64,000 nt of DNA, from positions 43,103,789-43,167,788 of the forward strand of contig NC_057719.1 of assembly GCF_004010195.1 (NCBI RefSeq), written 5' to 3'. Positions 1-64,000 of the stretch are shown piece by piece. Numbering within the stretch: the stretch's first letter is position 1; each line of letters starts with the position of its first letter. A program made the translations under genes and the position numbers. The notes beneath the pieces are model-generated. The model was given only the letters and a program-made list of their open reading frames with translations. It was not told the origin of the DNA and did no database searches. This DNA comes from Chiloscyllium plagiosum (lineage: Eukaryota).

Positions 1-179
1 TTGCTGGTAAGCACAGCAAGTCAGGCAGCATCCAAGGAACAGGAGAATCGACGTTTCGGGCATAAGCCCTTCATCAGGAATGAGGAATGAAGGGCTTATG
101 CCCGAAACGTCGATTCTCCTGTTCCTTGGATGCTGCCTGACCTGCTGTGCTTTACCAGCAACACATTTTCAGCTCTGAT
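1..179. mobile_element. Fold-back Penelope-derived terminal-repeat insertion (family A), cut by the window edge
   Basis: Inverted arms (1-~75 versus ~87-160) of the same repeat seen at 342-623. Intact hammerhead core on the minus arm. Confidence 0.8.
50..77 (-). ncRNA. Minimal type-I hammerhead ribozyme motif
   Basis: The minus strand reads CTGATGA-A-GGGC ttat GCCC-GAAAC-GTC. Confidence 0.75.
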
Positions 180-402
180 CCACTTAATGGTAAAGTCCGA
201 GGGAGTGTTGCTGAACAAAGAGACCTTGGAGTGCAGGTTCATAGCTCCTTGAAAGTGGAGTTGCAGATAGATAGAATAGTGAAAAAGGTGTTTGGTATGC
301 TTTTCTTTATTGGTCAGAATATTGAATACAGGAGTTGGGAGCTGAAAATGTGTTGCTGGAAAAGCGCAGCAGGTCAGGCAGCATCCAAGCAACAGGAGAA
401 TC

Positions 403-430
403 GACGTTTCGGGCATAAGCCCTTCTTCAG
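403..430 (-). ncRNA. Minimal type-I hammerhead ribozyme motif
   Basis: The minus strand reads ggattc-CTGAAGA-A-GGGC ttat GCCC-GAAAC-GTC-gattct. Stem I pairs at 5 of 6 positions. Confidence 0.75.
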
Positions 431-446
431 GAATCCTGAATGATTC

Positions 447-526
447 CTGAAGAAGGGTTTTTGCCCGAAACGTCGATTCTCCTGTTCCTTGGAGTTTCCT
501 GAAGAAGGGCTTATGCCCGAAATGTC
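447..526 (+). ncRNA. Tandem pair of minimal hammerhead motifs (447-474 and 499-526)
   Basis: CTGAAGA-A-GGGT tttt GCCC-GAAAC-GTC and CTGAAGA-A-GGGC ttat GCCC-GAAAT-GTC, 52 nt apart. Confidence 0.7.
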
Positions 527-1267
527 GATTCTCCTGTTCCTTGGATGCTGCCTGACCTGCTGCGCCTTTCCAGCAACACATTTTCAGCTCTGATCTCAAG
601 CATCTGCAGTCCTCACTTTCTCCTACAGGAGTTGGGAGGTCATGTTGTGGCTGTACAGGACATTGGTCAGGCCACTTGAATATGTTCAATAACCTAGCTT
701 CCACTGTCCTCTGGGGAAGAGGATTCCAGAGACTAACAGCCCTCTGAAAAGATAAATTCTTCCCCATCGCCATTTTAAATGGGAGATGCCTTTACTTTTA
801 AACTGTGCCCTTCATTCTGGATTCCTTTTTCTGAAGTCTGATGAGTATTGACGCAACTTGCAACCTTTCCTTGTTAAACAACGTCTTCAGCCTAGGAACC
901 AACCTAGTGAATCATCTCTGGACTACTTTCAATGCATGTATATCTATCATTAAATAAGGAGACAAAAACAGTATGCAGTACTCCAAGTGTGGTCTCACCA
1001 AAGCCTGACACAACTATAGCAAGGCTTCCCTACTTTTATACTCCATTCCTCTTGAATAAAGGCTAATGGTTCTTAAATACTAGTTTTACCATGTTAACTG
1101 TGTATAATTAATGATTTAGGGCACACAGATCCTTCAATCTCTCTTTGTTTATGTGTTATTCTGTTTTTCTACTCTGCCTGCTAAATTGTACAGCTTCACA
1201 TTCTCCCACATTATTCTCCATCTACCAAATACCTACTCACTCATTTAATATATATATATAAAATATA

Positions 1268-1578
1268 TTAGACAGATTCCCTACAGTGTGGAAACAGACC
1301 CTTCAGCCCAACCAATCCACACCGACCCTCCGAAGAGTAACCCACCCAGACACATTTCTCCCTGACTAATGCACCTAACACTGGGCAATTTAGCATAGCC
1401 AATTCACCTGACCTACACATCTTTGGACTGCGGGAAGAAACCAGAGCACCCGGAGGAAACCCACGCAGACATGGAGAATGTCTGTGTGGAGTTTGCACAG
1501 TCACCCGAGGCTGGAATCGAACCTGGGACCCTGCTGCTGTGAGGCAGCAGTGCTAACCACTGAGCCACCATGCCACCC
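1268..1578 (-). mobile_element. tRNA-derived V-type SINE (HE1-like)
   Basis: On the minus strand: A box tggctcagtgg, B box ggttcgattcc, V-domain (tgcgtgggtttcctccgggtgctc) and a CR1-like 3' tail. Confidence 0.88.
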
Positions 1579-2158
1579 ACCTATATCCTTTGCAACTATT
1601 TGTATCCTCCTTACAATTTGCTATTCTACCTATCTTTGTTATATTTGTCTAAATATAGTCTATTTGTTCATCTAAGTCAATGATATAAACTGTACATAGT
1701 TGAGGCCTCAGTTCTGAATCCTGGAAAACTCCATTTTGACCCATTTCTCCTGATTCTTCCATTTCCTGTTTAGCCTGTAAAGCAGGTTGACTAATAATTT
1801 GTCACTGCAAACACCATATGGTCTTGTACTGTAAGCTTTTATATGGCATCTTTTATCGAATGCTTTTTGGAAATCCATATATACTACAGCTACTGGTTCC
1901 CTTTCATCCATCCTGCATGCCAAATCCCTCAAAGAACTCTAACAATTTGTCAAACATTATTTTTCTATCCATAAAACCATGTTAACTCCACATGGCTGTA
2001 GAATGATTTTTCTAAACATCCTGGTATTACTTCCATGGGTTTTAGTATTTTCACACTGAAAGATGCTGGGCTAACTGACCAGTTGTTTCCTGCTTGCTCT
2101 CTTCCCAATTCCTTCACTATTTTCTCGAACAGTGGTGCTACATTTAGAGCTTTCTAAT

Positions 2159-3010
2159 TGTGATTTAAGGTATGATATATACATGTTTTAATATCTTAAA
2201 ATAATTTTTATTGAAGTTTAGATTTTGATATAGTGACATGACAGCTTTGGTCTGAGAGCATGATGGAATTTAATGATCGACTTCTCAGTACGTCTGGAGC
2301 TTTTTTAAAACTTAATGTAAAAGAGGCAGTCCCTAGGATGAAGAAATTTGCCTGCATTGGGACAGGTTTGAGCAGACAGAGTAAACATTGAGGCACATGA
2401 GCTTGTTTTATTTTGCTTGGAGGAAAGCCTGCAGCTTAGTAAGGGTTGGGTATTTCTTTTGCAGGAGACCTGATTGGAGTTAGGTCTTTGGAACAGTTCA
2501 TCCTAGAGAAAGGAGTTTATTCAAAAAAGCTGAGAATGAGGTTACCTAAGTGTATGGATTTTACATGAAAACTCCAGACCAGAAAATATTTGGTTAGAAC
2601 CCTGAGGGAATATGAAGTGGAGAAAGTTTAAGTCAATTGTGTAACTCAAGGAAGAGGCTACCAGCCTCTCGAGGTAGAGAATTGAAAGAAACAGTAAAGT
2701 TAAATCTACAGATAGTGAACTCTCTCTGGTGTTTGAGTACAGTAAAGTGATTATGTTGGGATAGATAGGATTGTATTTTTATTCTGTTTCAGAAACTTTT
2801 AAATATTATTATATGTAACAGCTTGGCTTATTCTATTTTGTCTTTCATGTAAATGCTTCTATTTCTATTGATAAGAACAAATCTGTATGTGTACTTACAT
2901 TTCAGTGAAAGATCACCTCATTAGATCTTTTTTTTTTATTTTATTTATTAAGTCGGATTTCAGTCTAGGATCTGAGTTGTCCAGTAATTACATCAGTTGG
3001 GGTCATAACA
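2159..3010. mobile_element. Putative solo LTR (~850 bp)
   Basis: Begins TGTGAT and ends ...ggggtcataACA (TG...CA). Flanked by taat/caat (4 bp, one mismatch). Interrupts the CR1-like sequence, which resumes after 3010. No coding content. Confidence 0.45.
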
Positions 3011-4657
3011 CAATCAGGGGGATCTTTCCAGATTCTAGAGTTATCATGTATCCACTACCACTGCAGCAATATCTTTTAAGGTACATCCTGAGTGCATGCC
3101 ATCAAGGCCTATAATCCTTTCTATCCCATTAGCTTTCCTACTAATTTTGTTTTGGTGTTGTGATTTGCTTTCAGTTCCCCCCCCCCCCCCCTCCCCCTTG
3201 ATAAAACCATAAAGTTACAACATAAAAAGATACCAATCAGCCCACCCTGGCCACTGTAGCTGAATAAACTAGCTGTCCATTTTAATCCTATTTACCAGCA
3301 TCTGGTCTGATAACTTGCAGGTTACTTCAGGTGCGGATCCAGGTTCCTTTCAAATGAGTTGAGGGTTTTTGTCTCAACCACCAAATTAGGCAGGGAATTC
3401 CAGTCACCTGACTACCCTGTGAGGTAAAGGCCTTTTTCTTATGTCCCCTATAATCCTTCTATCAATCAGCTTAAATTTGTGTCCCCCGATAATTGACCTG
3501 TCCACTAGTGTGAACAGATCTTGGACAGTGTGGATGAAGATCTGTAAAGAGGTGTAAAACAATGCCTCATTGTTTTACACCTCCAACTAAGTCACCCCTC
3601 AGCCTCTTCTGCTTTAGAGAAAACAATCCTAACCTATTCAATCTTTCCTCATTGCTGTAATTTTCAAGTACTGGCAACATTTTTGTGAATTTCCTCTAAT
3701 ACTCTCTCAACAGCATTTACATCCTTTCTGTAACGTGGTGACTAAAACTGTACACAACTCCAAGAGTGTCCTAACCAGTGTCACGCATATTTCCAATATT
3801 TCATCCCTGCTCTCGTATTCGATATCCCACCCAACAAAGGAAAACATCCCATGTGCCTTCTTTACCATCTTATCTACTTTATACTGTTGCCGTCAGAAGC
3901 CTTTGGATTTGCACTCCACGATCTCTCATTTCCTCTCCCCTTCTCAGTACACTCCAGTTTATTGTGTATTCCTTTGCTTTGTCTTCTCTCCCCAAAAGCA
4001 TCTAGATTGAATTCCATTTGCCACTCTTCTGGCCATTCAAGTAAACCATCTGTTATCCTACAATCAACAACCACCCTCTTCACAACCTGTTCTATTTTAG
4101 CATCATATGCAGGTTTCTCATCATGACTCCCACATTTCAGTCAAAATCATTTAATATAATCCACAAATGGCAAGGAAGTAAAAGAGAGTCCATTGGAATA
4201 CCACTCGTAATCACTTTCCATTCGTAAAATCATTCCTGGAACAAAATTACCCTTTTGCCTCCAGGAACTGATTTTGGAACCAACTCATCACATTCCTCTG
4301 TATCCCCTGAGTTTTAATTTTCTTATCAGACTGCCATGTAGGACCATGTCATATTCCTTCCTAAAATCCACAGAGACAACATCTAATGCATGACCCTCAT
4401 CAATCCTCCTTGTTATTCTTCAAACTTCAATAAAGTTAGAGTGAGACAACCTTTCCTTAACAAAACCACGCTGACTTTATTTGGTGAGGCTTCGATTAAT
4501 CAAGCAACAGTTAATCCTATCTCTCGACTTTGTTTTTAGTAACTTGTCCAGTAATGACTCCATGCTGACTGCCCTACAATTATTTGGCGCCTCCATCACA
4601 CTTCTTCTGAGTAATGGTACACCATTTGCAAACCTCCAATCCTCTGGAGCCTCACCT

Positions 4658-6092
4658 GTGGAGGCAACGGCCCAGCGGTATTAACCTAGATTATTAGTCC
4701 AAAAGTTGAGCTAATTTTCTAGGGACCTGGATTCAAATCCTGCCATGGCAGATCATGAAATTTGAATTCATTTTTTAAAAAATGTTTGGAATTAAGAATC
4801 TTCTGATGACTGCAACAATTGTCGATTGTCAGAGCAACTTATCTGGCTCACCAATGTCCTTCAGGGAAGGAAATCTGCCATCCTTACCTTGTCTGACCTA
4901 CATTCTGACTCCAGACTCTCAGCAATGTGGTTGACTCTCAACTGGCTTCTGAAATGACCAAGCAAGCCACTCCATTGTATCAATCAATATGAAGTCTCAA
5001 CAAAGAAACAAAACCAGACTGACCACCTAGCATCGACGTAGGCTTCGCAAAGACAAAGGCAGAAACAGCCCTGTCAACCCTGCAGAGCCCTCCTTACCAA
5101 CATCTGGAGGCTGGTGTCAAAATTGGGAGAACTGTCTCACAGACCAGTCAAACGTAAACTCTGGGGACATTTCGCTGAGCATCTCAGCCGGGCCCGCAGG
5201 GGCCTACCTGACCTCCCAGTCACCACCCATTTTAATTCCCCTTCCCACTCCCTCTCTGACATGACCATCCTCGGCCAGCGAATCAGACTGCAAATTGGAG
5301 GAACAGCACTTCATTTTCTGCCTGGGCAGCCTGCAACCCAAAGGACTCAACATTAGGTTCTCCAATTTTAAATAACCTCATTTCCTCAACCCCTGACTCC
5401 CTTTTCAGTCCCTCCCCCTCCCTTCCATTCCTCCGATCGACCCTTCCTTCCAGCTATCAACCGGATTCATTCCTCCCGGCGACCGACCAAGTCGTACCTT
5501 CTACCTGTGCTCACCTATCTCAACCTCACCACCCCACCTCTCTCCCTATCCAAAACCCTCCCCCACCCCCCTTTATCCGCAGCTCCACTTACATCCATCC
5601 CCAGTCCTGAAGAAGAGTTACATGTAAAACATTGACATCTCCACCTCCTGATGCTGCCTGGCTTGCTGTGTTCTTCCAGCCTCCTACCAGTCTACCTTGG
5701 ATTCCAGCATCTGCAGTTTTTTTGTATCTCACAGATAGTCAAGCAACATCCTGACATAGTCATCATCATGGAATCATAACCAATAGATAACATCCCAGAC
5801 AACACCACCACCATCCCTAGGTATGTCCTGTCCCACTGGCAGGATAGACCCAATAGAGGGAGCAGTACAGTGGTTTACAGTCAGGAGGGGGTTACCTTGG
5901 GAGTTCAGGTTAAACATGCGCAAGGAAACCTTCCGCTGATTACCACTTACCATCCTCCCTTGGCTAATGAATCAGTGCTCCTCCATGTTTAACAATACTT
6001 TGAGGAAACGCTGAGGGTAGCAAGTGCACACAATATACTCTGGGTGGAAGATTTCAATGTCCTCCACCAAAAGTGGTTTATTAGTAGCACTA
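4658..6092 (+). mobile_element. tRNA-like head + Deu-type domain contiguous with a LINE AP-endonuclease frame (split by a Penelope insertion)
   Basis: B-box-like ggattcaaatcc at ~4729. Deu-like core aatgtccttcagggaaggaaatctgcc...actccagac...gcaatgtggttgactctcaactg (~4853-4955). Then LTNIWRLVSKLGELSHR|KQHPDIVIIMES...WQDRPNRGSSTVVY...ITTYHPP...WVEDFNV. Confidence 0.7.
5152..5726 (+). mobile_element. Penelope-like element 3' fragment (GIY-YIG remnant + terminal repeat, family B)
   Basis: HFAEHLSRARRGLPDLPVTTHFNSPSHSLSDMTILG; pyrimidine-rich 3' region; decayed hammerhead at ~5607-5634. Imperfect TSD tctcacagaccagtcaa (5135-5151) and tctcacagatagtcaa (5727-5742). Confidence 0.85.
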
Positions 6093-7726
6093 CTATAGCC
6101 CTGTCCTGTTTCTGTTCCTGCCCATGGATCAAATCTGAGGGAACGGCCTAATGCTTCCTGAAACAAACTTCCCTCCCCTAGATTATAACTTACTGTGGAG
6201 CTGAAAAATTTTTTTAAATGGTGTTCCTGTCCAAAAGTGCGTCAAGAAAAGGTAATTATCTGACTCTTAAACTCATGTACGTTGACTTCCATGTCCCTGA
6301 ACAATTTGGTTAAATGTAGCTTTACTGTAGCTAAAGCAAACTGGAAGTTTCCCTCTCCTCACTTACTTGATTCCTAGTTTTAAGGCAAAAACTGTGGGCC
6401 CCTAATGTGGTTAGCAGCCAAACTTTGGGATTGTGAGTTCTGATGTAGCAATGACTCCTATGGAGCTCTGACAAAGCTCTAACAGCTGCCAACTCCTTTT
6501 AAATCATCACATTATTTTTTTAAAAGAAAACGAGTAGATGCATCTTGCTTAACCCAGTGCATGAAACAGCTTTCCCTCCTGCCATTCTCACAGGTTCCAC
6601 CTCTTCACCTGGCTGATCTTAGCAGCTCCTGTGCATAATATACCTTTTTTTTTCTTTTAAAATCTTTTGTTAATATGATTATGGATGATGCTGATTATTT
6701 CCTATCCCTGAGCTGTGATAGTAGACCTTCTACATGAATTGCTGCATTTCTTGATAGCATCAAAAATGATGTTAGAGGTAGGGAATTCTAGAGTTTTTGA
6801 GCCAGTGTTGATGACTTCAGTTAATCATGAATTCGATTCCTGTAAAACGTCTTAAAACATGAAGTTCCCCATCTAGCTCCTAATCTTTTCTTTCATTTTG
6901 TTTGTGCCTGTTTTCTATGGCCTTCTGTGTCTGCCTGAGCCCTTTTGCAGTCTCTGCAGCTCCTACTCTTGTTGAATGAAAATCTCACACGTATTTCTGA
7001 CTCTGGCTATCACAAATTGTAGGTTTTTACAGAAACACGTTAGTAATTATCACATCAATCTGTGTAATTTTCATTCAACCCTATTCAAAAGGAGTCTTCA
7101 GTTAAACCCATTAAGGATGATGGACTGTATAACCCATTCATCCATTTAAGGATTGCACAGCTTCCAACTCTCCAAGCCATTGGGAGCCAGACGACATCAA
7201 GATTTATTCTTGACATTGCAAAACAAGGTAAGGAGCTGCAAAGAAACAGAAGGGGACAACACAGACACAGACAGAGACATACAAAACAGGCATTGACAGT
7301 ACAAGAGAAAAGATTCTTGAACTGGAAACAAACAGGGTGAAATTCAAGGAGCTACAGATAACTTTGTGCACCAAGAGTTTTAAAAAGAATTTAATTCACT
7401 ATTAGCTGAAGTCAGTGTTGTCAGATAAGTGTTTGAACTCCCAATCTTAAAACTATTTGTGTGTGTATATTTTTTTTATATGTGTGTATATATATCACTC
7501 CTTTATCAGCACTGGATTGGAATTCCATACGATGTTCCCATGCAGGGTCCCATTCTATTGATATTTGTTCAAATTTAATTCGGGAGGACTGTTTGAACAA
7601 GCTATTTCCAAATCCCAAGTTTGCCAACCCAACACTTAACCCAATTCACTCACTTTATAGGCTGAATATTAAACTACTAATATACACTTAATTTGTGTAT
7701 TTCTTAGTATTTTTGTTCTATTTCAG

Positions 7727-7853
7727 TCTTGAATTTCCAAGGATGTGGGAAGATGTTCAAGATTTAAATAGTTTGTCCTTAAGGTTTTGTTGGAATGTAT
7801 CTCACAGTCGAGAGAAGCTCCTGTCTACACTTGAAATTGACCAAAATCAAAAG
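7727..7853 (+). CDS. CLBA1: Internal coding exon of CLBA1/C14orf79-like gene (aftiphilin-type clathrin-binding box)
   Basis: Polypyrimidine tract and tttcag acceptor (7721-7726); aag|gtaaga donor at 7854. Encodes LEFPRMWEDVQDLNSLSLRFCWNVSHSREKLLSTLEIDQNQK, matching the aftiphilin/CLBA1 pattern W..(L/V)QD....L...W..SHS..KLL..L.ID. Lies convergent to a CDCA4-type gene, as CLBA1 does in human. Confidence 0.85.
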
Positions 7854-8039
7854 GTAAGAAACTCGATGTATTCCATCAATATATTGTATCAATACTCAAC
7901 TTCACATTTATTTCAGCTTGCTCCTATTTTAAATATCTTCACTGAATTATCATTGCTAAGAGACATGCCATCAAAGCTCTTCAGCTTGCACTCAACAGAT
8001 ATAAGAATACACATTTCAAAGGGAACAGCAATTTATACA

Positions 8040-8435
8040 GCATAGGAAAAGAATGCTGATTAGTTGGCATTGGTCAAGGTATTGTTGTGGTGAATACAAT
8101 ACATGTTTAATTTTTTACAAAAGGCATAACGCCTCAGCGTGTTCATTTTCTTCCTGCAGAGGCCAGGTCCCAGTGTAGGAATCTATGTAGCTTCTAGCAA
8201 GTATAAGTAAGCTAAATTGTGAGCTCAATTGATAACCAGAAATTGGTTGTTAGTTTAATTCTTAGCACATTGCAAATTGTTCAAGTGTTGCCCAAATGTG
8301 AAATCATATCTAATATTGGATATTATGTTCAGAGTCTTGCAAACATAGGATTGTTGAATACAGTAGGTGCTATGCCTATTCGATCACAGGGCTGTCCTGT
8401 TTGATATGATCTACCACTTGTTGATATGTATGGCC
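8040..8435 (-). mobile_element. Old Penelope-like GIY-YIG C-terminal remnant
   Basis: Minus-strand translation gives FGQHLNNLQCAKN...F...LLEAT.I...P.LCRK, the GQHL..N..CA / LEA..I....P.LC pattern of Penelope endonucleases. Confidence 0.55.
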
Positions 8436-8793
8436 TATGTAGTTGACATTGCATTGGTGTTTATGTAAACAATTTGGATGGGAATGTAGGAAGTGTTTTA
8501 ATAAGTTTGTGGATGACACCAAAATTGGTGGTATAGTGGACAGTGAAGAAGATTATTGAAGAGTACAAGGATATTTTGATCAGCTGGGCCAATGGATTGA
8601 GGAGTGGAAGATGGAATTTAATTTAGATAAGTGCGAGATGTTGCATTTTGGTAAGATACATTTAATGGTTGGGCTCTGAGGAATGTTGTGAAACAGACAC
8701 CAAGGGGTTCAGGTATATAGTTCCTTGGAAGTGGTGCCACAGCTGTACAGGGTGGTGAAGAAGACATTTGACACACTTGCCTTCATTGGTCAG

Positions 8794-8931
8794 GATGTGG
8801 AGGTGCTGGTGTTGGACTGGGGTGGACAAAGATAAAAATCACAAGATTTTTTAAATCAAAAAGACAAAAATGGAAGCTTGTACTTCCAAATAAACCTGTT
8901 GGACTATAACCTGGTATTGTGTGATTTTTAA
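8794..8931. mobile_element. Short fold-back insertion, probably a third Penelope terminal-repeat family (C)
   Basis: 13-bp TSD cttcattggtcag at 8781-8793 and 8932-8944. Inverted aaaaatcaca/tgtgattttt ends, with a one-sided tail on the left. No hammerhead core is retained. Confidence 0.65.
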
Positions 8932-9374
8932 CTTCATTGGTCAGACCATTGAGTATAGGAGTTGGGACTTCATGTTGTAGCTGTACAGGACATTGGTGAG
9001 ACTGTTTTTAGAATACTGCACACAATTCTGGTCGCTGTACTATTGAAACATAGTCATTAAACTAGAATGGGTGCAGAAAAGATTTACAAGGATGTTGCCA
9101 GGACTGGAGGGTTTTGAGTTATAATGAGAAGCTGGATAGGCCGGGACTTTTCTCTCTAGAGTGTTAGGAAGCGAAGGGATGACCTTATAGAGCATATAAA
9201 ATCATGAGAGACATAGATAAAGTGAATAGCAAAGGTCTTTTCCTCCAGAGTAGGTGAATCCAAAACCAGAGGTTGTAAGTTTAATGTGAGAGGGGCAAGA
9301 TTTAAATGGGACCTGAGGGACAACTTCTTCACAAAAACAGTGGTGACTATATGGATTGAGCTGCCAGAGGAAGT

Positions 9375-9583
9375 GGACGAAAGTGGGTACTGCAGATGCT
9401 GAAGCTTAGAGTCAAGATTAGAATAGTGCTGGAAAAGCACACCAGGTCAGGCAGCATTCGAGCAGCAAGAAAATCGACGTTTCGGGCAGAAGCCCTTCAT
9501 TCATTCCTGATGAAGGGCTTTTGCCTGAAGCATTGATATTCCTGCTCCTCGAATGCTGCCTGACTTGTTGTGTTTTTCCAGCG
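9375..9583. mobile_element. Fold-back Penelope-derived insertion (family A-related)
   Basis: TSD agaggaagt at 9366-9374 and 9584-9592. Inverted arms around 9500. Partial or decayed hammerhead cores at 9476-9500 (-) and 9507-9534 (+). Confidence 0.82.
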
Positions 9584-9668
9584 AGAGGAAGTAGTATAGG
9601 CGATTACAATTTTAACATATAAAAAACATTTGGACAGGTACACGGATAGGAAAGGTTAAGAGGGTCAT

Positions 9669-10258
9669 AGATTAGAGTAGCTTTTATTTGTCATTTCTAC
9701 CGTACAACTGGTACAGTAAAAACGAGAGAGTGTTCCTCCAGGACCGAGGGTGCTACATGGATAGCACAAACTATACAATCGTCCACGGCATAAAGTGCAT
9801 AACAGGTGCAAAACACGCAAGTTACAGTGTAATAGAAAAATTATAAAAAATATTTTTCTACCAGCAATTCGATGTCATGCAAAGAATTTCAGATGGGAAA
9901 GATACTGATTGCACTATGTTAAGGAGCCTGATAGCTTGGGGAAGAAACTGTTGCATGATCTGGCCCTGAGAGACCGAATGCTCCGGTATCTTCTGCCAGA
10001 TGGCAGGAGGGAGAAGAGTTTGAGTGAGGGGTGTGTAGGGTCTTCCACAATTCTCTTAGCCTTTCAGATGCAGCTTATGGTGTAAATGTGCTAATGGAGG
10101 GGAGAGAGATCCCGATGATCTTCTCAGCTGTCCTCACTATCCGTTTTAGGGTCTTATGATCCGAGACGGTGCAATTCCCCAATCAGGCAGTGATGCAGAA
10201 GCTCAGGGTACTCTCGATGAACCCTTTGTAGAATGTGGTGAGGATGGGGTTGGGAGGT
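9669..10258 (-). mobile_element. Rex1/Babar-type LINE 3' fragment
   Basis: The minus strand encodes TTFYKGFIESTLSFCITA.LGNC and LLPSGRRYRSI, typical of the Rex/Babar ORF C-terminus, followed by a 3'UTR with aataaaa. Confidence 0.72.
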
Positions 10259-11693
10259 TTCCATTTAGGAAACCTGGTCAACATGGACAGGTTGGACCGA
10301 AGGGTCTGTTTCCGTGATATATGACTCACTGATTACCAGCATGTCTTTTTAGCTTGGCAGCAGTATTCGTCAGGTGGAAAATGCCATTTGTGTTGCTACT
10401 GCATTGTAGCAAGGTGATATTATTAACTTGGCCTGTTGCCCCAAATTTTGGGATACCTTGCCCTTCTGAGCACTTTTAGGTTTAAAAGTAAGGATAATCA
10501 GTTGTTAGAAGTAAATGGTCGTTCAAAAAGTAAGAACTCCTATGTCATGGCATGGAACTGTTTTTTCTATAACCAGGTTCTTGATTTAATGTCTCATGCA
10601 TTTGTGACAGTGCAGGTTATATGTTCTGGAGTGGAGCTTGAACACCCAATCTTATGACTCTAAAGTAAACGTACTGCCATTGATTCAAAGTCCACATGAA
10701 TGGAAAAAAAATAACTTCACACTTTATTTAATTCATAAAGATGATGATTATTGTGCATTTGACACCTCATTTATGAAACTACAACATTGTACTGTTTAAC
10801 ATTTACTAATAAATGAGGACATACACACACTGGTACGGTCCAGTTCTGCCAGATCCAAAATAAATCCAGTTACGTGGAAGAGATTAAAAAGTTTACCAGG
10901 AGGTCAAAGCTAACATATAATGCCAGCGATAAGCTTTCTTATAGATCTAAATGCCACATCTAGGAAGGAGGTACAATCTAAAGTTGGTTTTCTCTGTATT
11001 GACACCTTAGGTAAATGCAGACTGTTTGAATAGGTTTTGAGATTTAACAGGGAATGTTAATTTATTTTAAGAAAGTGCCATCTTCAATGCCATTATTGTT
11101 TTTCTCCAGGAATATCCTGGAGATTAATCTTTAAATCCTGGCAATTGCAAGAAAATCCTGGGATCTAGCAACCATCAGTGAAACATTATAAGGCCTGTCT
11201 CCCACACCAATGGTTGGTCAGTATGGCAGATGCATCAATTTTGTGTATTGTGGACAAGACTCAGCACAAACTATGCCGTTAGATAGTTATGATATGACTA
11301 CAAGTGACCAGTGTTGGAGTAAAATGAGAGTGGAGAGAGCAAAATGGAGAAATAGTGAGATTGTAAGGCTCAGGAAGTTTGGAGGTTGGGAAGAATAATG
11401 CCAAGAAGCAATTCAAATACATGAATTGTTCATTTTAATGGTTGTATCTGTGAGAGAATATAGAGAAAGTAGCAAGGTAAGAATGTTGTCCGAAAACACA
11501 CAAGCTCTCTGTGAATTCAATTTGGATAACATTGAATTAAAAGTGCATAGCTGTCTGAATGAAAAGTAAATTTCATTAAATTTTATCCAACTGAATTACA
11601 GTTTTACAATTAACTAGTGCACCTTTCTTAATGTACAGGTGTTCACTGAGTTCTATTTAGAAACATCTCTGGTTTGTTCCTTTAAAAATGTAT

Positions 11694-12043
11694 GTGGCAC
11701 GGTGGCTCAGTGGTTAGCACTGCTGCCTCACAGCTCCAGGGACTGGGGTTCAGTTCCACCCTGGGGTGACAGTCTGTGTGGAGTTTACACATTCCCTGTG
11801 TCTGTATGGGTTTCCTCTGGGTGCTCCAGTTTCCTCTTGCATTTCAAAGCTGTGCAGGTTAGGTGGAATGGCCATGCTGAATTGCCCATGGTGTCCAGCT
11901 GTCTACAGTCTAGGTGGGTTAGCTATAAGAAATGCAGGATGGCAAGTTAGGGGGTGGGTCTGGGTAGGATGCTCTTCAGAGGATCAGTGTAGACTCGGGT
12001 GGAACGGCCTGCTTCTACGTTGTAAGGATTCTATGATTCCATG
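11694..12043 (+). mobile_element. tRNA-derived V-type SINE (HE1-like)
   Basis: ggcacggtggctcagtggttagcactgctgcctcacagc head, V-domain and gattctatgatt tail. Confidence 0.88.
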
Positions 12044-13454
12044 CTTTGATTTATAATTACCATAATTTTAATAAACAATAAAGTCCTGATGTTTGCATTC
12101 CCCAAACCTGGTAAAACAGTGATTTTCACACTTGGTGAACTGTATGCAGTTTCTACTCGAGAAAGGAAGTTTTATTTTAATCATTTTTCTTTAAAGCTGA
12201 AGATAAGCAAAGGTCAGACTTGCAATGGACAAAGAGGTGCACAGGACGTTTTGTGTGGATAAGCAAATTTGTGAAAGGCAAAAACATGAAGGGCAGGGCT
12301 TTATGGCATGATTCCAAACCAAACCAGACTGGCTGTAATCCACTCATTACCACTAGGTGGTGCTCTTTGGCACTATAGCCAGAGATTGTCATCTGAGATC
12401 AACCAAGACGTAATTTTAAACATTTCTATAATTATTTAATTTGCATTGTTGACTGTTAAGAGTTACACAAAACCAGGCAGATCTACAAATACTGCAGGGA
12501 TTTAAATATAAAGGATCGTATTGTTAAAACTATTTAATGCGATATGATGGACCACACAGTCTTAAGGTTGGATTTAATGAGAGGCCTAACTGCACAGTAA
12601 TTGTGAAATAGTTCCTTTACTTTTTTTTTTAACAAATTAGGGTCAAAGGATATCTGTTGCATAATACAAACAATTTTATTTTTAGATTATGTTTCACTTT
12701 TAGTCAAAATTTTCTTGAGACCACCAGAACACATTCCTGACATTAACAGATCGTTGACTTTTACTTTGGTCAGTGGGATATTAAAAAGCCAGAGCTAAAT
12801 GCTAAAAAGAGGGTAACAAATCAAGCAACTTCTCATAAAGCTTTTCTGGGCATACTGAGAACAGAAGAGTAATTTCAAACTTTATGCCTCACTCTAAATA
12901 CAAGTCCTGTCATGTAAGCGATTTGTACAATATCCTGGTTCTCTTGGCTCGAGCCAACAAACTGTAGGTGTCCCAACCTCAAAGTCCCAGGACCTGATCA
13001 AAACTTTAATCGCCATGCTCATTTCTTTCCTGATGAAACTGATCCAGTCTTGTGACAAATGCCTCTTCTGAAGCCATCCAGGCAATTGCACTAATATCTA
13101 ATAAAGTAAGACCCCAACTAACGTTTGTCATACATACCAAGATCAGGCCTTCATGTAGACTGCAAGTCATTGGCCATGATTCAGACTTCCAGGTTGATAC
13201 ACGTAAATCATAAAGGGCTAGTAGATCATAGATTACAGGACGGGGAGGCCACAGTTGTGTCTGTGTCATCTGCTGCCTTGTCCTACAGCCCTGCAAACCT
13301 GTTAATTTTAGATGTTGGTCAAGTTCACTTCATGCCTTGATTGAACCTGCCTCCTTCACACACTCAGGCAGAGCATTTCAGATTCTGATCAGTTTCTGCG
13401 TGAACATGGTTTTCCTTTGATAACTGTTGCTTCTTTTACCAATGTCTGAGAGGC

Positions 13455-15830
13455 CCTGGTGCAGCCCAAACTGAGCACCACTATTCTTTTGTGAATGCTG
13501 CTTGATAGGACTGTGGATTACACCTTCCATCACTATGCCGAAGATCAAAAATAGATTGAGGAAATAATTGGCTTGGTGGATTTGACCTGCTTTTTGTGTA
13601 CGGGATATAATGGAACTGCTTGGCTAGTAGTCTTTACTATGAATGCTGGAATGTTGTCAGGGCCAGTAGCCTCTGCATTACTCATCATGTTCAGCCATTT
13701 CTTCATGTCATGTGGAATTATTTGAGTTGGTTGAAAACTACCATGTGTTATGCAAGACACCTCAGGAAAAGGCTGAGATGAGTCATCTACTCTATGCCTC
13801 TGGCTGAATATGGATGCAAATGGTTCAGCTTTATCTTTTATACTGATAAGTTGGGATCCCCCATCATTGAGATAGCGGATATTTGTAGAGGGTAGACAAT
13901 TACCCTCTAATTGTCCATCATCATTCATGACTGGACATGGGAGAACTGCAGAGCTTTGACTTGATCTGTTCGTTTTGGGTTCATTTAACCAAATAAAGGC
14001 ATGCTGCTGCTACTGTTTAGCATGTAAGTAATCCTACATTGTAGTTTCACCAGATTGATACCTCCAAGATGATGTATTTGAGGAAATCCTGCAATAGGGG
14101 CATTCCCTCTGATCTGAATGTTTTAATATATCAGATTTATTCATATTCTGATAGATAGTGGGTAATTCATTGCAGACAGTAATATTGCATCAAAATGTGG
14201 ATGTCCAGATTTGTTCTGATAAGTTCTACCTTGGACTCTATAATCAAAGAATGAGCAAACCAGGTGGCTTTTTGATGGAGGACAATTGATATGAACTTGG
14301 AACTGAGACATTGAAGTGTCAAGATAGGATTTTAATTTATCTCTCCAATATAAAAACCCATTTTCTTGTGTGCCCTCATCCTTCAGGTGCCCTTGTCCTC
14401 CTAGGTAGGAGAGGTTTCAGGTTTGGAAGGTGCTGTCAAGGGATATTTAGTGAGTTGCTGCAGTATATCTTCCAGATGATATACGCTGCTGGGGAGGTAA
14501 ATGGGGAGTATTCCATCACACTTCGAACTTGTGCTTTGTTCAGACCATTCTGCTCTAATTCAACAGTTGTGTTCCTCTGCAACCTTGCTCAGTAGAAAAT
14601 TGCACTATGGAAAACCACCATAGAAAAGTGCACTGTAGAAGATCGCTAAAGAAAATCACTATACTTGTTCAGCAAAAAGTTTGCGTTTTCCAAACAGCAT
14701 CCACAATTTGTCAATCGTGTAATAGACCATTCATGTTGACAAAATGCGCATTACACCAGAACAACCTGTAGATCTTCTTTCACTGTAGCTGGGTCCAAAT
14801 CCTCGAACTTCCTCTTTGGATGTGCCTACACTGCAGAAGGCAACTCACTTTCACCTTCTCGTTGCCAATGAATGTTGGCAGTGATGCCCACATTGTGTGA
14901 TTGAATTTAAATGTCAAATTATGAACAGGGCTTTGAGGTGTCAGGTGACTTATTCACTGTAGAATTCCCAGCCTCTGACCTGTTCATATAGCCATAATAT
15001 TTATATGGTGGGTCTCATTTCTTTTCAAGTCAGTGGTAATAAATACCAGGATATTGATGTTGGGGATATCAGAAATTATGCTGCTGTAGACTGTAAAGGG
15101 AGGAGTATTGGACTCTCTCTTTTTGGAAATGCTTATTGCCTGGCATTCATGTTATTTGCCACTTACCAACCTAAACTTAAATGTTATCTTGAGTCTTGCC
15201 AAATGCAAGCACAGAATGCTTATGTATCAGTGGAGTTGTGAATGGTACCGATCATTGCTGTTGTCAATAAGCAACTTATGACCTAGTGATGGTGGGAAAA
15301 TTATTGATGCAGCTAAGATTTTTGTTATAACATTGTTCTGAGAAACACGTGCAGTAGTCTTGAGGCTTTAATAATTATCCTCCAACAGGCGCAACCATCA
15401 TTCTTTGTGCTAGAGATGGTTCCTTGATGCCACACTCAGGAAAATTCTGTCTTGATGTCAAGGGTGGACCCTCTCTCCTTTTAGAGTTCATCTCTTCTGT
15501 CCACTTCTATCCTAAATGAGGTGTGGTACCAAATGTCTATAGGCAAAACTGTAACTGACAATAGGTGAGCAGCTTGTCGCTGAGTAAATGCCATTTGATA
15601 GCACTGCCTGGGAAACCTTCCATCACTTTGATTGAAAGTAAACTGATGGGAGATGATGACTCCTATTTGATTTGTCCTGCTTTTTGTGGACAGAATATGC
15701 CTGGGCAACCCTTCACATTACATGATGGACGCCAATATTCTATCTGTACTGGAACAGCTCACTAAGTGCATGGTTAGTTCTAGAGCACAAGTCTTCACTA
15801 TCACAACCAGGATGGTTTCAAAGCCCATAG
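13455..15830 (-). mobile_element. Scattered decayed fragments of the same CR1/L2-group LINE
   Basis: ORF 13545-13928 (KDKAEPFASIFSQ...ATGPDNIPA) parallels 60981-61232. Further matching pieces lie at 14370-15830. Confidence 0.6.
14541..14768. mobile_element. Tigger-like MITE inserted in a LINE fragment
   Basis: Ends cagaccattctgctctaa ... ttacaccagaacaacctg|ta. The host sequence reads through (ttgtgctttgt|agat). Confidence 0.5.
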
Positions 15831-18661
15831 CTGTGTTGCAGACTCGGATCAAATGTATTCCTAGAGGTCTCAGCACCTGATTTGCCCCATGTGGCGCATG
15901 GCTTTCCTATGCCAATTGGAAAGTGAAAAGCTTCAGCATCACTACCCAACTGGATGATGCTTGACTAATCGTCAAACAGGCAGATCTTTTTGGTCACATT
16001 TTCAATATTTTTTTACCTGTTCCAACAAAACAACATGCACTCAGTAGTGTCCTGGAGATGAATCTCCAATTCCTGGAGACTCCATGACATTCCTGGTGAG
16101 TTTGAAAACCTATCCCCCACACTTGGCTGCTTTTATAAACTTACACTATTTCCTGATATCACGTGTATTCAATTGCCTGAAAATTGCCTTCTAGAAATGA
16201 CCTTTGGATGAGGCTGAGATGGATGTTCTCCACAGCACTTCCGATGAAGGTTGGTTGCATATGTTCCAGTCTTGTCTCTCGCACTTACATACTAGGTTCT
16301 GCCATCATTAAGGATCAGCAAGCTTTGGAGTCTCTTTCTCAGATTAGCTTGATTGTTTTCATTATTATGCACAAATTGGACAGGGACATTAGGCAATTAT
16401 TGCTAAATTTAAAACTTCTGAAGTTGCTACGTACAATGCGATCCCTCACCTTAAGCTGTACAAAACCTCACTGGCTCCCCATTCAGATATGTTGAATGGT
16501 ATATTGTTCATGCAGTGACTTTGAAGATATTGTCTACGCTTACTGTAAAATAAAAGTTAGGGCTTGACAATTCGAGTTATTAGCAGTGTGGTATGTTTTA
16601 ATTACTTCCAAACAACCCCTCTGTCCTAGAAAATGAAGGAGTACAAGTATGACATTTCATTCCTTCAGTTTTTAATTAATGTTTACTTTGCCTCTCAGTG
16701 TTTCTCAATCCAAACTACTTTTGTCACCATCCCCTCTCTTTTGTTTTCTGTACCCAATTTGATACTTCACAATTCTAACTGACACACTCCGTGCTGCTAA
16801 TGAACAATTCTTCAATCTCGTTGTATGTGTGCCTGTTCACATATGTCTACAATGTGCTGCAACATTCAAATGTCCCACTGACAGCAATGTCCTGTGGAAA
16901 ACACAATAAAAACACTAAGCGCTCAGGCCAATCTTTCCCTCCATGCTGCAAAATCTAATGCAATAAAGTTTATTGTTTCTTTATTTGACCTTTTAGTTTC
17001 CTGTAACCAAATGGGTAGCACTATGAATCTTGAACTCAATAATGTCTAGCACTTAAAGTGAATGGTCACAATTAAATATTGATATTGTTCATTCATTATT
17101 AATAGCTAATCATTTACCAAAATCCTTAGTATTAACAACTAGCATTAATAGACCTGTATTCAAAATATACAATGCATTATACATATTTGTTGTTAGTACT
17201 ATACAAGCTGAGACTTCACAGAATTAACCAGTTAACATCAAATTTGCCTATATTACTGCACAATATACTTTTCACTGAGAACGCACAACAATCTTGCTTT
17301 GAAATTTTGTTATTGAAAGGATGGCATTTAAAATGATTGGTTAATGTAAATATTTTAGTTTTGAATTGACAATTGAAGAAAGATAACATAAACAAACAAG
17401 TCAAATTTTAAAGAAGGTCCAGGAACAGAGACCCCATGGGTTTACAACCATAAATCTTTGAAGATGCAGATGGGTTAGTTAGTTGTTTTTGTTTCTAAAA
17501 GGTATATGGCTTCTTGTCTCTATACAGGATACTAAAGCAAAGTGATTTATAAACCACTGGCTCAGCCTCAGGTACAATATTGTGTCCAAATCGGGGCATC
17601 ACACTTTAGGACTGATGACAAGACTTTGGATGGAGTGCTGAGGAGATTTCCTCGGAAAATATCAGAGATGAAGGATTTCAGGTGTATGGCAAAACTGGAG
17701 AAGGCTGAGGAGAGATTTAGTAACAACACTATGGCTGTCTCTACATCGAGGGATTGTAGTGGTTCATGGTGCCAACAAATTATCATCATCTCCTGGGCAA
17801 TTAGGAATGGCAATAAATGTGAGCTAGCTAGCAATGCCCAAATCCCATGAACAAATAAAATGAAATAATACTAAAGTAAAATGGAGGGGTTTCAATAGTG
17901 TAAATCCACTGGCAGCATGGTCAGTAACCAGAGGGCACAGATTTAATTGGCAGAATAACCGCGGTGTAATACTTTTTACATAACAAATGATTATGATCTG
18001 AAATGCAGTGCTTAGAAGGGATAGTGGAAGCAGATGCTATAATAACTTGCAAAGGAAAATGGATAAATACATTAATGGGGAAAAATAGCAGAGCTATTGG
18101 AAAGGAGCAGCGGTTTGAGCATTAGCTCTTTCAAACACCAACCCTGACATAATGAACCAAATGGCTTCCTACTGTACTGTATGATTGCATCTTCCTATTG
18201 CATTTTGATTATTATCAGATTAATTAAACAATCTGTTTAGCAGTAAATGAAGTTTGTTCAAGATCTGTTCATTCCCAGTTTAGTTTTAACTTGGAAATGC
18301 TGTCCTAGAAGAATTTATTTTAATTTGTGAAAATGAATTCTCTTTCACCATTAAAATGACGAAGTATTTTTTGTGCAAAGTTTTCAAATTTATTTTGCAT
18401 TCCACAATATTTATCTCAACATTATACTTAGCTTTACAGCTAAGGAATTTGATGATTGCTTTTTTCCCAAAGTTGTGCATTTGTTGCAAGAAGTCTTTAT
18501 TTAATGATGTAACTCAATAGGTAAATTACTACCCATAGAATCATAACCATGGATCTAATTTGTTATCCCACAACTAGTATGGATTATCAATATTTTGCGT
18601 ATTTTTGTTCAGATTGACTTACACTTTATGCTCCCCTCTCCCTTTGTGTCTGTTTTTATAG

Positions 18662-18793
18662 GACATTGGACAAAGTGACCTCCAGTTTCTGGAGGATACA
18701 ATGGCCTGCAGTTCAGACCTGGAGAAGACTGGTGAATTACCAGAAGTTACTACAGTTTCTGAAAACGGCACCAAAGCACTAATCCAAACCAGG
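18662..18793 (+). CDS. CLBA1: Internal coding exon of CLBA1-like gene
   Basis: Long pyrimidine tract ending tttttatag; 132 nt, phase 0/0, in frame with the previous exon. Encodes DIGQSDLQFLEDTMACSSDLEKTGELPEVTTVSENGTKALIQTR; KALIQT(R/K) resembles the CLBA1 C-terminal region as I recall it. Donor agg|gtaaaa at 18794. Confidence 0.8.
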
Positions 18794-21700
18794 GTAAAAG
18801 AAAAATATGTACATAGTTACTAAATTTGAATTGCTGTTCCTTCTTATAAAATGGGTACTAATTTTAAAATGTCTGTACTCCGTAATGTTTGTTTTGTTTG
18901 TGAGGAGATTTGTTGTTTGCCACTATTGCAGAAAATTTTAGAAACATTTTATTTTACTTGTAGTCGTGAACTAAGATGTCAGAATCTTACCATCTGGGTG
19001 AAGAGGGAGAACTCGGTGGCTGTCCGGGTGCTTCTCTACATAATCACATGAATTCAGCAATGAAGAAGGGTTTGATTCATGAAGGCACCTGCTGGGGTCA
19101 ACAGTCCTCTGTCATTACTAAACCCTCTCCTTCCTCAGCATCTCGGGTCTTTTTGCATGTTGCCTTTGTTATTGGAATATTCTGGTTAAATTTACCTATA
19201 ATAGATCAAACCAAGCACATAAAGATGGCTGGCTTCACTCTTTACCACTGTTCTCACTTCACTTTTTTACATAACAGTTGATAACCAATGCTGTTCTACT
19301 CAATCAAGGGAATTTTCCATAATCAGGTGGGATGTATGAATTATACAACATTGCTTCACCCATATTGAAAGGAAAATTAATCAGCCACACATAACAAATG
19401 TTAAAGGCACAGAGTTTGAGGTGAAGATATGGACTGTTTTGGGCACACCTGAGGAAAGATCCTTACCCAGTTCAGCTCATCCTCATAACTGGAGTGTCTC
19501 AGTTCTGGTGTCATCTTTGTAAATCTTTTTTACACTTTATCCAGTGTTTCTATGTCCTGTTGTACGTTGGAGACAAGAACCAGAACAGGATGCCAAGTAA
19601 GTGAGCAGCCTGGTTCGTGTGATACTGGCCAGGAAGGGGAATGGAATCACTTGCTTCAGGATCCAAGAAATTGCAAGAAGTGCTGGAAATTGTGCAGTTA
19701 TCAATGAGGGTTTCCATTTCTTACATTTTATAATGGAGGAAAAGTCAGTGATGAAGCAGCTGAAGATAGTTGCTCCTTGGATACTACCCTGAGGAACTCC
19801 TGTAGCAATATCCTGTCATCTCACCGCAAACATCTTCCTTTCTGTTAGGTATGATTCCTAACAAGGTACAGTATTCCCCTGATTCCCATTGACTCCAGTT
19901 TTCCAGGGTTCTTGATTCCATACGTTTGCCAAAAGCTGCCTTAATGTCAAGGACAGTCACTCTCGCTTCACCCCTCACTTGGGAGCTATTGGGCCCGGTG
20001 ATCAAAGCTTGGACAAGGAACTAGGTTTTAAAAACCATCTTAAATGAAGGAGGGAGGGAGGGAAGCAGGCAGGCAGAGTTGTTTATCAGGGAGGATTTCT
20101 AAACCTTATCACTTTGGTGATTGTAAGCATGTCAGCAGTGGCACAATGATTACAATGAAACATGTCCAAGAGGCTGGAATTAGCTGAGTGCAGATATCTA
20201 ATGGATGAGAGGCTAGAGGCAATTAGAGGAGGGAGAGACAAAGTTAGGAGGGACAGTCAATGTGGAACTCACTAGTTATGTAAACTTACAGATAACTTCA
20301 GATATTCTAACTACAGAAAACATCAGGTAGTATCTTCATAGATTTTATTTGACTCTGTAATAATGTATGGATGATTGCATACCCAATTTAAAGTGACTTG
20401 TTCAATAAATGTGCATCAAAAGCATGCTAACTTTTCCGGAAATTAAGATATTCAATTTTGATGGAAATAGTTTTGGCAAGAATGATCTAGATGTTGCTTA
20501 AATGTCAGTACTTCCACAGAGATCATTTTTCATTTGATTACCAAAGGATGGTTTTATCCCAGCCTTCAATGGTGTCTGTTCTGATCATTTATTACCTTCA
20601 GGACAGCTCTTTACTCTTGACTTCAGCCACCTTTTACTTTTAACCATTACAGAGAAGATTGTTTTGCTATCATTCCGCCAGCTTAAGTTTTCAACACTTT
20701 CATCAGGATGGCCCACAAACGTAGGTGCAGCCTCTTATCCTGCGGAGTCTGTTTCCTTTCATTTGAAATTAATTGTTCCCTCTTCATTTGTATTTATTGT
20801 ACCTTCATAGGAAAGCCATGAATGTGCATCAATAAATATTAAACAGTCTAGGCTGTTTAAAATCCTATATTTATTAAGAATATGCACTACAGTGCTATAC
20901 AATCAAGTGATTACATTCAAAATTATATTGAAAATTCTGGCTCGAAACACCAAATTGTTCACATTTGTTAAAGGTGATTTATATTGCTCTATATTGGGTT
21001 GGTTGGTAGTAGCTATTGTATCATAAGTTCAGTCTCCAATCTAGAGAGTTACCAAGCTCAACATTATTGAACATAACTAAAGGAGCCTTGAACATGACCT
21101 GTTAAGTAAGGAGGAGTGGGGAAATTTCTCATCTCCATATTGGTTCATTCCACATCATAAGCAACATTGGACAATTTTTCCAGCGATTTGGCAGTACATT
21201 TCATTACATGCATAAGTAGGCAAAGAACAGAATCTGAAGTTTCATACTTTTTGCATAGAGGAAGAGTAAGGCTCTGCCCCCTTTTGTTTGGCTTTCTCAT
21301 TTTCTGATTGAAACCTCTCCATTGTATTGAGTGCACAAATGTCACTGCTATGTTGAACATTCCAATCTACATCCATTTCTAATAAATTAAAATGATCCAG
21401 AAATTGCAGTCATAGAGTCATAGAGATGTACAGCATGGAAACAGACCATTCAGTCCAACCTGTCCAGTCCTACAACATTAACCATGCCAACTTTTTAAAA
21501 ATTTATTTCCTGTGCATCAATGCAGTAATTTAACCAGCATGCTTTCCCCAAGTGTTCAATTCCTGATTTTGTTCCTGTTGCGTTAATCAGATTAGGAATC
21601 TCCCTGGAGCAAGGGAAGAAATTCCTGATTGGAGAAATCAATAGCAATTACTTCACAACAAAGTGAAAGAAGGAATTCTTTCAATGTACAATTTGTTTTG

Positions 21701-21825
21701 GAAAATGAACGACCATATCTAAAAGGTTAGATATAGCACTGGCTGTAAATGTTAACATTTCAGGGCTGTACATTATAAAGGTCTTGCTGAATTGTATTCA
21801 TGATCTTTAATTTGTTTGATTACAG

Positions 21826-21951
21826 ATCCCTGTAAGCGCTTTTCCAAGAACCGGCCGAAGTTTGACTCATCGACTTGAGAGTGTAGTTATCCAGTGGTTA
21901 CATTTAAATGGAAATAGAGTCCGAGAGGTGCCAAGGATCAAGAAAAGTTAA
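21826..21951 (+). CDS. CLBA1: Probable terminal or penultimate coding exon of CLBA1-like gene
   Basis: Acceptor tttgattacag (AG at 21824-21825). Phase-0 open frame IPVSAFPRTGRSLTHRLESVVIQWLHLNGNRVREVPRIKKS* with TAA at 21949-21951. An overlapping possible donor (a|gttaat) lies at 21947. Confidence 0.65.
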   Translation: MPVSAFPRTGRSLTHRLESVVIQWLHLNGNRVREVPRIKKS

Positions 21952-22167
21952 TTATTTCTGTAATACAAAATTTAAAATGTTAACATTTTGTACTTTACCT
22001 CTTTTTCCCTAACACCAATTTATTTCAAACTGTCCATCCAAATTTTTAACTTTTATGTTATGGTCATTTTAGAATATTTAGCATTTCAAAATGTATTGCA
22101 ATTTGGTTACAGCATGAGTATTAAAGCAAATATAATTTAACAGTTTGACTAAAGGTATATTTAATTA

Positions 22168-24308
22168 TAGAGTCATAGAGATGTACAGCACAGTCCAACT
22201 CATCCATGCCAACTAGATAACCTAATCTAGTCCCATTTACCAGCACTTGACTCATATCCCTCTGAACCCTTCATATTAATATACCCATCCAGATGCCTTT
22301 TAAATGCTGTAATCGTACTAGCCTCCAAAACTTCCTCTGGCAGCTCATTTCATGCACACACTATCCTCTGTGTGAAAAGATTGCCCCTTAGATCCCTTTT
22401 ATATCTTTCCCCTCACACTCTGAACCTGTGCCCTCTACTTCTGGACTTCCCCACCCCAGGGAAAAGACCTTGTCTCTTTTTGTCCTATCCATGTCCATCA
22501 TGGTTTTTATAAACCTCTTTAAGGTCGCTCCTTATGATTTTATAAACCTCTATAAGGTCATCCTTCAGCCTCCAACGTTCCAGGGAAAACAGCCCCAACT
22601 CATTCAGCCTCTCCCTTTAAGCTCCCCCAACCCTGGCAACATCCTTGTACATCTTTTCTGAACCCTTTCAAGTTTCACAACATCCTTCCAATAGGAAGGA
22701 GACCGGAACTGCACGCAATATTCCAAAAGTGGCCTAATCAATGTCCTGTACACCCAAATGTGACCTCCCAACCCCTGTACTCAAGGCTCTGACCAATAAA
22801 GAAAAGCATACCAAATATCTTCACTATCCTATCGACCTGCAACTCTACTTTCAAGGAACTATGAATCTGCACTCCAAGGTCTCTTTGTTCAACAACACTC
22901 CATAGGACCTTTCCATTAAATGTATGAGTCCTGTTTTGATTTGATTTTTCAAAATGCAGCACCTCGCATTTATCTATATTAAACTCCATCTGCCACTCCT
23001 CAGCCCATTGACCCATCTGATCAAGATCCCATTGTAATCTGAGGTAACCTCCTTCGCTGTCCACTACACCTCCAATTTTGGTGTCATCTGCAAACATACT
23101 AACTATACATCTTATGTTCGCATCCAAATCCTCTGTATAAATGACAAAAAGCAGTGGGCCCAGCACCAATACTTATGGCACTCCACTGGTTACAGGACTC
23201 CAGTCTGAAAAACAACCCTCCACCAACACCTTCTGTCTTCTACCTTTGAGCCAGTTCTGTATCCCTATATTCCACGAGATCTGACCTTGCTAACCGGTCT
23301 CCCATGAGAAACTTTGTCGCATGCCTTACTGAAGTCCATATAGATCACGTCCACTGCTCTGCCCTCATCGATCTTCTTTGTTACTTCTTAAAAAAACTCT
23401 GTCAAGTTTGTGAGACATGATTTCCCATGCACAAAGCCATGTTGACTATCCCTAATCAATCCTCGCCTTTCCAAATGCATGTAAATTCTGTCCTTCAGGA
23501 TTCCCTCTGACAACTTGCTCACTGGTCTATTGTTCCCTGGCTTGTCCTTACCACCTTTTTAAAAAGTGGCACCACGTTAGCCAACCTCCAGTCTTCTGGC
23601 ACCTCACCTGTGACTATCGATGATACAAATATCTCAACAAGAGGCCCAGCAATCACTTCTCTAGCTTCCCATAGAGATCTAGGGTACAGCTGATCAGGTC
23701 CTGGGGATTTACCCTCTTTTATGTATTTCAAGACATCCAGCACTTCCTCCTTTGTACTATGGACATTTTGCAAGATGTCACCATCTATTTCCCCACTTTC
23801 TATATCTTCCATGTTCTTTTCCACAGTAAACATTGATACAAAATACTCATTTAGTATCTCCCCCATTTCCTATGGCTCCACACATAGGCTGCCTTGCTGA
23901 TCTTTGAGGGGCTGTATTCTCTCCCCAGTTACTCTTTTGTTCTTTAGGTGTTTATAAAATCCCTTTCGATTCACCTTAACTCTGTTCGCCAAAGCTATCT
24001 CATGTCCCCTTTTTGCCCTCCTGATTTCCCTCTTATGTATACTCCTACTGCCTTTACACTCTTCTAAGGATTCACTCAATCTTTCCTCTCCATACCTGAC
24101 ATATGCTTCCTTCTTTTTCTTAACCAAAACCTCAGTTGCTCTAGCCATCCAGCTTTCCCTATACGTATCAGCCTTTCCTTTCACCCCAGCAGGAATATGC
24201 TGTCTCTGGAGTCGTGTTATCTCATTTCTGAAGACTTCCCATTTTCCAGCCATCCCTTTACCTGCGAACATCTGCCTTCAATCAGCTTTTGAAAGTTCTT
24301 GCCTAATT
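22168..24308 (-). mobile_element. 5'-truncated CR1 LINE (RT region and 3' end)
   Basis: Minus-strand ORFs with KSPGPDQLYP, VPEDWRLANVVPLFKK and VLGPLLFVIY...FADDTKIGG; 3' tail atagagtcatagag at about 22168. Confidence 0.9.
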
Positions 24309-24374
24309 GTTTAAAGAAGTTTTCGTTCTTGGGATGTGGATGTCATTTGAATAGCTGCTGGTAATCATCCATCC

Positions 24375-24792
24375 CTGGTTAGAGATTTTTTTTTAAAACC
24401 TGCAGGTGCTGGAACCCAAGGTAGACAAGCAGGAGGCTGGGAGAACATAGCAAGCCAAGCAGCATCAGGAGGTGGAGAAGTCAACATTTCTGGTGTGCCT
24501 GCAGTTCAGGACTGGGGGTGGGTAGTAGGGGAACTGCAGTTAAAGCTGGTGGGGGGCAGGGTGGTGAGGTGGGGCTAGGTGAGGACAGGTAGAGGGTATG
24601 ACCTGGTTGGTCAATGGGAAGGATGCATCCAGTTGGTAGGTGGAGGATCACCTCACCAACCTGCTCCGCTATCCCCTTTAACTGCAGCTCCCCTTGCCCC
24701 CACCCCTACCCCCTGAAGAAGGGTTACACCCAAAACTTTGACTTGTCCACCTCCTAATGCTGCTGGCTTGCTGTGTTCTTCCAGCCTCCTGC
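24375..24792. mobile_element. Fold-back Penelope-derived insertion (family B)
   Basis: Inverted arms meeting near 24648; same repeat as 5450-5720. Flanks taatcatccatcc (24362-24374) and taaccatccatcc (24793-24805). Decayed hammerhead at 24713-24739. Confidence 0.78.
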
Positions 24793-25227
24793 TAACCATC
24801 CATCCTTAGCTGCTCTGAGAAGGTGGTAGACCTTTTGTATGAACCACAGGAGCAGTTTTATGCTACTGACCAATTGACAAGGCAGCTACTTGTCAACATT
24901 AATGTTTGGCTGGAGTTACGTAAAAGTAAGTTTTCCTTCCCTAAAGGATATAGGTGAACTTACTAAAAAATCAGCCAACGGAATGGTTGCTTTATTGATA
25001 TTTATTTCCAAATATTTAAAAACTGTATTTGAATTCTCAGCTGCAGTGGCAGGAAGTGAACTCCTGTTTGCTGAGTTGATACTATAGTTTCTGTACTGTA
25101 GTTTAATAATAGCCAATACACTACTGTAACCCCATGATATTTTGGGGGGTTCATTTAATTTGTGTCTAGTTCTTTACAATGTTAATGTGAATATTGTATG
25201 TGTTATATTGATACTTTGTCAATGCAG

Positions 25228-25268
25228 AATTATTTAAGGTGCATATCAGTGCAAAATTGGAAATCTAA
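25228..25268 (+). CDS. Possible alternative last coding exon of CLBA1-like gene
   Basis: Acceptor ctttgtcaatgcag. With a phase-1 join from the 21947 donor it reads KLFKVHISAKLEI* (TAA at 25266-25268). A downstream donor ag|gtatga lies at 25303. Supported by splice signals only. Confidence 0.35.
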
Positions 25269-26844
25269 CTCAGGAGAATACCCAGCACAATGAAGCTGTG
25301 AGGTATGAGGCCCCTCTAAGGAGGGTGACTCTTCAAGGGTTTGAGCTTTGCAGTTTGTGATGTAACTGCAGCCTTAATGGACCAAACTACAGTTACATTC
25401 TTTTATCAGTGTCAACCTTAATTAGCTACATCAAAATATAGGAACGTCAAGCAGTGAGTACTTGCAGGTATTTCCTAGATTTTGTTTGTTATTGCTGTAC
25501 TAATAAAAAAAAGTTTGTAATCAAATTAATTGCCATGTAAAGTCACTTGGTGCAACAGAAATAAAATCAGAAGTAGTAATCTAGACTTCACTGTGTCATG
25601 AATCATAGCTATTGTTGTATCACACAGTATAAATAGACAATAATCATCTTGGGCACACATTCCAGGTAATACTACAGTTCACTCAAATATGAATGGACTG
25701 GAACCCCTTCCTATTGATGAATTCCACAGTGTTATGATATAGCCTTTTCAGAACCACATATGTGCAGTTCATGGCAAACTGCACCAAACTATGTCTCCAA
25801 ATCTTAGTGCTCAGGCTGCAGCGCTGACCTGGTCCCTTTGCATATAAAATGCCTTGGTGTGACTTTGCAGAGGTGGTGTTGGTTATTGTCCTGATGCATT
25901 TGTGGGTACATGACTGAGGGATGCTACACAGACCCCTACAAGATTCTGTCCCTCAATTTTGATTCGTAATTATAAATATGTTAGTTTTCTGAGATATATT
26001 TGTGAAAGTATGAATTATTGCTGATTGATACTGACAAATATTGCTTCTGCTTGAAATGTATTGAAATGTCTATCTAAAAAGAACCAGTTGATGAACTGCT
26101 GCCTTATTTCTAGCATTAGAAATGTAAGAGTGTATAGTAAAGCAATACGACTATCTCAATGTTGATATACAACAACACTATATGAAGGAGAAAATGTGCA
26201 TTATTTAAATATGAAAATGGCTTCCTAAACTGCAATTTGTTTGACGGAGTAGAAGTATACAAAATACCATTATGCAGAATATGAATGTGCCATTAGTCAG
26301 TAATTCACAGGCTTAACTTGGCTGGTCAAAGGCTGCAAAAGCAGGTCAGAGATATTCTGTGGCAAGTAACTAATCTCCTTTCTACCATCTATAAAGCACA
26401 AAGTCAGTGGTGATGAAATACTCTCCATTATTCTGGATGATTTCAGTTCTGACAACATTCAGGAATATCAAAGCATAAAAATAGGAGCAGGAGCAGGGTG
26501 TTTGGCCCTTTGAACTAGCTCCCACATTCAATATGATATATCTGACCATTGACCTGTTGCAGGTTTCTTCCCTTTGATCCTTTTAGTCCTAAGAACTATA
26601 TCCAACTCTTTCTTGAAAAATTCAGTATTTGGTCACAATCTGTTTCTAAGGTGGAGAATTCCACAGACTTAGCACTCTAGGTGAAGAAATCTTTCCTCAT
26701 CTCACTCTCCAACAGCCTATCTATACCCTTAAAGTGTGACTCCTGGTTCTGGGCTTTCCGATTATTCTTCTGAACACAATAGTTGGATTGATTGGCACCC
26801 CGTCCACCATCTTCAGCATTTACTCCCTTTATACTGACATATCA

Positions 26845-27050
26845 GTAAAGACCCCATAGTTCCAGATGGCCACTTTCATTAGAGAGAGAGAACTAGTGGG
26901 TTTAATCATAAGATTACCACATCACAGATGAGAGGAAAGGTTGCAGAGGCAAAACCCTCATGGTAACTTCAGCTGGTGTGGGAATTGAACCAATGCTATT
27001 GGTATCACTCTGCATCATAAAACAGTTGTCCAGCCCAGTGAACTAACCCT
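26845..27050 (-). mobile_element. Different tRNA-headed SINE, decayed
   Basis: The minus strand begins ggttagttcactgg... and has a B-box-like ggttcaattccc. Confidence 0.5.
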
Positions 27051-27066
27051 CCTCAGTGAGTCAGAG

Positions 27067-27160
27067 CATTCCTGATGAAGGGCTTATGCCTGAAATGTCA
27101 ACTCTCCTGCTCCTGAGATGCTGCCTGACATGCTATGCTTTTCCAGTGCCACACTTTTCA
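27067..27160 (+). mobile_element. Solo Penelope terminal-repeat fragment (family A) with a hammerhead-like core
   Basis: cattcCTGATGAagggcttatgcctGAAAtGTC followed by the family A downstream sequence. Confidence 0.75.
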
Positions 27161-27319
27161 ATTCTCATTAATAAGAACCAAGTAACACTAATTAATGCAC
27201 TATCAAGATAAGTCACTGATTTATTTTTTACTATTTTGTTTGCACCTTTTCAATGTCTTGTGAAGCCATTTAATAGTTTATGTATCAAGTGAAGATGTAT
27301 TCCTTTAATCCCAAATTTC

Positions 27320-28060
27320 GTTTGGTTCTGCACTTTTGGGAGACTAAAGGATATTATCCTATATCCAAAACCTCATTTAATATGCTTTTGCATACAAGAA
27401 CTTTAAAAGCAAGTGGTTTGTTTCCAGTCAGTTCATGAATTTCCACGTAACTTATGGAATTCGTCATTAATTGAAATTGCAATGCAACTTGCAAATGAAT
27501 GAACAATTCAATAAGGTCTTAAAGGAGAGTCCAAGAGCTAGCATGTCAGATGCAAAAGTACTCAAACAATTAATTCTTGTTCTGCTCACATGTACTTATA
27601 CGGGAAAGACACCAGTCGAACATATGGTAAGTTGTAACTGTTACATGCCACTGACTATTCTTAAGCTGCCATCACCAGTCAACAAGAATGTCAAAATAAA
27701 AGCAGATGAAATCACAAAGGGAGCAGGAAAAACTGAAGCCTACTTTGACAGACAAACAGAAGATGAGCTATGATGTTAAGCTGGAAATTCTGCCCAAATC
27801 AAATAGCCAGATTTTAACCATGGATTTACACCATCTGCATCATGTTCAAAACATTTGCTCGGTATTCCAAGTTTATCTGCTGGACGAAAACACCAAGTTT
27901 AACACTAAGTGCTTCATAGTGAGCTGAGTAGAATGTTTTGAGGACAGTGATTATGAGGGTATGTTTCCTTTTCCTGTGACAGACACTGATCATTCACCTC
28001 AGGAAGAACATCACTCAAAACCACAACCTAACATTCATAGATTTGATCCCGGACCTAAGA
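27320..28060 (+). mobile_element. Highly decayed Gypsy-type integrase remnant
   Basis: In order across frames: WFCTFGRLKDII, FVSSQFMNFHVTYGIRH, LLTCTYTGKTPVEHM and AYFDRQ. These match the F..FG.P..I / F.S..F..F...GI.H / TG.SP.E / YYD pattern of Gypsy integrases. Confidence 0.5.
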
Positions 28061-28080
28061 GACCTTTGTGTCTCCAGGAT

Positions 28081-28200
28081 AATAGCTGAAAATGTGTTGC
28101 TGGAAAAGCGCAGCAGGTCAGGCAGCATCCAAGGAACAGGAGAATCGATGTTTCGGGCATGAGCTCTTCATCTCCAGCATCTGCAGCCCTCACTTTCTCC
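28081..28200. mobile_element. 120-bp Penelope-derived inverted insertion (family A)
   Basis: Perfect 12-bp TSD tgtctccaggat at 28069-28080 and 28201-28212. An inverted arm is joined to the direct tail. Confidence 0.85.
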
Positions 28201-28286
28201 TGTCTCCAGGATCACTAATGCACTTTAAGAAAACAGACAAGTTGAACTATAAGAAATGCCTTGATTTATTTTTGTTTGTTCAGAGG

Positions 28287-28615
28287 ATCATAGAATCCCT
28301 ACAGTGCAGAAAAATGCTATTCAGCCCATTGGGTCTGCACTAACCCTCCAAAGAGCATCCCACCTTATCCCCTTGACCCCATATTTATCATAGTTAACCC
28401 ACCCAGGCTGCATATTCCTGCACACTGCTGGGCAATTTTAGCATAGCCAATCCACTGAACCTACACCCCTTCAGACTGAGGGAGGAAACCAGAGCACATG
28501 GAGGAAGCCCACATAGACATGGGGAGAATGTGCAGACTGCACACAGACAGTTGCCCGAGGCTGGAATTTGAAACCACTGGTGCTATGAGGCAGCAGTGCT
28601 AACCACTGTGCCACC
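28287..28615 (-). mobile_element. tRNA-derived V-type SINE (HE1-like)
   Basis: Reverse complement of the 11694 family, somewhat diverged. Confidence 0.82.
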
Positions 28616-28924
28616 AGACTTCTATTTGTTGTTTATAATGATTAAATTTTAAAATAATGTCTTTAGTTAAAATGGGGAAAAAGATGGGTTGATCATTGGA
28701 TTGGTTGATCTGTGTTTTTTGTCTGTTCACTTGTCTGTGTGGGTTGGTCACCAGTCTGTGTTTTTGTCTGTTCACTGATCTGTGTTGCTGTGTTTGATTC
28801 TTTAGGCCTGTGGGTAGAGCTTGGACAGCTGACACCAGTCGAGAGGATTCTGTAATCTGAGCTAATGCCATGAGTTTTGCCATCTTGTGATTGCTGACAC
28901 ATTTGTAAGGAACTGAAATAATTG

Positions 28925-29478
28925 TCATAGAGTCAAAGAGCTGTACAGCATGGAAACAGACCCTTCGGACCCTTGTCCATGCCAACCAAATATCCTAAAT
29001 TAATCTAGTCCCATTTGCCAGTATTTGGCCTACATCCCTCTAAATCCTTTCTATTCATTTTACCCATCCGGATGCCTTTTAGTTGTTGTAATTGTACCCA
29101 CATTCACCACTTCCTCTGGTAGTCCATACACGCACTGCCCTCTGTGTGAAAAAGTTGCTTCTTAGGTCCCTTTTAAACCTTTCCCCGCTCACTTTAAGCT
29201 TATGCCTTCTAGTTTTGGACTCTGCTACCTTGGGGAAAAAAGCTTGGCTGTTCAGCCTATCCGTGCCCCTCATGATTTTATAAACTTCTATAAGGTCACC
29301 CCTTAGCCTCCAACACGCTCGGGAAAATAGCCCCAGCCTATTCAGCTTCTCCCTATAGTTTAAACCCTCCAACTCTGGCAACATCCTTGTAAATCTTTTC
29401 TGTACCCTTTCAAGTTTCAAAACATCCTTCATATAGCAGAGAGACCAGAATTGAACGCAGTATTCCAAAAGTGGCCAG
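28925..29478 (-). mobile_element. CR1 3' fragment
   Basis: PLLEYCVQFWS...LERVQKRFTRMLP...LRGDLIEVYKIM; CR1 tail at ~28925. Confidence 0.88.
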
Positions 29479-30497
29479 TGTCTTTTAGATACAAGATTTG
29501 GGGTAATCTCTGTATTGTTCTGAGATACATTGGTTGTTGCATATAAGACATAGAACAAACAAGAGAATAAATAACTATGTACCTTGTTGGAATTAAAAGG
29601 GAGCAAGGCAAAACAAAATGAAATCATCAATTGGGAAATGTGTGGACAAATAGCATACAAATATTCCACCATGAGTGTTCTGATGGCTAAATGTACAAAC
29701 AGGTATTTTCTTGTACTTTGTCCTTGGTTCCCACAAGTTAGAATTAATCATATTTCAGACTCAAAATGTCCAAGATTTGTCAAGTGTATTTCTTGCTGCT
29801 CTCCATTTGTCCCGTAGACCAGTACATTGTTAAGCTGAATATGACTGCAGTAGATTAGTGAATGTGGCACTCCAGAATATGTATTCACAGAACATATAGT
29901 TCCTAGCTCTTTATTAATAATATAACATCTTTTGTTTTTATACCTTGAGGAATATGTTACTATTCTAGACAATGCCTGGATCTTGTGGTCAGCACTGTAT
30001 TGGAGGCTTCTGCTGTTAATTCTATTTAAAATATGTTCTTTCCTTTTATGCTGACAACAGCATGAACCTATTCTCTCAGCTGTAGCACGGCTCTTTAACA
30101 AGGTATGCAGGGAAGCCTAGAGATGAGGTACAATTCCAGGGAAACCGTGCCCAGTTCTGTGTTAGAAGCTGAAGACATGGAGGCTTTCAGCTCTGTAGTC
30201 AGCTCAATAACAGGTAAGTGTTTTTAATTATTTTAAGTGGTTTCTAATAATGTGCTTTAATTCTGGCTACTGTCCAGCACTACCTCCCTTCTTGGCAGCA
30301 TCAGCTCTGCTCCCATTCCCGGTCAACCACACACCCTCTTCTCTGGCTTTACTCACCATCCCCCTAATCCCACCCACCGCTCACCTTCCAGCTCTGTTCC
30401 AAATCCCCTGCACCCTCAACTACTCCCACTCTTGACCCTACTCACCACCACATACAGTATGAATATGAGGCAAAACGTCCCAAGTTTACGCACTGAC

Positions 30498-30857
30498 AAG
30501 AGGGATTGAATTCAAGAGTCATGAAGTGATGTTGCAACTGTACAGGACTTTGGTTAGGCCACATTTGGAGTACTGTGTGCAGTTCTGGTCGCCTCACTTT
30601 AGGAAAGATGTGGAAGCTTCGGAGAGGGTGCAGAGAAGATTTACCAGGATGTTGCCTGGAATGGAGAACAGGTCGTACGAGGATAGGTTGAGAGCGCTAG
30701 GCCTTTTCTCGTTGGAACGGAGTCAGAATCTTTGGTGACCTTTAAGCGGCAATTGGATAGGTACATGGATGGGTACTTAAGCTTGGACAAATGTTCGGCA
30801 CAACATCGTGGGCTGAAGGGCCTGTTCTGTGCTGTATTGTTCTATGTTCTATGTTCT
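30498..30857 (+). mobile_element. CR1 3' fragment with internal deletion
   Basis: LYRTLVRPHLEYCVQFWSPHFRKD...; jumps to the 3'UTR at ~30720; (gttctat)n tail. Confidence 0.88.
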
Positions 30858-31774
30858 AAGAGGGAGGCAGTGGTGTGGTAATGTTACTGGATTAGTTCGC
30901 CAGGCTACCCTAAACAAAATGGCTTTTGTGACACAGTGATAGGGTCCTATCCCCAAACTAAGAGATCTGGCTTCAAGTCCCAGATGTGTGTCATTAAATG
31001 TCTGAACAGATTGATTAAAATAAATTAAACACTGCCAGGCCCCAGCACAACCATCAGCTTGAGCCCATTCTGGCAAATTGTGTTTTCTGGACTTGATTAG
31101 AAGTCAGCTCTCTGGAAGTAGCAGTTCCTGTTATTACCCTCAGAAGCCGGGAGTCTCTCAACATTTACCACAGTTAGGGCTGCAATCCTACTGCCTTCAG
31201 ATCACCATTTCAATTCTCATTCTGAAGCATATAACATATGAGTTTGTAATAATATTTTCATTGGTACCTGTGTCTTATAAAGGTGCTTTCTGTTTACTTT
31301 AAAACCTAAAAAAAAATCATTTGGTGACTTCTACTATTTTAAAAGAAGTAGGAATGTGATACACGAGTAACTGCGTATCAATGTGGAGGAAAAATAAATC
31401 TGAAATTTGACCTGAAAGTTGCTGTGTCTTTGACTTCATAAAAAAGGTTGTTTCTTGTTAGAATGTAGACAGACATGGTAAAGCTGCACTTATTGCTTAT
31501 TCCAAATTGCAATGAGGAGAAAATGGTGAATTGCTTTCTTTGACCTCAGTTGTATGATGATGGCATTCATGATACTATAATGGCAAAGGTGAAAGAACAG
31601 TTATGCATTTCCAGATCGCAATAATGTTCAACTTAATGGAAAACATTGAGATAATGGTGCTCTCATTCGCCTGATAGCTCTGGTCCTTCTTGATGGCAAA
31701 CCTTGAAGAGAGATAAAAGGGTGGTAAGTAGGGTGGTAGGTTGGTACCTGTAGACTGGTACAACAAATAATTTG

Positions 31775-32690
31775 CATTTATTTAGCATCTTTAAATAGTA
31801 AAATCTCCAAAGGATACTAGGACAGCTGACAAGGAAGTGCTGAAGGACTGCCTTAAAAGGAGAGGTGGGAGGGGTGGGGGAAAGAAATTCCAGAGCCTAG
31901 GCTGAAGGCAGCGAGAGACACAGCCAACAGTGAGGAAGCAGTTAAAGAAAGTGATTTGCAAGAGACAAGAATTGGAGCAGTGCTGAAATCTAAATGGATT
32001 GGAGCACTGGGAGTGGATACAAAGTTAGGGAGAAGAGGGACAATGGAGGATTTGGACAAAAGGATAAGAACATTAACAATTGACGAATTTCTGGAGCAGG
32101 ATCCATAGAGACCAGCCAACGATAAATGGAACTTGGTGATCTTTCGGAAAAGGACATTAACTTTGGTGTCATAGTTTAGTTTTATAGAGATTGAAAAGTT
32201 TGAGCTCAGGCTGGAAAGAATTTGAATCATTATCAAGAGGTAGCAATAGACATGGATTAAGGTTTCAGCAGTGGATGACCTGAGGCAGTCCAGCAGTGTC
32301 ACAGAGGTGGAATGAGATGCTCCTGGTGCTGGACACCTCATCTCAGATTAAAATAACAGCCCAAAGTTAGGAGTGGTCTGGTTCTAACCTTGGGATGGCG
32401 AACGATACAATTTTGCAGCAGGGGCTGAAGACAATAACTTTGGTGTTCTCAATAATTAGTTGGAGGAAATTTTTGTTCATCCAGTACTAGATATCCTATG
32501 AGCAGTATGACAAATCAGTGACCACAGAGGAGTTAAGAAAGGTGGTGTGAAATAGATCTGTATGCCTTTAGTGCTTATGTGGAAACCTGACTGTGTGGTT
32601 TTGGCTGATCTTGCTGAGGCTCAGCATATAGATCAAAAATGGAGAAACAGGATAGATTTCAGGTGTACCAGTGGGAAGAGAAGACATTGT
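31775..32690 (-). mobile_element. Old L2-type LINE 3' fragment
   Basis: STAETLIH... C-terminal RT remnant on the minus strand; L2-like 3' end near 31775 (ttgcatttatttagcatcttta). Confidence 0.55.
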
Positions 32691-32777
32691 TTTTATTTTT
32701 CATAAGCTGTAGATGCTGCTGGCAAAGGCAGCATTTGTTGTCCATCCTTAATTGTCCTTGCCTGCTTGTCCTTGATG

Positions 32778-32934
32778 AAAAATGTGTTGCTGGAAAAGCG
32801 CAGAAGCCTTGAAGAAGGGCTTATGCCCGAAACGTCGATTCTCCTGCTCCTTGGATGCTGCCTGACCTGCTGCGCTTTTCCAGCAACACATTTTTCAGCT
32901 CTGATCTCCAGCATCTGCAGTCCTCACTTTCTCC
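32778..32934. mobile_element. Penelope-derived insertion with a short inverted arm (family A)
   Basis: TSD tgcttgtccttgatg (32763-32777) and tgtttatccttgatg (32935-32949). Hammerhead-like core at 32809-32836 with C3 changed to T. Confidence 0.83.
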
Positions 32935-33704
32935 TGTTTATCCTTGATGGTGAGCTGCCTTATTGAATTGCTGCAGTCTATGTGGCATAAATGCATCCAT
33001 TGTACTGCTGAGAAGCAAATATCAGGATTTTGACTCAGCAGCAGTAAGGGTACAGTAATGGTGTTCAAAGGCAGAATGCATTGTGACTTATGGGAAACTT
33101 GCAAGTTGAAGTGTCACTTGCACCTGCTGCTTTATGCTTCTGGCTGGTATGGGTTGTAAGGTGCAATCTCAGTAGGTTTGGTGAGTCGCTGCAGTGCATC
33201 TTGTACAGAACACATGCTGCTGCCACAGTATGGTGGTGGTGGAAGGAATGAATGTTGAGGCTGGTGGATGGAGTGCCAACCAAATGGGTTTGATCTGGAA
33301 TATGTTAAACTTCTGGAATGTGGTTAGAGCTGCACTTAATCGATCAAATGGAAAGTATTCCACTGCAATCCTGATTTGTCCCTTGTAATTTAATCTATTA
33401 CAGGGGAGGAACCGAGAGCTGTGCTGGTGAAGTGGGTCTGGGTGTCTTCAATAAACATGTGGAACCAGTCAGCATGGCTTTTGGATGACGTCACTGAGGG
33501 TCAGCAAGAAGATCAGGATAAATTCCAGATGTAACAATAAAGGAGTCAGAAGACATGCTTTGTTTTAATTCTTTCATAACTTTGCTAACACGTTAAGCTT
33601 GCTGTAAATTATGGGACAAGCTTTGGGGAATCAGGAGCTTAGTTGCTCATCTCAGAATTTACAACCTCTGACCTGCACTTGTAGTTGTTGTATTTATTTG
33701 GCTA

Positions 33705-34184
33705 GGCGAAAGTGAGGATTGCAGATGCTAGAGATCAGAATCAAGATTAGAGTGGTACTGGAAAAGCACAGCAGATCAGGCAGCATCCGAGGAGCAGGAA
33801 AATCGACGTTTCGGGCAAAAGTCCTTCATCAGGAATGAGGCAGAGAGCCTCCGAGGTGGAGAAATGAATGGGAGGGGTGGGGCTGGGGAGAAGGTAGCAA
33901 AGAGTGCAATAGATGGATGGACATGGGATGAAGGTGTTAGGTTGGAGAGGAGGGTGGAGCGGATAGGTGGGAAGGGAGATTGGCAGGTAGGACAGGTCAT
34001 GAGGATGGTGCTGAGCTGGCAGGTTGGGACTGGGGTAAGGGGGGGTGGGAATGAGGAAACTGGTGAAGTCCAAATTGATGCCTTGGGGTTGGAGTGTTCC
34101 GAGGCAGAAGATGAGGCGTTCTTCCTCCAGGCATCGGGTGGTGAGGGAGTGGCGGTGGAGGAAGCCCAGGACCTGCCTGTTCTC
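33705..34184 (-). mobile_element. Penelope-like element 3' end (GIY-YIG C-terminus + terminal repeat)
   Basis: QVLGFLH...TTRCLEEERLIFCLGTLQPQGINLDFTSF on the minus strand, followed by a pyrimidine-rich region, hammerhead and tail. Confidence 0.88.
33805..33832 (-). ncRNA. Hammerhead motif in a Penelope 3' terminal repeat (one stem II mismatch)
   Basis: The minus strand reads CTGATGA-A-GGAC tttt GCCC-GAAAC-GTC, downstream of the GIY-YIG C-terminus. Confidence 0.65.
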
Positions 34185-34282
34185 GGCCACTTCTGATCAA
34201 TGGTAATATGCAGAATATTAATAGTTAGGGATTCAGTGATGGTAATGCCATTGAATGTTCAGAGGAGATGGCTGAGACTCGG

Positions 34283-34294
34283 CAAGATGGCGGC
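34283..34294 (+). promoter_or_regulatory. YY1-type motif CAAGATGGCGGC at the 5' end of the L1
   Basis: Exact YY1 consensus (reverse complement GCCGCCATCTTG) starting at position +10 of the element. Confidence 0.65.
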
Positions 34295-34439
34295 GATTCT
34301 GTAGGACTGCTGTGGACAGCTCTGCCTAACAGCCAAGGCATACTGGTGTTTTTTGCCGTCCCTGGCCAATTTATGTGGTGGAAATATTAGTTTAAAACCT
34401 TACAGAACACATACTTGTTAATATTTGGGAGTGGGAAGG

Positions 34440-35318
34440 ATGCCAAAGGGAAAAGGAGCAAGCAAACAGCAGCTGGGAAGACAGTCCCCTGCAGCACCTA
34501 CTACACCAGTGACTGCAGCAGCAGCCTCTCCTGAACCCGCCGGGGACCTGACTGACTCACAGGAATTGGCGGCAGCGACGGAGAGATTTATCTTGAAAGT
34601 TGCGGCTTCGATTGAGGAAATCCGTGGGGAGATTCGTGCCCAGGTCCAACCTATCGCATCCATGCTGCAGAAGCACAAGCAGGAGATCCAGGGCCTCAGG
34701 GAGAGGCTGGAGGAGGTGGAGGGTCGAACTAAGGCCTCGGAAGCTGCAATGGAGTCCTCATCCAGTCGGATTCAGGTGCTGGAGTGAGAGGTGCAGGCCT
34801 TGCAAAACTCTACCGACGACCTCAAAAATCGAGGTCACAGGATAAATCTCCGAATTGTCGGGCTCCCTGGAGGTGAGGAAGGTGAGCAGCCAGTCAGTTT
34901 CTTTGAAAAATGGCTGCCGAAGTTTTTGGGCCTTCACATCGAGTCCAGCAGGTTACAGATTGAAAGGGCTTATTGGGTTACAGTGCACAGGTCAGGGCTG
35001 GTGCAGCATCCCTGCCTGGTCCTAGTGCACTTCCACTCATATAAGGACAAGCAAAAAGTCATAGAAGCTTCCAGATCCCTGGGAAAAGATCCGCAGGCGC
35101 TGCTGTACAAGGGGTCAAAAATCATGTTTTTCCAGGATTTTTCAGCAGCTGTAATCCGTAAGAGGAAGTCCTTCGATGAAGTTAAAAAGAGGCTGAGGAA
35201 TCTGGGTATCCAGTACTCTATGAGATACCCCGCAGTACTTCATTTCAGCCATGAGTACTCAGTGTATACATTTGACTCGGCGGATAAGGCTAAAAACTTT
35301 GTGGACACTTTAAAATAG
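34440..35318 (+). pseudogene. L1-type ORF1 (coiled coil + RRM/CTD) with one in-frame stop
   Basis: ATG at 34440 (MPKGKGASKQ...), heptad-rich coiled coil, DLKNRGHRINLRIVGLP motif, and FFQDFS...YPAVL. A single TGA at 34785-34787 splits the two track ORFs, which share a frame. Confidence 0.9.
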
Positions 35319-35907
35319 ACGGATTGGCCTGAAGAATATGGTTAATGTTTGTTCTCTTTTCTATTTTTCCCCATGTTTTCCTTTCTTTTTTTAATTCCTT
35401 TCTTTCTCCCTAATAATTTCCTTTTTGGAAAGGGGGAAAAGACTTTGGAATAAGTTGTTCCTATTTTTTTTAATAACTGGATTTTCTGATGGGAAATTTT
35501 GTGGATGATCCTTTTGTTTGTTCTGCTTCTCTTTTAGTCACAAGTAGGGGTATCATGAATCCAGGGGTGGGTGGAGTGCTCATCCTGACTTTGTCCTTTG
35601 ATTTAAGGATCATCTCCTTGTTTTTTTTTCTGGCCTAAGGCTGGGGCACAGTCCAGGTTTGAAGGAGCTGTGAAGGAGGGGATGGGTAGGGTGAGTGCCC
35701 CCTATGGGCAGGGGGAAGAGTCTTCTATTCAAAGTTCTATAGTTGGTTTTCTTTGTAGTTTTTTGGTAGTAATAGTTGTTTATAGTTATGATAGAGTAGT
35801 TTTTGTATATATAGTTTCTCGATTCTATACGTCTTTATTTACTTATGCTCTGCACTTTGTAAGCAGGGTTCTCCCTTCGAGGGGTTCAAGGGTGTACTAA
35901 AGGGGAT

Positions 35908-38900
35908 ATGGCTAAGTGGCTTATTAAATGTACACCTGGAACATTAAGGGAAGTCATTCGCCTATTAAAAGGAAAAAAGTGCTTTCTAGTCTTAAAAAGG
36001 AAAGGGATGATATCGCTTTGTTGCAGGAAACCCATCTTGATGATGGGGAACACCTGAAACTATAACAGGGGGGTTATGACCGGGTATTCTTTTCATCCTT
36101 TACTACTAAAAGTAAGGGAGTAGTCCAGAAAAATCTTCCGTTCACATTATTAGAGCAGGTGAAAGATGAGCAGGGACGGTTTGTGATACTTAAAGCCCTG
36201 ATACATGGGGAGGAATATGGCATTTTAAATGTCTACTGTCCTCCGTCACATCCCCTCAAATTTAATTAGTGCTTTCTCTAAGTTGAGTGCTTTTGGAACA
36301 CGGCACATTATTATAGGGAGGGGTTTAATTGTCTTTTGGATCCGACAATGGACAGGATGCCTTGTGGGCCCCCAACTATTTCTTCGCAGGCCAAGCAGGT
36401 GGTTGACTTATGCGAGGAGTTGGGGCTGGTGGATATTTGGAGATGTCTTCACCCTACGGTCAGGGACTTCACCTTTTTTTCAAACCCACATAAATGTCAC
36501 GCAAGGATTGACCTCTTTCTGGCTCCCTCGGCCCTTCTGGATTTGATTATGGGTTGCAAAATTTGGAATATAGCTGTCTCTGATCATGCGGCAGTATATT
36601 TGGAGGTTAAGGCCAAGAGTGAAGGACTAGGTTTGCGGCATTGGCATTTGGACCCCTTTCTCCTTAAGGATTCCAAATTTGTGGACTACTTTTTGAAGGA
36701 GTTTCAGGAATTCTTGACTATCAACTCAGGCACGGCTAGTAGTCCGTCCATGCTATGGGAGACTGCTAAGGCCTTTGCTAGGAGATTAGCTATTTCCTAT
36801 TCGGCTAGCCGGAAACAACAGAAGGAGGAACAACAGCGTCTACTTGAGACGTGGTTGAAAGCCGCGGAGGCAGCACATTTTGCGCAGCCTTCGGTGATTA
36901 AGCTACAGCGGATCACAGCCCTTCGGGCTGCCTTGAATTCAATACTGACACAAAACGCAAAGAAAGAACTTGCTTTTGCTTGACAGAGGCTGTTCGAATA
37001 TGGGGATAGGCTAGGGAAATATTTAGCGTACCTGACTCAGAAAAAGTGTGCTTCCCAATCCATTACTGCAATCAGAGACAGCATCGTATCTTTTTACATA
37101 CGATGCTAAAAAGATTAATGAGGCTTTTCGGAGCTTTTACTCTGAATTGTATCAGTCTGAAGGTTGCGAAGATAGGAGGGCTAAAATGGAGACCTTTTTT
37201 AAGAACTTGGACCTCCCAGGGGTAACCTTGGAACAGGCCTCTCTCCTTAATGCCCCCTTGACAGTTCAGGAAATACAGGAGGCAGCTAGGCAACTTCAGA
37301 GTGGGAAAGCGCCTGGCCCTGATGGTCTTCTGGGTGAGTTTTATAAGGAGTTGATAGGGATTCTGTCAGGACTGATGTTGGAGATGTACAATCACTCCTA
37401 TATGCATGAATGTCTACCACCATCTTTGAGAGAAGCTAATATTTCCCTAATTCGTAAGAAGGGAAAGGTTCCTGAGGATTGTGCCTCATGCAGGCCCAGG
37501 TCCTCTAATAATATTAGAAGGTAGCTGAATGTGGTCCAAGTTTGTCAGCAACGATTGATTCAGGGGTTGGTGATTTCCTTAGATGCAGAGAAAGCATTTT
37601 ACCGGGTGGAATGGCTGTATCTTTTTTATTTCTTAGAACAGTTCGGATTGAGTGGAGTCTTTGCTCGGAGTGTGGAGGTTTTATATCGCCACCCTCTGGC
37701 TGCAGTCATCACCAATGGGGTGAAGTCTTGGAATTTTACGATTGGTTGGGGTAGTCACCTTCTCACCATTGTTGTTTACATTGGTGATAGAGCCGCTGGC
37801 AGAGGCTATTCATCAAAACGTCCACATAACTGCTCCGGAAGTGGGATCGAGGGCACACAAGATTACATTGTACGCGGAAAATGTCCTTCTGTTTTTATCG
37901 AACCCGATCACCTCCGTACCCCATTTGATACAATGTATCAATTCATTTGGGGCTATTTCTGGATATAAGATTAACTTTGCAAAATCAGAGGCAATGCCTT
38001 TGGGGAACCATAAGGATGTGCCAGAAGTTGAAGGTGGCTCTAAGTTCCCTTTTAAGTGGTCACGGGCAGGATTCCGATACCTTGGCATTTTTATTACCCC
38101 CAAGTTTGATCTGTTATTTCAGGCTAAGTTTGCTCACTTGCTCGACAATATTAGGCAGGATCTCCAGAGATGTGAGGCTCTTCCAATTTCATGGCGGGCC
38201 GAATATCTCTCATTAAGATGAATGTTCCTCCTCGTTTGCTTTATCCAATGCGTATGCTCTCTATAATGTCTCCCAGGTCAACACTGCAGAAACTTATGGG
38301 TTGGTTTAGTTCCTTTGTCTGGCATCGTGGGTGGCCCCTCATCAAACTTACTAAATTGCAGTTGCCTCAAGGAGTGGGGGGAGTTGATTTCCCAGACATC
38401 AGGAGGTATCAATTGAGTTCCCTGCTGTCCTTTGTCTGCGATCGGGAAGGTAACGATCCAAAACTCAATATGGCTGGATATTGAGGCCTCCCAAGCAAAG
38501 TGCCCTCTTATTAACCTAGTGTTCATGGATAAGATGAGGATAGTTATGGACCACTGCCGGAAAACCATTGTCATTAGTACAGTCAGGACTTGGAGGGTGA
38601 TGCGTCAGAGTGAGGGTGGTTTATCCAAGACATTGCCACTTACATCTATAGTTGGCATGCCAGGGTTCTGACCAGGGATGATGGACTCAGGGTTCCAACT
38701 ATGGGTAGCGAGAGGAATTTCTAGTTTGGGAGACTTGTTTGAGGGTGAGGTTATGATGTCTTTTGAGCAACTGAGCCGCAAATATGGGCTGCCCAGCAGA
38801 GACCTTTTCCATTTTTTTTCAGGTTAGGAATTTCATCCAGAAGAAGACTACGCTTCTCACTAAGCCCTATAAGCCCGATACAGAGAGGTTGTTGCTAGGT

Positions 38901-39578
38901 TCCACAATCACCCTTTCAGTTAGTGCCCTCTATCGCCTGCCTGGTGGCAGGGCCTGGCAGGATATTAACCGGTTATGTGAGGTCTGGGAGCAAGAGCTGG
39001 GAGTGGAGATCTGTTCTGAAACATGGGAGAACATATGGGAGAATACTCGAAAGATCTCAATCTGTAACAGGACATGCGCTAGAAAGTTAAAAGTTCTGCT
39101 CAGGGCTCATCTGGCACCAGACTGTCAGGCGAAGTTTTAAAAAGGGGCATCTTCAGTGTGCCCCAAATGTAAAATAAGTGTAGGTACTCTTACCCTTAGC
39201 TTCTGGACATGCCACAGGCTCCGTGTTTATTGGAGCGCTGTGGCGGGAGAGATAGGGAGGGGATTGAGGACTGAAATCAAAGTAGACCCGATATCTCTCC
39301 TCTTAGGTCTACCGAATTTACCATCTTTAGACAAGCATGGGAAGAAACTATTTAATATTCTTGCACACTGTGCACGGAAGAATATTCAGATGAACTGGGT
39401 GTCTGAGAACCCGCCGGGCTGGCTGGGCTGGCAGAAATTAATTATGGACCACATTCCCTTGGACTTTTTCACAAACATGGTGCATCACACAACAGACAAT
39501 TTTTATAAGTCATGGCAGCTTTACTTGAGTTATTTGGATATAGATTTATCAGTTATCTTAACTAGGGCATTTGTTTAA
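35908..39578 (+). pseudogene. L1-type ORF2 (AP endonuclease, reverse transcriptase, Cys knuckle), frameshifted
   Basis: WNIKG...LLQETHL, RIDLFL and SDHAAV (endonuclease); GKAPGPDG, ISLDAEKAF, SPLLF and YAEN in place of YADD (RT); CPKC...FWTC. Multiple stops and frameshifts, plus an apparent deletion near 37497. Confidence 0.9.
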
Positions 39579-40357
39579 CCAGGATGATTAGATTTGTCAA
39601 GCCCTGGGCCCTGGAGGGTCTATACACAATGCTCCCGTTCCTTTGTTTGGAAGCCTTGCGCCGAGCATTCTGTATTTCATGGGTTTTTTCGTGGGTTTTT
39701 TTGCTTTTCTTTCTTTTTTTAGTGTTGCTTTGCACAGTGTTAGGGTTTGCTTTTTATTATAGAGTAGGTTAGTAGTTAGTAGATAGTAGTTGTGTTGTAA
39801 TTTGTGTTTTTTTTTATTATACTGATATTTGTGATTGATTGTTTTTTTCAATAATTTTATATGTTTGTAAAGTTAAAAAAAAATTGCTAATATATATATT
39901 TACAAAAAAAAAGAGATGGCTAAATGCTCTCTTTGGAGATGTTCACTGTCTAACACCTCTGTGTCACAAATGTTTCTTGCTGTATATGAGTACAGTGCTG
40001 AATGTTGTCCGTGTCTTGCTGCATCAGTGTCTCAGGAATCATTGAACATTGAATAATCATCAGTGAACATCCTCTCTTCGGTCCTGATGAGGGAATGTCA
40101 TTGATGAAATAAATTGAAGGTGATTGGACCTAGGATGTTACTCTCAGCAATTCTGGTCATGTTGTCCTAGGACTGACCTCTAACAACCATAGCTATCTTC
40201 CTTTTTGCTAGATGTGACTCCAACTGGTGGACAGCTTACACCCAGTTCCCACTGACTCCAGATCTGCTAGAGTTCTTTGATGCTACACTTGGTCAAATGC
40301 TGCCTTGATATCAACAGCAGTCACACCTCGAGGTGTCAACCTGTTCAAGCTACAATA

Positions 40358-40516
40358 CAGAGGAACCTCGATTATCCGGCATTCAATTATCCAATTTTCG
40401 GATTATCCAGCAAGATCACAAGATCCTGATGCTTGACTAAACTATGTTATCCAGCATTCGATTAAACAAATGAAATATTGCCCGCCCATGTCCTTCAGAT
40501 ATTCACAGTTACTCTG
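40358..40516. mobile_element. Tc1/pogo (Tigger-like) MITE
   Basis: TA|CAGAGGAACCTCGATTATCC ... agatattcacagttactCTG|TA: imperfect TIRs, TA duplication and internal attatcc repeats. Confidence 0.65.
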
Positions 40517-40570
40517 TACTTGTGCATCAAACAAGCAGCATACAACAGAGCTAAATGATCACACAACTAC

Positions 40571-41522
40571 CATGTCACATTTCCTTTCATTTCACAGCAA
40601 GTGTGAACTTGTTTGTGAATGTTTGTGTTGGGGATCAGACCTAAACTCTGCAGTCCTGCCATAGTCATGAATGATGGTAAACAATTCAACAACTAACAGA
40701 GGTGAAGTCTCTGCCCTCTCCAATTGGGAAGCCCAGAATATCAGCCAAATGCAAGGCTGAAGTATTTGCATCCATTAGGTGGTTGAACCTAGGATCTTAC
40801 TCAGGGGAAGTTATGTATTGATGCTCTGCCACAGGATGATTGCTCTGATTTCCACTGACTTCAATTTTGCCAGAGATCTCTGATGTCACACATAGGCTGC
40901 ATTGACATTAAGGACTGTCACTCTCACATCAATTCTGAAATTCAGTATATCTTAAGTTAACATTACTAACAGTGAACAAGTTTAATTTTATTTGTGATGT
41001 AAGTGCTTCAGCTAGGCAATGATCAAAACAAGCAGAGGCAGCTACCTGAAAAGTCTATGTGTAACTTTAGCTAATGTTGTTGGACAACCAACCTGAAAAG
41101 GCTGTATGCCTGATGGGCAAACAGCTGTAAAGCTTATTGCACAATGCAAGGTGCTGTAGCAAAATCAAGGTGTAGGAAGCAATATGTGCACAGGTAGAAT
41201 GCATTTAGGGCAGAATTCCACATGTTCAGGACTAGAAGGCATTGCAAACAATTCAGCAGAGCAAAAAGCTGCAAGTATATTTCTCACTACTTGAACAATA
41301 TTTGTATCATTATCTACTGATCCAACAATGAGAAAGTTAAGGTGGTGGGGACGTACTTCATGTGCCAGACAGAAATTGACATTGTACAGCGTGAACTGAG
41401 ATTTCTTATAGTGCACAGCTTGTTGTTCAGCCTGCAGTCTGTGATCCCTACTTATTTTGCACATCATGTCACATTTCATTTCATTTTACAGCAAGTGTGA
41501 ACTTGTTTGTGAATGTTTGTGT
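40571..41522 (+). repeat. 58-bp dispersed direct repeat (40571-40628 and 41465-41522)
   Basis: catgtcacatttc(c/a)tttcattt(c/t)acagcaagtgtgaacttgtttgtgaatgtttgtgt, with two mismatches. Confidence 0.9.
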
Positions 41523-42099
41523 AAAGTGAACTTAAATAATTCTGAAACACTCATTTAGTGTTTTACATTGAAAAGGATATTGAAATACACTCAGAGTGCT
41601 TAGAACTTACACAACTCTTTATCCATTTTGAAAAATACTTTTAATTAGATATACACCTTTCCATCTCCCAAGACAGTGGTTTGCACCTGGGTGTGTAACT
41701 CTTAAGCAGTGCCTAGTGTGGCAGTGGTCAAAGTCTGTCATCTTCATTTCATATCCACGGAGATCCTCATAGCAGAGGTTCAGACCAGGAGTTTGTGACC
41801 CACTTGCCAATTCACCAAACAGCTGTCAGTCATTCAGTATGAAAGTAGCCAAACCATTACAGAATGCCATTAGTCTAGTTATGAGTGTATAGTAATGGAA
41901 AGTGGTGAACTTGTCCTGCCAAAAAAACTTAAGGATGCATCTGAGAAAGCGAAGGTGGAAACTATTCAGGATTTTCTCCTCTGTAACATATGTTGTTTAG
42001 GTCTCATCATTCTCAGGTAGTGTCTCCTCCTCTAACCAAAAACAAATTTTGTGCATCGGTTGGTGAGGTGACAAGTGTTTTCTTTTGTGTTTCATTTGT

Positions 42100-45000
42100 T
42101 TTTTTTCTTCCTGGCAGTCTACTTGGTAATTTAGAATAGCGGGAATGGAGGTTAAGGCAGTTGAATGTTCCTCCTGCAGTTTGTGGGAGGTAAGGGTCAC
42201 TGCTAGTGTCCCTGCTGACCACTTGTGGAAGTGCACTCAACTCCAGCTCCTCCAGAACCGTGTTAGGGAACTGGAGCTGGAGTTGGATAAACTTCGGATC
42301 ATTCAGGAGGCAGAGGGGTTATTGAGAGAAGTTACAGGGAGTTAGTTACTCAACAGCCACATGAAGAAGGTAGATGAGTTACCGTCAGGGGTAGGAAAGG
42401 GAATCAGGGCAGTGCAGGGACCTCTTGTGGTGGTTCCCCTCAACAACAAATATACCGTTTTGGATACCATTGCAGGGGATGACTTACCAGGGGTAAGCAA
42501 TGGGGCACAGGTCTCTGGCCCAGGGTTTGTCCCTATTATTCAGAGGGAAAAGGGAAGAGGAGCAGAGCTTTAGTCATTGGGGACTCCTAGTTAGGGGGAC
42601 AGATAGAAGGTTTTCTGGGAACAACAGAGACTCACGGTTGGTGTGTTGCATTTCAGGTGCCCGGGTTTGTGATGTCTCTGATCGTAATTTCAGGATCCTT
42701 GAGGGGGAGGGGGAACAGCCCCAAGTCATGGTTCACATAGGCACCAACGAGATAGATTTCCCATCTTTCTTCCTACCTAAGGCAGAAATTCAGGGAGCTA
42801 GCATGGAAGCTTAGAGCTAGTACAAACAGAGTTGTCATCTCTGGTTTGTTGCCTGTGCCACATGTTAGCGAAGTGAGGAACAGGGAAAGAGTGGAGCTGA
42901 GCACATGACTGCAGGGATGGTGCATGAGTGAGGATTTTGGATTCTTGGATAATTGAAGCTATTTCTGGGGAAGGTGGGACCTCTAAAAACAGGATGGTCT
43001 TCACCTGAATCTGAGGAGTACCAATATCCTTTTTGGGGGGGGGGTGGAGAAGGGGATTTAAACTAATGCAGCAGGGGGATGGCAACCTGAATTCTAGTTC
43101 CAGTGTACAGGAGGTTGAGAGTAGTGAGGTTGGGGATAGGTTTACAAGGTTGCGAGAGAGCACCAGCAATCAGGATGTTGGTTTGAAATGTGTGTACTTC
43201 AATGCCCAGAGCATCCAGAATAAGGTGGGTGACTTGCAGCATAGGTTGGTACCTGGGATTTCAATGTTGTGACCATTTCGGAGACATGGCTAGAGGAGGG
43301 TCAGGAATAGTTGTTGCAGATTCTGGGATTTAGATGTTTCAGCAAGAACAGGGAAGATGGTAAAAGAGGCGGGGGTGTGGCATTGTTAATCAAGGGTAGT
43401 ATTACAGCATCCACGGAGATCATTTGGGCTGAAGTTAGAAACAGGAAGCGAGAGGTCAGCTTGTTGGGAGTTTTCTATATTCCTCCAAATTGTTCCAGGG
43501 ATGTAGAGGAAAGGATAGCAAAGATGATTCTCGATAGGAGCGAGAGTAACAAAATTGTTGTTATGGGGGATTTTAACTACCCAAATATTGACTGGGAATA
43601 CTATAGTTCAAGTACTTTAGATGGGTCAGTATTTGTTCAATGTGTGCAGGAGGATTTTCTGACAGAGTGTATCAACAAGGCGTGATGCCATATTGGATTT
43701 GGTACTGGGGAATGAACCCAGCCAGGTGTTAGATTTGGAGGTAAGTGAACAATTTGGCAATAGTGATCACAATTCGGTTATGTTTACATTAGCAATGGGC
43801 AGGGATAGATATATACCATAGGGAAAGAGATATAACTAGGGGAAAAGCAATTATGACAATTAGGCAAAATTTAGGATGGGGAAGGAAACTGCAGTGGATA
43901 GACACTCTTGAAACGTGGAGCTTATTCAAGGAACAGCTACTGCGGGTCTTCGATAAGTACATACTTGTCAAGCAGGGAGGTAGTTGTCGAGAGAGTGAGC
44001 CATGGTTTACTAAAGAAGTTGAAGCTCTTGTCAAGAGGAAGAGGAAGGCTTATGTGATGATGAGGCATGAAGGTTCAGTTAGGGGGCTTGAGAATTATAA
44101 GTTAGCCAGGAAAGATCTAAAGAGAGGGTTAAGACGAGCCAGGAGGGGACATGAGAAGTTGTTGGCGAATAGGATCAATGAAAACCCCAAGGCCTTCTAA
44201 AGTTGTTGGCGAATAGGATCAATGAAAACCCCAAGGCCTTCTAAGGTATATCAGGAATAAAAGAATGACTAGTGTAAGGTTAGGGCCAATCATAGATAAA
44301 ATTCGAAAGTCGTGTGTGGAATCGGAGGACATAGGGGAAGCCCTTAATGAATACCTTTTGTCAGTATTCACATTGCCCTTTTCCAATATTACTGAGAATA
44401 CAGGCTAGAAGATTAAATGGGATTGAGGTTGACAGCGAGGAAGTTTTAGCAATTTTGGAAGATCTGAAATAGGTAAGACCCCGGGGCTGGGTGGGATTCA
44501 GCCTCAGATTCTCTGGAAAGCCAGGGAGGAGAATGCAGAGTCTTTGCTTCGATCTTTATGTCATCATTGTCTACAGGAGTAGTGCCAGAAGACTGGAGGA
44601 TAGGAAATGTTGTTCCCTTGTTTAAGAAGGGGAGTGGCAACAACCCTGGTAATTATAGGCCAGCGAGCCTTACATCAGTTGTGGGTAGGGTGTTGGAAAA
44701 GGTTATAAGAGATAGAATTTTTAATCATCTGGAAAGGAATAATTTGGATTAGTCAACACAGCTTTGTGAAAGGTAGGTCATGCCTCACTAATCTTGAGTT
44801 CTTCGAGAAGGTGACAAAACAGGTTGGATGAAGGTAAGGCAGTGGATGTGGTGTACATGGACTTCAGTAAGGCATTTGATAAAGTTTCAAATGGTAGGCT
44901 ATTGCACAAAATACGGAGTTTCGGGATTTAAGGTGATTTAGCAGTTTGGATCAGAAATTGGCGAGCTGAAAGAAGACAGAGGGTGGTGGTTGATGGGAAA

Positions 45001-45973
45001 TGTTCATCCTGGAGCTCAGTTTCCAGTGGTGTGCTGCAAGGATCTGTTTAGTGGCTACTGCTGTTTTCATTTTTATAAATGATCTAGAGGTGGGTATGGA
45101 AGGATGGGCTATTTACCTATCTTATTGTCATCTGCCAAGTTGAGTTGCGAATAGTGCCAAAGGATAAAATGCAGAGCTGGGCTGAGAAGTGGCAAATGGA
45201 GATTAATGCGAAAAAGTGTGAGGTAGTTACATTTGGAAGAAGTAACAGGAATGCAAAGTACTTGGCTTATGGTAAAATTCTTGGCAGTGTAGATGAACAG
45301 AGAGATCTTGGTGTCCAGGTGCAAAAATCCCTGAAAGTTACCACCCAGGTTGATGGGGTTGTTAATAGAGCATATGGTGTGTTGGCGTTTATTGGTAGGG
45401 GTATTGAGGTTTGGAGCTATGAGATCATGCTGCAGCTGTACAAGACACTGGTAAGGCCGCTCCTGGAGTATTGAGTGCAGTTCTGGTCACTTCAATATAG
45501 GAAGGATGTGGAAGGTTTGGAAAAAGGTTCAGAAGAGATTCACTAGGTGTTGCCTAGCATGGAAGGAAGGTCTTACGAGGAAAGACTGAGGGAACTGAAG
45601 CTGTTTTCATTGGAGAGAAGGTGGTCGAGAGGTGACTTAATCGAGATGTAGCAGGTAATCAGAGGGTTAGATAGGGTGACAGTGAGAGCCTTTCTCCTCG
45701 AATGGTAAAGGCTAACAGGAAAGGGCAGAGCTTAAATTGAAGGGTGATAGATTTAGGACAGATATCGGGATAGTTTCTTTACTCAGAGTAGTAGAGGCGT
45801 GGAATGGTCTGCCTACAACAGTTGTAGACTCGCTAACATTAAGGGCATTGGACATATATATGGGAAATAATGGAATGGTGTAGGTTAGATGGACATCAGA
45901 TTAATTTTGCAGGTTGGCACAACATCGAGGGCCGAAGGGCCTGTACTGTACTGTAACGTTCTATGTTCTATGT
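42100..45973 (+). mobile_element. Near-full-length CR1-clade LINE (ORF1 zinc finger/leucine zipper + SGNH esterase; ORF2 APE-RT), decayed
   Basis: MEVKAVECSSC...LQLLQNRVRELELELDKLR; VHIGTNEI; CVYFNAQSIQNK; MGDFNYPNIDW; VPEDWRIGNVVPLFKKG...NYRPASLTS; LVRPLLEY; 3' tail (ttctatg)n at 45959-45973. The 5' boundary is approximate. Confidence 0.9.
44156..44243 (+). repeat. Perfect 44-bp tandem duplication inside CR1 ORF2
   Basis: aagttgttggcgaataggatcaatgaaaaccccaaggccttcta at 44156-44199 and 44200-44243. Confidence 0.95.
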
Positions 45974-46244
45974 AATATGCAGAGAATGCAGGCTTGGTAG
46001 ACACTATTTGGAGCTGTTCCACATTATCTTATTCTGCTTGGACATAATATTTGTAGCTTTTCTGATGCTTCATTTTTACATCAAACGACAGATTGCTGGT
46101 GATTGTGAGCTTATGTATGTGAAGCTATAAACAATCTCCAACATCACATCATCAAAATGGCTAAGTGGCATTATGATAATACCTTAGACCATGCTATGTG
46201 TCTTTTTGATGCTGGTGATCATAGAGGCATTTGTCAGTCTATAT

Positions 46245-46578
46245 GCTAAACCTATGCCCTCTAGTTCTGGACTCCCCCACCCCAGGGAAAAGACTTTGTC
46301 TATTTACCTTATCCATGCCCCTCATGATTTTATAAACCTCTAGAAGGTCACCCATCAGCCTCTGACACTCCAGGGAAAACAGCCGTAGCCTATTCAACCT
46401 CTCCCTATAGTTCAAATCCTCCAACCCTGGCAACATGCTTACAAATCTTTCCTGAACCCTTTCAACTTTCACAACATCCTTCCGATAGAAAGGAGGACAG
46501 AATTACATGCAATATTCCAAAAGTGGCCTAACCAATGTCCTGTACAGCCACAACATGTCCTCCCAACTCCTATACTCA
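46245..46578 (-). mobile_element. CR1 RT C-terminal fragment
   Basis: ERVQERFVSMLPGLEDLNYRERLNRL...GDLLEVYKIMRG. Confidence 0.85.
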
Positions 46579-46579
46579 C

Positions 46580-48830
46580 CAAAATGGAAGGACTTTTAGA
46601 GAATTATAACCATCACATCCACTATTTCTATCTGGCTTCTTCTTTTAGGGTGCTAAGATCGAAGCCATCAGGGTCAGGGTTAAGTGAGCAAAACTGAACA
46701 GTTTCCATTCCTACTTAGATGTTAGTAGATACCCCCTGTAGATCTTGAAGGCATATTCCAGCAGCAAACACAAGATAGTGTCAAAGACCATTAGTGTCAG
46801 AATGCAACATTGTTAACCCTATTGTGGATTTCAAACAGTTTAGATTTGTCTCATCATAGTTACCTTACTCATTGCTATATTGTTATGAAATGAAGACATC
46901 ATACTGAATAGCTCAACTGGCAACTAATTTTCGCCAGCGGCTTAAATAGACCATGCCGTCACACATAGACAAATGTCTTCGTGAAATTGACGAAGTCAAC
47001 GTATATGGGTCCCTTTGTTCATATAAATTTTTCTAAACAGCTGTCAAACTAAAATGGGCATGTCAAATCTACAAATAGACTTCTAAAATAACACAGATTC
47101 CAGACAGATGTGTTCAACTAAGATCTTCAATCTGACAAGGGCAACATGGGTAAATACGTTTCCCACAATACTCAGCAGGGAAATGTGTTGATCCATGTTG
47201 CAATTACTGCAGTTGCCACTGTTCTTGTGATTAGTCATAGAGTCACAGAGATGTACAGCTTGGAAACAGACCCTTTGGTCCAACCCGTCCATGCGGACCA
47301 GATATCCCAACCCAATCTAGGCTCACCTGCCAGCACCCGGCCCATATCCCTCCAAACCCTTCCTATTCATATACCCATCCACATGCCTCTTAAATGTTGC
47401 AAATGTACTAGTCTCCACCATTTCCTCTGGCAGCTCTTGTGTATCCTATGGCACTGTCGCCCACCATCCAGTAAAGCCAGAGATGTTCATGTGACTACTG
47501 CACAAGCTTCAATTTCTCATGCTTCACGTATTCAGATGGTATAGCATCGGTTTCTGGAGCTTTGCCCATGGGAAGAAGGTCAATAGTCCAAGGATGTGCA
47601 AGTTAGGTGAATAGGCCACGCTAAATTTCCCGCCTCAGGCGACTGACTGTGTGGAGTTTGCACGTTCTCCCCGTGTCTGCGTGGGTTTCCTCCGGGGGCT
47701 CCGGTTTCCTCCCACAGTCCAAAGATGTGCAGGTCAGGTGAATTGGCCATGCTAAATTGCCCGTAGTGTTAGGTAAAGGGGTAAATGTAGGGGTATGGGG
47801 GGTTACGCTTCGGCGGGTCGGTGTGGACTTGTTGGGCCGAAGGGCCTGTTTCCACACTGTAAGTAATCTAATCTAATCTAAATTACCCTGCAGTGTCCAG
47901 GGATATATAGGTTAGGTGCCTTAGCCATGGGAAATGCAGTGTTATAGGGATAGGGTCTGGGTGGGATGCTCTTCGAAGGGCCATGCAGACTTATTGGGCC
48001 GATGGGCTGCTTCCACACTGTAGGGATTCTATGATTCTATGAAGGTGAATAGTTCTACCAAACTTTCCACTGTGATTTGATAGCCTGCTCTCCCATGTCT
48101 GGCAAACTTTCTCTGGTGGCTAGAGCTTCCTTTATGACAGTGTTTTCTCTAAAGTACAACACAAGATAATGTTACATCCAATTCTCCACTTTGTTGCAGG
48201 TGATGACCTCCCCTGCCTTTGTTTTCAATGCAGCTGGTTTCTGTACCGATGGACTGGTACCTTTTAGGTCTGTTTATGCATACCCCTGATATTTGCTGCA
48301 TCAAAGACCAACTGGATATTCTGGAAGATTTGTAACTAATAGTTACTAGTAGAGCCTCTAGCAGTTTGTTTGATTAAACTTCAATTTGCTCTTAGTGCAT
48401 TCAGACTTTTATCATTCAGGTTCCTATTGTAACTACTGAGAGCCAATCACCAATAATGACTCCATCACAGTTATGTTAGCCTTTATGTAGGCATTACTTT
48501 TTGCCCTTGCTTCTCAAATGTTGTGTTTATTGTAAATGGAATTGAAGTGTGTTCCTTTAAGCTTCTACACACTATCTGGAAATGTTGGACAGCATCTGTT
48601 CAATTGAATCACAGAATTTTGTTTTATCTGGTAGATAGAATGGCTGATATTGATACAAGGACAGCATTTTTGCTTTGAATGAAAATTTTTCAAATGTTGC
48701 ACCCTCACCTGAGTGCTGTGGCAGCTGCATGTACTGAGAGTTCTGTTCAGAGAGTCATATCTGGTGATGGTTAGATTTAGCTGGTACCAATGCCGTGATC
48801 TTGCATGTCTCCAGGACATCTATGGCATGG
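46580..48830 (-). mobile_element. Old RTE-clade LINE remnant with nested CR1 (47234-47435) and SINEs
   Basis: HKNSGNCSNCN...ISLLSIVGNVFTHVALVRLKILVEHICLES matches the RTE-type K.GD..DC.NYRGISLLS..GK.F..V.L.RL......PES region. Boundaries are approximate. Confidence 0.62.
47584..48041 (+). mobile_element. Two nested 5'-truncated V-type SINEs (young copy ~47629-47880 inside an older copy)
   Basis: The inner copy keeps many CpGs and ends in (aatct)n. The host is interrupted at ctaaatt, which recurs at about 47878, and ends gattctatgattctatg. Confidence 0.82.
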
Positions 48831-51749
48831 TTTGTTCTGAAATAAGATATTAGTTACATAAAGCTCATGACAGCATCTTAGCTTGAATTCTCTCCATCCA
48901 TTCTCATTTGTCATTCCCAGGCCAAGATATCTGAGGTAGAAGTGTTATGCCTCATGGTCCACACCCATTCCCGTATTGAAAAGCCCCATAAGGAAAAGAT
49001 GCGTGAAAAATATTTTCAATTACCTGAACTTTATTTTCAACGAAATGCTTGAAAAATGCAAATTTTTTAGGTATAACTGACCTATTACAACAGATTGCAA
49101 ATGGAAGAAATGAAGACAGAAATGACTTTGACAGTACTACAATTCTCATTCAAATTTACTCATTTAAAAATAGAACAGTGCGTACATTACTATCTACAGT
49201 CACACCACACACGTCAGCAAATCATCTCTTCCACAACAGCATATTATCATGATTTACTACATTCTTAATTCCAATTCTGCTTGAATAAGTGAGAACCAAC
49301 TAAAACAAATCAGTAACGCAAACATGCTGGAATTTCTGTTTAAGCTGCAATGCAATAATGGAACTAACCTTCTCCTTTGAATTCTGGTTTTCAGATTTCA
49401 TTATGAAATATAATATCCTTAACAGTAAAAATGCAAACAATGAATATATACCCTTCACATAATGAATAAGTCAACAGGTGTGTTTACATTTAATTTGCAG
49501 TAAGCTTTCAGCATGAACAAAAATTATTTGAACCAGTTAAGGATCCAGAAATCTGAAGGTGAAAATATGAACACGAAATGGGATTGGGGTACAATTCTAA
49601 ATGGTCAGTTGAGAGTACTGTTTTAAGTAGCTCAGGAAACTTAAAAGTTGTCATTTCCTGTCAACATATAGTCATAGTTCCCACAGACTTCCTTTCAACA
49701 CTGATGAGGTTATTTTTATACATAATTATACATAACATGAAATACATACTAAAAGTTACAATTTGGACATTTGAGCCTTCACCTCAATTGTTACAAATAT
49801 TTTTGTTTGTTACTCCCAAATGTTGAATTTACAGTATAATAGTTTCTTTAATTCTGAAAGGTTTGTTATGTTACAGAAATATTAAAATATTTTTCTTCTA
49901 AATAATCAATTTCCAATTAGTTACTAAAGCGTTCTGCTTTCTCCACCCATCATGGTAAAACATAAAAGAGATTTAATAATTTCATAACTATTTGCTGTTT
50001 ACATCTAATTAAACACTATTTTGAAAGCAAACCTCATCAATGACTTTAAGATACAATATATTATCAGAATAAATTTTCAAATTCATAGAGTGTTGTTCCA
50101 GGTTCACTGAAGCAACAATAATATATCTAACCAAGTTTCTCCAAGAACTACTACTTAAACATTTAACCTAAAAAGATATTTAAAACCAACTTGAAGATAG
50201 ACAACAAATGAAAATACACACAATTCAATGAAAACCAAATGCCATTTAATAACATCATAAATTATAAGTTTAGGAACACAAAATATATTTGTCTCTCTGA
50301 GATACATGTGATCAAAATAAGAGATCGCACATGTTTTTAATATTTGATAGGGCAGGACATTCACCTTAGTAAATTGAAAATAAATGATACAAGGGCTTAT
50401 TGTGGTTAAATATGCTTTTTAATTGATTGGAGCTTAAGATAATGGAAAAGAGAAATGATAGCAATCCATCTAAACAAGAAGAGCCACAATTTGACTTCAG
50501 ATGTATAACAACTACCCCAATAACAGATGCCAATCACCCACTATAAGGATTAATTCATATTTCAGTCCGACATACCATGGCAGATGGCAATTAACTTCAT
50601 GCTAATATCCTTGCTCAGAAAGCAAAATATATAAATAACTATCAAACATTGAAACTTAAACAACGTTAATCACAGTATATCAAATCATTCATTTGGAAAT
50701 TGTTTTTGAACATTTCTGTAATACTTATCTGGGTGTGAATGACTTAATCTTATTCAAGATTCATGGTGGCTCCTAACCCTTCATAGAAATCAAGAATGGA
50801 CTATCCAGAATTTAACCAAGTAAGTTTAATCATGCTATTATCATTATCATTATACTTTTACTTACACCAGTGAGGCTAGGATAACCCCACCTCTCAATCA
50901 GGCTCTCTTGGTTGCTGACCTTGGATATAGTAGAAGCAGTGCTAAATCCTGACCGCTTTGCAACTACCTTTTGTATTATCCTTGGCTATGAATGTCTTTG
51001 GAATATTATATTCAGTACTTTTAAAGTGTTGTTAGTTTTGTCATGGAGGCAAATGTGGCAGCTAAATGGTATACAGCAAAGTCCAGGCAATAACCATCTC
51101 CAACAAGACATAATCTAACTGTCCTCACTTGACATTCAATAGTATACATTGCAGGATGTTAATGATGGGAATTTCAGCAGTTATCCCTGACCAGACAGTT
51201 AATTGAACCAGCCTATCATCATCTAAACACTATAAAAGGCACCAACTGAAAGTTTCATGGGTTAATCTTCACTTGCTTTGAGGAGTTCAGCTCTAACAAC
51301 ACAAGAAGCTCAAGAGCAAAGCAATTAGCCTTTTTGCACCCTATTCACACCTTAAACATTCGCTCCCTCCATCATCAACACACTTTGGCTGTAGTGTGTA
51401 TTGTTAACAAGATTCACTGCAACAACTCACCAAGCCATTTCAAAACAGCATTCTACCATGTAAAAGAAAAATGACAACAGGTACATGTAAACACCTGGTT
51501 CCCTCAGCAAGCCACCCACCATTTGGACTTGGGAAATATAGCACCATTCTTCCACTGCTGATTAACATGCTGGAACTCTTTTCTAACAGCACCAAAGTAC
51601 ATACACCAGGCAATGGTTCAAGAAGTCAGTTCATCACCACCTTGAGCAATTAGCAATGGATGACATATGTAGGCTTTGCCAGCAATGCCCAAATTCTATG
51701 AATGAGAAGAACATGTACACTGATTATTTTCAAGTTTGGTCAGATTGAT

Positions 51750-53465
51750 AATGCAAATGAGAACCAGGCTGAGAGGAGAAGTAATAAAATTACAGAAGCA
51801 AAGTGAGAGCATGAGACTGGCAGATATTATAAAAGGGAATCCAAAAATGTTCTGTAGGCACACAAATTAAAAAAAGGGTAGTAAAAGGTGGAGAGGACCA
51901 ATTTTCGACCAAAAGGTAGTTTAAAGGTGGTGGCAGGCAACATGACTGAGGTACTAAATGAATACATTTTCTGTCTTTGTCAATTAAGAAGTTGCTGCCA
52001 AGATCACAAGGGCAAGATAAGTTACATGATAGGATACTGAAGGAAGGGTGGGCATTTTGGAAACAAGCCATAATCTTCCAGTATTCCTAAAATATAGGGA
52101 TGATGCCAATACACTGGAGAATTGTAAAGGTTGTTTAAAATGGGTATAATATTAAGTGTAACAATATAGGTCAGACAATCAGTTTAACCTCAATGGTGGG
52201 AAAATCTTTACGACAATAATCTGGGACAAAATTAATAGTCACTTGGACAAATGCAGAATGATTCGTGAAAGCAAGCACACAAGTTGTCTTAATCAAGTTT
52301 GTTTGAGTTTTTTGATCAGGAAACAGAGAGAATTAATGAGGGTGATTCAGTTATGTGCTTTTAAAAGGCATTTTATCATGTGGCATGTAAGAAGCTTGTC
52401 AGCAAGACAAGGATTAAAAAAGGCAGTGGAAACATGGAAACAAATTTGACTGAGTGACAGGAAATGGAGAGTAATGGCGGATGGTTATTGTTCGGACTGG
52501 ATTAAGTTTTAGAGTGAGGTTTCCCGGGGGTTAGAATCACAGTTTTCCTTGATGTATATTAATGACCTACACTGGTGCTTGCATAGAGCTTTTCACACTT
52601 TGTAAATGACACATAACTTGGAACTGAGAGAAGAATAATGATAGTCAACAAGAGGACATCGGTTGGTGGAATGGTTGGACAAATAGCTGATAAGCTTTAA
52701 AGCAGAGGGGTAGAAAGTGATACACTTTGATAGGATGAATGAGGAAAGGCAATGTAAGATAAGCAAGCAATTATAAAGTAAATGCAGGAGCTCAGGGATG
52801 TATTTACAAATCAAGGACCACAAACAGGGCAGATTGAGAAAATGTTTAAGAATGCATATAATAGTTTGGACTTTAAAATTTGACATAGAGTACAAAAGCA
52901 AGGAAGCTGTAGTGAATCTTTACAAAAGACTCATTCAGCCTCATCTGAAATATTGTGTTCAATTCTTGACACCACAGTTTGGAAGATGTGAAATCATTAA
53001 CGATAGTGCAGAACAGATTTACAGAAACGGCTTCAGGGATGAGGGACTTCTGTTCCATGGAGATACTGGAAAATCAGGGGCTGTTCTTAGAGAAGGTTTA
53101 TAGCAAATTTGATAGGTATTCAAAGTCATGAAAGGTCAGGACAGAGTCGGTAGGGAGAAACTTCCTATTAGAGGAAGGAACAAAAATGAGAGGAGGCAGA
53201 TTTAAAGGGACTGACAAAATAATCAACAGGAGGAAAATATTTTAATTAAATGCAGTATGTGATTAGAATCTGAAATGCACAGTCTAAGCAAATAGTGGAA
53301 AAAGTTCTGTTGTGGTTTTCTGAAGAAAATTGAATAATTATCAGGGGAGGAATAAATGGCTGGTATACAGTGAAAATGTGGGGCTAGCTGAGTTGCTCTT
53401 GTAGACAGCAGGTATGAATGAGAAGGGCTAAATGGCATCCTCTGTGCTGTAGCCATATTATTTCA
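51750..53465 (+). mobile_element. Old decayed CR1 LINE
   Basis: LYKRLIQPHLKYCVQF remnant; CR1-type 3' end (gggctaaatggcatcctctgtgctgt) at ~53425. Confidence 0.65.
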
Positions 53466-53952
53466 TGATCATCGTTTGAGAGACCAATGATAGCCAAGTT
53501 TCAAGGGGAACTCTCCTAGTCTTTGAAGAACAGCATGGGATCTTCTACATTCACCTGAGAAGCTAAACTAATGCTGGTTAATGAATTGAGCAGGTGAAAA
53601 AGAATGAATAAATAAACAAGCCTACATTCTCAGTGCTTTACAATGAATGCCTTTATTGACCAGAACCTCAGTCAAGACTTCCCAAACTGTGGGTCACAAT
53701 GTGAAGAAGTTTGGGAAATTTGGCCCAGTGTTAACATCTTGCCAACTTCAGGAATACGGCTCTCCCTCAGTAATGAAATGAACTGTCAACCAAGTTTATG
53801 TACTTAATATCAGTGATTTTTGTTGGGGTACAAGTTTGTTAGAATATTATAAATAGATGTTCACATTAAACATCTTTATATTATTCAGGAAACTCCTCCA
53901 TATTGCCTCCTTCACTTCTAAACACAACGTATCAATACAATGGAGGAAACAG

Positions 53953-54031
53953 GCTTATGCCCGAAACGTCGATTCTCTTGCTCCTCGGATGCTGCCTGGC
54001 CTGCTGTGTTTTTCCAGCACCACATATTTCA
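53953..54031 (+). mobile_element. 79-bp Penelope terminal-repeat fragment (family A)
   Basis: Perfect 16-bp TSD acaatggaggaaacag at 53937-53952 and 54032-54047. Confidence 0.85.
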
Positions 54032-54520
54032 ACAATGGAGGAAACAGTCAACATTGATGCCAATGGAGGCACATTCAGACAATCTCTTAGTATAATTCAA
54101 TTTTGTTTTCATACAATCATTAAACACTATTTCTCTCCTCAGTTGTATTTGTTCCAGATTTTAACAGTAAAGCCATTCACGAAATTATTTGTTCATGTTG
54201 GTAATTCAGAAAGCATAAAGAAACGTTACTTTAACCAAGGAAGATAAAATATTAACATTAAAAGTCTTTATCTCACCATTCAATAATATTGTGATAGTAT
54301 TGTCTTCATATTGCATTGCATTGTCTGAATCAGTGTACAATTTGCAAAATGTGGTTCATCCAATCATTAGAATTACCACTGTGTGCTAAATTGTATTCTT
54401 GTGCAGCTTTCATATGAATTTTCTATTCCTACCTTCATATGCATTTCCTTGTAGTAGTCTTTCAATACCTTAGAATAGTTTTTACAGGAAATGTTTGAAA
54501 TAAAAAGACAATTTTTAAAA

Positions 54521-54792
54521 ATTCATTCACGGGATGAAGCCATTGCTAGCTAGGCCAGTATTTATTGCCCATCCCTAATTAAGTATCAACTGCACTGCTG
54601 TGGGTCTGGAGACACATGTAAGCCTTTCCTTCCCTAATGTCCTTGAAGGAGGGAAAACTGTTCTGGCCTACATGGGACTCCAGACCCACAGCAATGCGGT
54701 TGACTCTTAAACCACCCTCTGTGTAATTAGGAAAGGGCAATAAATGTTGGTCTAGCCAGCAACACACACATCCAGTGAATGAATTTTTTTTT
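54521..54792. repeat. Palindromic (head-to-head) pair of Deu-type SINE 3' halves
   Basis: Left arm 54521-~54632 is the approximate reverse complement of right arm ~54645-54784. Each arm has part of the Deu-like core and the LINE-derived tail. Confidence 0.75.
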
Positions 54793-55184
54793 AAACTATA
54801 TCACCTTTATATTTCTATATATTTCCTTGTTTACAGGTCAGATGTCAGAATATCTAAAGATAACTAAACAAGAAATCTCCTAACACAGCTGATAAAGTAC
54901 CCAGTTCCTGATTGTGAACAGTTTTAACATAAATACTTATCTCAAAATAAGACCCCAAAATCAAACAAGTCCTAATACTGAGTTAACATGTTTTCAGATA
55001 ATTGAAGAGTATAAACAGAATTAGAAGAAAACTAGTCTAGGTCATAAATATTTAACTCTATCTCAACAGCTTGACTTTGCTCTGGATACATTAGATTCTA
55101 CTCCCTACATAAACATTTTTTTAAATTAAGAAAAACAGAAGCTGCATTCGTTCATGTACAGCATTTTTTTTAAAAAACCAAAGC

Positions 55185-55190
55185 TTTATT
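55185..55190 (-). promoter_or_regulatory. Candidate polyadenylation signal (AATAAA) for the SERTA gene
   Basis: tttatt on + about 735 nt past the stop, in repeat-free AT-rich sequence, with T-rich sequence downstream on the minus strand. Confidence 0.35.
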
Positions 55191-55924
55191 GTTAGATCTT
55201 AGGAGAGGTAGTGTAAGTCAAATCCAACAGCAAAGCCTGCCAGACTGGAACTAAAAACCAAATAAGACAAACATCAAACATAGAGATTTAGAGTATAAAA
55301 TTCTAAAAAAATAAATAGTTTAAATGTCATATAAAACATTTTTGTAACCTTTGATAAAGGTGTCTTTGTTGGTTCAAGAATACCATATAAAACATCTGTA
55401 AGGAAATAAAACATACTGTGTGCTTTAGTCAATAGAATAAACCTGCTAACAATGTCCTTCAGATAATTAGTTCCTCTCACACTGCAGATATAAATGCTGA
55501 AAACCATAACTATTAAAAAGATGTACAGAAACACAAAATACTATTCAGTCTCTATTAAAGGTTTAGTTGATTAAGTTAATGTTCAACATGTTTCAGCAGT
55601 TCATTCATTTCTTAAAAACAATCTTATCCCATTAAAAAAATAACCCAAGTGGTTAAGGGCACATTTGTGCATAGCAAACCAGAAGTTATCATTACTAGCC
55701 AACAGTTCTTCTGCCATAATTCACATGCTAAGTACCAGAGTTCTTGCTGTAGCATTTTGTTTCCAACTTCTTAAAATATTTAAAAAGTTGAAAATTACTT
55801 AAACCCTCCAATGAACACAGCTAGCTATTATACTGGCTGTTTCCATCTCTAATGGTACAGCTATAGTTGTTATAATTAATTCGGAAGACAAGCACACAAA
55901 ATTCTGCAACACCCCAGTGATGAA

Positions 55925-56767
55925 TTAGGATCCTACAAGAATTTCCATGATATGGTCCAGGTCACTCAAATCTACTCTGCAGATCTGAATGGTGTTCACT
56001 GACGCAGAGTTGCATAACTGAAAGGGTTTTGAAACATCATCCACGCTAGCTGGTGGTGTTCTAGCAGGTGTTAATGGAAGTAAGCACAGATCTGAGTCAT
56101 ACATGGACGTGTCAATGTCTTCAAATATGTCATCAAAAGCAAGATCTGTTAGGTAACTCGTTGAATTTGTGATTTCAAAAGAGCCAAACACAGTTTCTGC
56201 AGGCCTAGTTTCTTGTGGTCTGTCTGCCAAAGAAATGTCTGAATTTGGGTCATCTTCACCTGCAGGTGCAGGACAAGGAGATGGGCTAATATCCTCCATG
56301 AAATCCAAATCTTTAAGGATTGATGAAATGGCGGATGACATGTCATCATCTGAAACAACTACTAGAGAGTTCTCAATCTGATTTTCTGAAAAATCTGAAG
56401 AAATATTCAAATCCAGAGAACTGTTTTGAATGGTTGATGGTGTTCCAGTTAATTCAATACTGGCCTGAGATGCTGTATATGAGTCTGGAACTGGGCTTGT
56501 TCCACTGCAGATATTAGATCCTTCTTGACTGCTTTCTTGCCTCATTTCCTCCTGGATCTGCCGAACAGTATTTGCGATAAGGACAGAACGGTGCAAGTTT
56601 GGTTCCACCAGCATCCGACAGCTTTGCAATTTGATAAGGCACATATTAAGTACCAACTGTCTCTGCAAAGTGTAGGGCAGCCCTGGGTTAGAATCAAAGG
56701 CACCAGGAACACCAGCCATATTTTCTTCGTAATCACTAAGCTTGCGCTTCAGTCCTTTAGCCAACAT
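55925..56767 (-). CDS. CDCA4: SERTA-domain protein, CDCA4/TRIP-Br3 type (CDCA4 or a CDCA4-like paralog), 280 aa, single coding exon
   Basis: Intact ORF. N-terminal GLKRK motif, SERTA domain (YTLQRQLVLNMCLIKLQSCRMLVEPNLHRSVLIANTVRQIQEEM), acidic DDIFEDIDTSMYD box and C-terminal DLSDLDHIMEILVGS, all typical of SERTAD/CDCA4. MLVEPNL.RSVLIANTVRQIQEEM is CDCA4-like rather than SERTAD2-like. The family call is firm; exact orthology is not. Confidence 0.85.
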   Translation of the reverse strand: MLAKGLKRKLSDYEENMAGVPGAFDSNPGLPYTLQRQLVLNMCLIKLQSCRMLVEPNLHRSVLIANTVRQIQEEMRQESSQEGSNICSGTSPVPDSYTASQASIELTGTPSTIQNSSLDLNISSDFSENQIENSLVVVSDDDMSSAISSILKDLDFMEDISPSPCPAPAGEDDPNSDISLADRPQETRPAETVFGSFEITNSTSYLTDLAFDDIFEDIDTSMYDSDLCLLPLTPARTPPASVDDVSKPFQLCNSASVNTIQICRVDLSDLDHIMEILVGS

Positions 56768-56771
56768 GAAT

Positions 56772-56798
56772 CTAGAACATAGAAGAAAAAAGTTGAGT
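56772..56798 (-). promoter_or_regulatory. 3' splice acceptor 4 nt upstream of the SERTA-gene ATG
   Basis: The minus strand reads a T-rich tract ending ...ttcttctatgttctag|attcATG. This implies an upstream non-coding exon, the usual SERTAD/CDCA4 gene layout; that exon was not identified in the window. Confidence 0.75.
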
Positions 56799-57967
56799 AT
56801 CTATTCCAACACATAATATAAATGAGTGTGTAGCTATCCTGTTGTTTAGGTACCTGAAATTATAAAATAGTGCACAGTAAACTAATATTTGAATTCACAG
56901 CATTCTTGTTTATTAATATTTAAGACAATTTTCAGGTCACAAATCTGAAACATTACCTCGGTTTCTTTATTGACAGATTCTGCCTGACCTCAGAGTATTT
57001 CCAGCATTTTCTATTAGATTTAAGAGAATAACTAACTTTCTCTGCCATGGAAGCACTAAAGAAAACTTTACAGATTTGTGCTCCCATCAATAAGCGTCTC
57101 CCAACAAGTGAGTAAGGGACACAACTGCAGTTCATAAATGTTTCTGACAACTGAAACTAATTGATATGTATCCCAAATTGCAAAGCACATTGGAATAGTA
57201 CAACTCAAAATTAATACCCTTTTTTGAATTCAGTCTATAATTTTCCAGATTCTGAGCCACTAAATCCAGGGGGTTACAAACCCTTCTATTCACAGAAATC
57301 ATTTCTGGGAATCCATATCCTAACTATCAACTGTCACCTTCTTCAAAAGGATATCAGTGTTTTGATTAGTAAACAACAACAAAAATAACATGCTAGAACA
57401 TCAGAAGATGTAGAAATGTGATCACACAGCTGAAATTTGATGACCTTGCAGATCCTTTAAGAGCAAGAGAGAGTTCAGTTTGAAAACCGCTAATCTACTC
57501 TTTCCCACTAATATTGTGAAAGACCTAATTCATGTTAACTGATTTTCTTGTACTCTCTTGAAAGATCCTTCACTGAGCCTATTTAGTGGCTGTAAGAGAC
57601 ATTCAAACCCAAAGAAAGCTAGTAGACTAGTTTTTGCTACATCAAGGTATTTTCCTGCTGTCACATGCAATAACCTTCTGGTTATAATCATCAGAACATT
57701 GTAGAAGTTAGCAGTGACTTATATAATGTTACCTTGCCATTATTCATGTTTAAGTTTTTGCCATGAGAACTTTATAAGTGTTTACCATAGTACAGTAGCA
57801 GCATGATCCAGAAAGTACCATTTGCATTTATTTGAAATGAATTTATCATAAGAAATGTAGGAATGTATAATCTGCACCTGAGTTTGCTAACAGCTCTCAC
57901 AGTTTAGCACTAGCAGCAAGTTACCAACATTCAAAATTGATGACAAGGTGAAGATCAACATACCACT

Positions 57968-58291
57968 GTGACATGGTGGCTCAGTGGTTAGTACTGCTGC
58001 CTCACAATGCCAGGGACCCAGGTTCAATTCCAGCTTCGGGTAACTGTCTGTGTGGAGTTTGCACATTCTCTCAGTGTCTGCATGGGTTTCCTCTGGGTGC
58101 TCTGGTTCCAAAGACGTACAGTTTAGATGGATTGGCTAAGCTAAATTGCCCATAGTATTTAGGGAGGTGCAGGCTGGTGCATTAGTTAGGGGTAAATGTA
58201 GGAGAATGGGTCTGGTGAGATACTGTTCGGAGGGTCGGTGTGGACTTGTTGGGCCAAATGGCCTGTTTCCACACTGTAGGGATTCTATGAT
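57968..58291 (+). mobile_element. tRNA-derived V-type SINE (HE1-like)
   Basis: A box tggctcagtgg, B box ggttcaattcc, V-domain and gattctatga tail. Confidence 0.88.
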
Positions 58292-61200
58292 CTAGTCCCC
58301 ATCCCACCACACAAAATGCCCTGGTAGAGACAACAGATAACACCAGAGTAAAGAAAGGTCTTGTGGTAGTACCCCTGCCTTGGGCCAGACTTCAAGTCCC
58401 ACTTTAAGTCCCACCTGTCCAGCAGTGTGCAATGATAGGTTGATTTAAAAAAAACAAAGTTACTTAACTACCATATGACTGATGTGATCATTGTTCCAGC
58501 CAAGAGTTGGGCCATCTCCCTCTTGAAGGTGTACAAACAAACAGTCAGCAACAACACCAGACAATAGTGCGTTCCAGAGGCTCACTACTGTCTGGTAGAA
58601 GAGGAACTCATTAATATCCAATCTACTTCTACTTCATGAGATTGCAACTCTTGTTGCCTAGTCCTATTCAATCTGTTAAACTGGAAATAACGGGATGAAA
58701 GTTTTAAGTACATGGCTGACATGGAGCAGATCAGTCAGGAAAGAATGGCTTTGTCCGTCATGCAAGATTGTGAAAATGGGATCAAGTCGATCCAGTGGCC
58801 CCAGCTGAGGGTGGGAGACAGAATCCCTGAAGATGTAGGTCAGATACCTCATTTGAGTTTAGGGTTGAGAGTGGTGCCCAATCACAGAGGCAGGCACCTG
58901 GATTTAGGAGGTAGGTATAAAGGCTGTCACCTCCTGGATTCCACAAGTCTATTCTATTCTTTTGTCAAAGCTGAGGCACTGATATTCAGGTAACCCACTC
59001 AGCAGCAGTCAAGTTCCAAAAGTGCAATGATTATGGATCTCATATTCTCAATATTACACAGACTCACTGTCATCTTTAAGAATAAATGAATCTACTTGCA
59101 ATGGGTGCACCCTCCTTTTAGCACCAGAAACCTGGAAATGGCTGGGTTGAAGCCAAATTGAGTTCAGGAAACAGATTTCTCATGCTCCAATAACTCTGTC
59201 ATCCAACCAAAACCCACCCATTTTGTGGGATTAAACTTTTTCCAAATCTATTAATAGATATGCTATGATAAACTTTTCAGAATATTACAGGCCTCTCACA
59301 AGTTGTCCCTAAATCTATGCTGCTTGAAATTAAATAAACCCAGCAGATTAAGTGTAGGATTTGTTTCGATAGCTCATAGGATGACATAACTTTTTTTTAA
59401 ATTCACTCATAGGATGCGGGGATTGCCGGTTGCCCCTGAAATCATACAGTTCAGAAGAGGCCTTTCAGCCATCTGCACCAATGAAATCTACACTAGCCCC
59501 ACTTTCCAGCACTCGAATGTATTGACAATTCAAGTGCTCATCCAAATTCTTTTTTAAAGTTTATGAGGCTTCCTGTCTCAACTACCCTCCGAGGCAGTGC
59601 ATTCCAGATTCCTACGACCCTATATTTAAAAAAAAACACAAATCCCCTCTCAACCTCCTGTCTTTCAGCTTAAAATTATGCCTCCTTGTCACTGATGCTG
59701 AGGGGTCAACTGAGGGGAATAGCTGGTTCTTCTCCACCCTGTCCATGCCACTCAATCTTATACATCTCAAAGAGACCTCCTCTCAGCCTGGTCTGCTCTG
59801 AAAAAAAAACTGTCCACGTTTATCCAACCTCTTTTCGTAGCTAACCTATAGCTAAAGTAACCCCAGCTAACATCCTGATGAATCTCCTGTAAATTAATTT
59901 ATGAAATGTAGCCAGCATTGACATGGTGAACATATTATTGTCCCTAATTGCCGTCAAATTCAACTGAGTGATTGCTTGCCCATTGTCTTATATTGGCTGG
60001 CCAAGCTGGGCTTGGTTCAAGTGGAATTTAGAAGAATTACAGGTGACTTAATTGAGGTGTACATGATCCTGAATAGATTTGATAAGATGGCCAGAGAAAG
60101 AATAGTGTCTCTTGTGGGTCATTCCACAGTTTTTAAAATCAAAGGGTTGATAGCGTGGAAGAGAGTGTTTATCCTTCTCTGATAGCTGTGCACGTTGGGA
60201 AAGCTCTGCCCCAAAAGGCAGTGGAGGTGAGATCGTTATATACATTTTTAAGGCAGAAGTGGATAAATTCTTGTTAGGCCCAGGGACTCGAAGGTTATCA
60301 GGTGTAGATGGCAATGCAGAATTTAAAACCGAGAGATCAACCAGAATCATGCTGAATGCAGAGCAGGCTCAGGGTGGTGATGGGTCCGTTTCTGCTCCTA
60401 ATTTGTATGTTTGTATTCAGCGTGTACACCAGGCTAAGGACACTCAAATTCCAGTGAAAGATAAAAATTTGCAAAACAATCCAGGACTTCAAAGGTCACC
60501 ATTACTGACATTTTTTTTTGTATTTTAGATTTAATTAATTGGATTTAAACTCCTTTGCTGCCACCATAGGATTCAAACTCATCCTTCTGGTTCTTTAGCC
60601 CAGACCTCTGTATTGCTAGTCCAGTAAATAACCACTATATTACCATAATGTTTAGTGTATAAACAAATTGTCCCAATCAATAACAAAATCTAATATCAGA
60701 ATATAGACAAACCATCTTGACATCAACAAGACTGTCACTGGAGAGTGCAGGAGAGCATGCCATGGGCAGCACCAGACATACTTAAAAATGAGGTATCATT
60801 CTGGTGAAGCTACCAGACAGGACTACATGTGCACCATCCAACATAAGCAGGAAGTTATAGACACAATTAAGTGATCTCACAACCAAACAGCTAAGATCTA
60901 AAGTCTGCAGTCCTGCCACATCCAATCGTGAATTAAACAACTCATTTGAAGCGGAGGTCCCACAAATATCCCCATTCTCAATGATGGAAGAGCCCAGCAC
61001 TAAAGATAAGGCTGAAGCATTCGCAGCAATCTTCAGCTTGAAGTGTCAAGTATATGATCTATCTCAGCCTCCTCCAGTGGTCCCCATCATCATTGATGAC
61101 AGACTTAAGCCAATTGGATTAATTCCACATGATATCAAGAAACAGTTGGAGGCACTGGATACTGCAAAGGCTTTGGGCCCTGACAACAGTCTGGCCATAG

Positions 61201-62555
61201 TACATATGCTCCAGCACTTGCTGCATCCCTAGCCAAGCAATTCCAATACAGTTATAACACTGGCACTTCCCTGACAATGTAGAAAATTGACCAGATATAT
61301 CCTGTAGACAAAAAGCAGGAAGAAGTCAGTCCAACTAATTATTCTCCCATCAGTCTATTTATCATCAGTAAAATAATGGATGGTGTTATCAAAAATGCTA
61401 TCGAGCAGCACCTGCTTAGCAATAACCTGCTCAGTGACACTCTGGGTTCCGCCAGGGCCACTCAGGTCCTGACCTCATTATAGCCTTGGTTCAAACATGG
61501 ACAAAAAAAGCTGAAGTCCAGAGGTGACGTGAGAGTGACAGCCCTGGACATGAAGGCTGCATATGACCAACTGAGGCATCAAGGAGCCCTATCAAAATTG
61601 GAATCAATGGGTATCAGGGGCAAACTCTCTGCTGGTTGGAATCATACTTGGCACATAGGAAGACAGTTGTGATGATTGAAGGTCAGTCATCTCAGCTTCA
61701 GGACATCTCTGCAGGAGTTTCTCAGGATAGTGTCCTAGGCCCAACCATCTTCAGTTACTTCATCAATGACCTTCCCTCCATCAGAAGGTCAGAAGTGTGA
61801 ATGATCACTGAGGATTGATCAATGTACAGTACCATTCACAACACCTCAGATACTGAAGCAGACCATATTCAAATGCAACAAGACCTGAACAATATCCAGG
61901 TTTGGGCTGACATTCACACTGCACAAACGTCAAACAATGACTGACTATCTCCAATAGGACACAATGTAACCACTGCCCCTTGAAATTCAATGGCGCCACC
62001 ACCACTGAATCCCCTACCAGCAACATCCTGGGGATTGCCATTGACCTGAAATTGAACTGTACTCGCCATATAAATACAGTGGCTACAAGGGCTAGGAGTA
62101 CCACAGTGCGTAACTCACCTCCTGACTCCCTGTTCACTAGCTGCAAGGCACAAGTTAGGAGTGAAACAAAGCTTGCTTGGATGCGTGCCACTCCAACAAC
62201 ATTCAAGAAGCTTGACATCATTCAGGACAACGAGGTAAAAACCCACCGACTCCCACAGCTACCTGGATTACAGCTCTTCCCACCCTACCTCTTGCAAAAA
62301 TGCCATCCCGTATTCCCAATTCCTCCGCCTCCGCCGTATCTGCTCCCAGAAGGAGCGGTTCCACCATAGAACACACCAGATGGCCTCCTTCTTTAGAGAC
62401 CGCAATTTCCCTTCCCACGTGGTTAAAGATGCCCTCCAACGCATCTCATCCACATCCCGCAATTCCGCCCTCAGACTCAACCCCTCCAACCGCAACAAGG
62501 ACAGAACCCCCCTGCTCCTCACCTTCCACCCTACCAACCTCCGCATAAACCAAAT

Positions 62556-63083
62556 NNNNNNNNNNNNNNNNNNNNNNNNNNNNNNNNNNNNNNNNNNNNN
62601 NNNNNNNNNNNNNNNNNNNNNNNNNNNNNNNNNNNNNNNNNNNNNNNNNNNNNNNNNNNNNNNNNNNNNNNNNNNNNNNNNNNNNNNNNNNNNNNNNNNN
62701 NNNNNNNNNNNNNNNNNNNNNNNNNNNNNNNNNNNNNNNNNNNNNNNNNNNNNNNNNNNNNNNNNNNNNNNNNNNNNNNNNNNNNNNNNNNNNNNNNNNN
62801 NNNNNNNNNNNNNNNNNNNNNNNNNNNNNNNNNNNNNNNNNNNNNNNNNNNNNNNNNNNNNNNNNNNNNNNNNNNNNNNNNNNNNNNNNNNNNNNNNNNN
62901 NNNNNNNNNNNNNNNNNNNNNNNNNNNNNNNNNNNNNNNNNNNNNNNNNNNNNNNNNNNNNNNNNNNNNNNNNNNNNNNNNNNNNNNNNNNNNNNNNNNN
63001 NNNNNNNNNNNNNNNNNNNNNNNNNNNNNNNNNNNNNNNNNNNNNNNNNNNNNNNNNNNNNNNNNNNNNNNNNNNNNNNNNNN
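62556..63083. other. Assembly gap (528 N)
   Basis: Run of N. Confidence 1.
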
Positions 63084-63183
63084 TTAGTGGTGCTGGAAGA
63101 GCACAGCAATTCAGGCTACTCTCTCCCCACCCCCACCCTCCTCTAGCTTATCTCTCCAAGCTTCAGGCTCTCTGCCTTTATTC

Positions 63184-63211
63184 CTGATGAAGGGCTTTTG
63201 CCCGAAACGTC
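63184..63211 (+). ncRNA. Minimal type-I hammerhead motif in a Penelope terminal repeat
   Basis: CTGATGA-A-GGGC tttt GCCC-GAAAC-GTC, inside the TSD-bounded insertion that also encodes Penelope RT sequence. Confidence 0.78.
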
Positions 63212-64000
63212 GATTTTGCCTGTCCTCGGATGCTGCCTGAATTGCTGTGCTCTTCCAGCACCACTGATCCAGAATCATTCAGGACAAAGCAGCCCGCTTG
63301 ATTGGCACCACGGCCACAAACATCCACTCCCTCCATCACTGATGTTCAGTCACAATGTGTACTATCCACAAGGTGCACTGCAGAAATTCACCAAAGAACC
63401 TTCTAAACCCATGACGACTTCCCTTTAGAAGGACAAGAGCATCAGATTCATAGGAACACCACCATCTGCAAGGTTCCCTCCAAGCCACTGACCATCCCGC
63501 TTTGGAAATATATCGCCATTCTTTCAGTGTCGCTATGTAAAAATTCTAGAATTCTCTCCCTAACAACATTGTAGGTCTACCAATGGCATGTAGACTGCAG
63601 CAGTTCAAGGAGGCAGCTCACCACCACTTTCTCAAGGGCAATTAGGGAGAGCATTATACACTAGCCAGCCAGCGATGCCCATATCCCATGAGAAAATTAA
63701 AACAAATCTAAGCAATATTTTTGCAACAGTATATGGTAGGAAACACCTGAAAAACTGAATCAGATGTTTAGTTTCTGAAATGAGGGTCAGTGGCTGCAGT
63801 TCTAAGGCTGTGAGGAATGAATATCGAATTGTTCTTTATTTTTAAAACTCAATGTACAGGCCACATGTTGGACTTCTCTGATTTCTATGTCAACTAAAGA
63901 GCCTTAGTGATCACTGAAAGCAACCTTGTAAAAGGAATTTTGACCAACCAAAGATGTCAACAGTGAATTTAGTTTCCTTGTTCTTCTTTTCAAATATTAG

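Follow-up and report, generated by a model that had tools for sequence, protein, structure and literature searches.

The window, a 64-kb stretch of shark (Chiloscyllium plagiosum) DNA, contains 16 hammerhead-bearing arms at 11 loci, which belong to two families, A and B. A profile made from the in-window copies was run back over the window and recovered 18 segments, namely these 16 arms and two tail-only pieces (32774-32805 and 63086-63116). No further family was found in the window by this profile. The features are as follows.

1..180, no single strand: head-to-head family A pair, left end cut by the window; minus arm with a perfect core (50-77), plus arm (~90-180) beginning inside the core; predicted long hairpin, helix II probability 0.
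327..638, no single strand: family A insertion; minus arm with core 403-430 and a short tail, plus cores 447-474 and 499-526, the first a partial copy in a 52-nt tandem with the second, a long-tailed plus arm; 15-bp target duplication at 327-341 and 624-638.
5078..5372, plus strand: C-terminus of a family B GIY-YIG endonuclease, decayed, in two frames (tblastn E 6e-16 to P0010).
5373..5720, plus strand: family B pLTR with a long tail; dead hammerhead at 5607-5633, G12 lost, helix II broken.
9366..9592, no single strand: family A head-to-head pair; long-tailed minus arm beginning inside the core, decayed plus core (9507-9534) with a short tail; 9-bp target duplication at 9366 and 9584.
24366..24805, no single strand: family B head-to-head pair with dead cores at ~24483-24509 (minus) and 24713-24739 (plus); target duplication of 9 bp (24366 and 24797); the arms continue past the motif on its upstream side by 60-200 bases.
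27067..27165, plus strand: solo family A stub beginning 5 bases ahead of C3; its core boxes are intact and it carries three CpG transitions; a target duplication was looked for here and none was found.
28069..28212, no single strand: family A stub; minus arm from G5 (core remnant 28147-28172) and a tail-only plus piece; 12-bp target duplication.
32769..32949, no single strand: family A stub with a long tail; inverted tail piece and an arm (32809-32836) from ~U4-G5; target duplication of at least 9 bp.
33703..34194, minus strand: 5'-truncated family A element with GIY-YIG C-terminus (34187-34023), pLTR, hammerhead (33805-33832) and long tail.
53937..54047, plus strand: solo family A stub beginning inside helix II (53953); 16-bp target duplication at 53937 and 54032.
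62217..63287, plus strand: family A insertion in a LINE remnant, with RT thumb (62239-62553), N gap, inverted tail piece (63084-63116), pLTR and hammerhead (63184-63211); 14-bp target duplication at 62217-62230 and 63274-63287.

We searched the window with a structural descriptor (CTGANGA, 0-1 base, helix II of at least 4 pairs, GAAA-N-N-T-H). Six arms, all of family A, matched without core mismatch: 50-77 and 403-430 on the minus strand, and 447-474, 499-526, 27072-27099 and 63184-63211 on the plus strand. Dinucleotide shuffles (n = 60) gave a mean of 0.03 matches and a maximum of 1. The remaining 10 of the 16 arms fail the descriptor. The complete CTGANGA...GAAACGTCG is retained in the copies at 50, 403, 447 and 63184, the four that an earlier note on this DNA had called intact. 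All six matches have a bulge of one base and a G10.1-C11.1 pair, confirming the extra A that the note placed between A9 and helix II. Its reduction of stem III to an ACGT palindrome (15.1-16.1, without loop III) is likewise borne out, the palindrome being unaltered in 9 of 13 family A arms. Four further copies had been called near-intact, and the repeat is present at each. Those at 499 and 27072 pass the descriptor, but the copy at 32809 has T for C3, at a junction, and helix II of the 33805 copy contains an A·C mismatch. This mismatch is private to the copy, as 1263 of 1337 RNA reads carry the pairing base at 33822. Every position cited in the note, including the decayed ones, contains the repeat, and its count of more than a dozen cores or remnants agrees with the 16 arms of the profile. 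None of the Rfam hammerhead families matched at gathering thresholds in the 64 kb; the shark copies show that Rfam misses such hammerheads.

RT or GIY-YIG coding adjoins the hammerhead at three loci (5607, 33805 and 63184). The note had listed the last two, correctly, and had missed the first. GIY-YIG coding ends 235 bases upstream of the hammerhead at 5607 and ~190 bases upstream at 33805, where the C-terminus matches P0001 (tblastn E 3e-15). At 63184 the link to RT spans a 528-N gap (62556-63083), and one 14-bp target duplication encloses both sides. Chiloscyllium punctatum proteins that combine RVT_1 and GIY-YIG domains share 87-91% identity with the RT fragment at this locus (P0001: 91%). 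Pfam did not recognise the short RT and endonuclease fragments of the window, and their identity came through these relatives. The order of RT followed by a C-terminal GIY-YIG is seen as fragments in the window and entire in P0001 and P0004. Relatives, including P0001, also have a CX4CxxC linker; the corresponding stretch of the window falls in the N gap. A CX2-5CxxC linker between RT and endonuclease is given as a mark of Neptune/Nematis in PMC8557442. The elements are likely Neptune-type, as judged by the linker motif of relatives, which is common to Nematis as well.

The earlier note had also proposed compensatory changes between the two families. For family A, ATTC/GATT in helix I is not a 4-bp stem: it forms two pairs, a U·U mismatch (2.3-1.3) and one pair, with a predicted probability of 0.03-0.6. 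Because of this U·U, the difference from A to B is one of mismatch to pair and not a compensatory change. All three family B copies are dead, with G12 lost at 5607 and 24713 and the box and helix II wrecked at 24482. All three have T at position 17 (U17), so that the triplet is GTT and not GTC. GGGT/ACCC is found only at 24721-24731, in a copy whose helix I 5' strand is CCCC, and AGTC/GACT, with four helix I pairs, only in the dead copy at 24482. The covariation read from family B was thus assembled from separate dead copies. With family B stems scattered and dead, covariation in the window reduces to one helix II pair in one dead copy, and the claim from two families is weak within this window.

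Across families of other organisms, covariation of helix I does hold. Pairs 2.1-1.1, 2.2-1.2 and 2.3-1.3 are Watson-Crick in 26, 29 and 27 of 46 collapsed motifs, compared to 15, 14 and 13 of 46 in shuffled controls, and the observed level was reached in at most 1 of 5000. Helix I was left out of the search pattern that collected these motifs. Among metagenome motifs, PLE coding was found near 3 of 58 well-paired loci and 0 of 59 others; with so few coding neighbours and flanks of at most 1.5 kb, the PLE origin of these motifs is mostly assumed.

We next consider whether the dispersed motifs could be working ribozymes, selected by the host to cut its transcripts, intronic or otherwise. Six arms retain core boxes and helix II, there is one same-strand tandem, and RNA reads contain the family (2962 of 12.96 million). 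This reading is nevertheless very improbable. In addition to the 10 arms that fail the descriptor, three of the four perfect cores lie in predicted long hairpins formed by inverted pairs. In the predicted fold, antisense arms pair with the whole of the cores at 50 and 403, and 63184 is the sole perfect core free of such pairing. Free monomers are predicted to misfold into an alternative UGAUG/CGUCG helix (helix I probability 0.03). For 447/499, the only same-strand tandem able to dimerise in cis, the dimer drawn without helix I has a predicted -10.9 vs a minimum of -24.9 kcal/mol. Minimal motifs in the literature are described as cutting weakly or only with protein. Read ends do not pile up in one single-cell poly(A) run, although a library of this type could not reveal RNA ends. 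Core changes occur at 8 of 78 CpG bases and 1 of 52 other bases (Fisher p = 0.085). As this excess is not significant, neutral evolution of the cores is suggested only. Descriptor density (6 per 63.5 kb, about 95 per Mb) and the contigs matching one copy in two public runs (65,205 and 102,327) make a very high motif number in the genome plausible by extrapolation. The very large population claimed in the note is plausible as a number of motifs but overstated as ribozymes, since most arms are core-truncated, mutated or antisense-paired.

Target duplications of 9-16 bp were found at 7 of 10 tested loci and none at the other three. AGGA/TCCT lies inside six of the seven duplications, compared to a window background of 7-15% each; any 4-mer reached 6/7 in 6 of 20,000 random sets (corrected 3e-4). 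Similarity of the target to tail RNA, considered as a cause of site choice, was seen by eye at 2 of 7 loci. In all five complete inverted pairs, one tail is long and the other short. The 3' ends fall at two sites ~35-40 bases apart, with long arms ending 117-122 and short arms 68-89 bases past the first base of helix II (end points picked by eye). At the other end, family A arms mostly begin near C3 (11 of 13 between about -8 and +10), and none of the 13 begins at the cut site; the three family B arms all start clearly upstream of the motif. Among the 5'-side loose ends in public runs, those with the best support fall at -3 to -5 and have unrelated flanks (agreement about 0.3). Part of the -4 edge in reads is, however, a difference between subfamilies, since the loose-end consensus of the RNA run at this point is element sequence. 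Low read depth upstream of the edge comes partly from pLTR divergence. In the public runs, one side of the opposite-strand joints lies at -4 to -8 in 3/3 of those listed, and RNA reads over the core occur in both orientations (1147 vs 869).

A separate non-autonomous family, SINE- or MITE-like and with short masters of its own, could in principle account for the 90-130-base stubs or whole hairpins. The TTAT-loop subfamily (nine arms) appears in the window as stubs only, and Cervera and de la Pena (2014; PMC4209133) include SINE among their keywords and describe mostly single motifs. We find this improbable: inverted junctions in the window are all different, two tail subfamilies yield the same kind of junction, stubs have no common upstream flank, and motif and tail continue into pLTR and ORF at 33805 and 63184. 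Instead, we are confident that the repeats derive from the ends of two or more families of Penelope-like retrotransposons, likely Neptune-type, with the known minimal hammerhead. They were likely laid down by target-primed reverse transcription and are now likely decaying without function.

For these retrotransposon ends we propose the following mechanism. The element's protein would nick both DNA strands 9-16 bases apart, favouring sites that contain AGGA/TCCT. cDNA may be primed at two internal sites, ~80 and ~120 bases past the start of helix II. The template would be uncleaved RNA, because copies retain the motif and none begins at the cut site. cDNA synthesis would end at helix I or immediately ahead of it, the most likely reason being that the RNA starts at this point, and the cDNA would then join the flank or fold back into an inverted arm. 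Selection on the ribozyme would be limited to active master elements, where it may cut as a dimer through ACGU or with the aid of the element's protein. Inserted stubs would lose it via truncation, CpG change or antisense pairing.

For the 5' edge, it is possible, though short of probable, that it reflects the endonuclease cutting its own preferred site (TCCT, -2 to +2 of C3) or a TCAT/ATGA palindrome fold-back, instead of the RNA start. AGGA/TCCT in 6/7 duplications fits this, the junctions at 50/87 and 9476/9507 can be read as TCAT/ATGA fold-back with slips of 7 and 4 bases, and PMC3846280 interprets palindromic junctions as self-priming. However, the place of AGGA/TCCT inside the duplications shifts by several bases, solo stubs with unrelated flanks likewise begin at -3 to -5, and some families of other organisms without a TCCT-type sequence also diverge 0-15 bases upstream of C3. 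This alternative touches the 5' edge only and is compatible with the rest of our explanation. A further reading, of fairly low probability, is that each stub is a complete cDNA copy of the 5' end of the element, so that the stubs map its transcription start. RNA would begin at the A (helix I base 2.4) of an initiator-like TCATTCC (A) or CCAGTCC (B), and the ribozyme would be its first 32 bases. By removing the cap, the cut would act as a switch between the messenger and template roles of the RNA. The endonuclease would favour an AGGA/TCCT site that the element has at the same spot. Helix I would be short and its U·U tolerated because it doubles as initiator. An initiator at -4 as a general rule was not supported: it fits 5 of 60 well-paired motifs of other organisms, with ~3 expected by a hand estimate from base composition, which confines the idea to the shark families. 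The 5' edges in other organisms are mixed, some families diverging 0-15 bases upstream of C3 and others sharing 40-220 bases. A splice acceptor was rejected as source of the edge, since the 63184 copy has its closest good AG at ~-19, whereas the edge is at -4.

The note was right to identify the repeats as minimal type-I hammerheads of Penelope terminal repeats, a kind already described by Cervera and de la Pena (PMC4209133), who place min-HHR in pLTRs of metazoan Penelope-like elements, with copy numbers of 4,000 in coelacanth and 9,000 in Xenopus and a helix I of 4-5 bp (2 bp in Drosophila virilis). As described there, min-HHR share with the shark copies the core boxes, the extra base 9/10.1, G10.1-C11.1 and a palindromic 15.2-16.2 without loop III; helix I also seems to be short in both. 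Truncated solo copies prevail in both, and both include opposite-strand pairs. The paper gives each genome several families that covary and copy numbers in the thousands, a picture that the shark plausibly fits. The U·U of family A and the U17 of family B differ, and the shark density, if typical, would mean far more copies than in those genomes. Sharks are not named in the passages of that paper used here; its alignments or the species table of a 2026 preprint may list shark motifs.

Endonuclease-bearing PLEs, as described in PMC8557442 and PMC3846280, share 5' truncation, an adjacent inverted copy, a one-arm tail (30-40 bp), target duplications (8-10 bp there) and palindromic junctions. The shark units differ in being only 80-300 bases long, in 5' ends piled at the ribozyme front edge and in target duplications of up to 16 bp sharing AGGA/TCCT. 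For the Poseidon element PAc of Anolis (Frangieh 2024, PMC11167929), RT is reported to start in vitro 111-118 bases after the start of helix II. Two internal RT starts defining the tail, nicking and extension of both strands, uncleaved RNA as main template and no reads from the cut site match the shark picture as far as that account goes. PAc differs in its clade (the shark elements being Neptune-type by linker), its ATT target preference and an ORF that runs from helix II. Non-LTR retrozymes (Li, Clavereau and Pollet 2026, 10.64898/2026.07.22.740005), for which one chondrichthyan genome was screened with a positive outcome, share type I hammerheads of PLE pLTR origin. They are described as head-to-tail arrays with a motif in each unit, whereas shark copies are dispersed or head-to-head; no head-to-tail units each with a complete motif were found in the window, where 447/499 is a partial 52-base tandem.

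Taken together, the shark repeats are a further example of the class described in 2014, probably with an unusually high copy number. The sharp 5' edge at helix I, the lack of cut-site starts and the possible AGGA/TCCT preference offer inexpensive, testable ways into the copying of Penelope elements and the job of their hammerheads. If the transcription-start reading is true, it would bear on what Penelope hammerheads do, and hundreds of thousands of shark stubs would be a genome-wide readout of the Penelope cycle.

Sequence comparison recovered the repeat at each position given in the earlier note, and a profile built from the window copies delimited 18 segments at 11 loci: 13 family A arms (an arm being one hammerhead-bearing copy, named by its start), 3 family B arms and 2 tail-only pieces. 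A structural descriptor (CTGANGA, 0–1 base, helix II of at least 4 pairs, GAAA-N-N-T-H) matched six arms, in which the core boxes are unbroken and helix II has 4 pairs; 60 shuffles of the window averaged 0.03 matches. The motif is real, and its naming as a minimal hammerhead repeat is correct. Four arms (50, 403, 447 and 63184) are perfect through GAAACGTCG. Rfam recognised no hammerheads within the 64-kb window.

Other features of the window are as follows.
55925-56800, minus strand: a 291-aa frame, still intact, that carries a SERTA motif (Pfam E 7e-18) and is presumably CDCA4-like; the 53953 stub (a short end piece) lies ~1.9 kb downstream, antisense to it
34422-39578, plus strand: decayed element with ORF1-like and endonuclease/RT-like frames, which we take to be L1-like, its start separated by about 230 bases from the 33805 element, which lies on the opposite strand
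1264-1576, 11693-12043, 46246-46578 and 47231-48043: further dispersed repeats of ~300 bases, the first presumably a shark SINE

The ORF at 62239-62553 is 87–91% identical to Chiloscyllium punctatum proteins that carry an RVT_1 domain, a C-terminal GIY-YIG domain and a CX4CxxC linker, the last of which marks the Neptune and Nematis clades (PMC8557442). The DNA thus comes from an animal resembling a bamboo shark. The end of GIY-YIG coding sequence lies directly upstream of the hammerheads at 33805 and 5607, and a single target duplication brackets an RT piece, an N gap and the 63184 motif. Exact target duplications of 9–16 bp were found at 7 of 10 loci tested. All five complete inverted pairs (two arms on opposite strands) are head to head, each joining a long-tail arm, ending 117–122 bases from the helix II start, to a short-tail arm, ending at 68–89 bases (profile, ends picked by eye). 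These arms agree with the Penelope tail described in PMC8557442 and PMC3846280, and the two tail ends with the two internal RT starts in PMC11167929 (PAc element of Anolis). Head-to-head pairs 10–110 bases apart also occur in contigs of other organisms (L016:1501-1564, L038:1501-1601, L030:1403-1577).

In 11 of 13 family A arms the 5' start falls within about -8 to +10 of core base C3 (three offsets were read by eye, since the reference copy carries a private change), while none of the 13 starts at the cut site. Therefore, uncleaved RNA appears to be the template, with cDNA stopping at helix I. In contigs of two public runs, the best-supported 5' loose ends among those listed lie at 33835-33837 (-3 to -5) with unrelated flanks, a subfamily difference contributing to the -4 peak, and all three opposite-strand joints listed have one side at -4 to -8.

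We favour the start of the element RNA at helix I as the source of this edge, because both families carry YYANWYY, the initiator consensus, with its A at -4, and because internal priming in the upstream pLTR (Penelope terminal repeat) would produce stubs of just this kind. However, among 60 motifs of other organisms the initiator fits only 5, family B arms extend upstream of the motif, and in Drosophila virilis an intron ending at helix I is preceded by the start at a distance of 46 bases. A rival source is self-nicking, or else fold-back, at the position of the edge, as the element carries TCCT at -2 to +2 and AGGA/TCCT lies inside 6 of 7 target duplications, a small sample of seven sites that includes all six of family A:
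327, 9366, 28069, 32769, 53937 and 62217: family A target duplications with AGGA or TCCT

Any 4-mer equalled this count in 6 of 20,000 random sets, and the sharing across family A possibly reflects an endonuclease preference. At the 403/447 junction (431-446), G replaces C just before ATTCC in both arms; this G may derive from a cap or may distinguish a subfamily.

Covariation between the two families, as claimed in the earlier note, has weaker support in the window than stated, its paired variants being drawn from separate family B copies: the helix II and helix I variants sit in different ones. None of the three is intact (G12 is missing in 5607 and 24713, and 24482 is wrecked), and position 17 is T in all. 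Family A ATTC/GATT is not a full helix I, since it contains a U·U mismatch. In a scan of one sixty-fourth of a metagenome collection, with helix I absent from the search pattern, 117 loci were identified, carrying 116 distinct motifs. At least 4 helix II pairs form in 60 of these motifs, compared to 7.4 after interior shuffling. Multi-family covariation held for helix I pairs 1, 2 and 3, which are Watson-Crick in 26, 29 and 27 of 46 motifs (well-paired set, near-identical collapsed), with at most 1 in 5000 column shuffles as high, although kinship is ignored and these are not true probabilities. It did not extend to pairs 4 and 5, which showed no Watson-Crick excess over column shuffles in these 46 motifs. 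As helix I covariation and helix II pairing both exceed shuffles, the minimal hammerhead class is a conserved fold, in agreement with Cervera and de la Pena (PMC4209133), whose motifs have the same palindrome and extra base, likewise occur in opposite-strand pairs and number in the thousands.

An unusual variant with G at position 17 (GTG triplet), helix I often slipped by one or two bases, occurs in 11 of the 60 well-paired metagenome motifs (L004, L006, L019, L020, L048, L050, L063, L065, L079 and others).

The window copies are probably not working. The descriptor fails in 10 of 16 arms. In predicted folds, the perfect cores 50 and 403 pair fully with their own antisense arms, arm 447 keeps helix II and loses helix I, and free monomers with U7 favour an alternative helix. 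The only same-strand tandem is 447/499. Changes in the 3' core affect 8 of 78 CpG bases compared to 1 of 52 other bases (p = 0.085). RNA reads from one public run map in both orientations and 98% continue into unlike sequence, as expected for passengers in host transcripts. Class members described in print either show weak cutting as dimers (PMC4209133) or depend on the element's protein (PMC11167929).

A literature search, covering papers without their supplements, found no shark report of these motifs, no link between the 5' edge and transcription start and, in the portions seen, no Neptune target preference. Tandem forms were screened for in one chondrichthyan genome, according to a 2026 preprint (10.64898/2026.07.22.740005). 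Minimal Penelope hammerheads have been in print as a kind since 2014, and the window adds a further member. Extrapolated to a genome that we take to be multi-gigabase, the window's descriptor density (~95 per Mb) would mean a few hundred thousand descriptor matches.

Follow-up and report, generated by a model that had tools for sequence, protein, structure and literature searches.

The sequence at 4662-6097 of the 64,000-nucleotide stretch of DNA analysed here (the window) is a decayed 5′ fragment of an elasmobranch Zenon LINE of the CR1 group, a name that follows the extracts of PMC13343379 consulted and not an RT tree. The joint explanation that we favor, at a probability of roughly 0.78, is that this LINE begins with a tRNA-like head that was gained, that short forms derive from it and that the window copy later received an insert and lost its 3′ part. 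The head itself is very probably the true 5′ end of the Zenon LINE. For the autonomous element, with one ORF and a length of about 3.3 kb, the published consensus rows and the paralogues together show an order that would read head, conserved body, short linker, a single endonuclease-RT frame without ORF1, 3′ UTR and tail. The window copy is dead, interrupted and 3′ truncated. The family consensus has already been published, and what is new is the reading of its 5′ end.

Layout of the element at 4662-6097

The element sits in an older LINE fragment (3576-4661, reverse strand), presumably of CR1 type, which matches 44500-45740 at 57% over 1.1 kb; fragments related to it gave RVT_1 matches. Flank-spanning contigs from runs labelled as organisms A, B and C carried this locus, both of its ends being alike, which makes the Zenon insertion at 4662 old. 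We found no duplication enclosing the whole unit at 4662-6097, the longest shared word being 5 nt. Nor was there a tail within 500 bp past about 6097, near which the Zenon copy stops and from which depth is single-copy. The window copy inserted into the older LINE, later took up an insert of 575 bp and lost all sequence past about 6097. Elsewhere in the window, an intact ORF of 291 codons (55928-56800, reverse strand), whose SERTA motif exceeds the Pfam cut-off, is probably a host gene of the SERTAD type.

The tRNA-like head occupies 4662-4770 (forward strand). We scanned the window for the generally known A- and B-box consensus, allowing at most one mismatch per box, and found the A box at 4668-4678, separated by 51 nt from a B box at 4730-4740; each departs from the consensus at one position. 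In 60 shuffles of the window, such pairs averaged 0.03 per shuffled sequence, so the tRNA-like head with a B box described in the first-pass annotation is present beyond chance. In this respect the element has, at its 5′ end, the pair of boxes that marks a Pol III unit, and the tRNA- or 5S-derived type of head with Pol III boxes that is typical of DeuSINEs. ARAGORN found no tRNA at the head and Rfam returned nothing near its gathering score, and the term tRNA-like therefore rests on the boxes. Folding of the head, body and tails did not go beyond that of shuffled sequences (z = −1.6, −0.5, −1.1 and +0.5). The head aligns colinearly with the opening letters of the elasmobranch Zenon rows in print, and a hand count gave 84 of 109 columns identical to RhiTyp_Zenon-1.

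Four loci in the window were picked out by the box scan, namely this head and three that belong to a different SINE family, whose box spacing is 33 nt. Members of that family, which we take to be HE1/V-SINE, lie at 1264-1576 (−), 11693-12037 (+), 28279-28616 (−), 47585-48043 and 57967-58297 (+). A head fragment at 60530-60642 (reverse strand) has boxes 52 nt apart and is by eye nearer to the SquAca rows than to the RhiTyp row; its alignment to the 4662 head was not above shuffles, and it may represent an older subfamily. Twin-priming inversion was considered for this fragment and dropped, since other repeat sequence follows it and not 1 kb of the element.

An A/T-rich spacer (4771-4852, forward strand) leads from head to body. 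It is colinear with the published rows by eye, and the loose-end consensus of paralogues past 4770 resembles them. The conserved body (4853-4975, forward strand) is common to the short SINE-form copies: the sequence at about 4853-4975 matches 54636-54710, with 42 of 50 letters identical over the best stretch. It had been described as a Deu-like core, and this description was not borne out. Two published Deu motifs, at up to three mismatches, were unmatched in 4658-6092; motif 1 had eight matches in the window against a chance mean of 5.0, none of them inside the element, and motif 2 had none in the window. We know of no likeness of the body to a CORE or V domain. By eye, it also had no likeness to the alignment of AmnSINE1 213-343 and EbuSINE1 in Fig. 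S4 of PMC7245038, a comparison that covers about 130 of the 330 bp of the vertebrate domain and does not include the SacSINE1 consensus. Judged by sequence over those 130 or so bp, the body is distinct from the published Deu domain, and because it is unlike that domain, the proposed link to SacSINE1 and AmnSINE1 and to a Deu origin falls. In Fig. S2 and S4 of the same source, only a 9-letter word was common to UCON3 and the body, and nothing was common to the Meta domain and the body, both by eye. The short, noncoding head-body-tail organization of a DeuSINE is likewise absent, the body running into a coding frame without a tail. None of the bivalve SINE supplements searched contained the body motifs. 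A 19-letter body motif had two metagenome and two bacterial matches, which we took as chance and not as relatives; L001 and L002 had no further likeness by eye.

Downstream of the body lies a linker specific to the LINE form (4976-5098, forward strand). Its depth is of about the order of that of the endonuclease and more than 100 times that of the unique flank, predicted proteins P0003, P0016 and P0028 read through it, and its 3′ half codes for a run of basic residues in the endonuclease frame. As had been noted, no SINE tail lies between body and endonuclease, the score for a tail there being at shuffle level (315 of 500 shuffles were as good). The absence of ORF1 between the head unit and the endonuclease was confirmed as well, the endonuclease coming directly after the linker.

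The first AP endonuclease codons (5099-5151, forward strand) were placed from the translated frame and from homologue matches. All of the endonuclease peptides that had been quoted are present and in one frame, but that frame is interrupted, which had been passed over: about 575 bp of another repeat lie between NIWRLVSKLGEL and PDIVIIMES. The rest of the N-terminal half of the endonuclease (5732-6097, forward strand), placed from homologues, contains two stops and is followed by the truncation. Assignment to the AP type held up in the homologues, of which P0001 matched PF03372 (E 0.0014) and fell among endonuclease/exonuclease/phosphatase clusters of the Atlas at 0.95, while P0011 was over the PF14529 cut-off. 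Pfam gave no match for the decayed endonuclease piece itself, and a PDB search returned no endonuclease.

The intervening sequence (5152-5726, forward strand) is the 3′ piece and tail of an unrelated dispersed repeat, presumably Penelope/GIY-YIG-like, and is a later insertion. Its flanks are duplicated (5135-5151 and 5727-5742, 15 of 17 letters identical) as a target-site duplication, and a joined form in run X10, passing from 5136 to 5736 with 11 letters between, represents the preinsertion state. The Atlas gave no name for the insert's peptide. Relatives of the insert lie at 24395-24790, at 33720-34129 and elsewhere in the window. The same repeat family also interrupts the 25-kb short copy (24380-24800) and the 60.7-kb LINE (62236-63274). 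Its tails often form inverted or tandem pairs (1-600, 9380-9580, 32780-32935 and 63086-63265), and its contig alignments contain 36-nt back-steps.

Recurrence of the junction and the tie to the LINE at 60735-63705

Supplementary Table 2 of PMC13343379, in the extract consulted, has 10 Zenon rows, of which seven are elasmobranch (from five species), two are from hagfish and one is from coelacanth. We compared the first 400 letters of each row, that is, the 5′ ends and not head-to-tail continuity. The seven rows from sharks and a ray (CarCar, HypSab, RhiTyp, ScyCan and SquAca-1 to -3; 2,886 to 3,314 nt) all open with the same head, spacer, body and linker, and those of HypSab and SquAca-3 reach the start of the endonuclease within these 400 letters. 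Head, body and linker are not at the start of the two hagfish rows and the coelacanth row. Among the more than 900 rows of the table (first 400 letters each), two body motifs occurred in exactly these seven, and the window copy is colinear with the consensus, by eye, over 400 letters. The LINE consensus therefore does not have a different 5′ end with an ORF1 of its own; the seven elasmobranch rows start at the head, a consensus head that may be dominated by the far commoner short copies. The six readable cells of Table S3 in the same paper give copy denominators of 2,313 (CarCar), 1,419 (RhiTyp), 612, 396, 294 and 59; intact ORF2 copies number zero to three per family, and endonuclease and RT coverage is high for most.

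The junction recurs in contigs and gene models too. Depth in run X1 was 1,782 to 7,217 in linker bins and 1,382 to 10,226 in endonuclease bins, compared with 9 to 20 in unique flank bins, and the pattern was similar in runs X9 and X10; contigs were aligned at 80% likeness, and depth gives an order of magnitude and not a copy number. One paralogue, about 80% identical, spans 4920-5106 (X9 record 19), and another spans 4980-5148 (X1 record 2). Four of the 28 HMMER-matched predicted proteins (P0003, P0016, P0019 and P0028) combine body or linker with endonuclease; kept among the 28 are P0025 and P0027, which are likely compositional chance matches, and P0026, a distant endonuclease. When 10 of the 28 were looked up, seven proved to be separate whale shark gene models and one a horn shark model. 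Gene models can splice separate repeats together, which is likely for P0003 and P0019, and P0016 and P0028 weigh the most because they run straight from linker to endonuclease. Protein word searches gave no match for the decayed endonuclease piece, returned only P0004 for P0001 and only itself for the translated P0019 body, and yielded no full-length ORF2; the viral contigs searched gave no match. P0011, a horn shark RefSeq model named "CWC25 homolog," has pieces of the Zenon endonuclease and RT region at its N terminus and is probably a prediction artefact.

The junction is thus not unique to this locus, recurring as it does in published rows, paralogous contigs and whale shark gene models. 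A SINE lying by chance beside a LINE fragment, or a consensus extended into an abundant SINE, would fit with the dense and nested repeats of the window and with the way in which automatic consensus ends can absorb their neighbors. This explanation is nevertheless largely refuted, and we give it next to no weight: junction and linker are alike in the rows of five species, in paralogous contigs and in separate gene models, the linker is repeated at endonuclease-like depth, and a SINE tail is absent ahead of it.

A 5′-truncated copy of the same LINE, with RT region, 3′ UTR and tail, lies at 60735-63705 (forward strand); it is interrupted at 62236-63274 and gave a weak RVT_1 match. Whether the endonuclease and this LINE are one family had been left open from the window by itself. 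Six of the 28 proteins match both the endonuclease and 60735-61700 (P0002, P0005, P0011, P0017, P0021 and P0023, two of them weakly), which links the two as one family and ties the RT to the AP endonuclease in a single ORF without ORF1, as in Zenon. At 63705 the LINE copy closes with no more than a short A-rich stretch, and the 4662 copy has no 3′ end. An assembly gap (a run of N) occupies 62556-63085, inside the insert of the 60.7-kb copy. A further RT fragment at 37724-38218 (forward strand; RVT_1 E 2e-6) was unmatched to the two LINE families examined.

Many copies with the order head, body, LINE and tail would likewise arise if a target-specific LINE inserted into a SINE between its body and tail, the head then being flanking DNA. 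We regard this as very improbable, given the 5′-truncated copies with 3′ UTR and tail at 60735, 51354, 17752 and 32945-33288 and given that a scan of the window left head and body unmatched in sense orientation beside the 5′ ends of truncated copies.

Short forms, the gain of the head and its probable role in transcription

Part of the body is joined to the LINE tail in a short form at 54636-54785 (forward strand), recognized from the body match and from a tail score that none of 500 shuffles reached; the resemblance of the 54.7-kb tail to the LINE 3′ end, pointed out earlier, thus holds. A second short form (54520-54620, reverse strand; body and tail, 0 of 500 shuffles) lies head to head with the first and has another body-to-tail junction. 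The two make an imperfect palindrome at 54520-54785, possibly through fold-back during insertion. A very old copy of head and body, apparently followed by the LINE 3′ end, lies at 24803-25123 (reverse strand) and agrees in 178 of 290 columns; its head and body were matched by 0 of 500 shuffles, and its 3′ part is weak (16 of 500). Junctions differ among these three body-plus-tail copies in the window, which fits repeated internal deletion or later decay, three copies being too few to tell which way the derivation first ran.

Head and body bins in run X1 ranged from 16,592 to 281,448, far above the 1,782 to 7,217 of the linker, and the coding region is therefore missing from most copies of the 5′ part, although depth is not copy number. 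The abundant short elements share head, body and tail with Zenon; they would be Zenon without its coding middle, mobilized by the Zenon protein. Of the original proposal of a single-ORF LINE with a SINE-like unit, head and body as the LINE 5′ end stand, and the Deu identity of the unit does not. The head itself appears from sequence comparison to be a gain in the shark and ray lineage, because the Zenon-derived SIDE of Lepidoptera is without tRNA homology and the rows from hagfish and coelacanth open differently. An ancestor of shark and ray Zenon would have gained the head in place of its own 5′ end, most likely by a template switch onto tRNA-derived RNA or a SINE during reverse transcription.

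Placed at the very start of the element, the head would be copied at every full-length retrotransposition. It is most likely an internal promoter, since a promoter of that kind has to be part of the RNA that is copied and the head is where all seven rows begin; we consider it probable that the head acts in this way. We find it doubtful that the translated RNA comes from RNA polymerase III. If it did, as a subcase of the favored explanation, TFIIIC would bind the A and B boxes and Pol III would read the whole 3.3 kb, the sense strand avoiding T-runs and the uncapped RNA being translated cap independently via the body. Zenon would then be an autonomous coding LINE transcribed end to end by Pol III, T-run free, translated without a cap through its body and shedding SINEs by deletion, a picture that we consider less likely than not.

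The position of the boxes at the extreme 5′ end in the rows of five species speaks for such a Pol III LINE, as do the counts of TTTT. By eye, TTTT was absent from the first 400 letters of the seven headed rows in the extract of the published table and occurred several times in those of the three nonheaded rows. It was also absent from the 366-nt endonuclease piece at 5732-6097 and from the best-kept window copy over 1,922 nt (shuffles averaged 4.0; P of zero, 0.014), but that copy was picked after the counts had been made. The density was 2.1 TTTT per kb in 16 Zenon fragments against 7.2 in nine CR1-type fragments, but base composition differs between the two, and the pooled depletion in Zenon was not significant (13 seen, 17.7 expected, with 14% of shuffles as low). 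One CR1-type TTTT site was present in seven of seven copies, and three of six Zenon TTTT sites were common to two old copies. Two T-runs in the head of the window copy, near 4715 and 4771, are absent from the published rows. RNA run X22 yielded two reads among 8.3 million records, both on the insert, and has no bearing on expression. Uncapped RNA is poorly translated, which also counts against a Pol III LINE. Extracts of PMC10886601 and PMC5786205, moreover, state that LINEs are transcribed by Pol II and tie SINE length to the processivity of Pol III.

Translation of uncapped RNA would not be called for if head-driven Pol III RNA served as the template and the protein came from capped Pol II read-through of other copies. 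That arrangement would explain both the kept boxes and the few T-runs, and according to the part of bioRxiv 10.1101/443036 consulted, whale shark CR1-Zenon copies are often intronic (39%). Without cis preference, however, selection for an ORF on headed copies would be weak, yet the fused form is found in sharks and a ray, and we find this arrangement decidedly improbable.

Possible, though in our view unlikely, is a 5′ part of a SINE captured once, with a Pol II promoter in the body, linker or flank driving the LINE and with the boxes persisting through their use by short copies, which exchange sequence with the LINE. The head is more variable than the body between species (by eye), as a mere passenger might be, and all characterized LINEs use Pol II according to the extracts of PMC10886601 and PMC5786205. 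An ATG at the body end (window 4954), which could be an ordinary start, is in the endonuclease frame in the CarCar, HypSab and ScyCan rows in a hand reading of the published extract. In those three rows, however, it meets a stop at codon 3, and it is out of frame in the RhiTyp row and in the window copy, where codon 3 is a sense codon. In addition, every round of retrotransposition would remove a head lying upstream of the true start, yet each of the rows opens with the head.

Comparison with known systems

LINEs and SINEs are divided by promoter, Pol II and coding as opposed to Pol III and noncoding, in the extracts of PMC3531059, PMC10886601 and PMC5786205. A LINE whose tRNA-type head has stayed at position 1 in sharks as well as in a ray offers a natural way to test this promoter rule and also the idea that SINE bodies derive from LINE 5′ ends; a coding Zenon transcribed by Pol III and shedding SINEs would, if true, close the divide. 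For annotation, repeat maskers will split full-length headed copies into a SINE and a LINE.

The closest relatives of the window copy are the elasmobranch Zenons themselves (CarCar_Zenon-1, RhiTyp_Zenon-1, HypSab_Zenon-1, ScyCan_Zenon-1 and SquAca_Zenon-1/2/3), which in the extracts of PMC13343379 have the same 5′ sequence over 400 letters. They likewise have a single endonuclease-RT ORF and no ORF1; there is no structural difference, except that the window copy is decayed. According to the same extracts, elasmobranch Zenons were absent from repeat repositories and were identified in the whale shark assembly. The main text of that paper, as far as available, contains "tRNA" and "promoter" zero times and "SINE" once, in the references. 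The literature searched, a scope without Repbase Reports, Dfam and most subscription papers, contained no description of a tRNA-headed shark LINE, and the head of the published Zenons has apparently gone unremarked in print.

Lepidopteran Zenon and its SIDE, Persaeus (PMC6740152, in extract), also pair a Zenon LINE with an abundant derivative made from its 5′ and 3′ ends, but Persaeus lacks both tRNA homology and a Pol III promoter, whereas the common 5′ end of shark Zenon has A and B boxes. DeuSINEs (SacSINE1, LmeSINE1, AmnSINE1 and EbuSINE1) likewise have a tRNA-type head, a conserved body, a LINE-derived tail and a shark host. Over the part of the published Deu alignment compared, their body differs from that of Zenon, and the tail of SacSINE1 is described, in the sources consulted, as L2-2_CM-like or CR1-4_DR-like and not as Zenon. 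Cassandra, Helenus and Ajax (TRIMp3) resemble headed Zenon as non-SINE retrotransposons with a small-RNA Pol III promoter, but they are short noncoding LTR elements, and the author argues, in the extract of PMC10886601, that their autonomous partners must use Pol II. Bov-tA, SINE2-1_ACar and the SINEs derived from RTE and Vingi (extracts of PMC5786205 and PMC4494074) likewise consist of a tRNA head with LINE 5′ and 3′ parts, the source LINEs of such bipartite SINEs being RTE, Ingi, Vingi and R2 (PMC5786205). In these systems the tRNA head is on the SINE only, whereas in shark Zenon it is on the autonomous LINE too.
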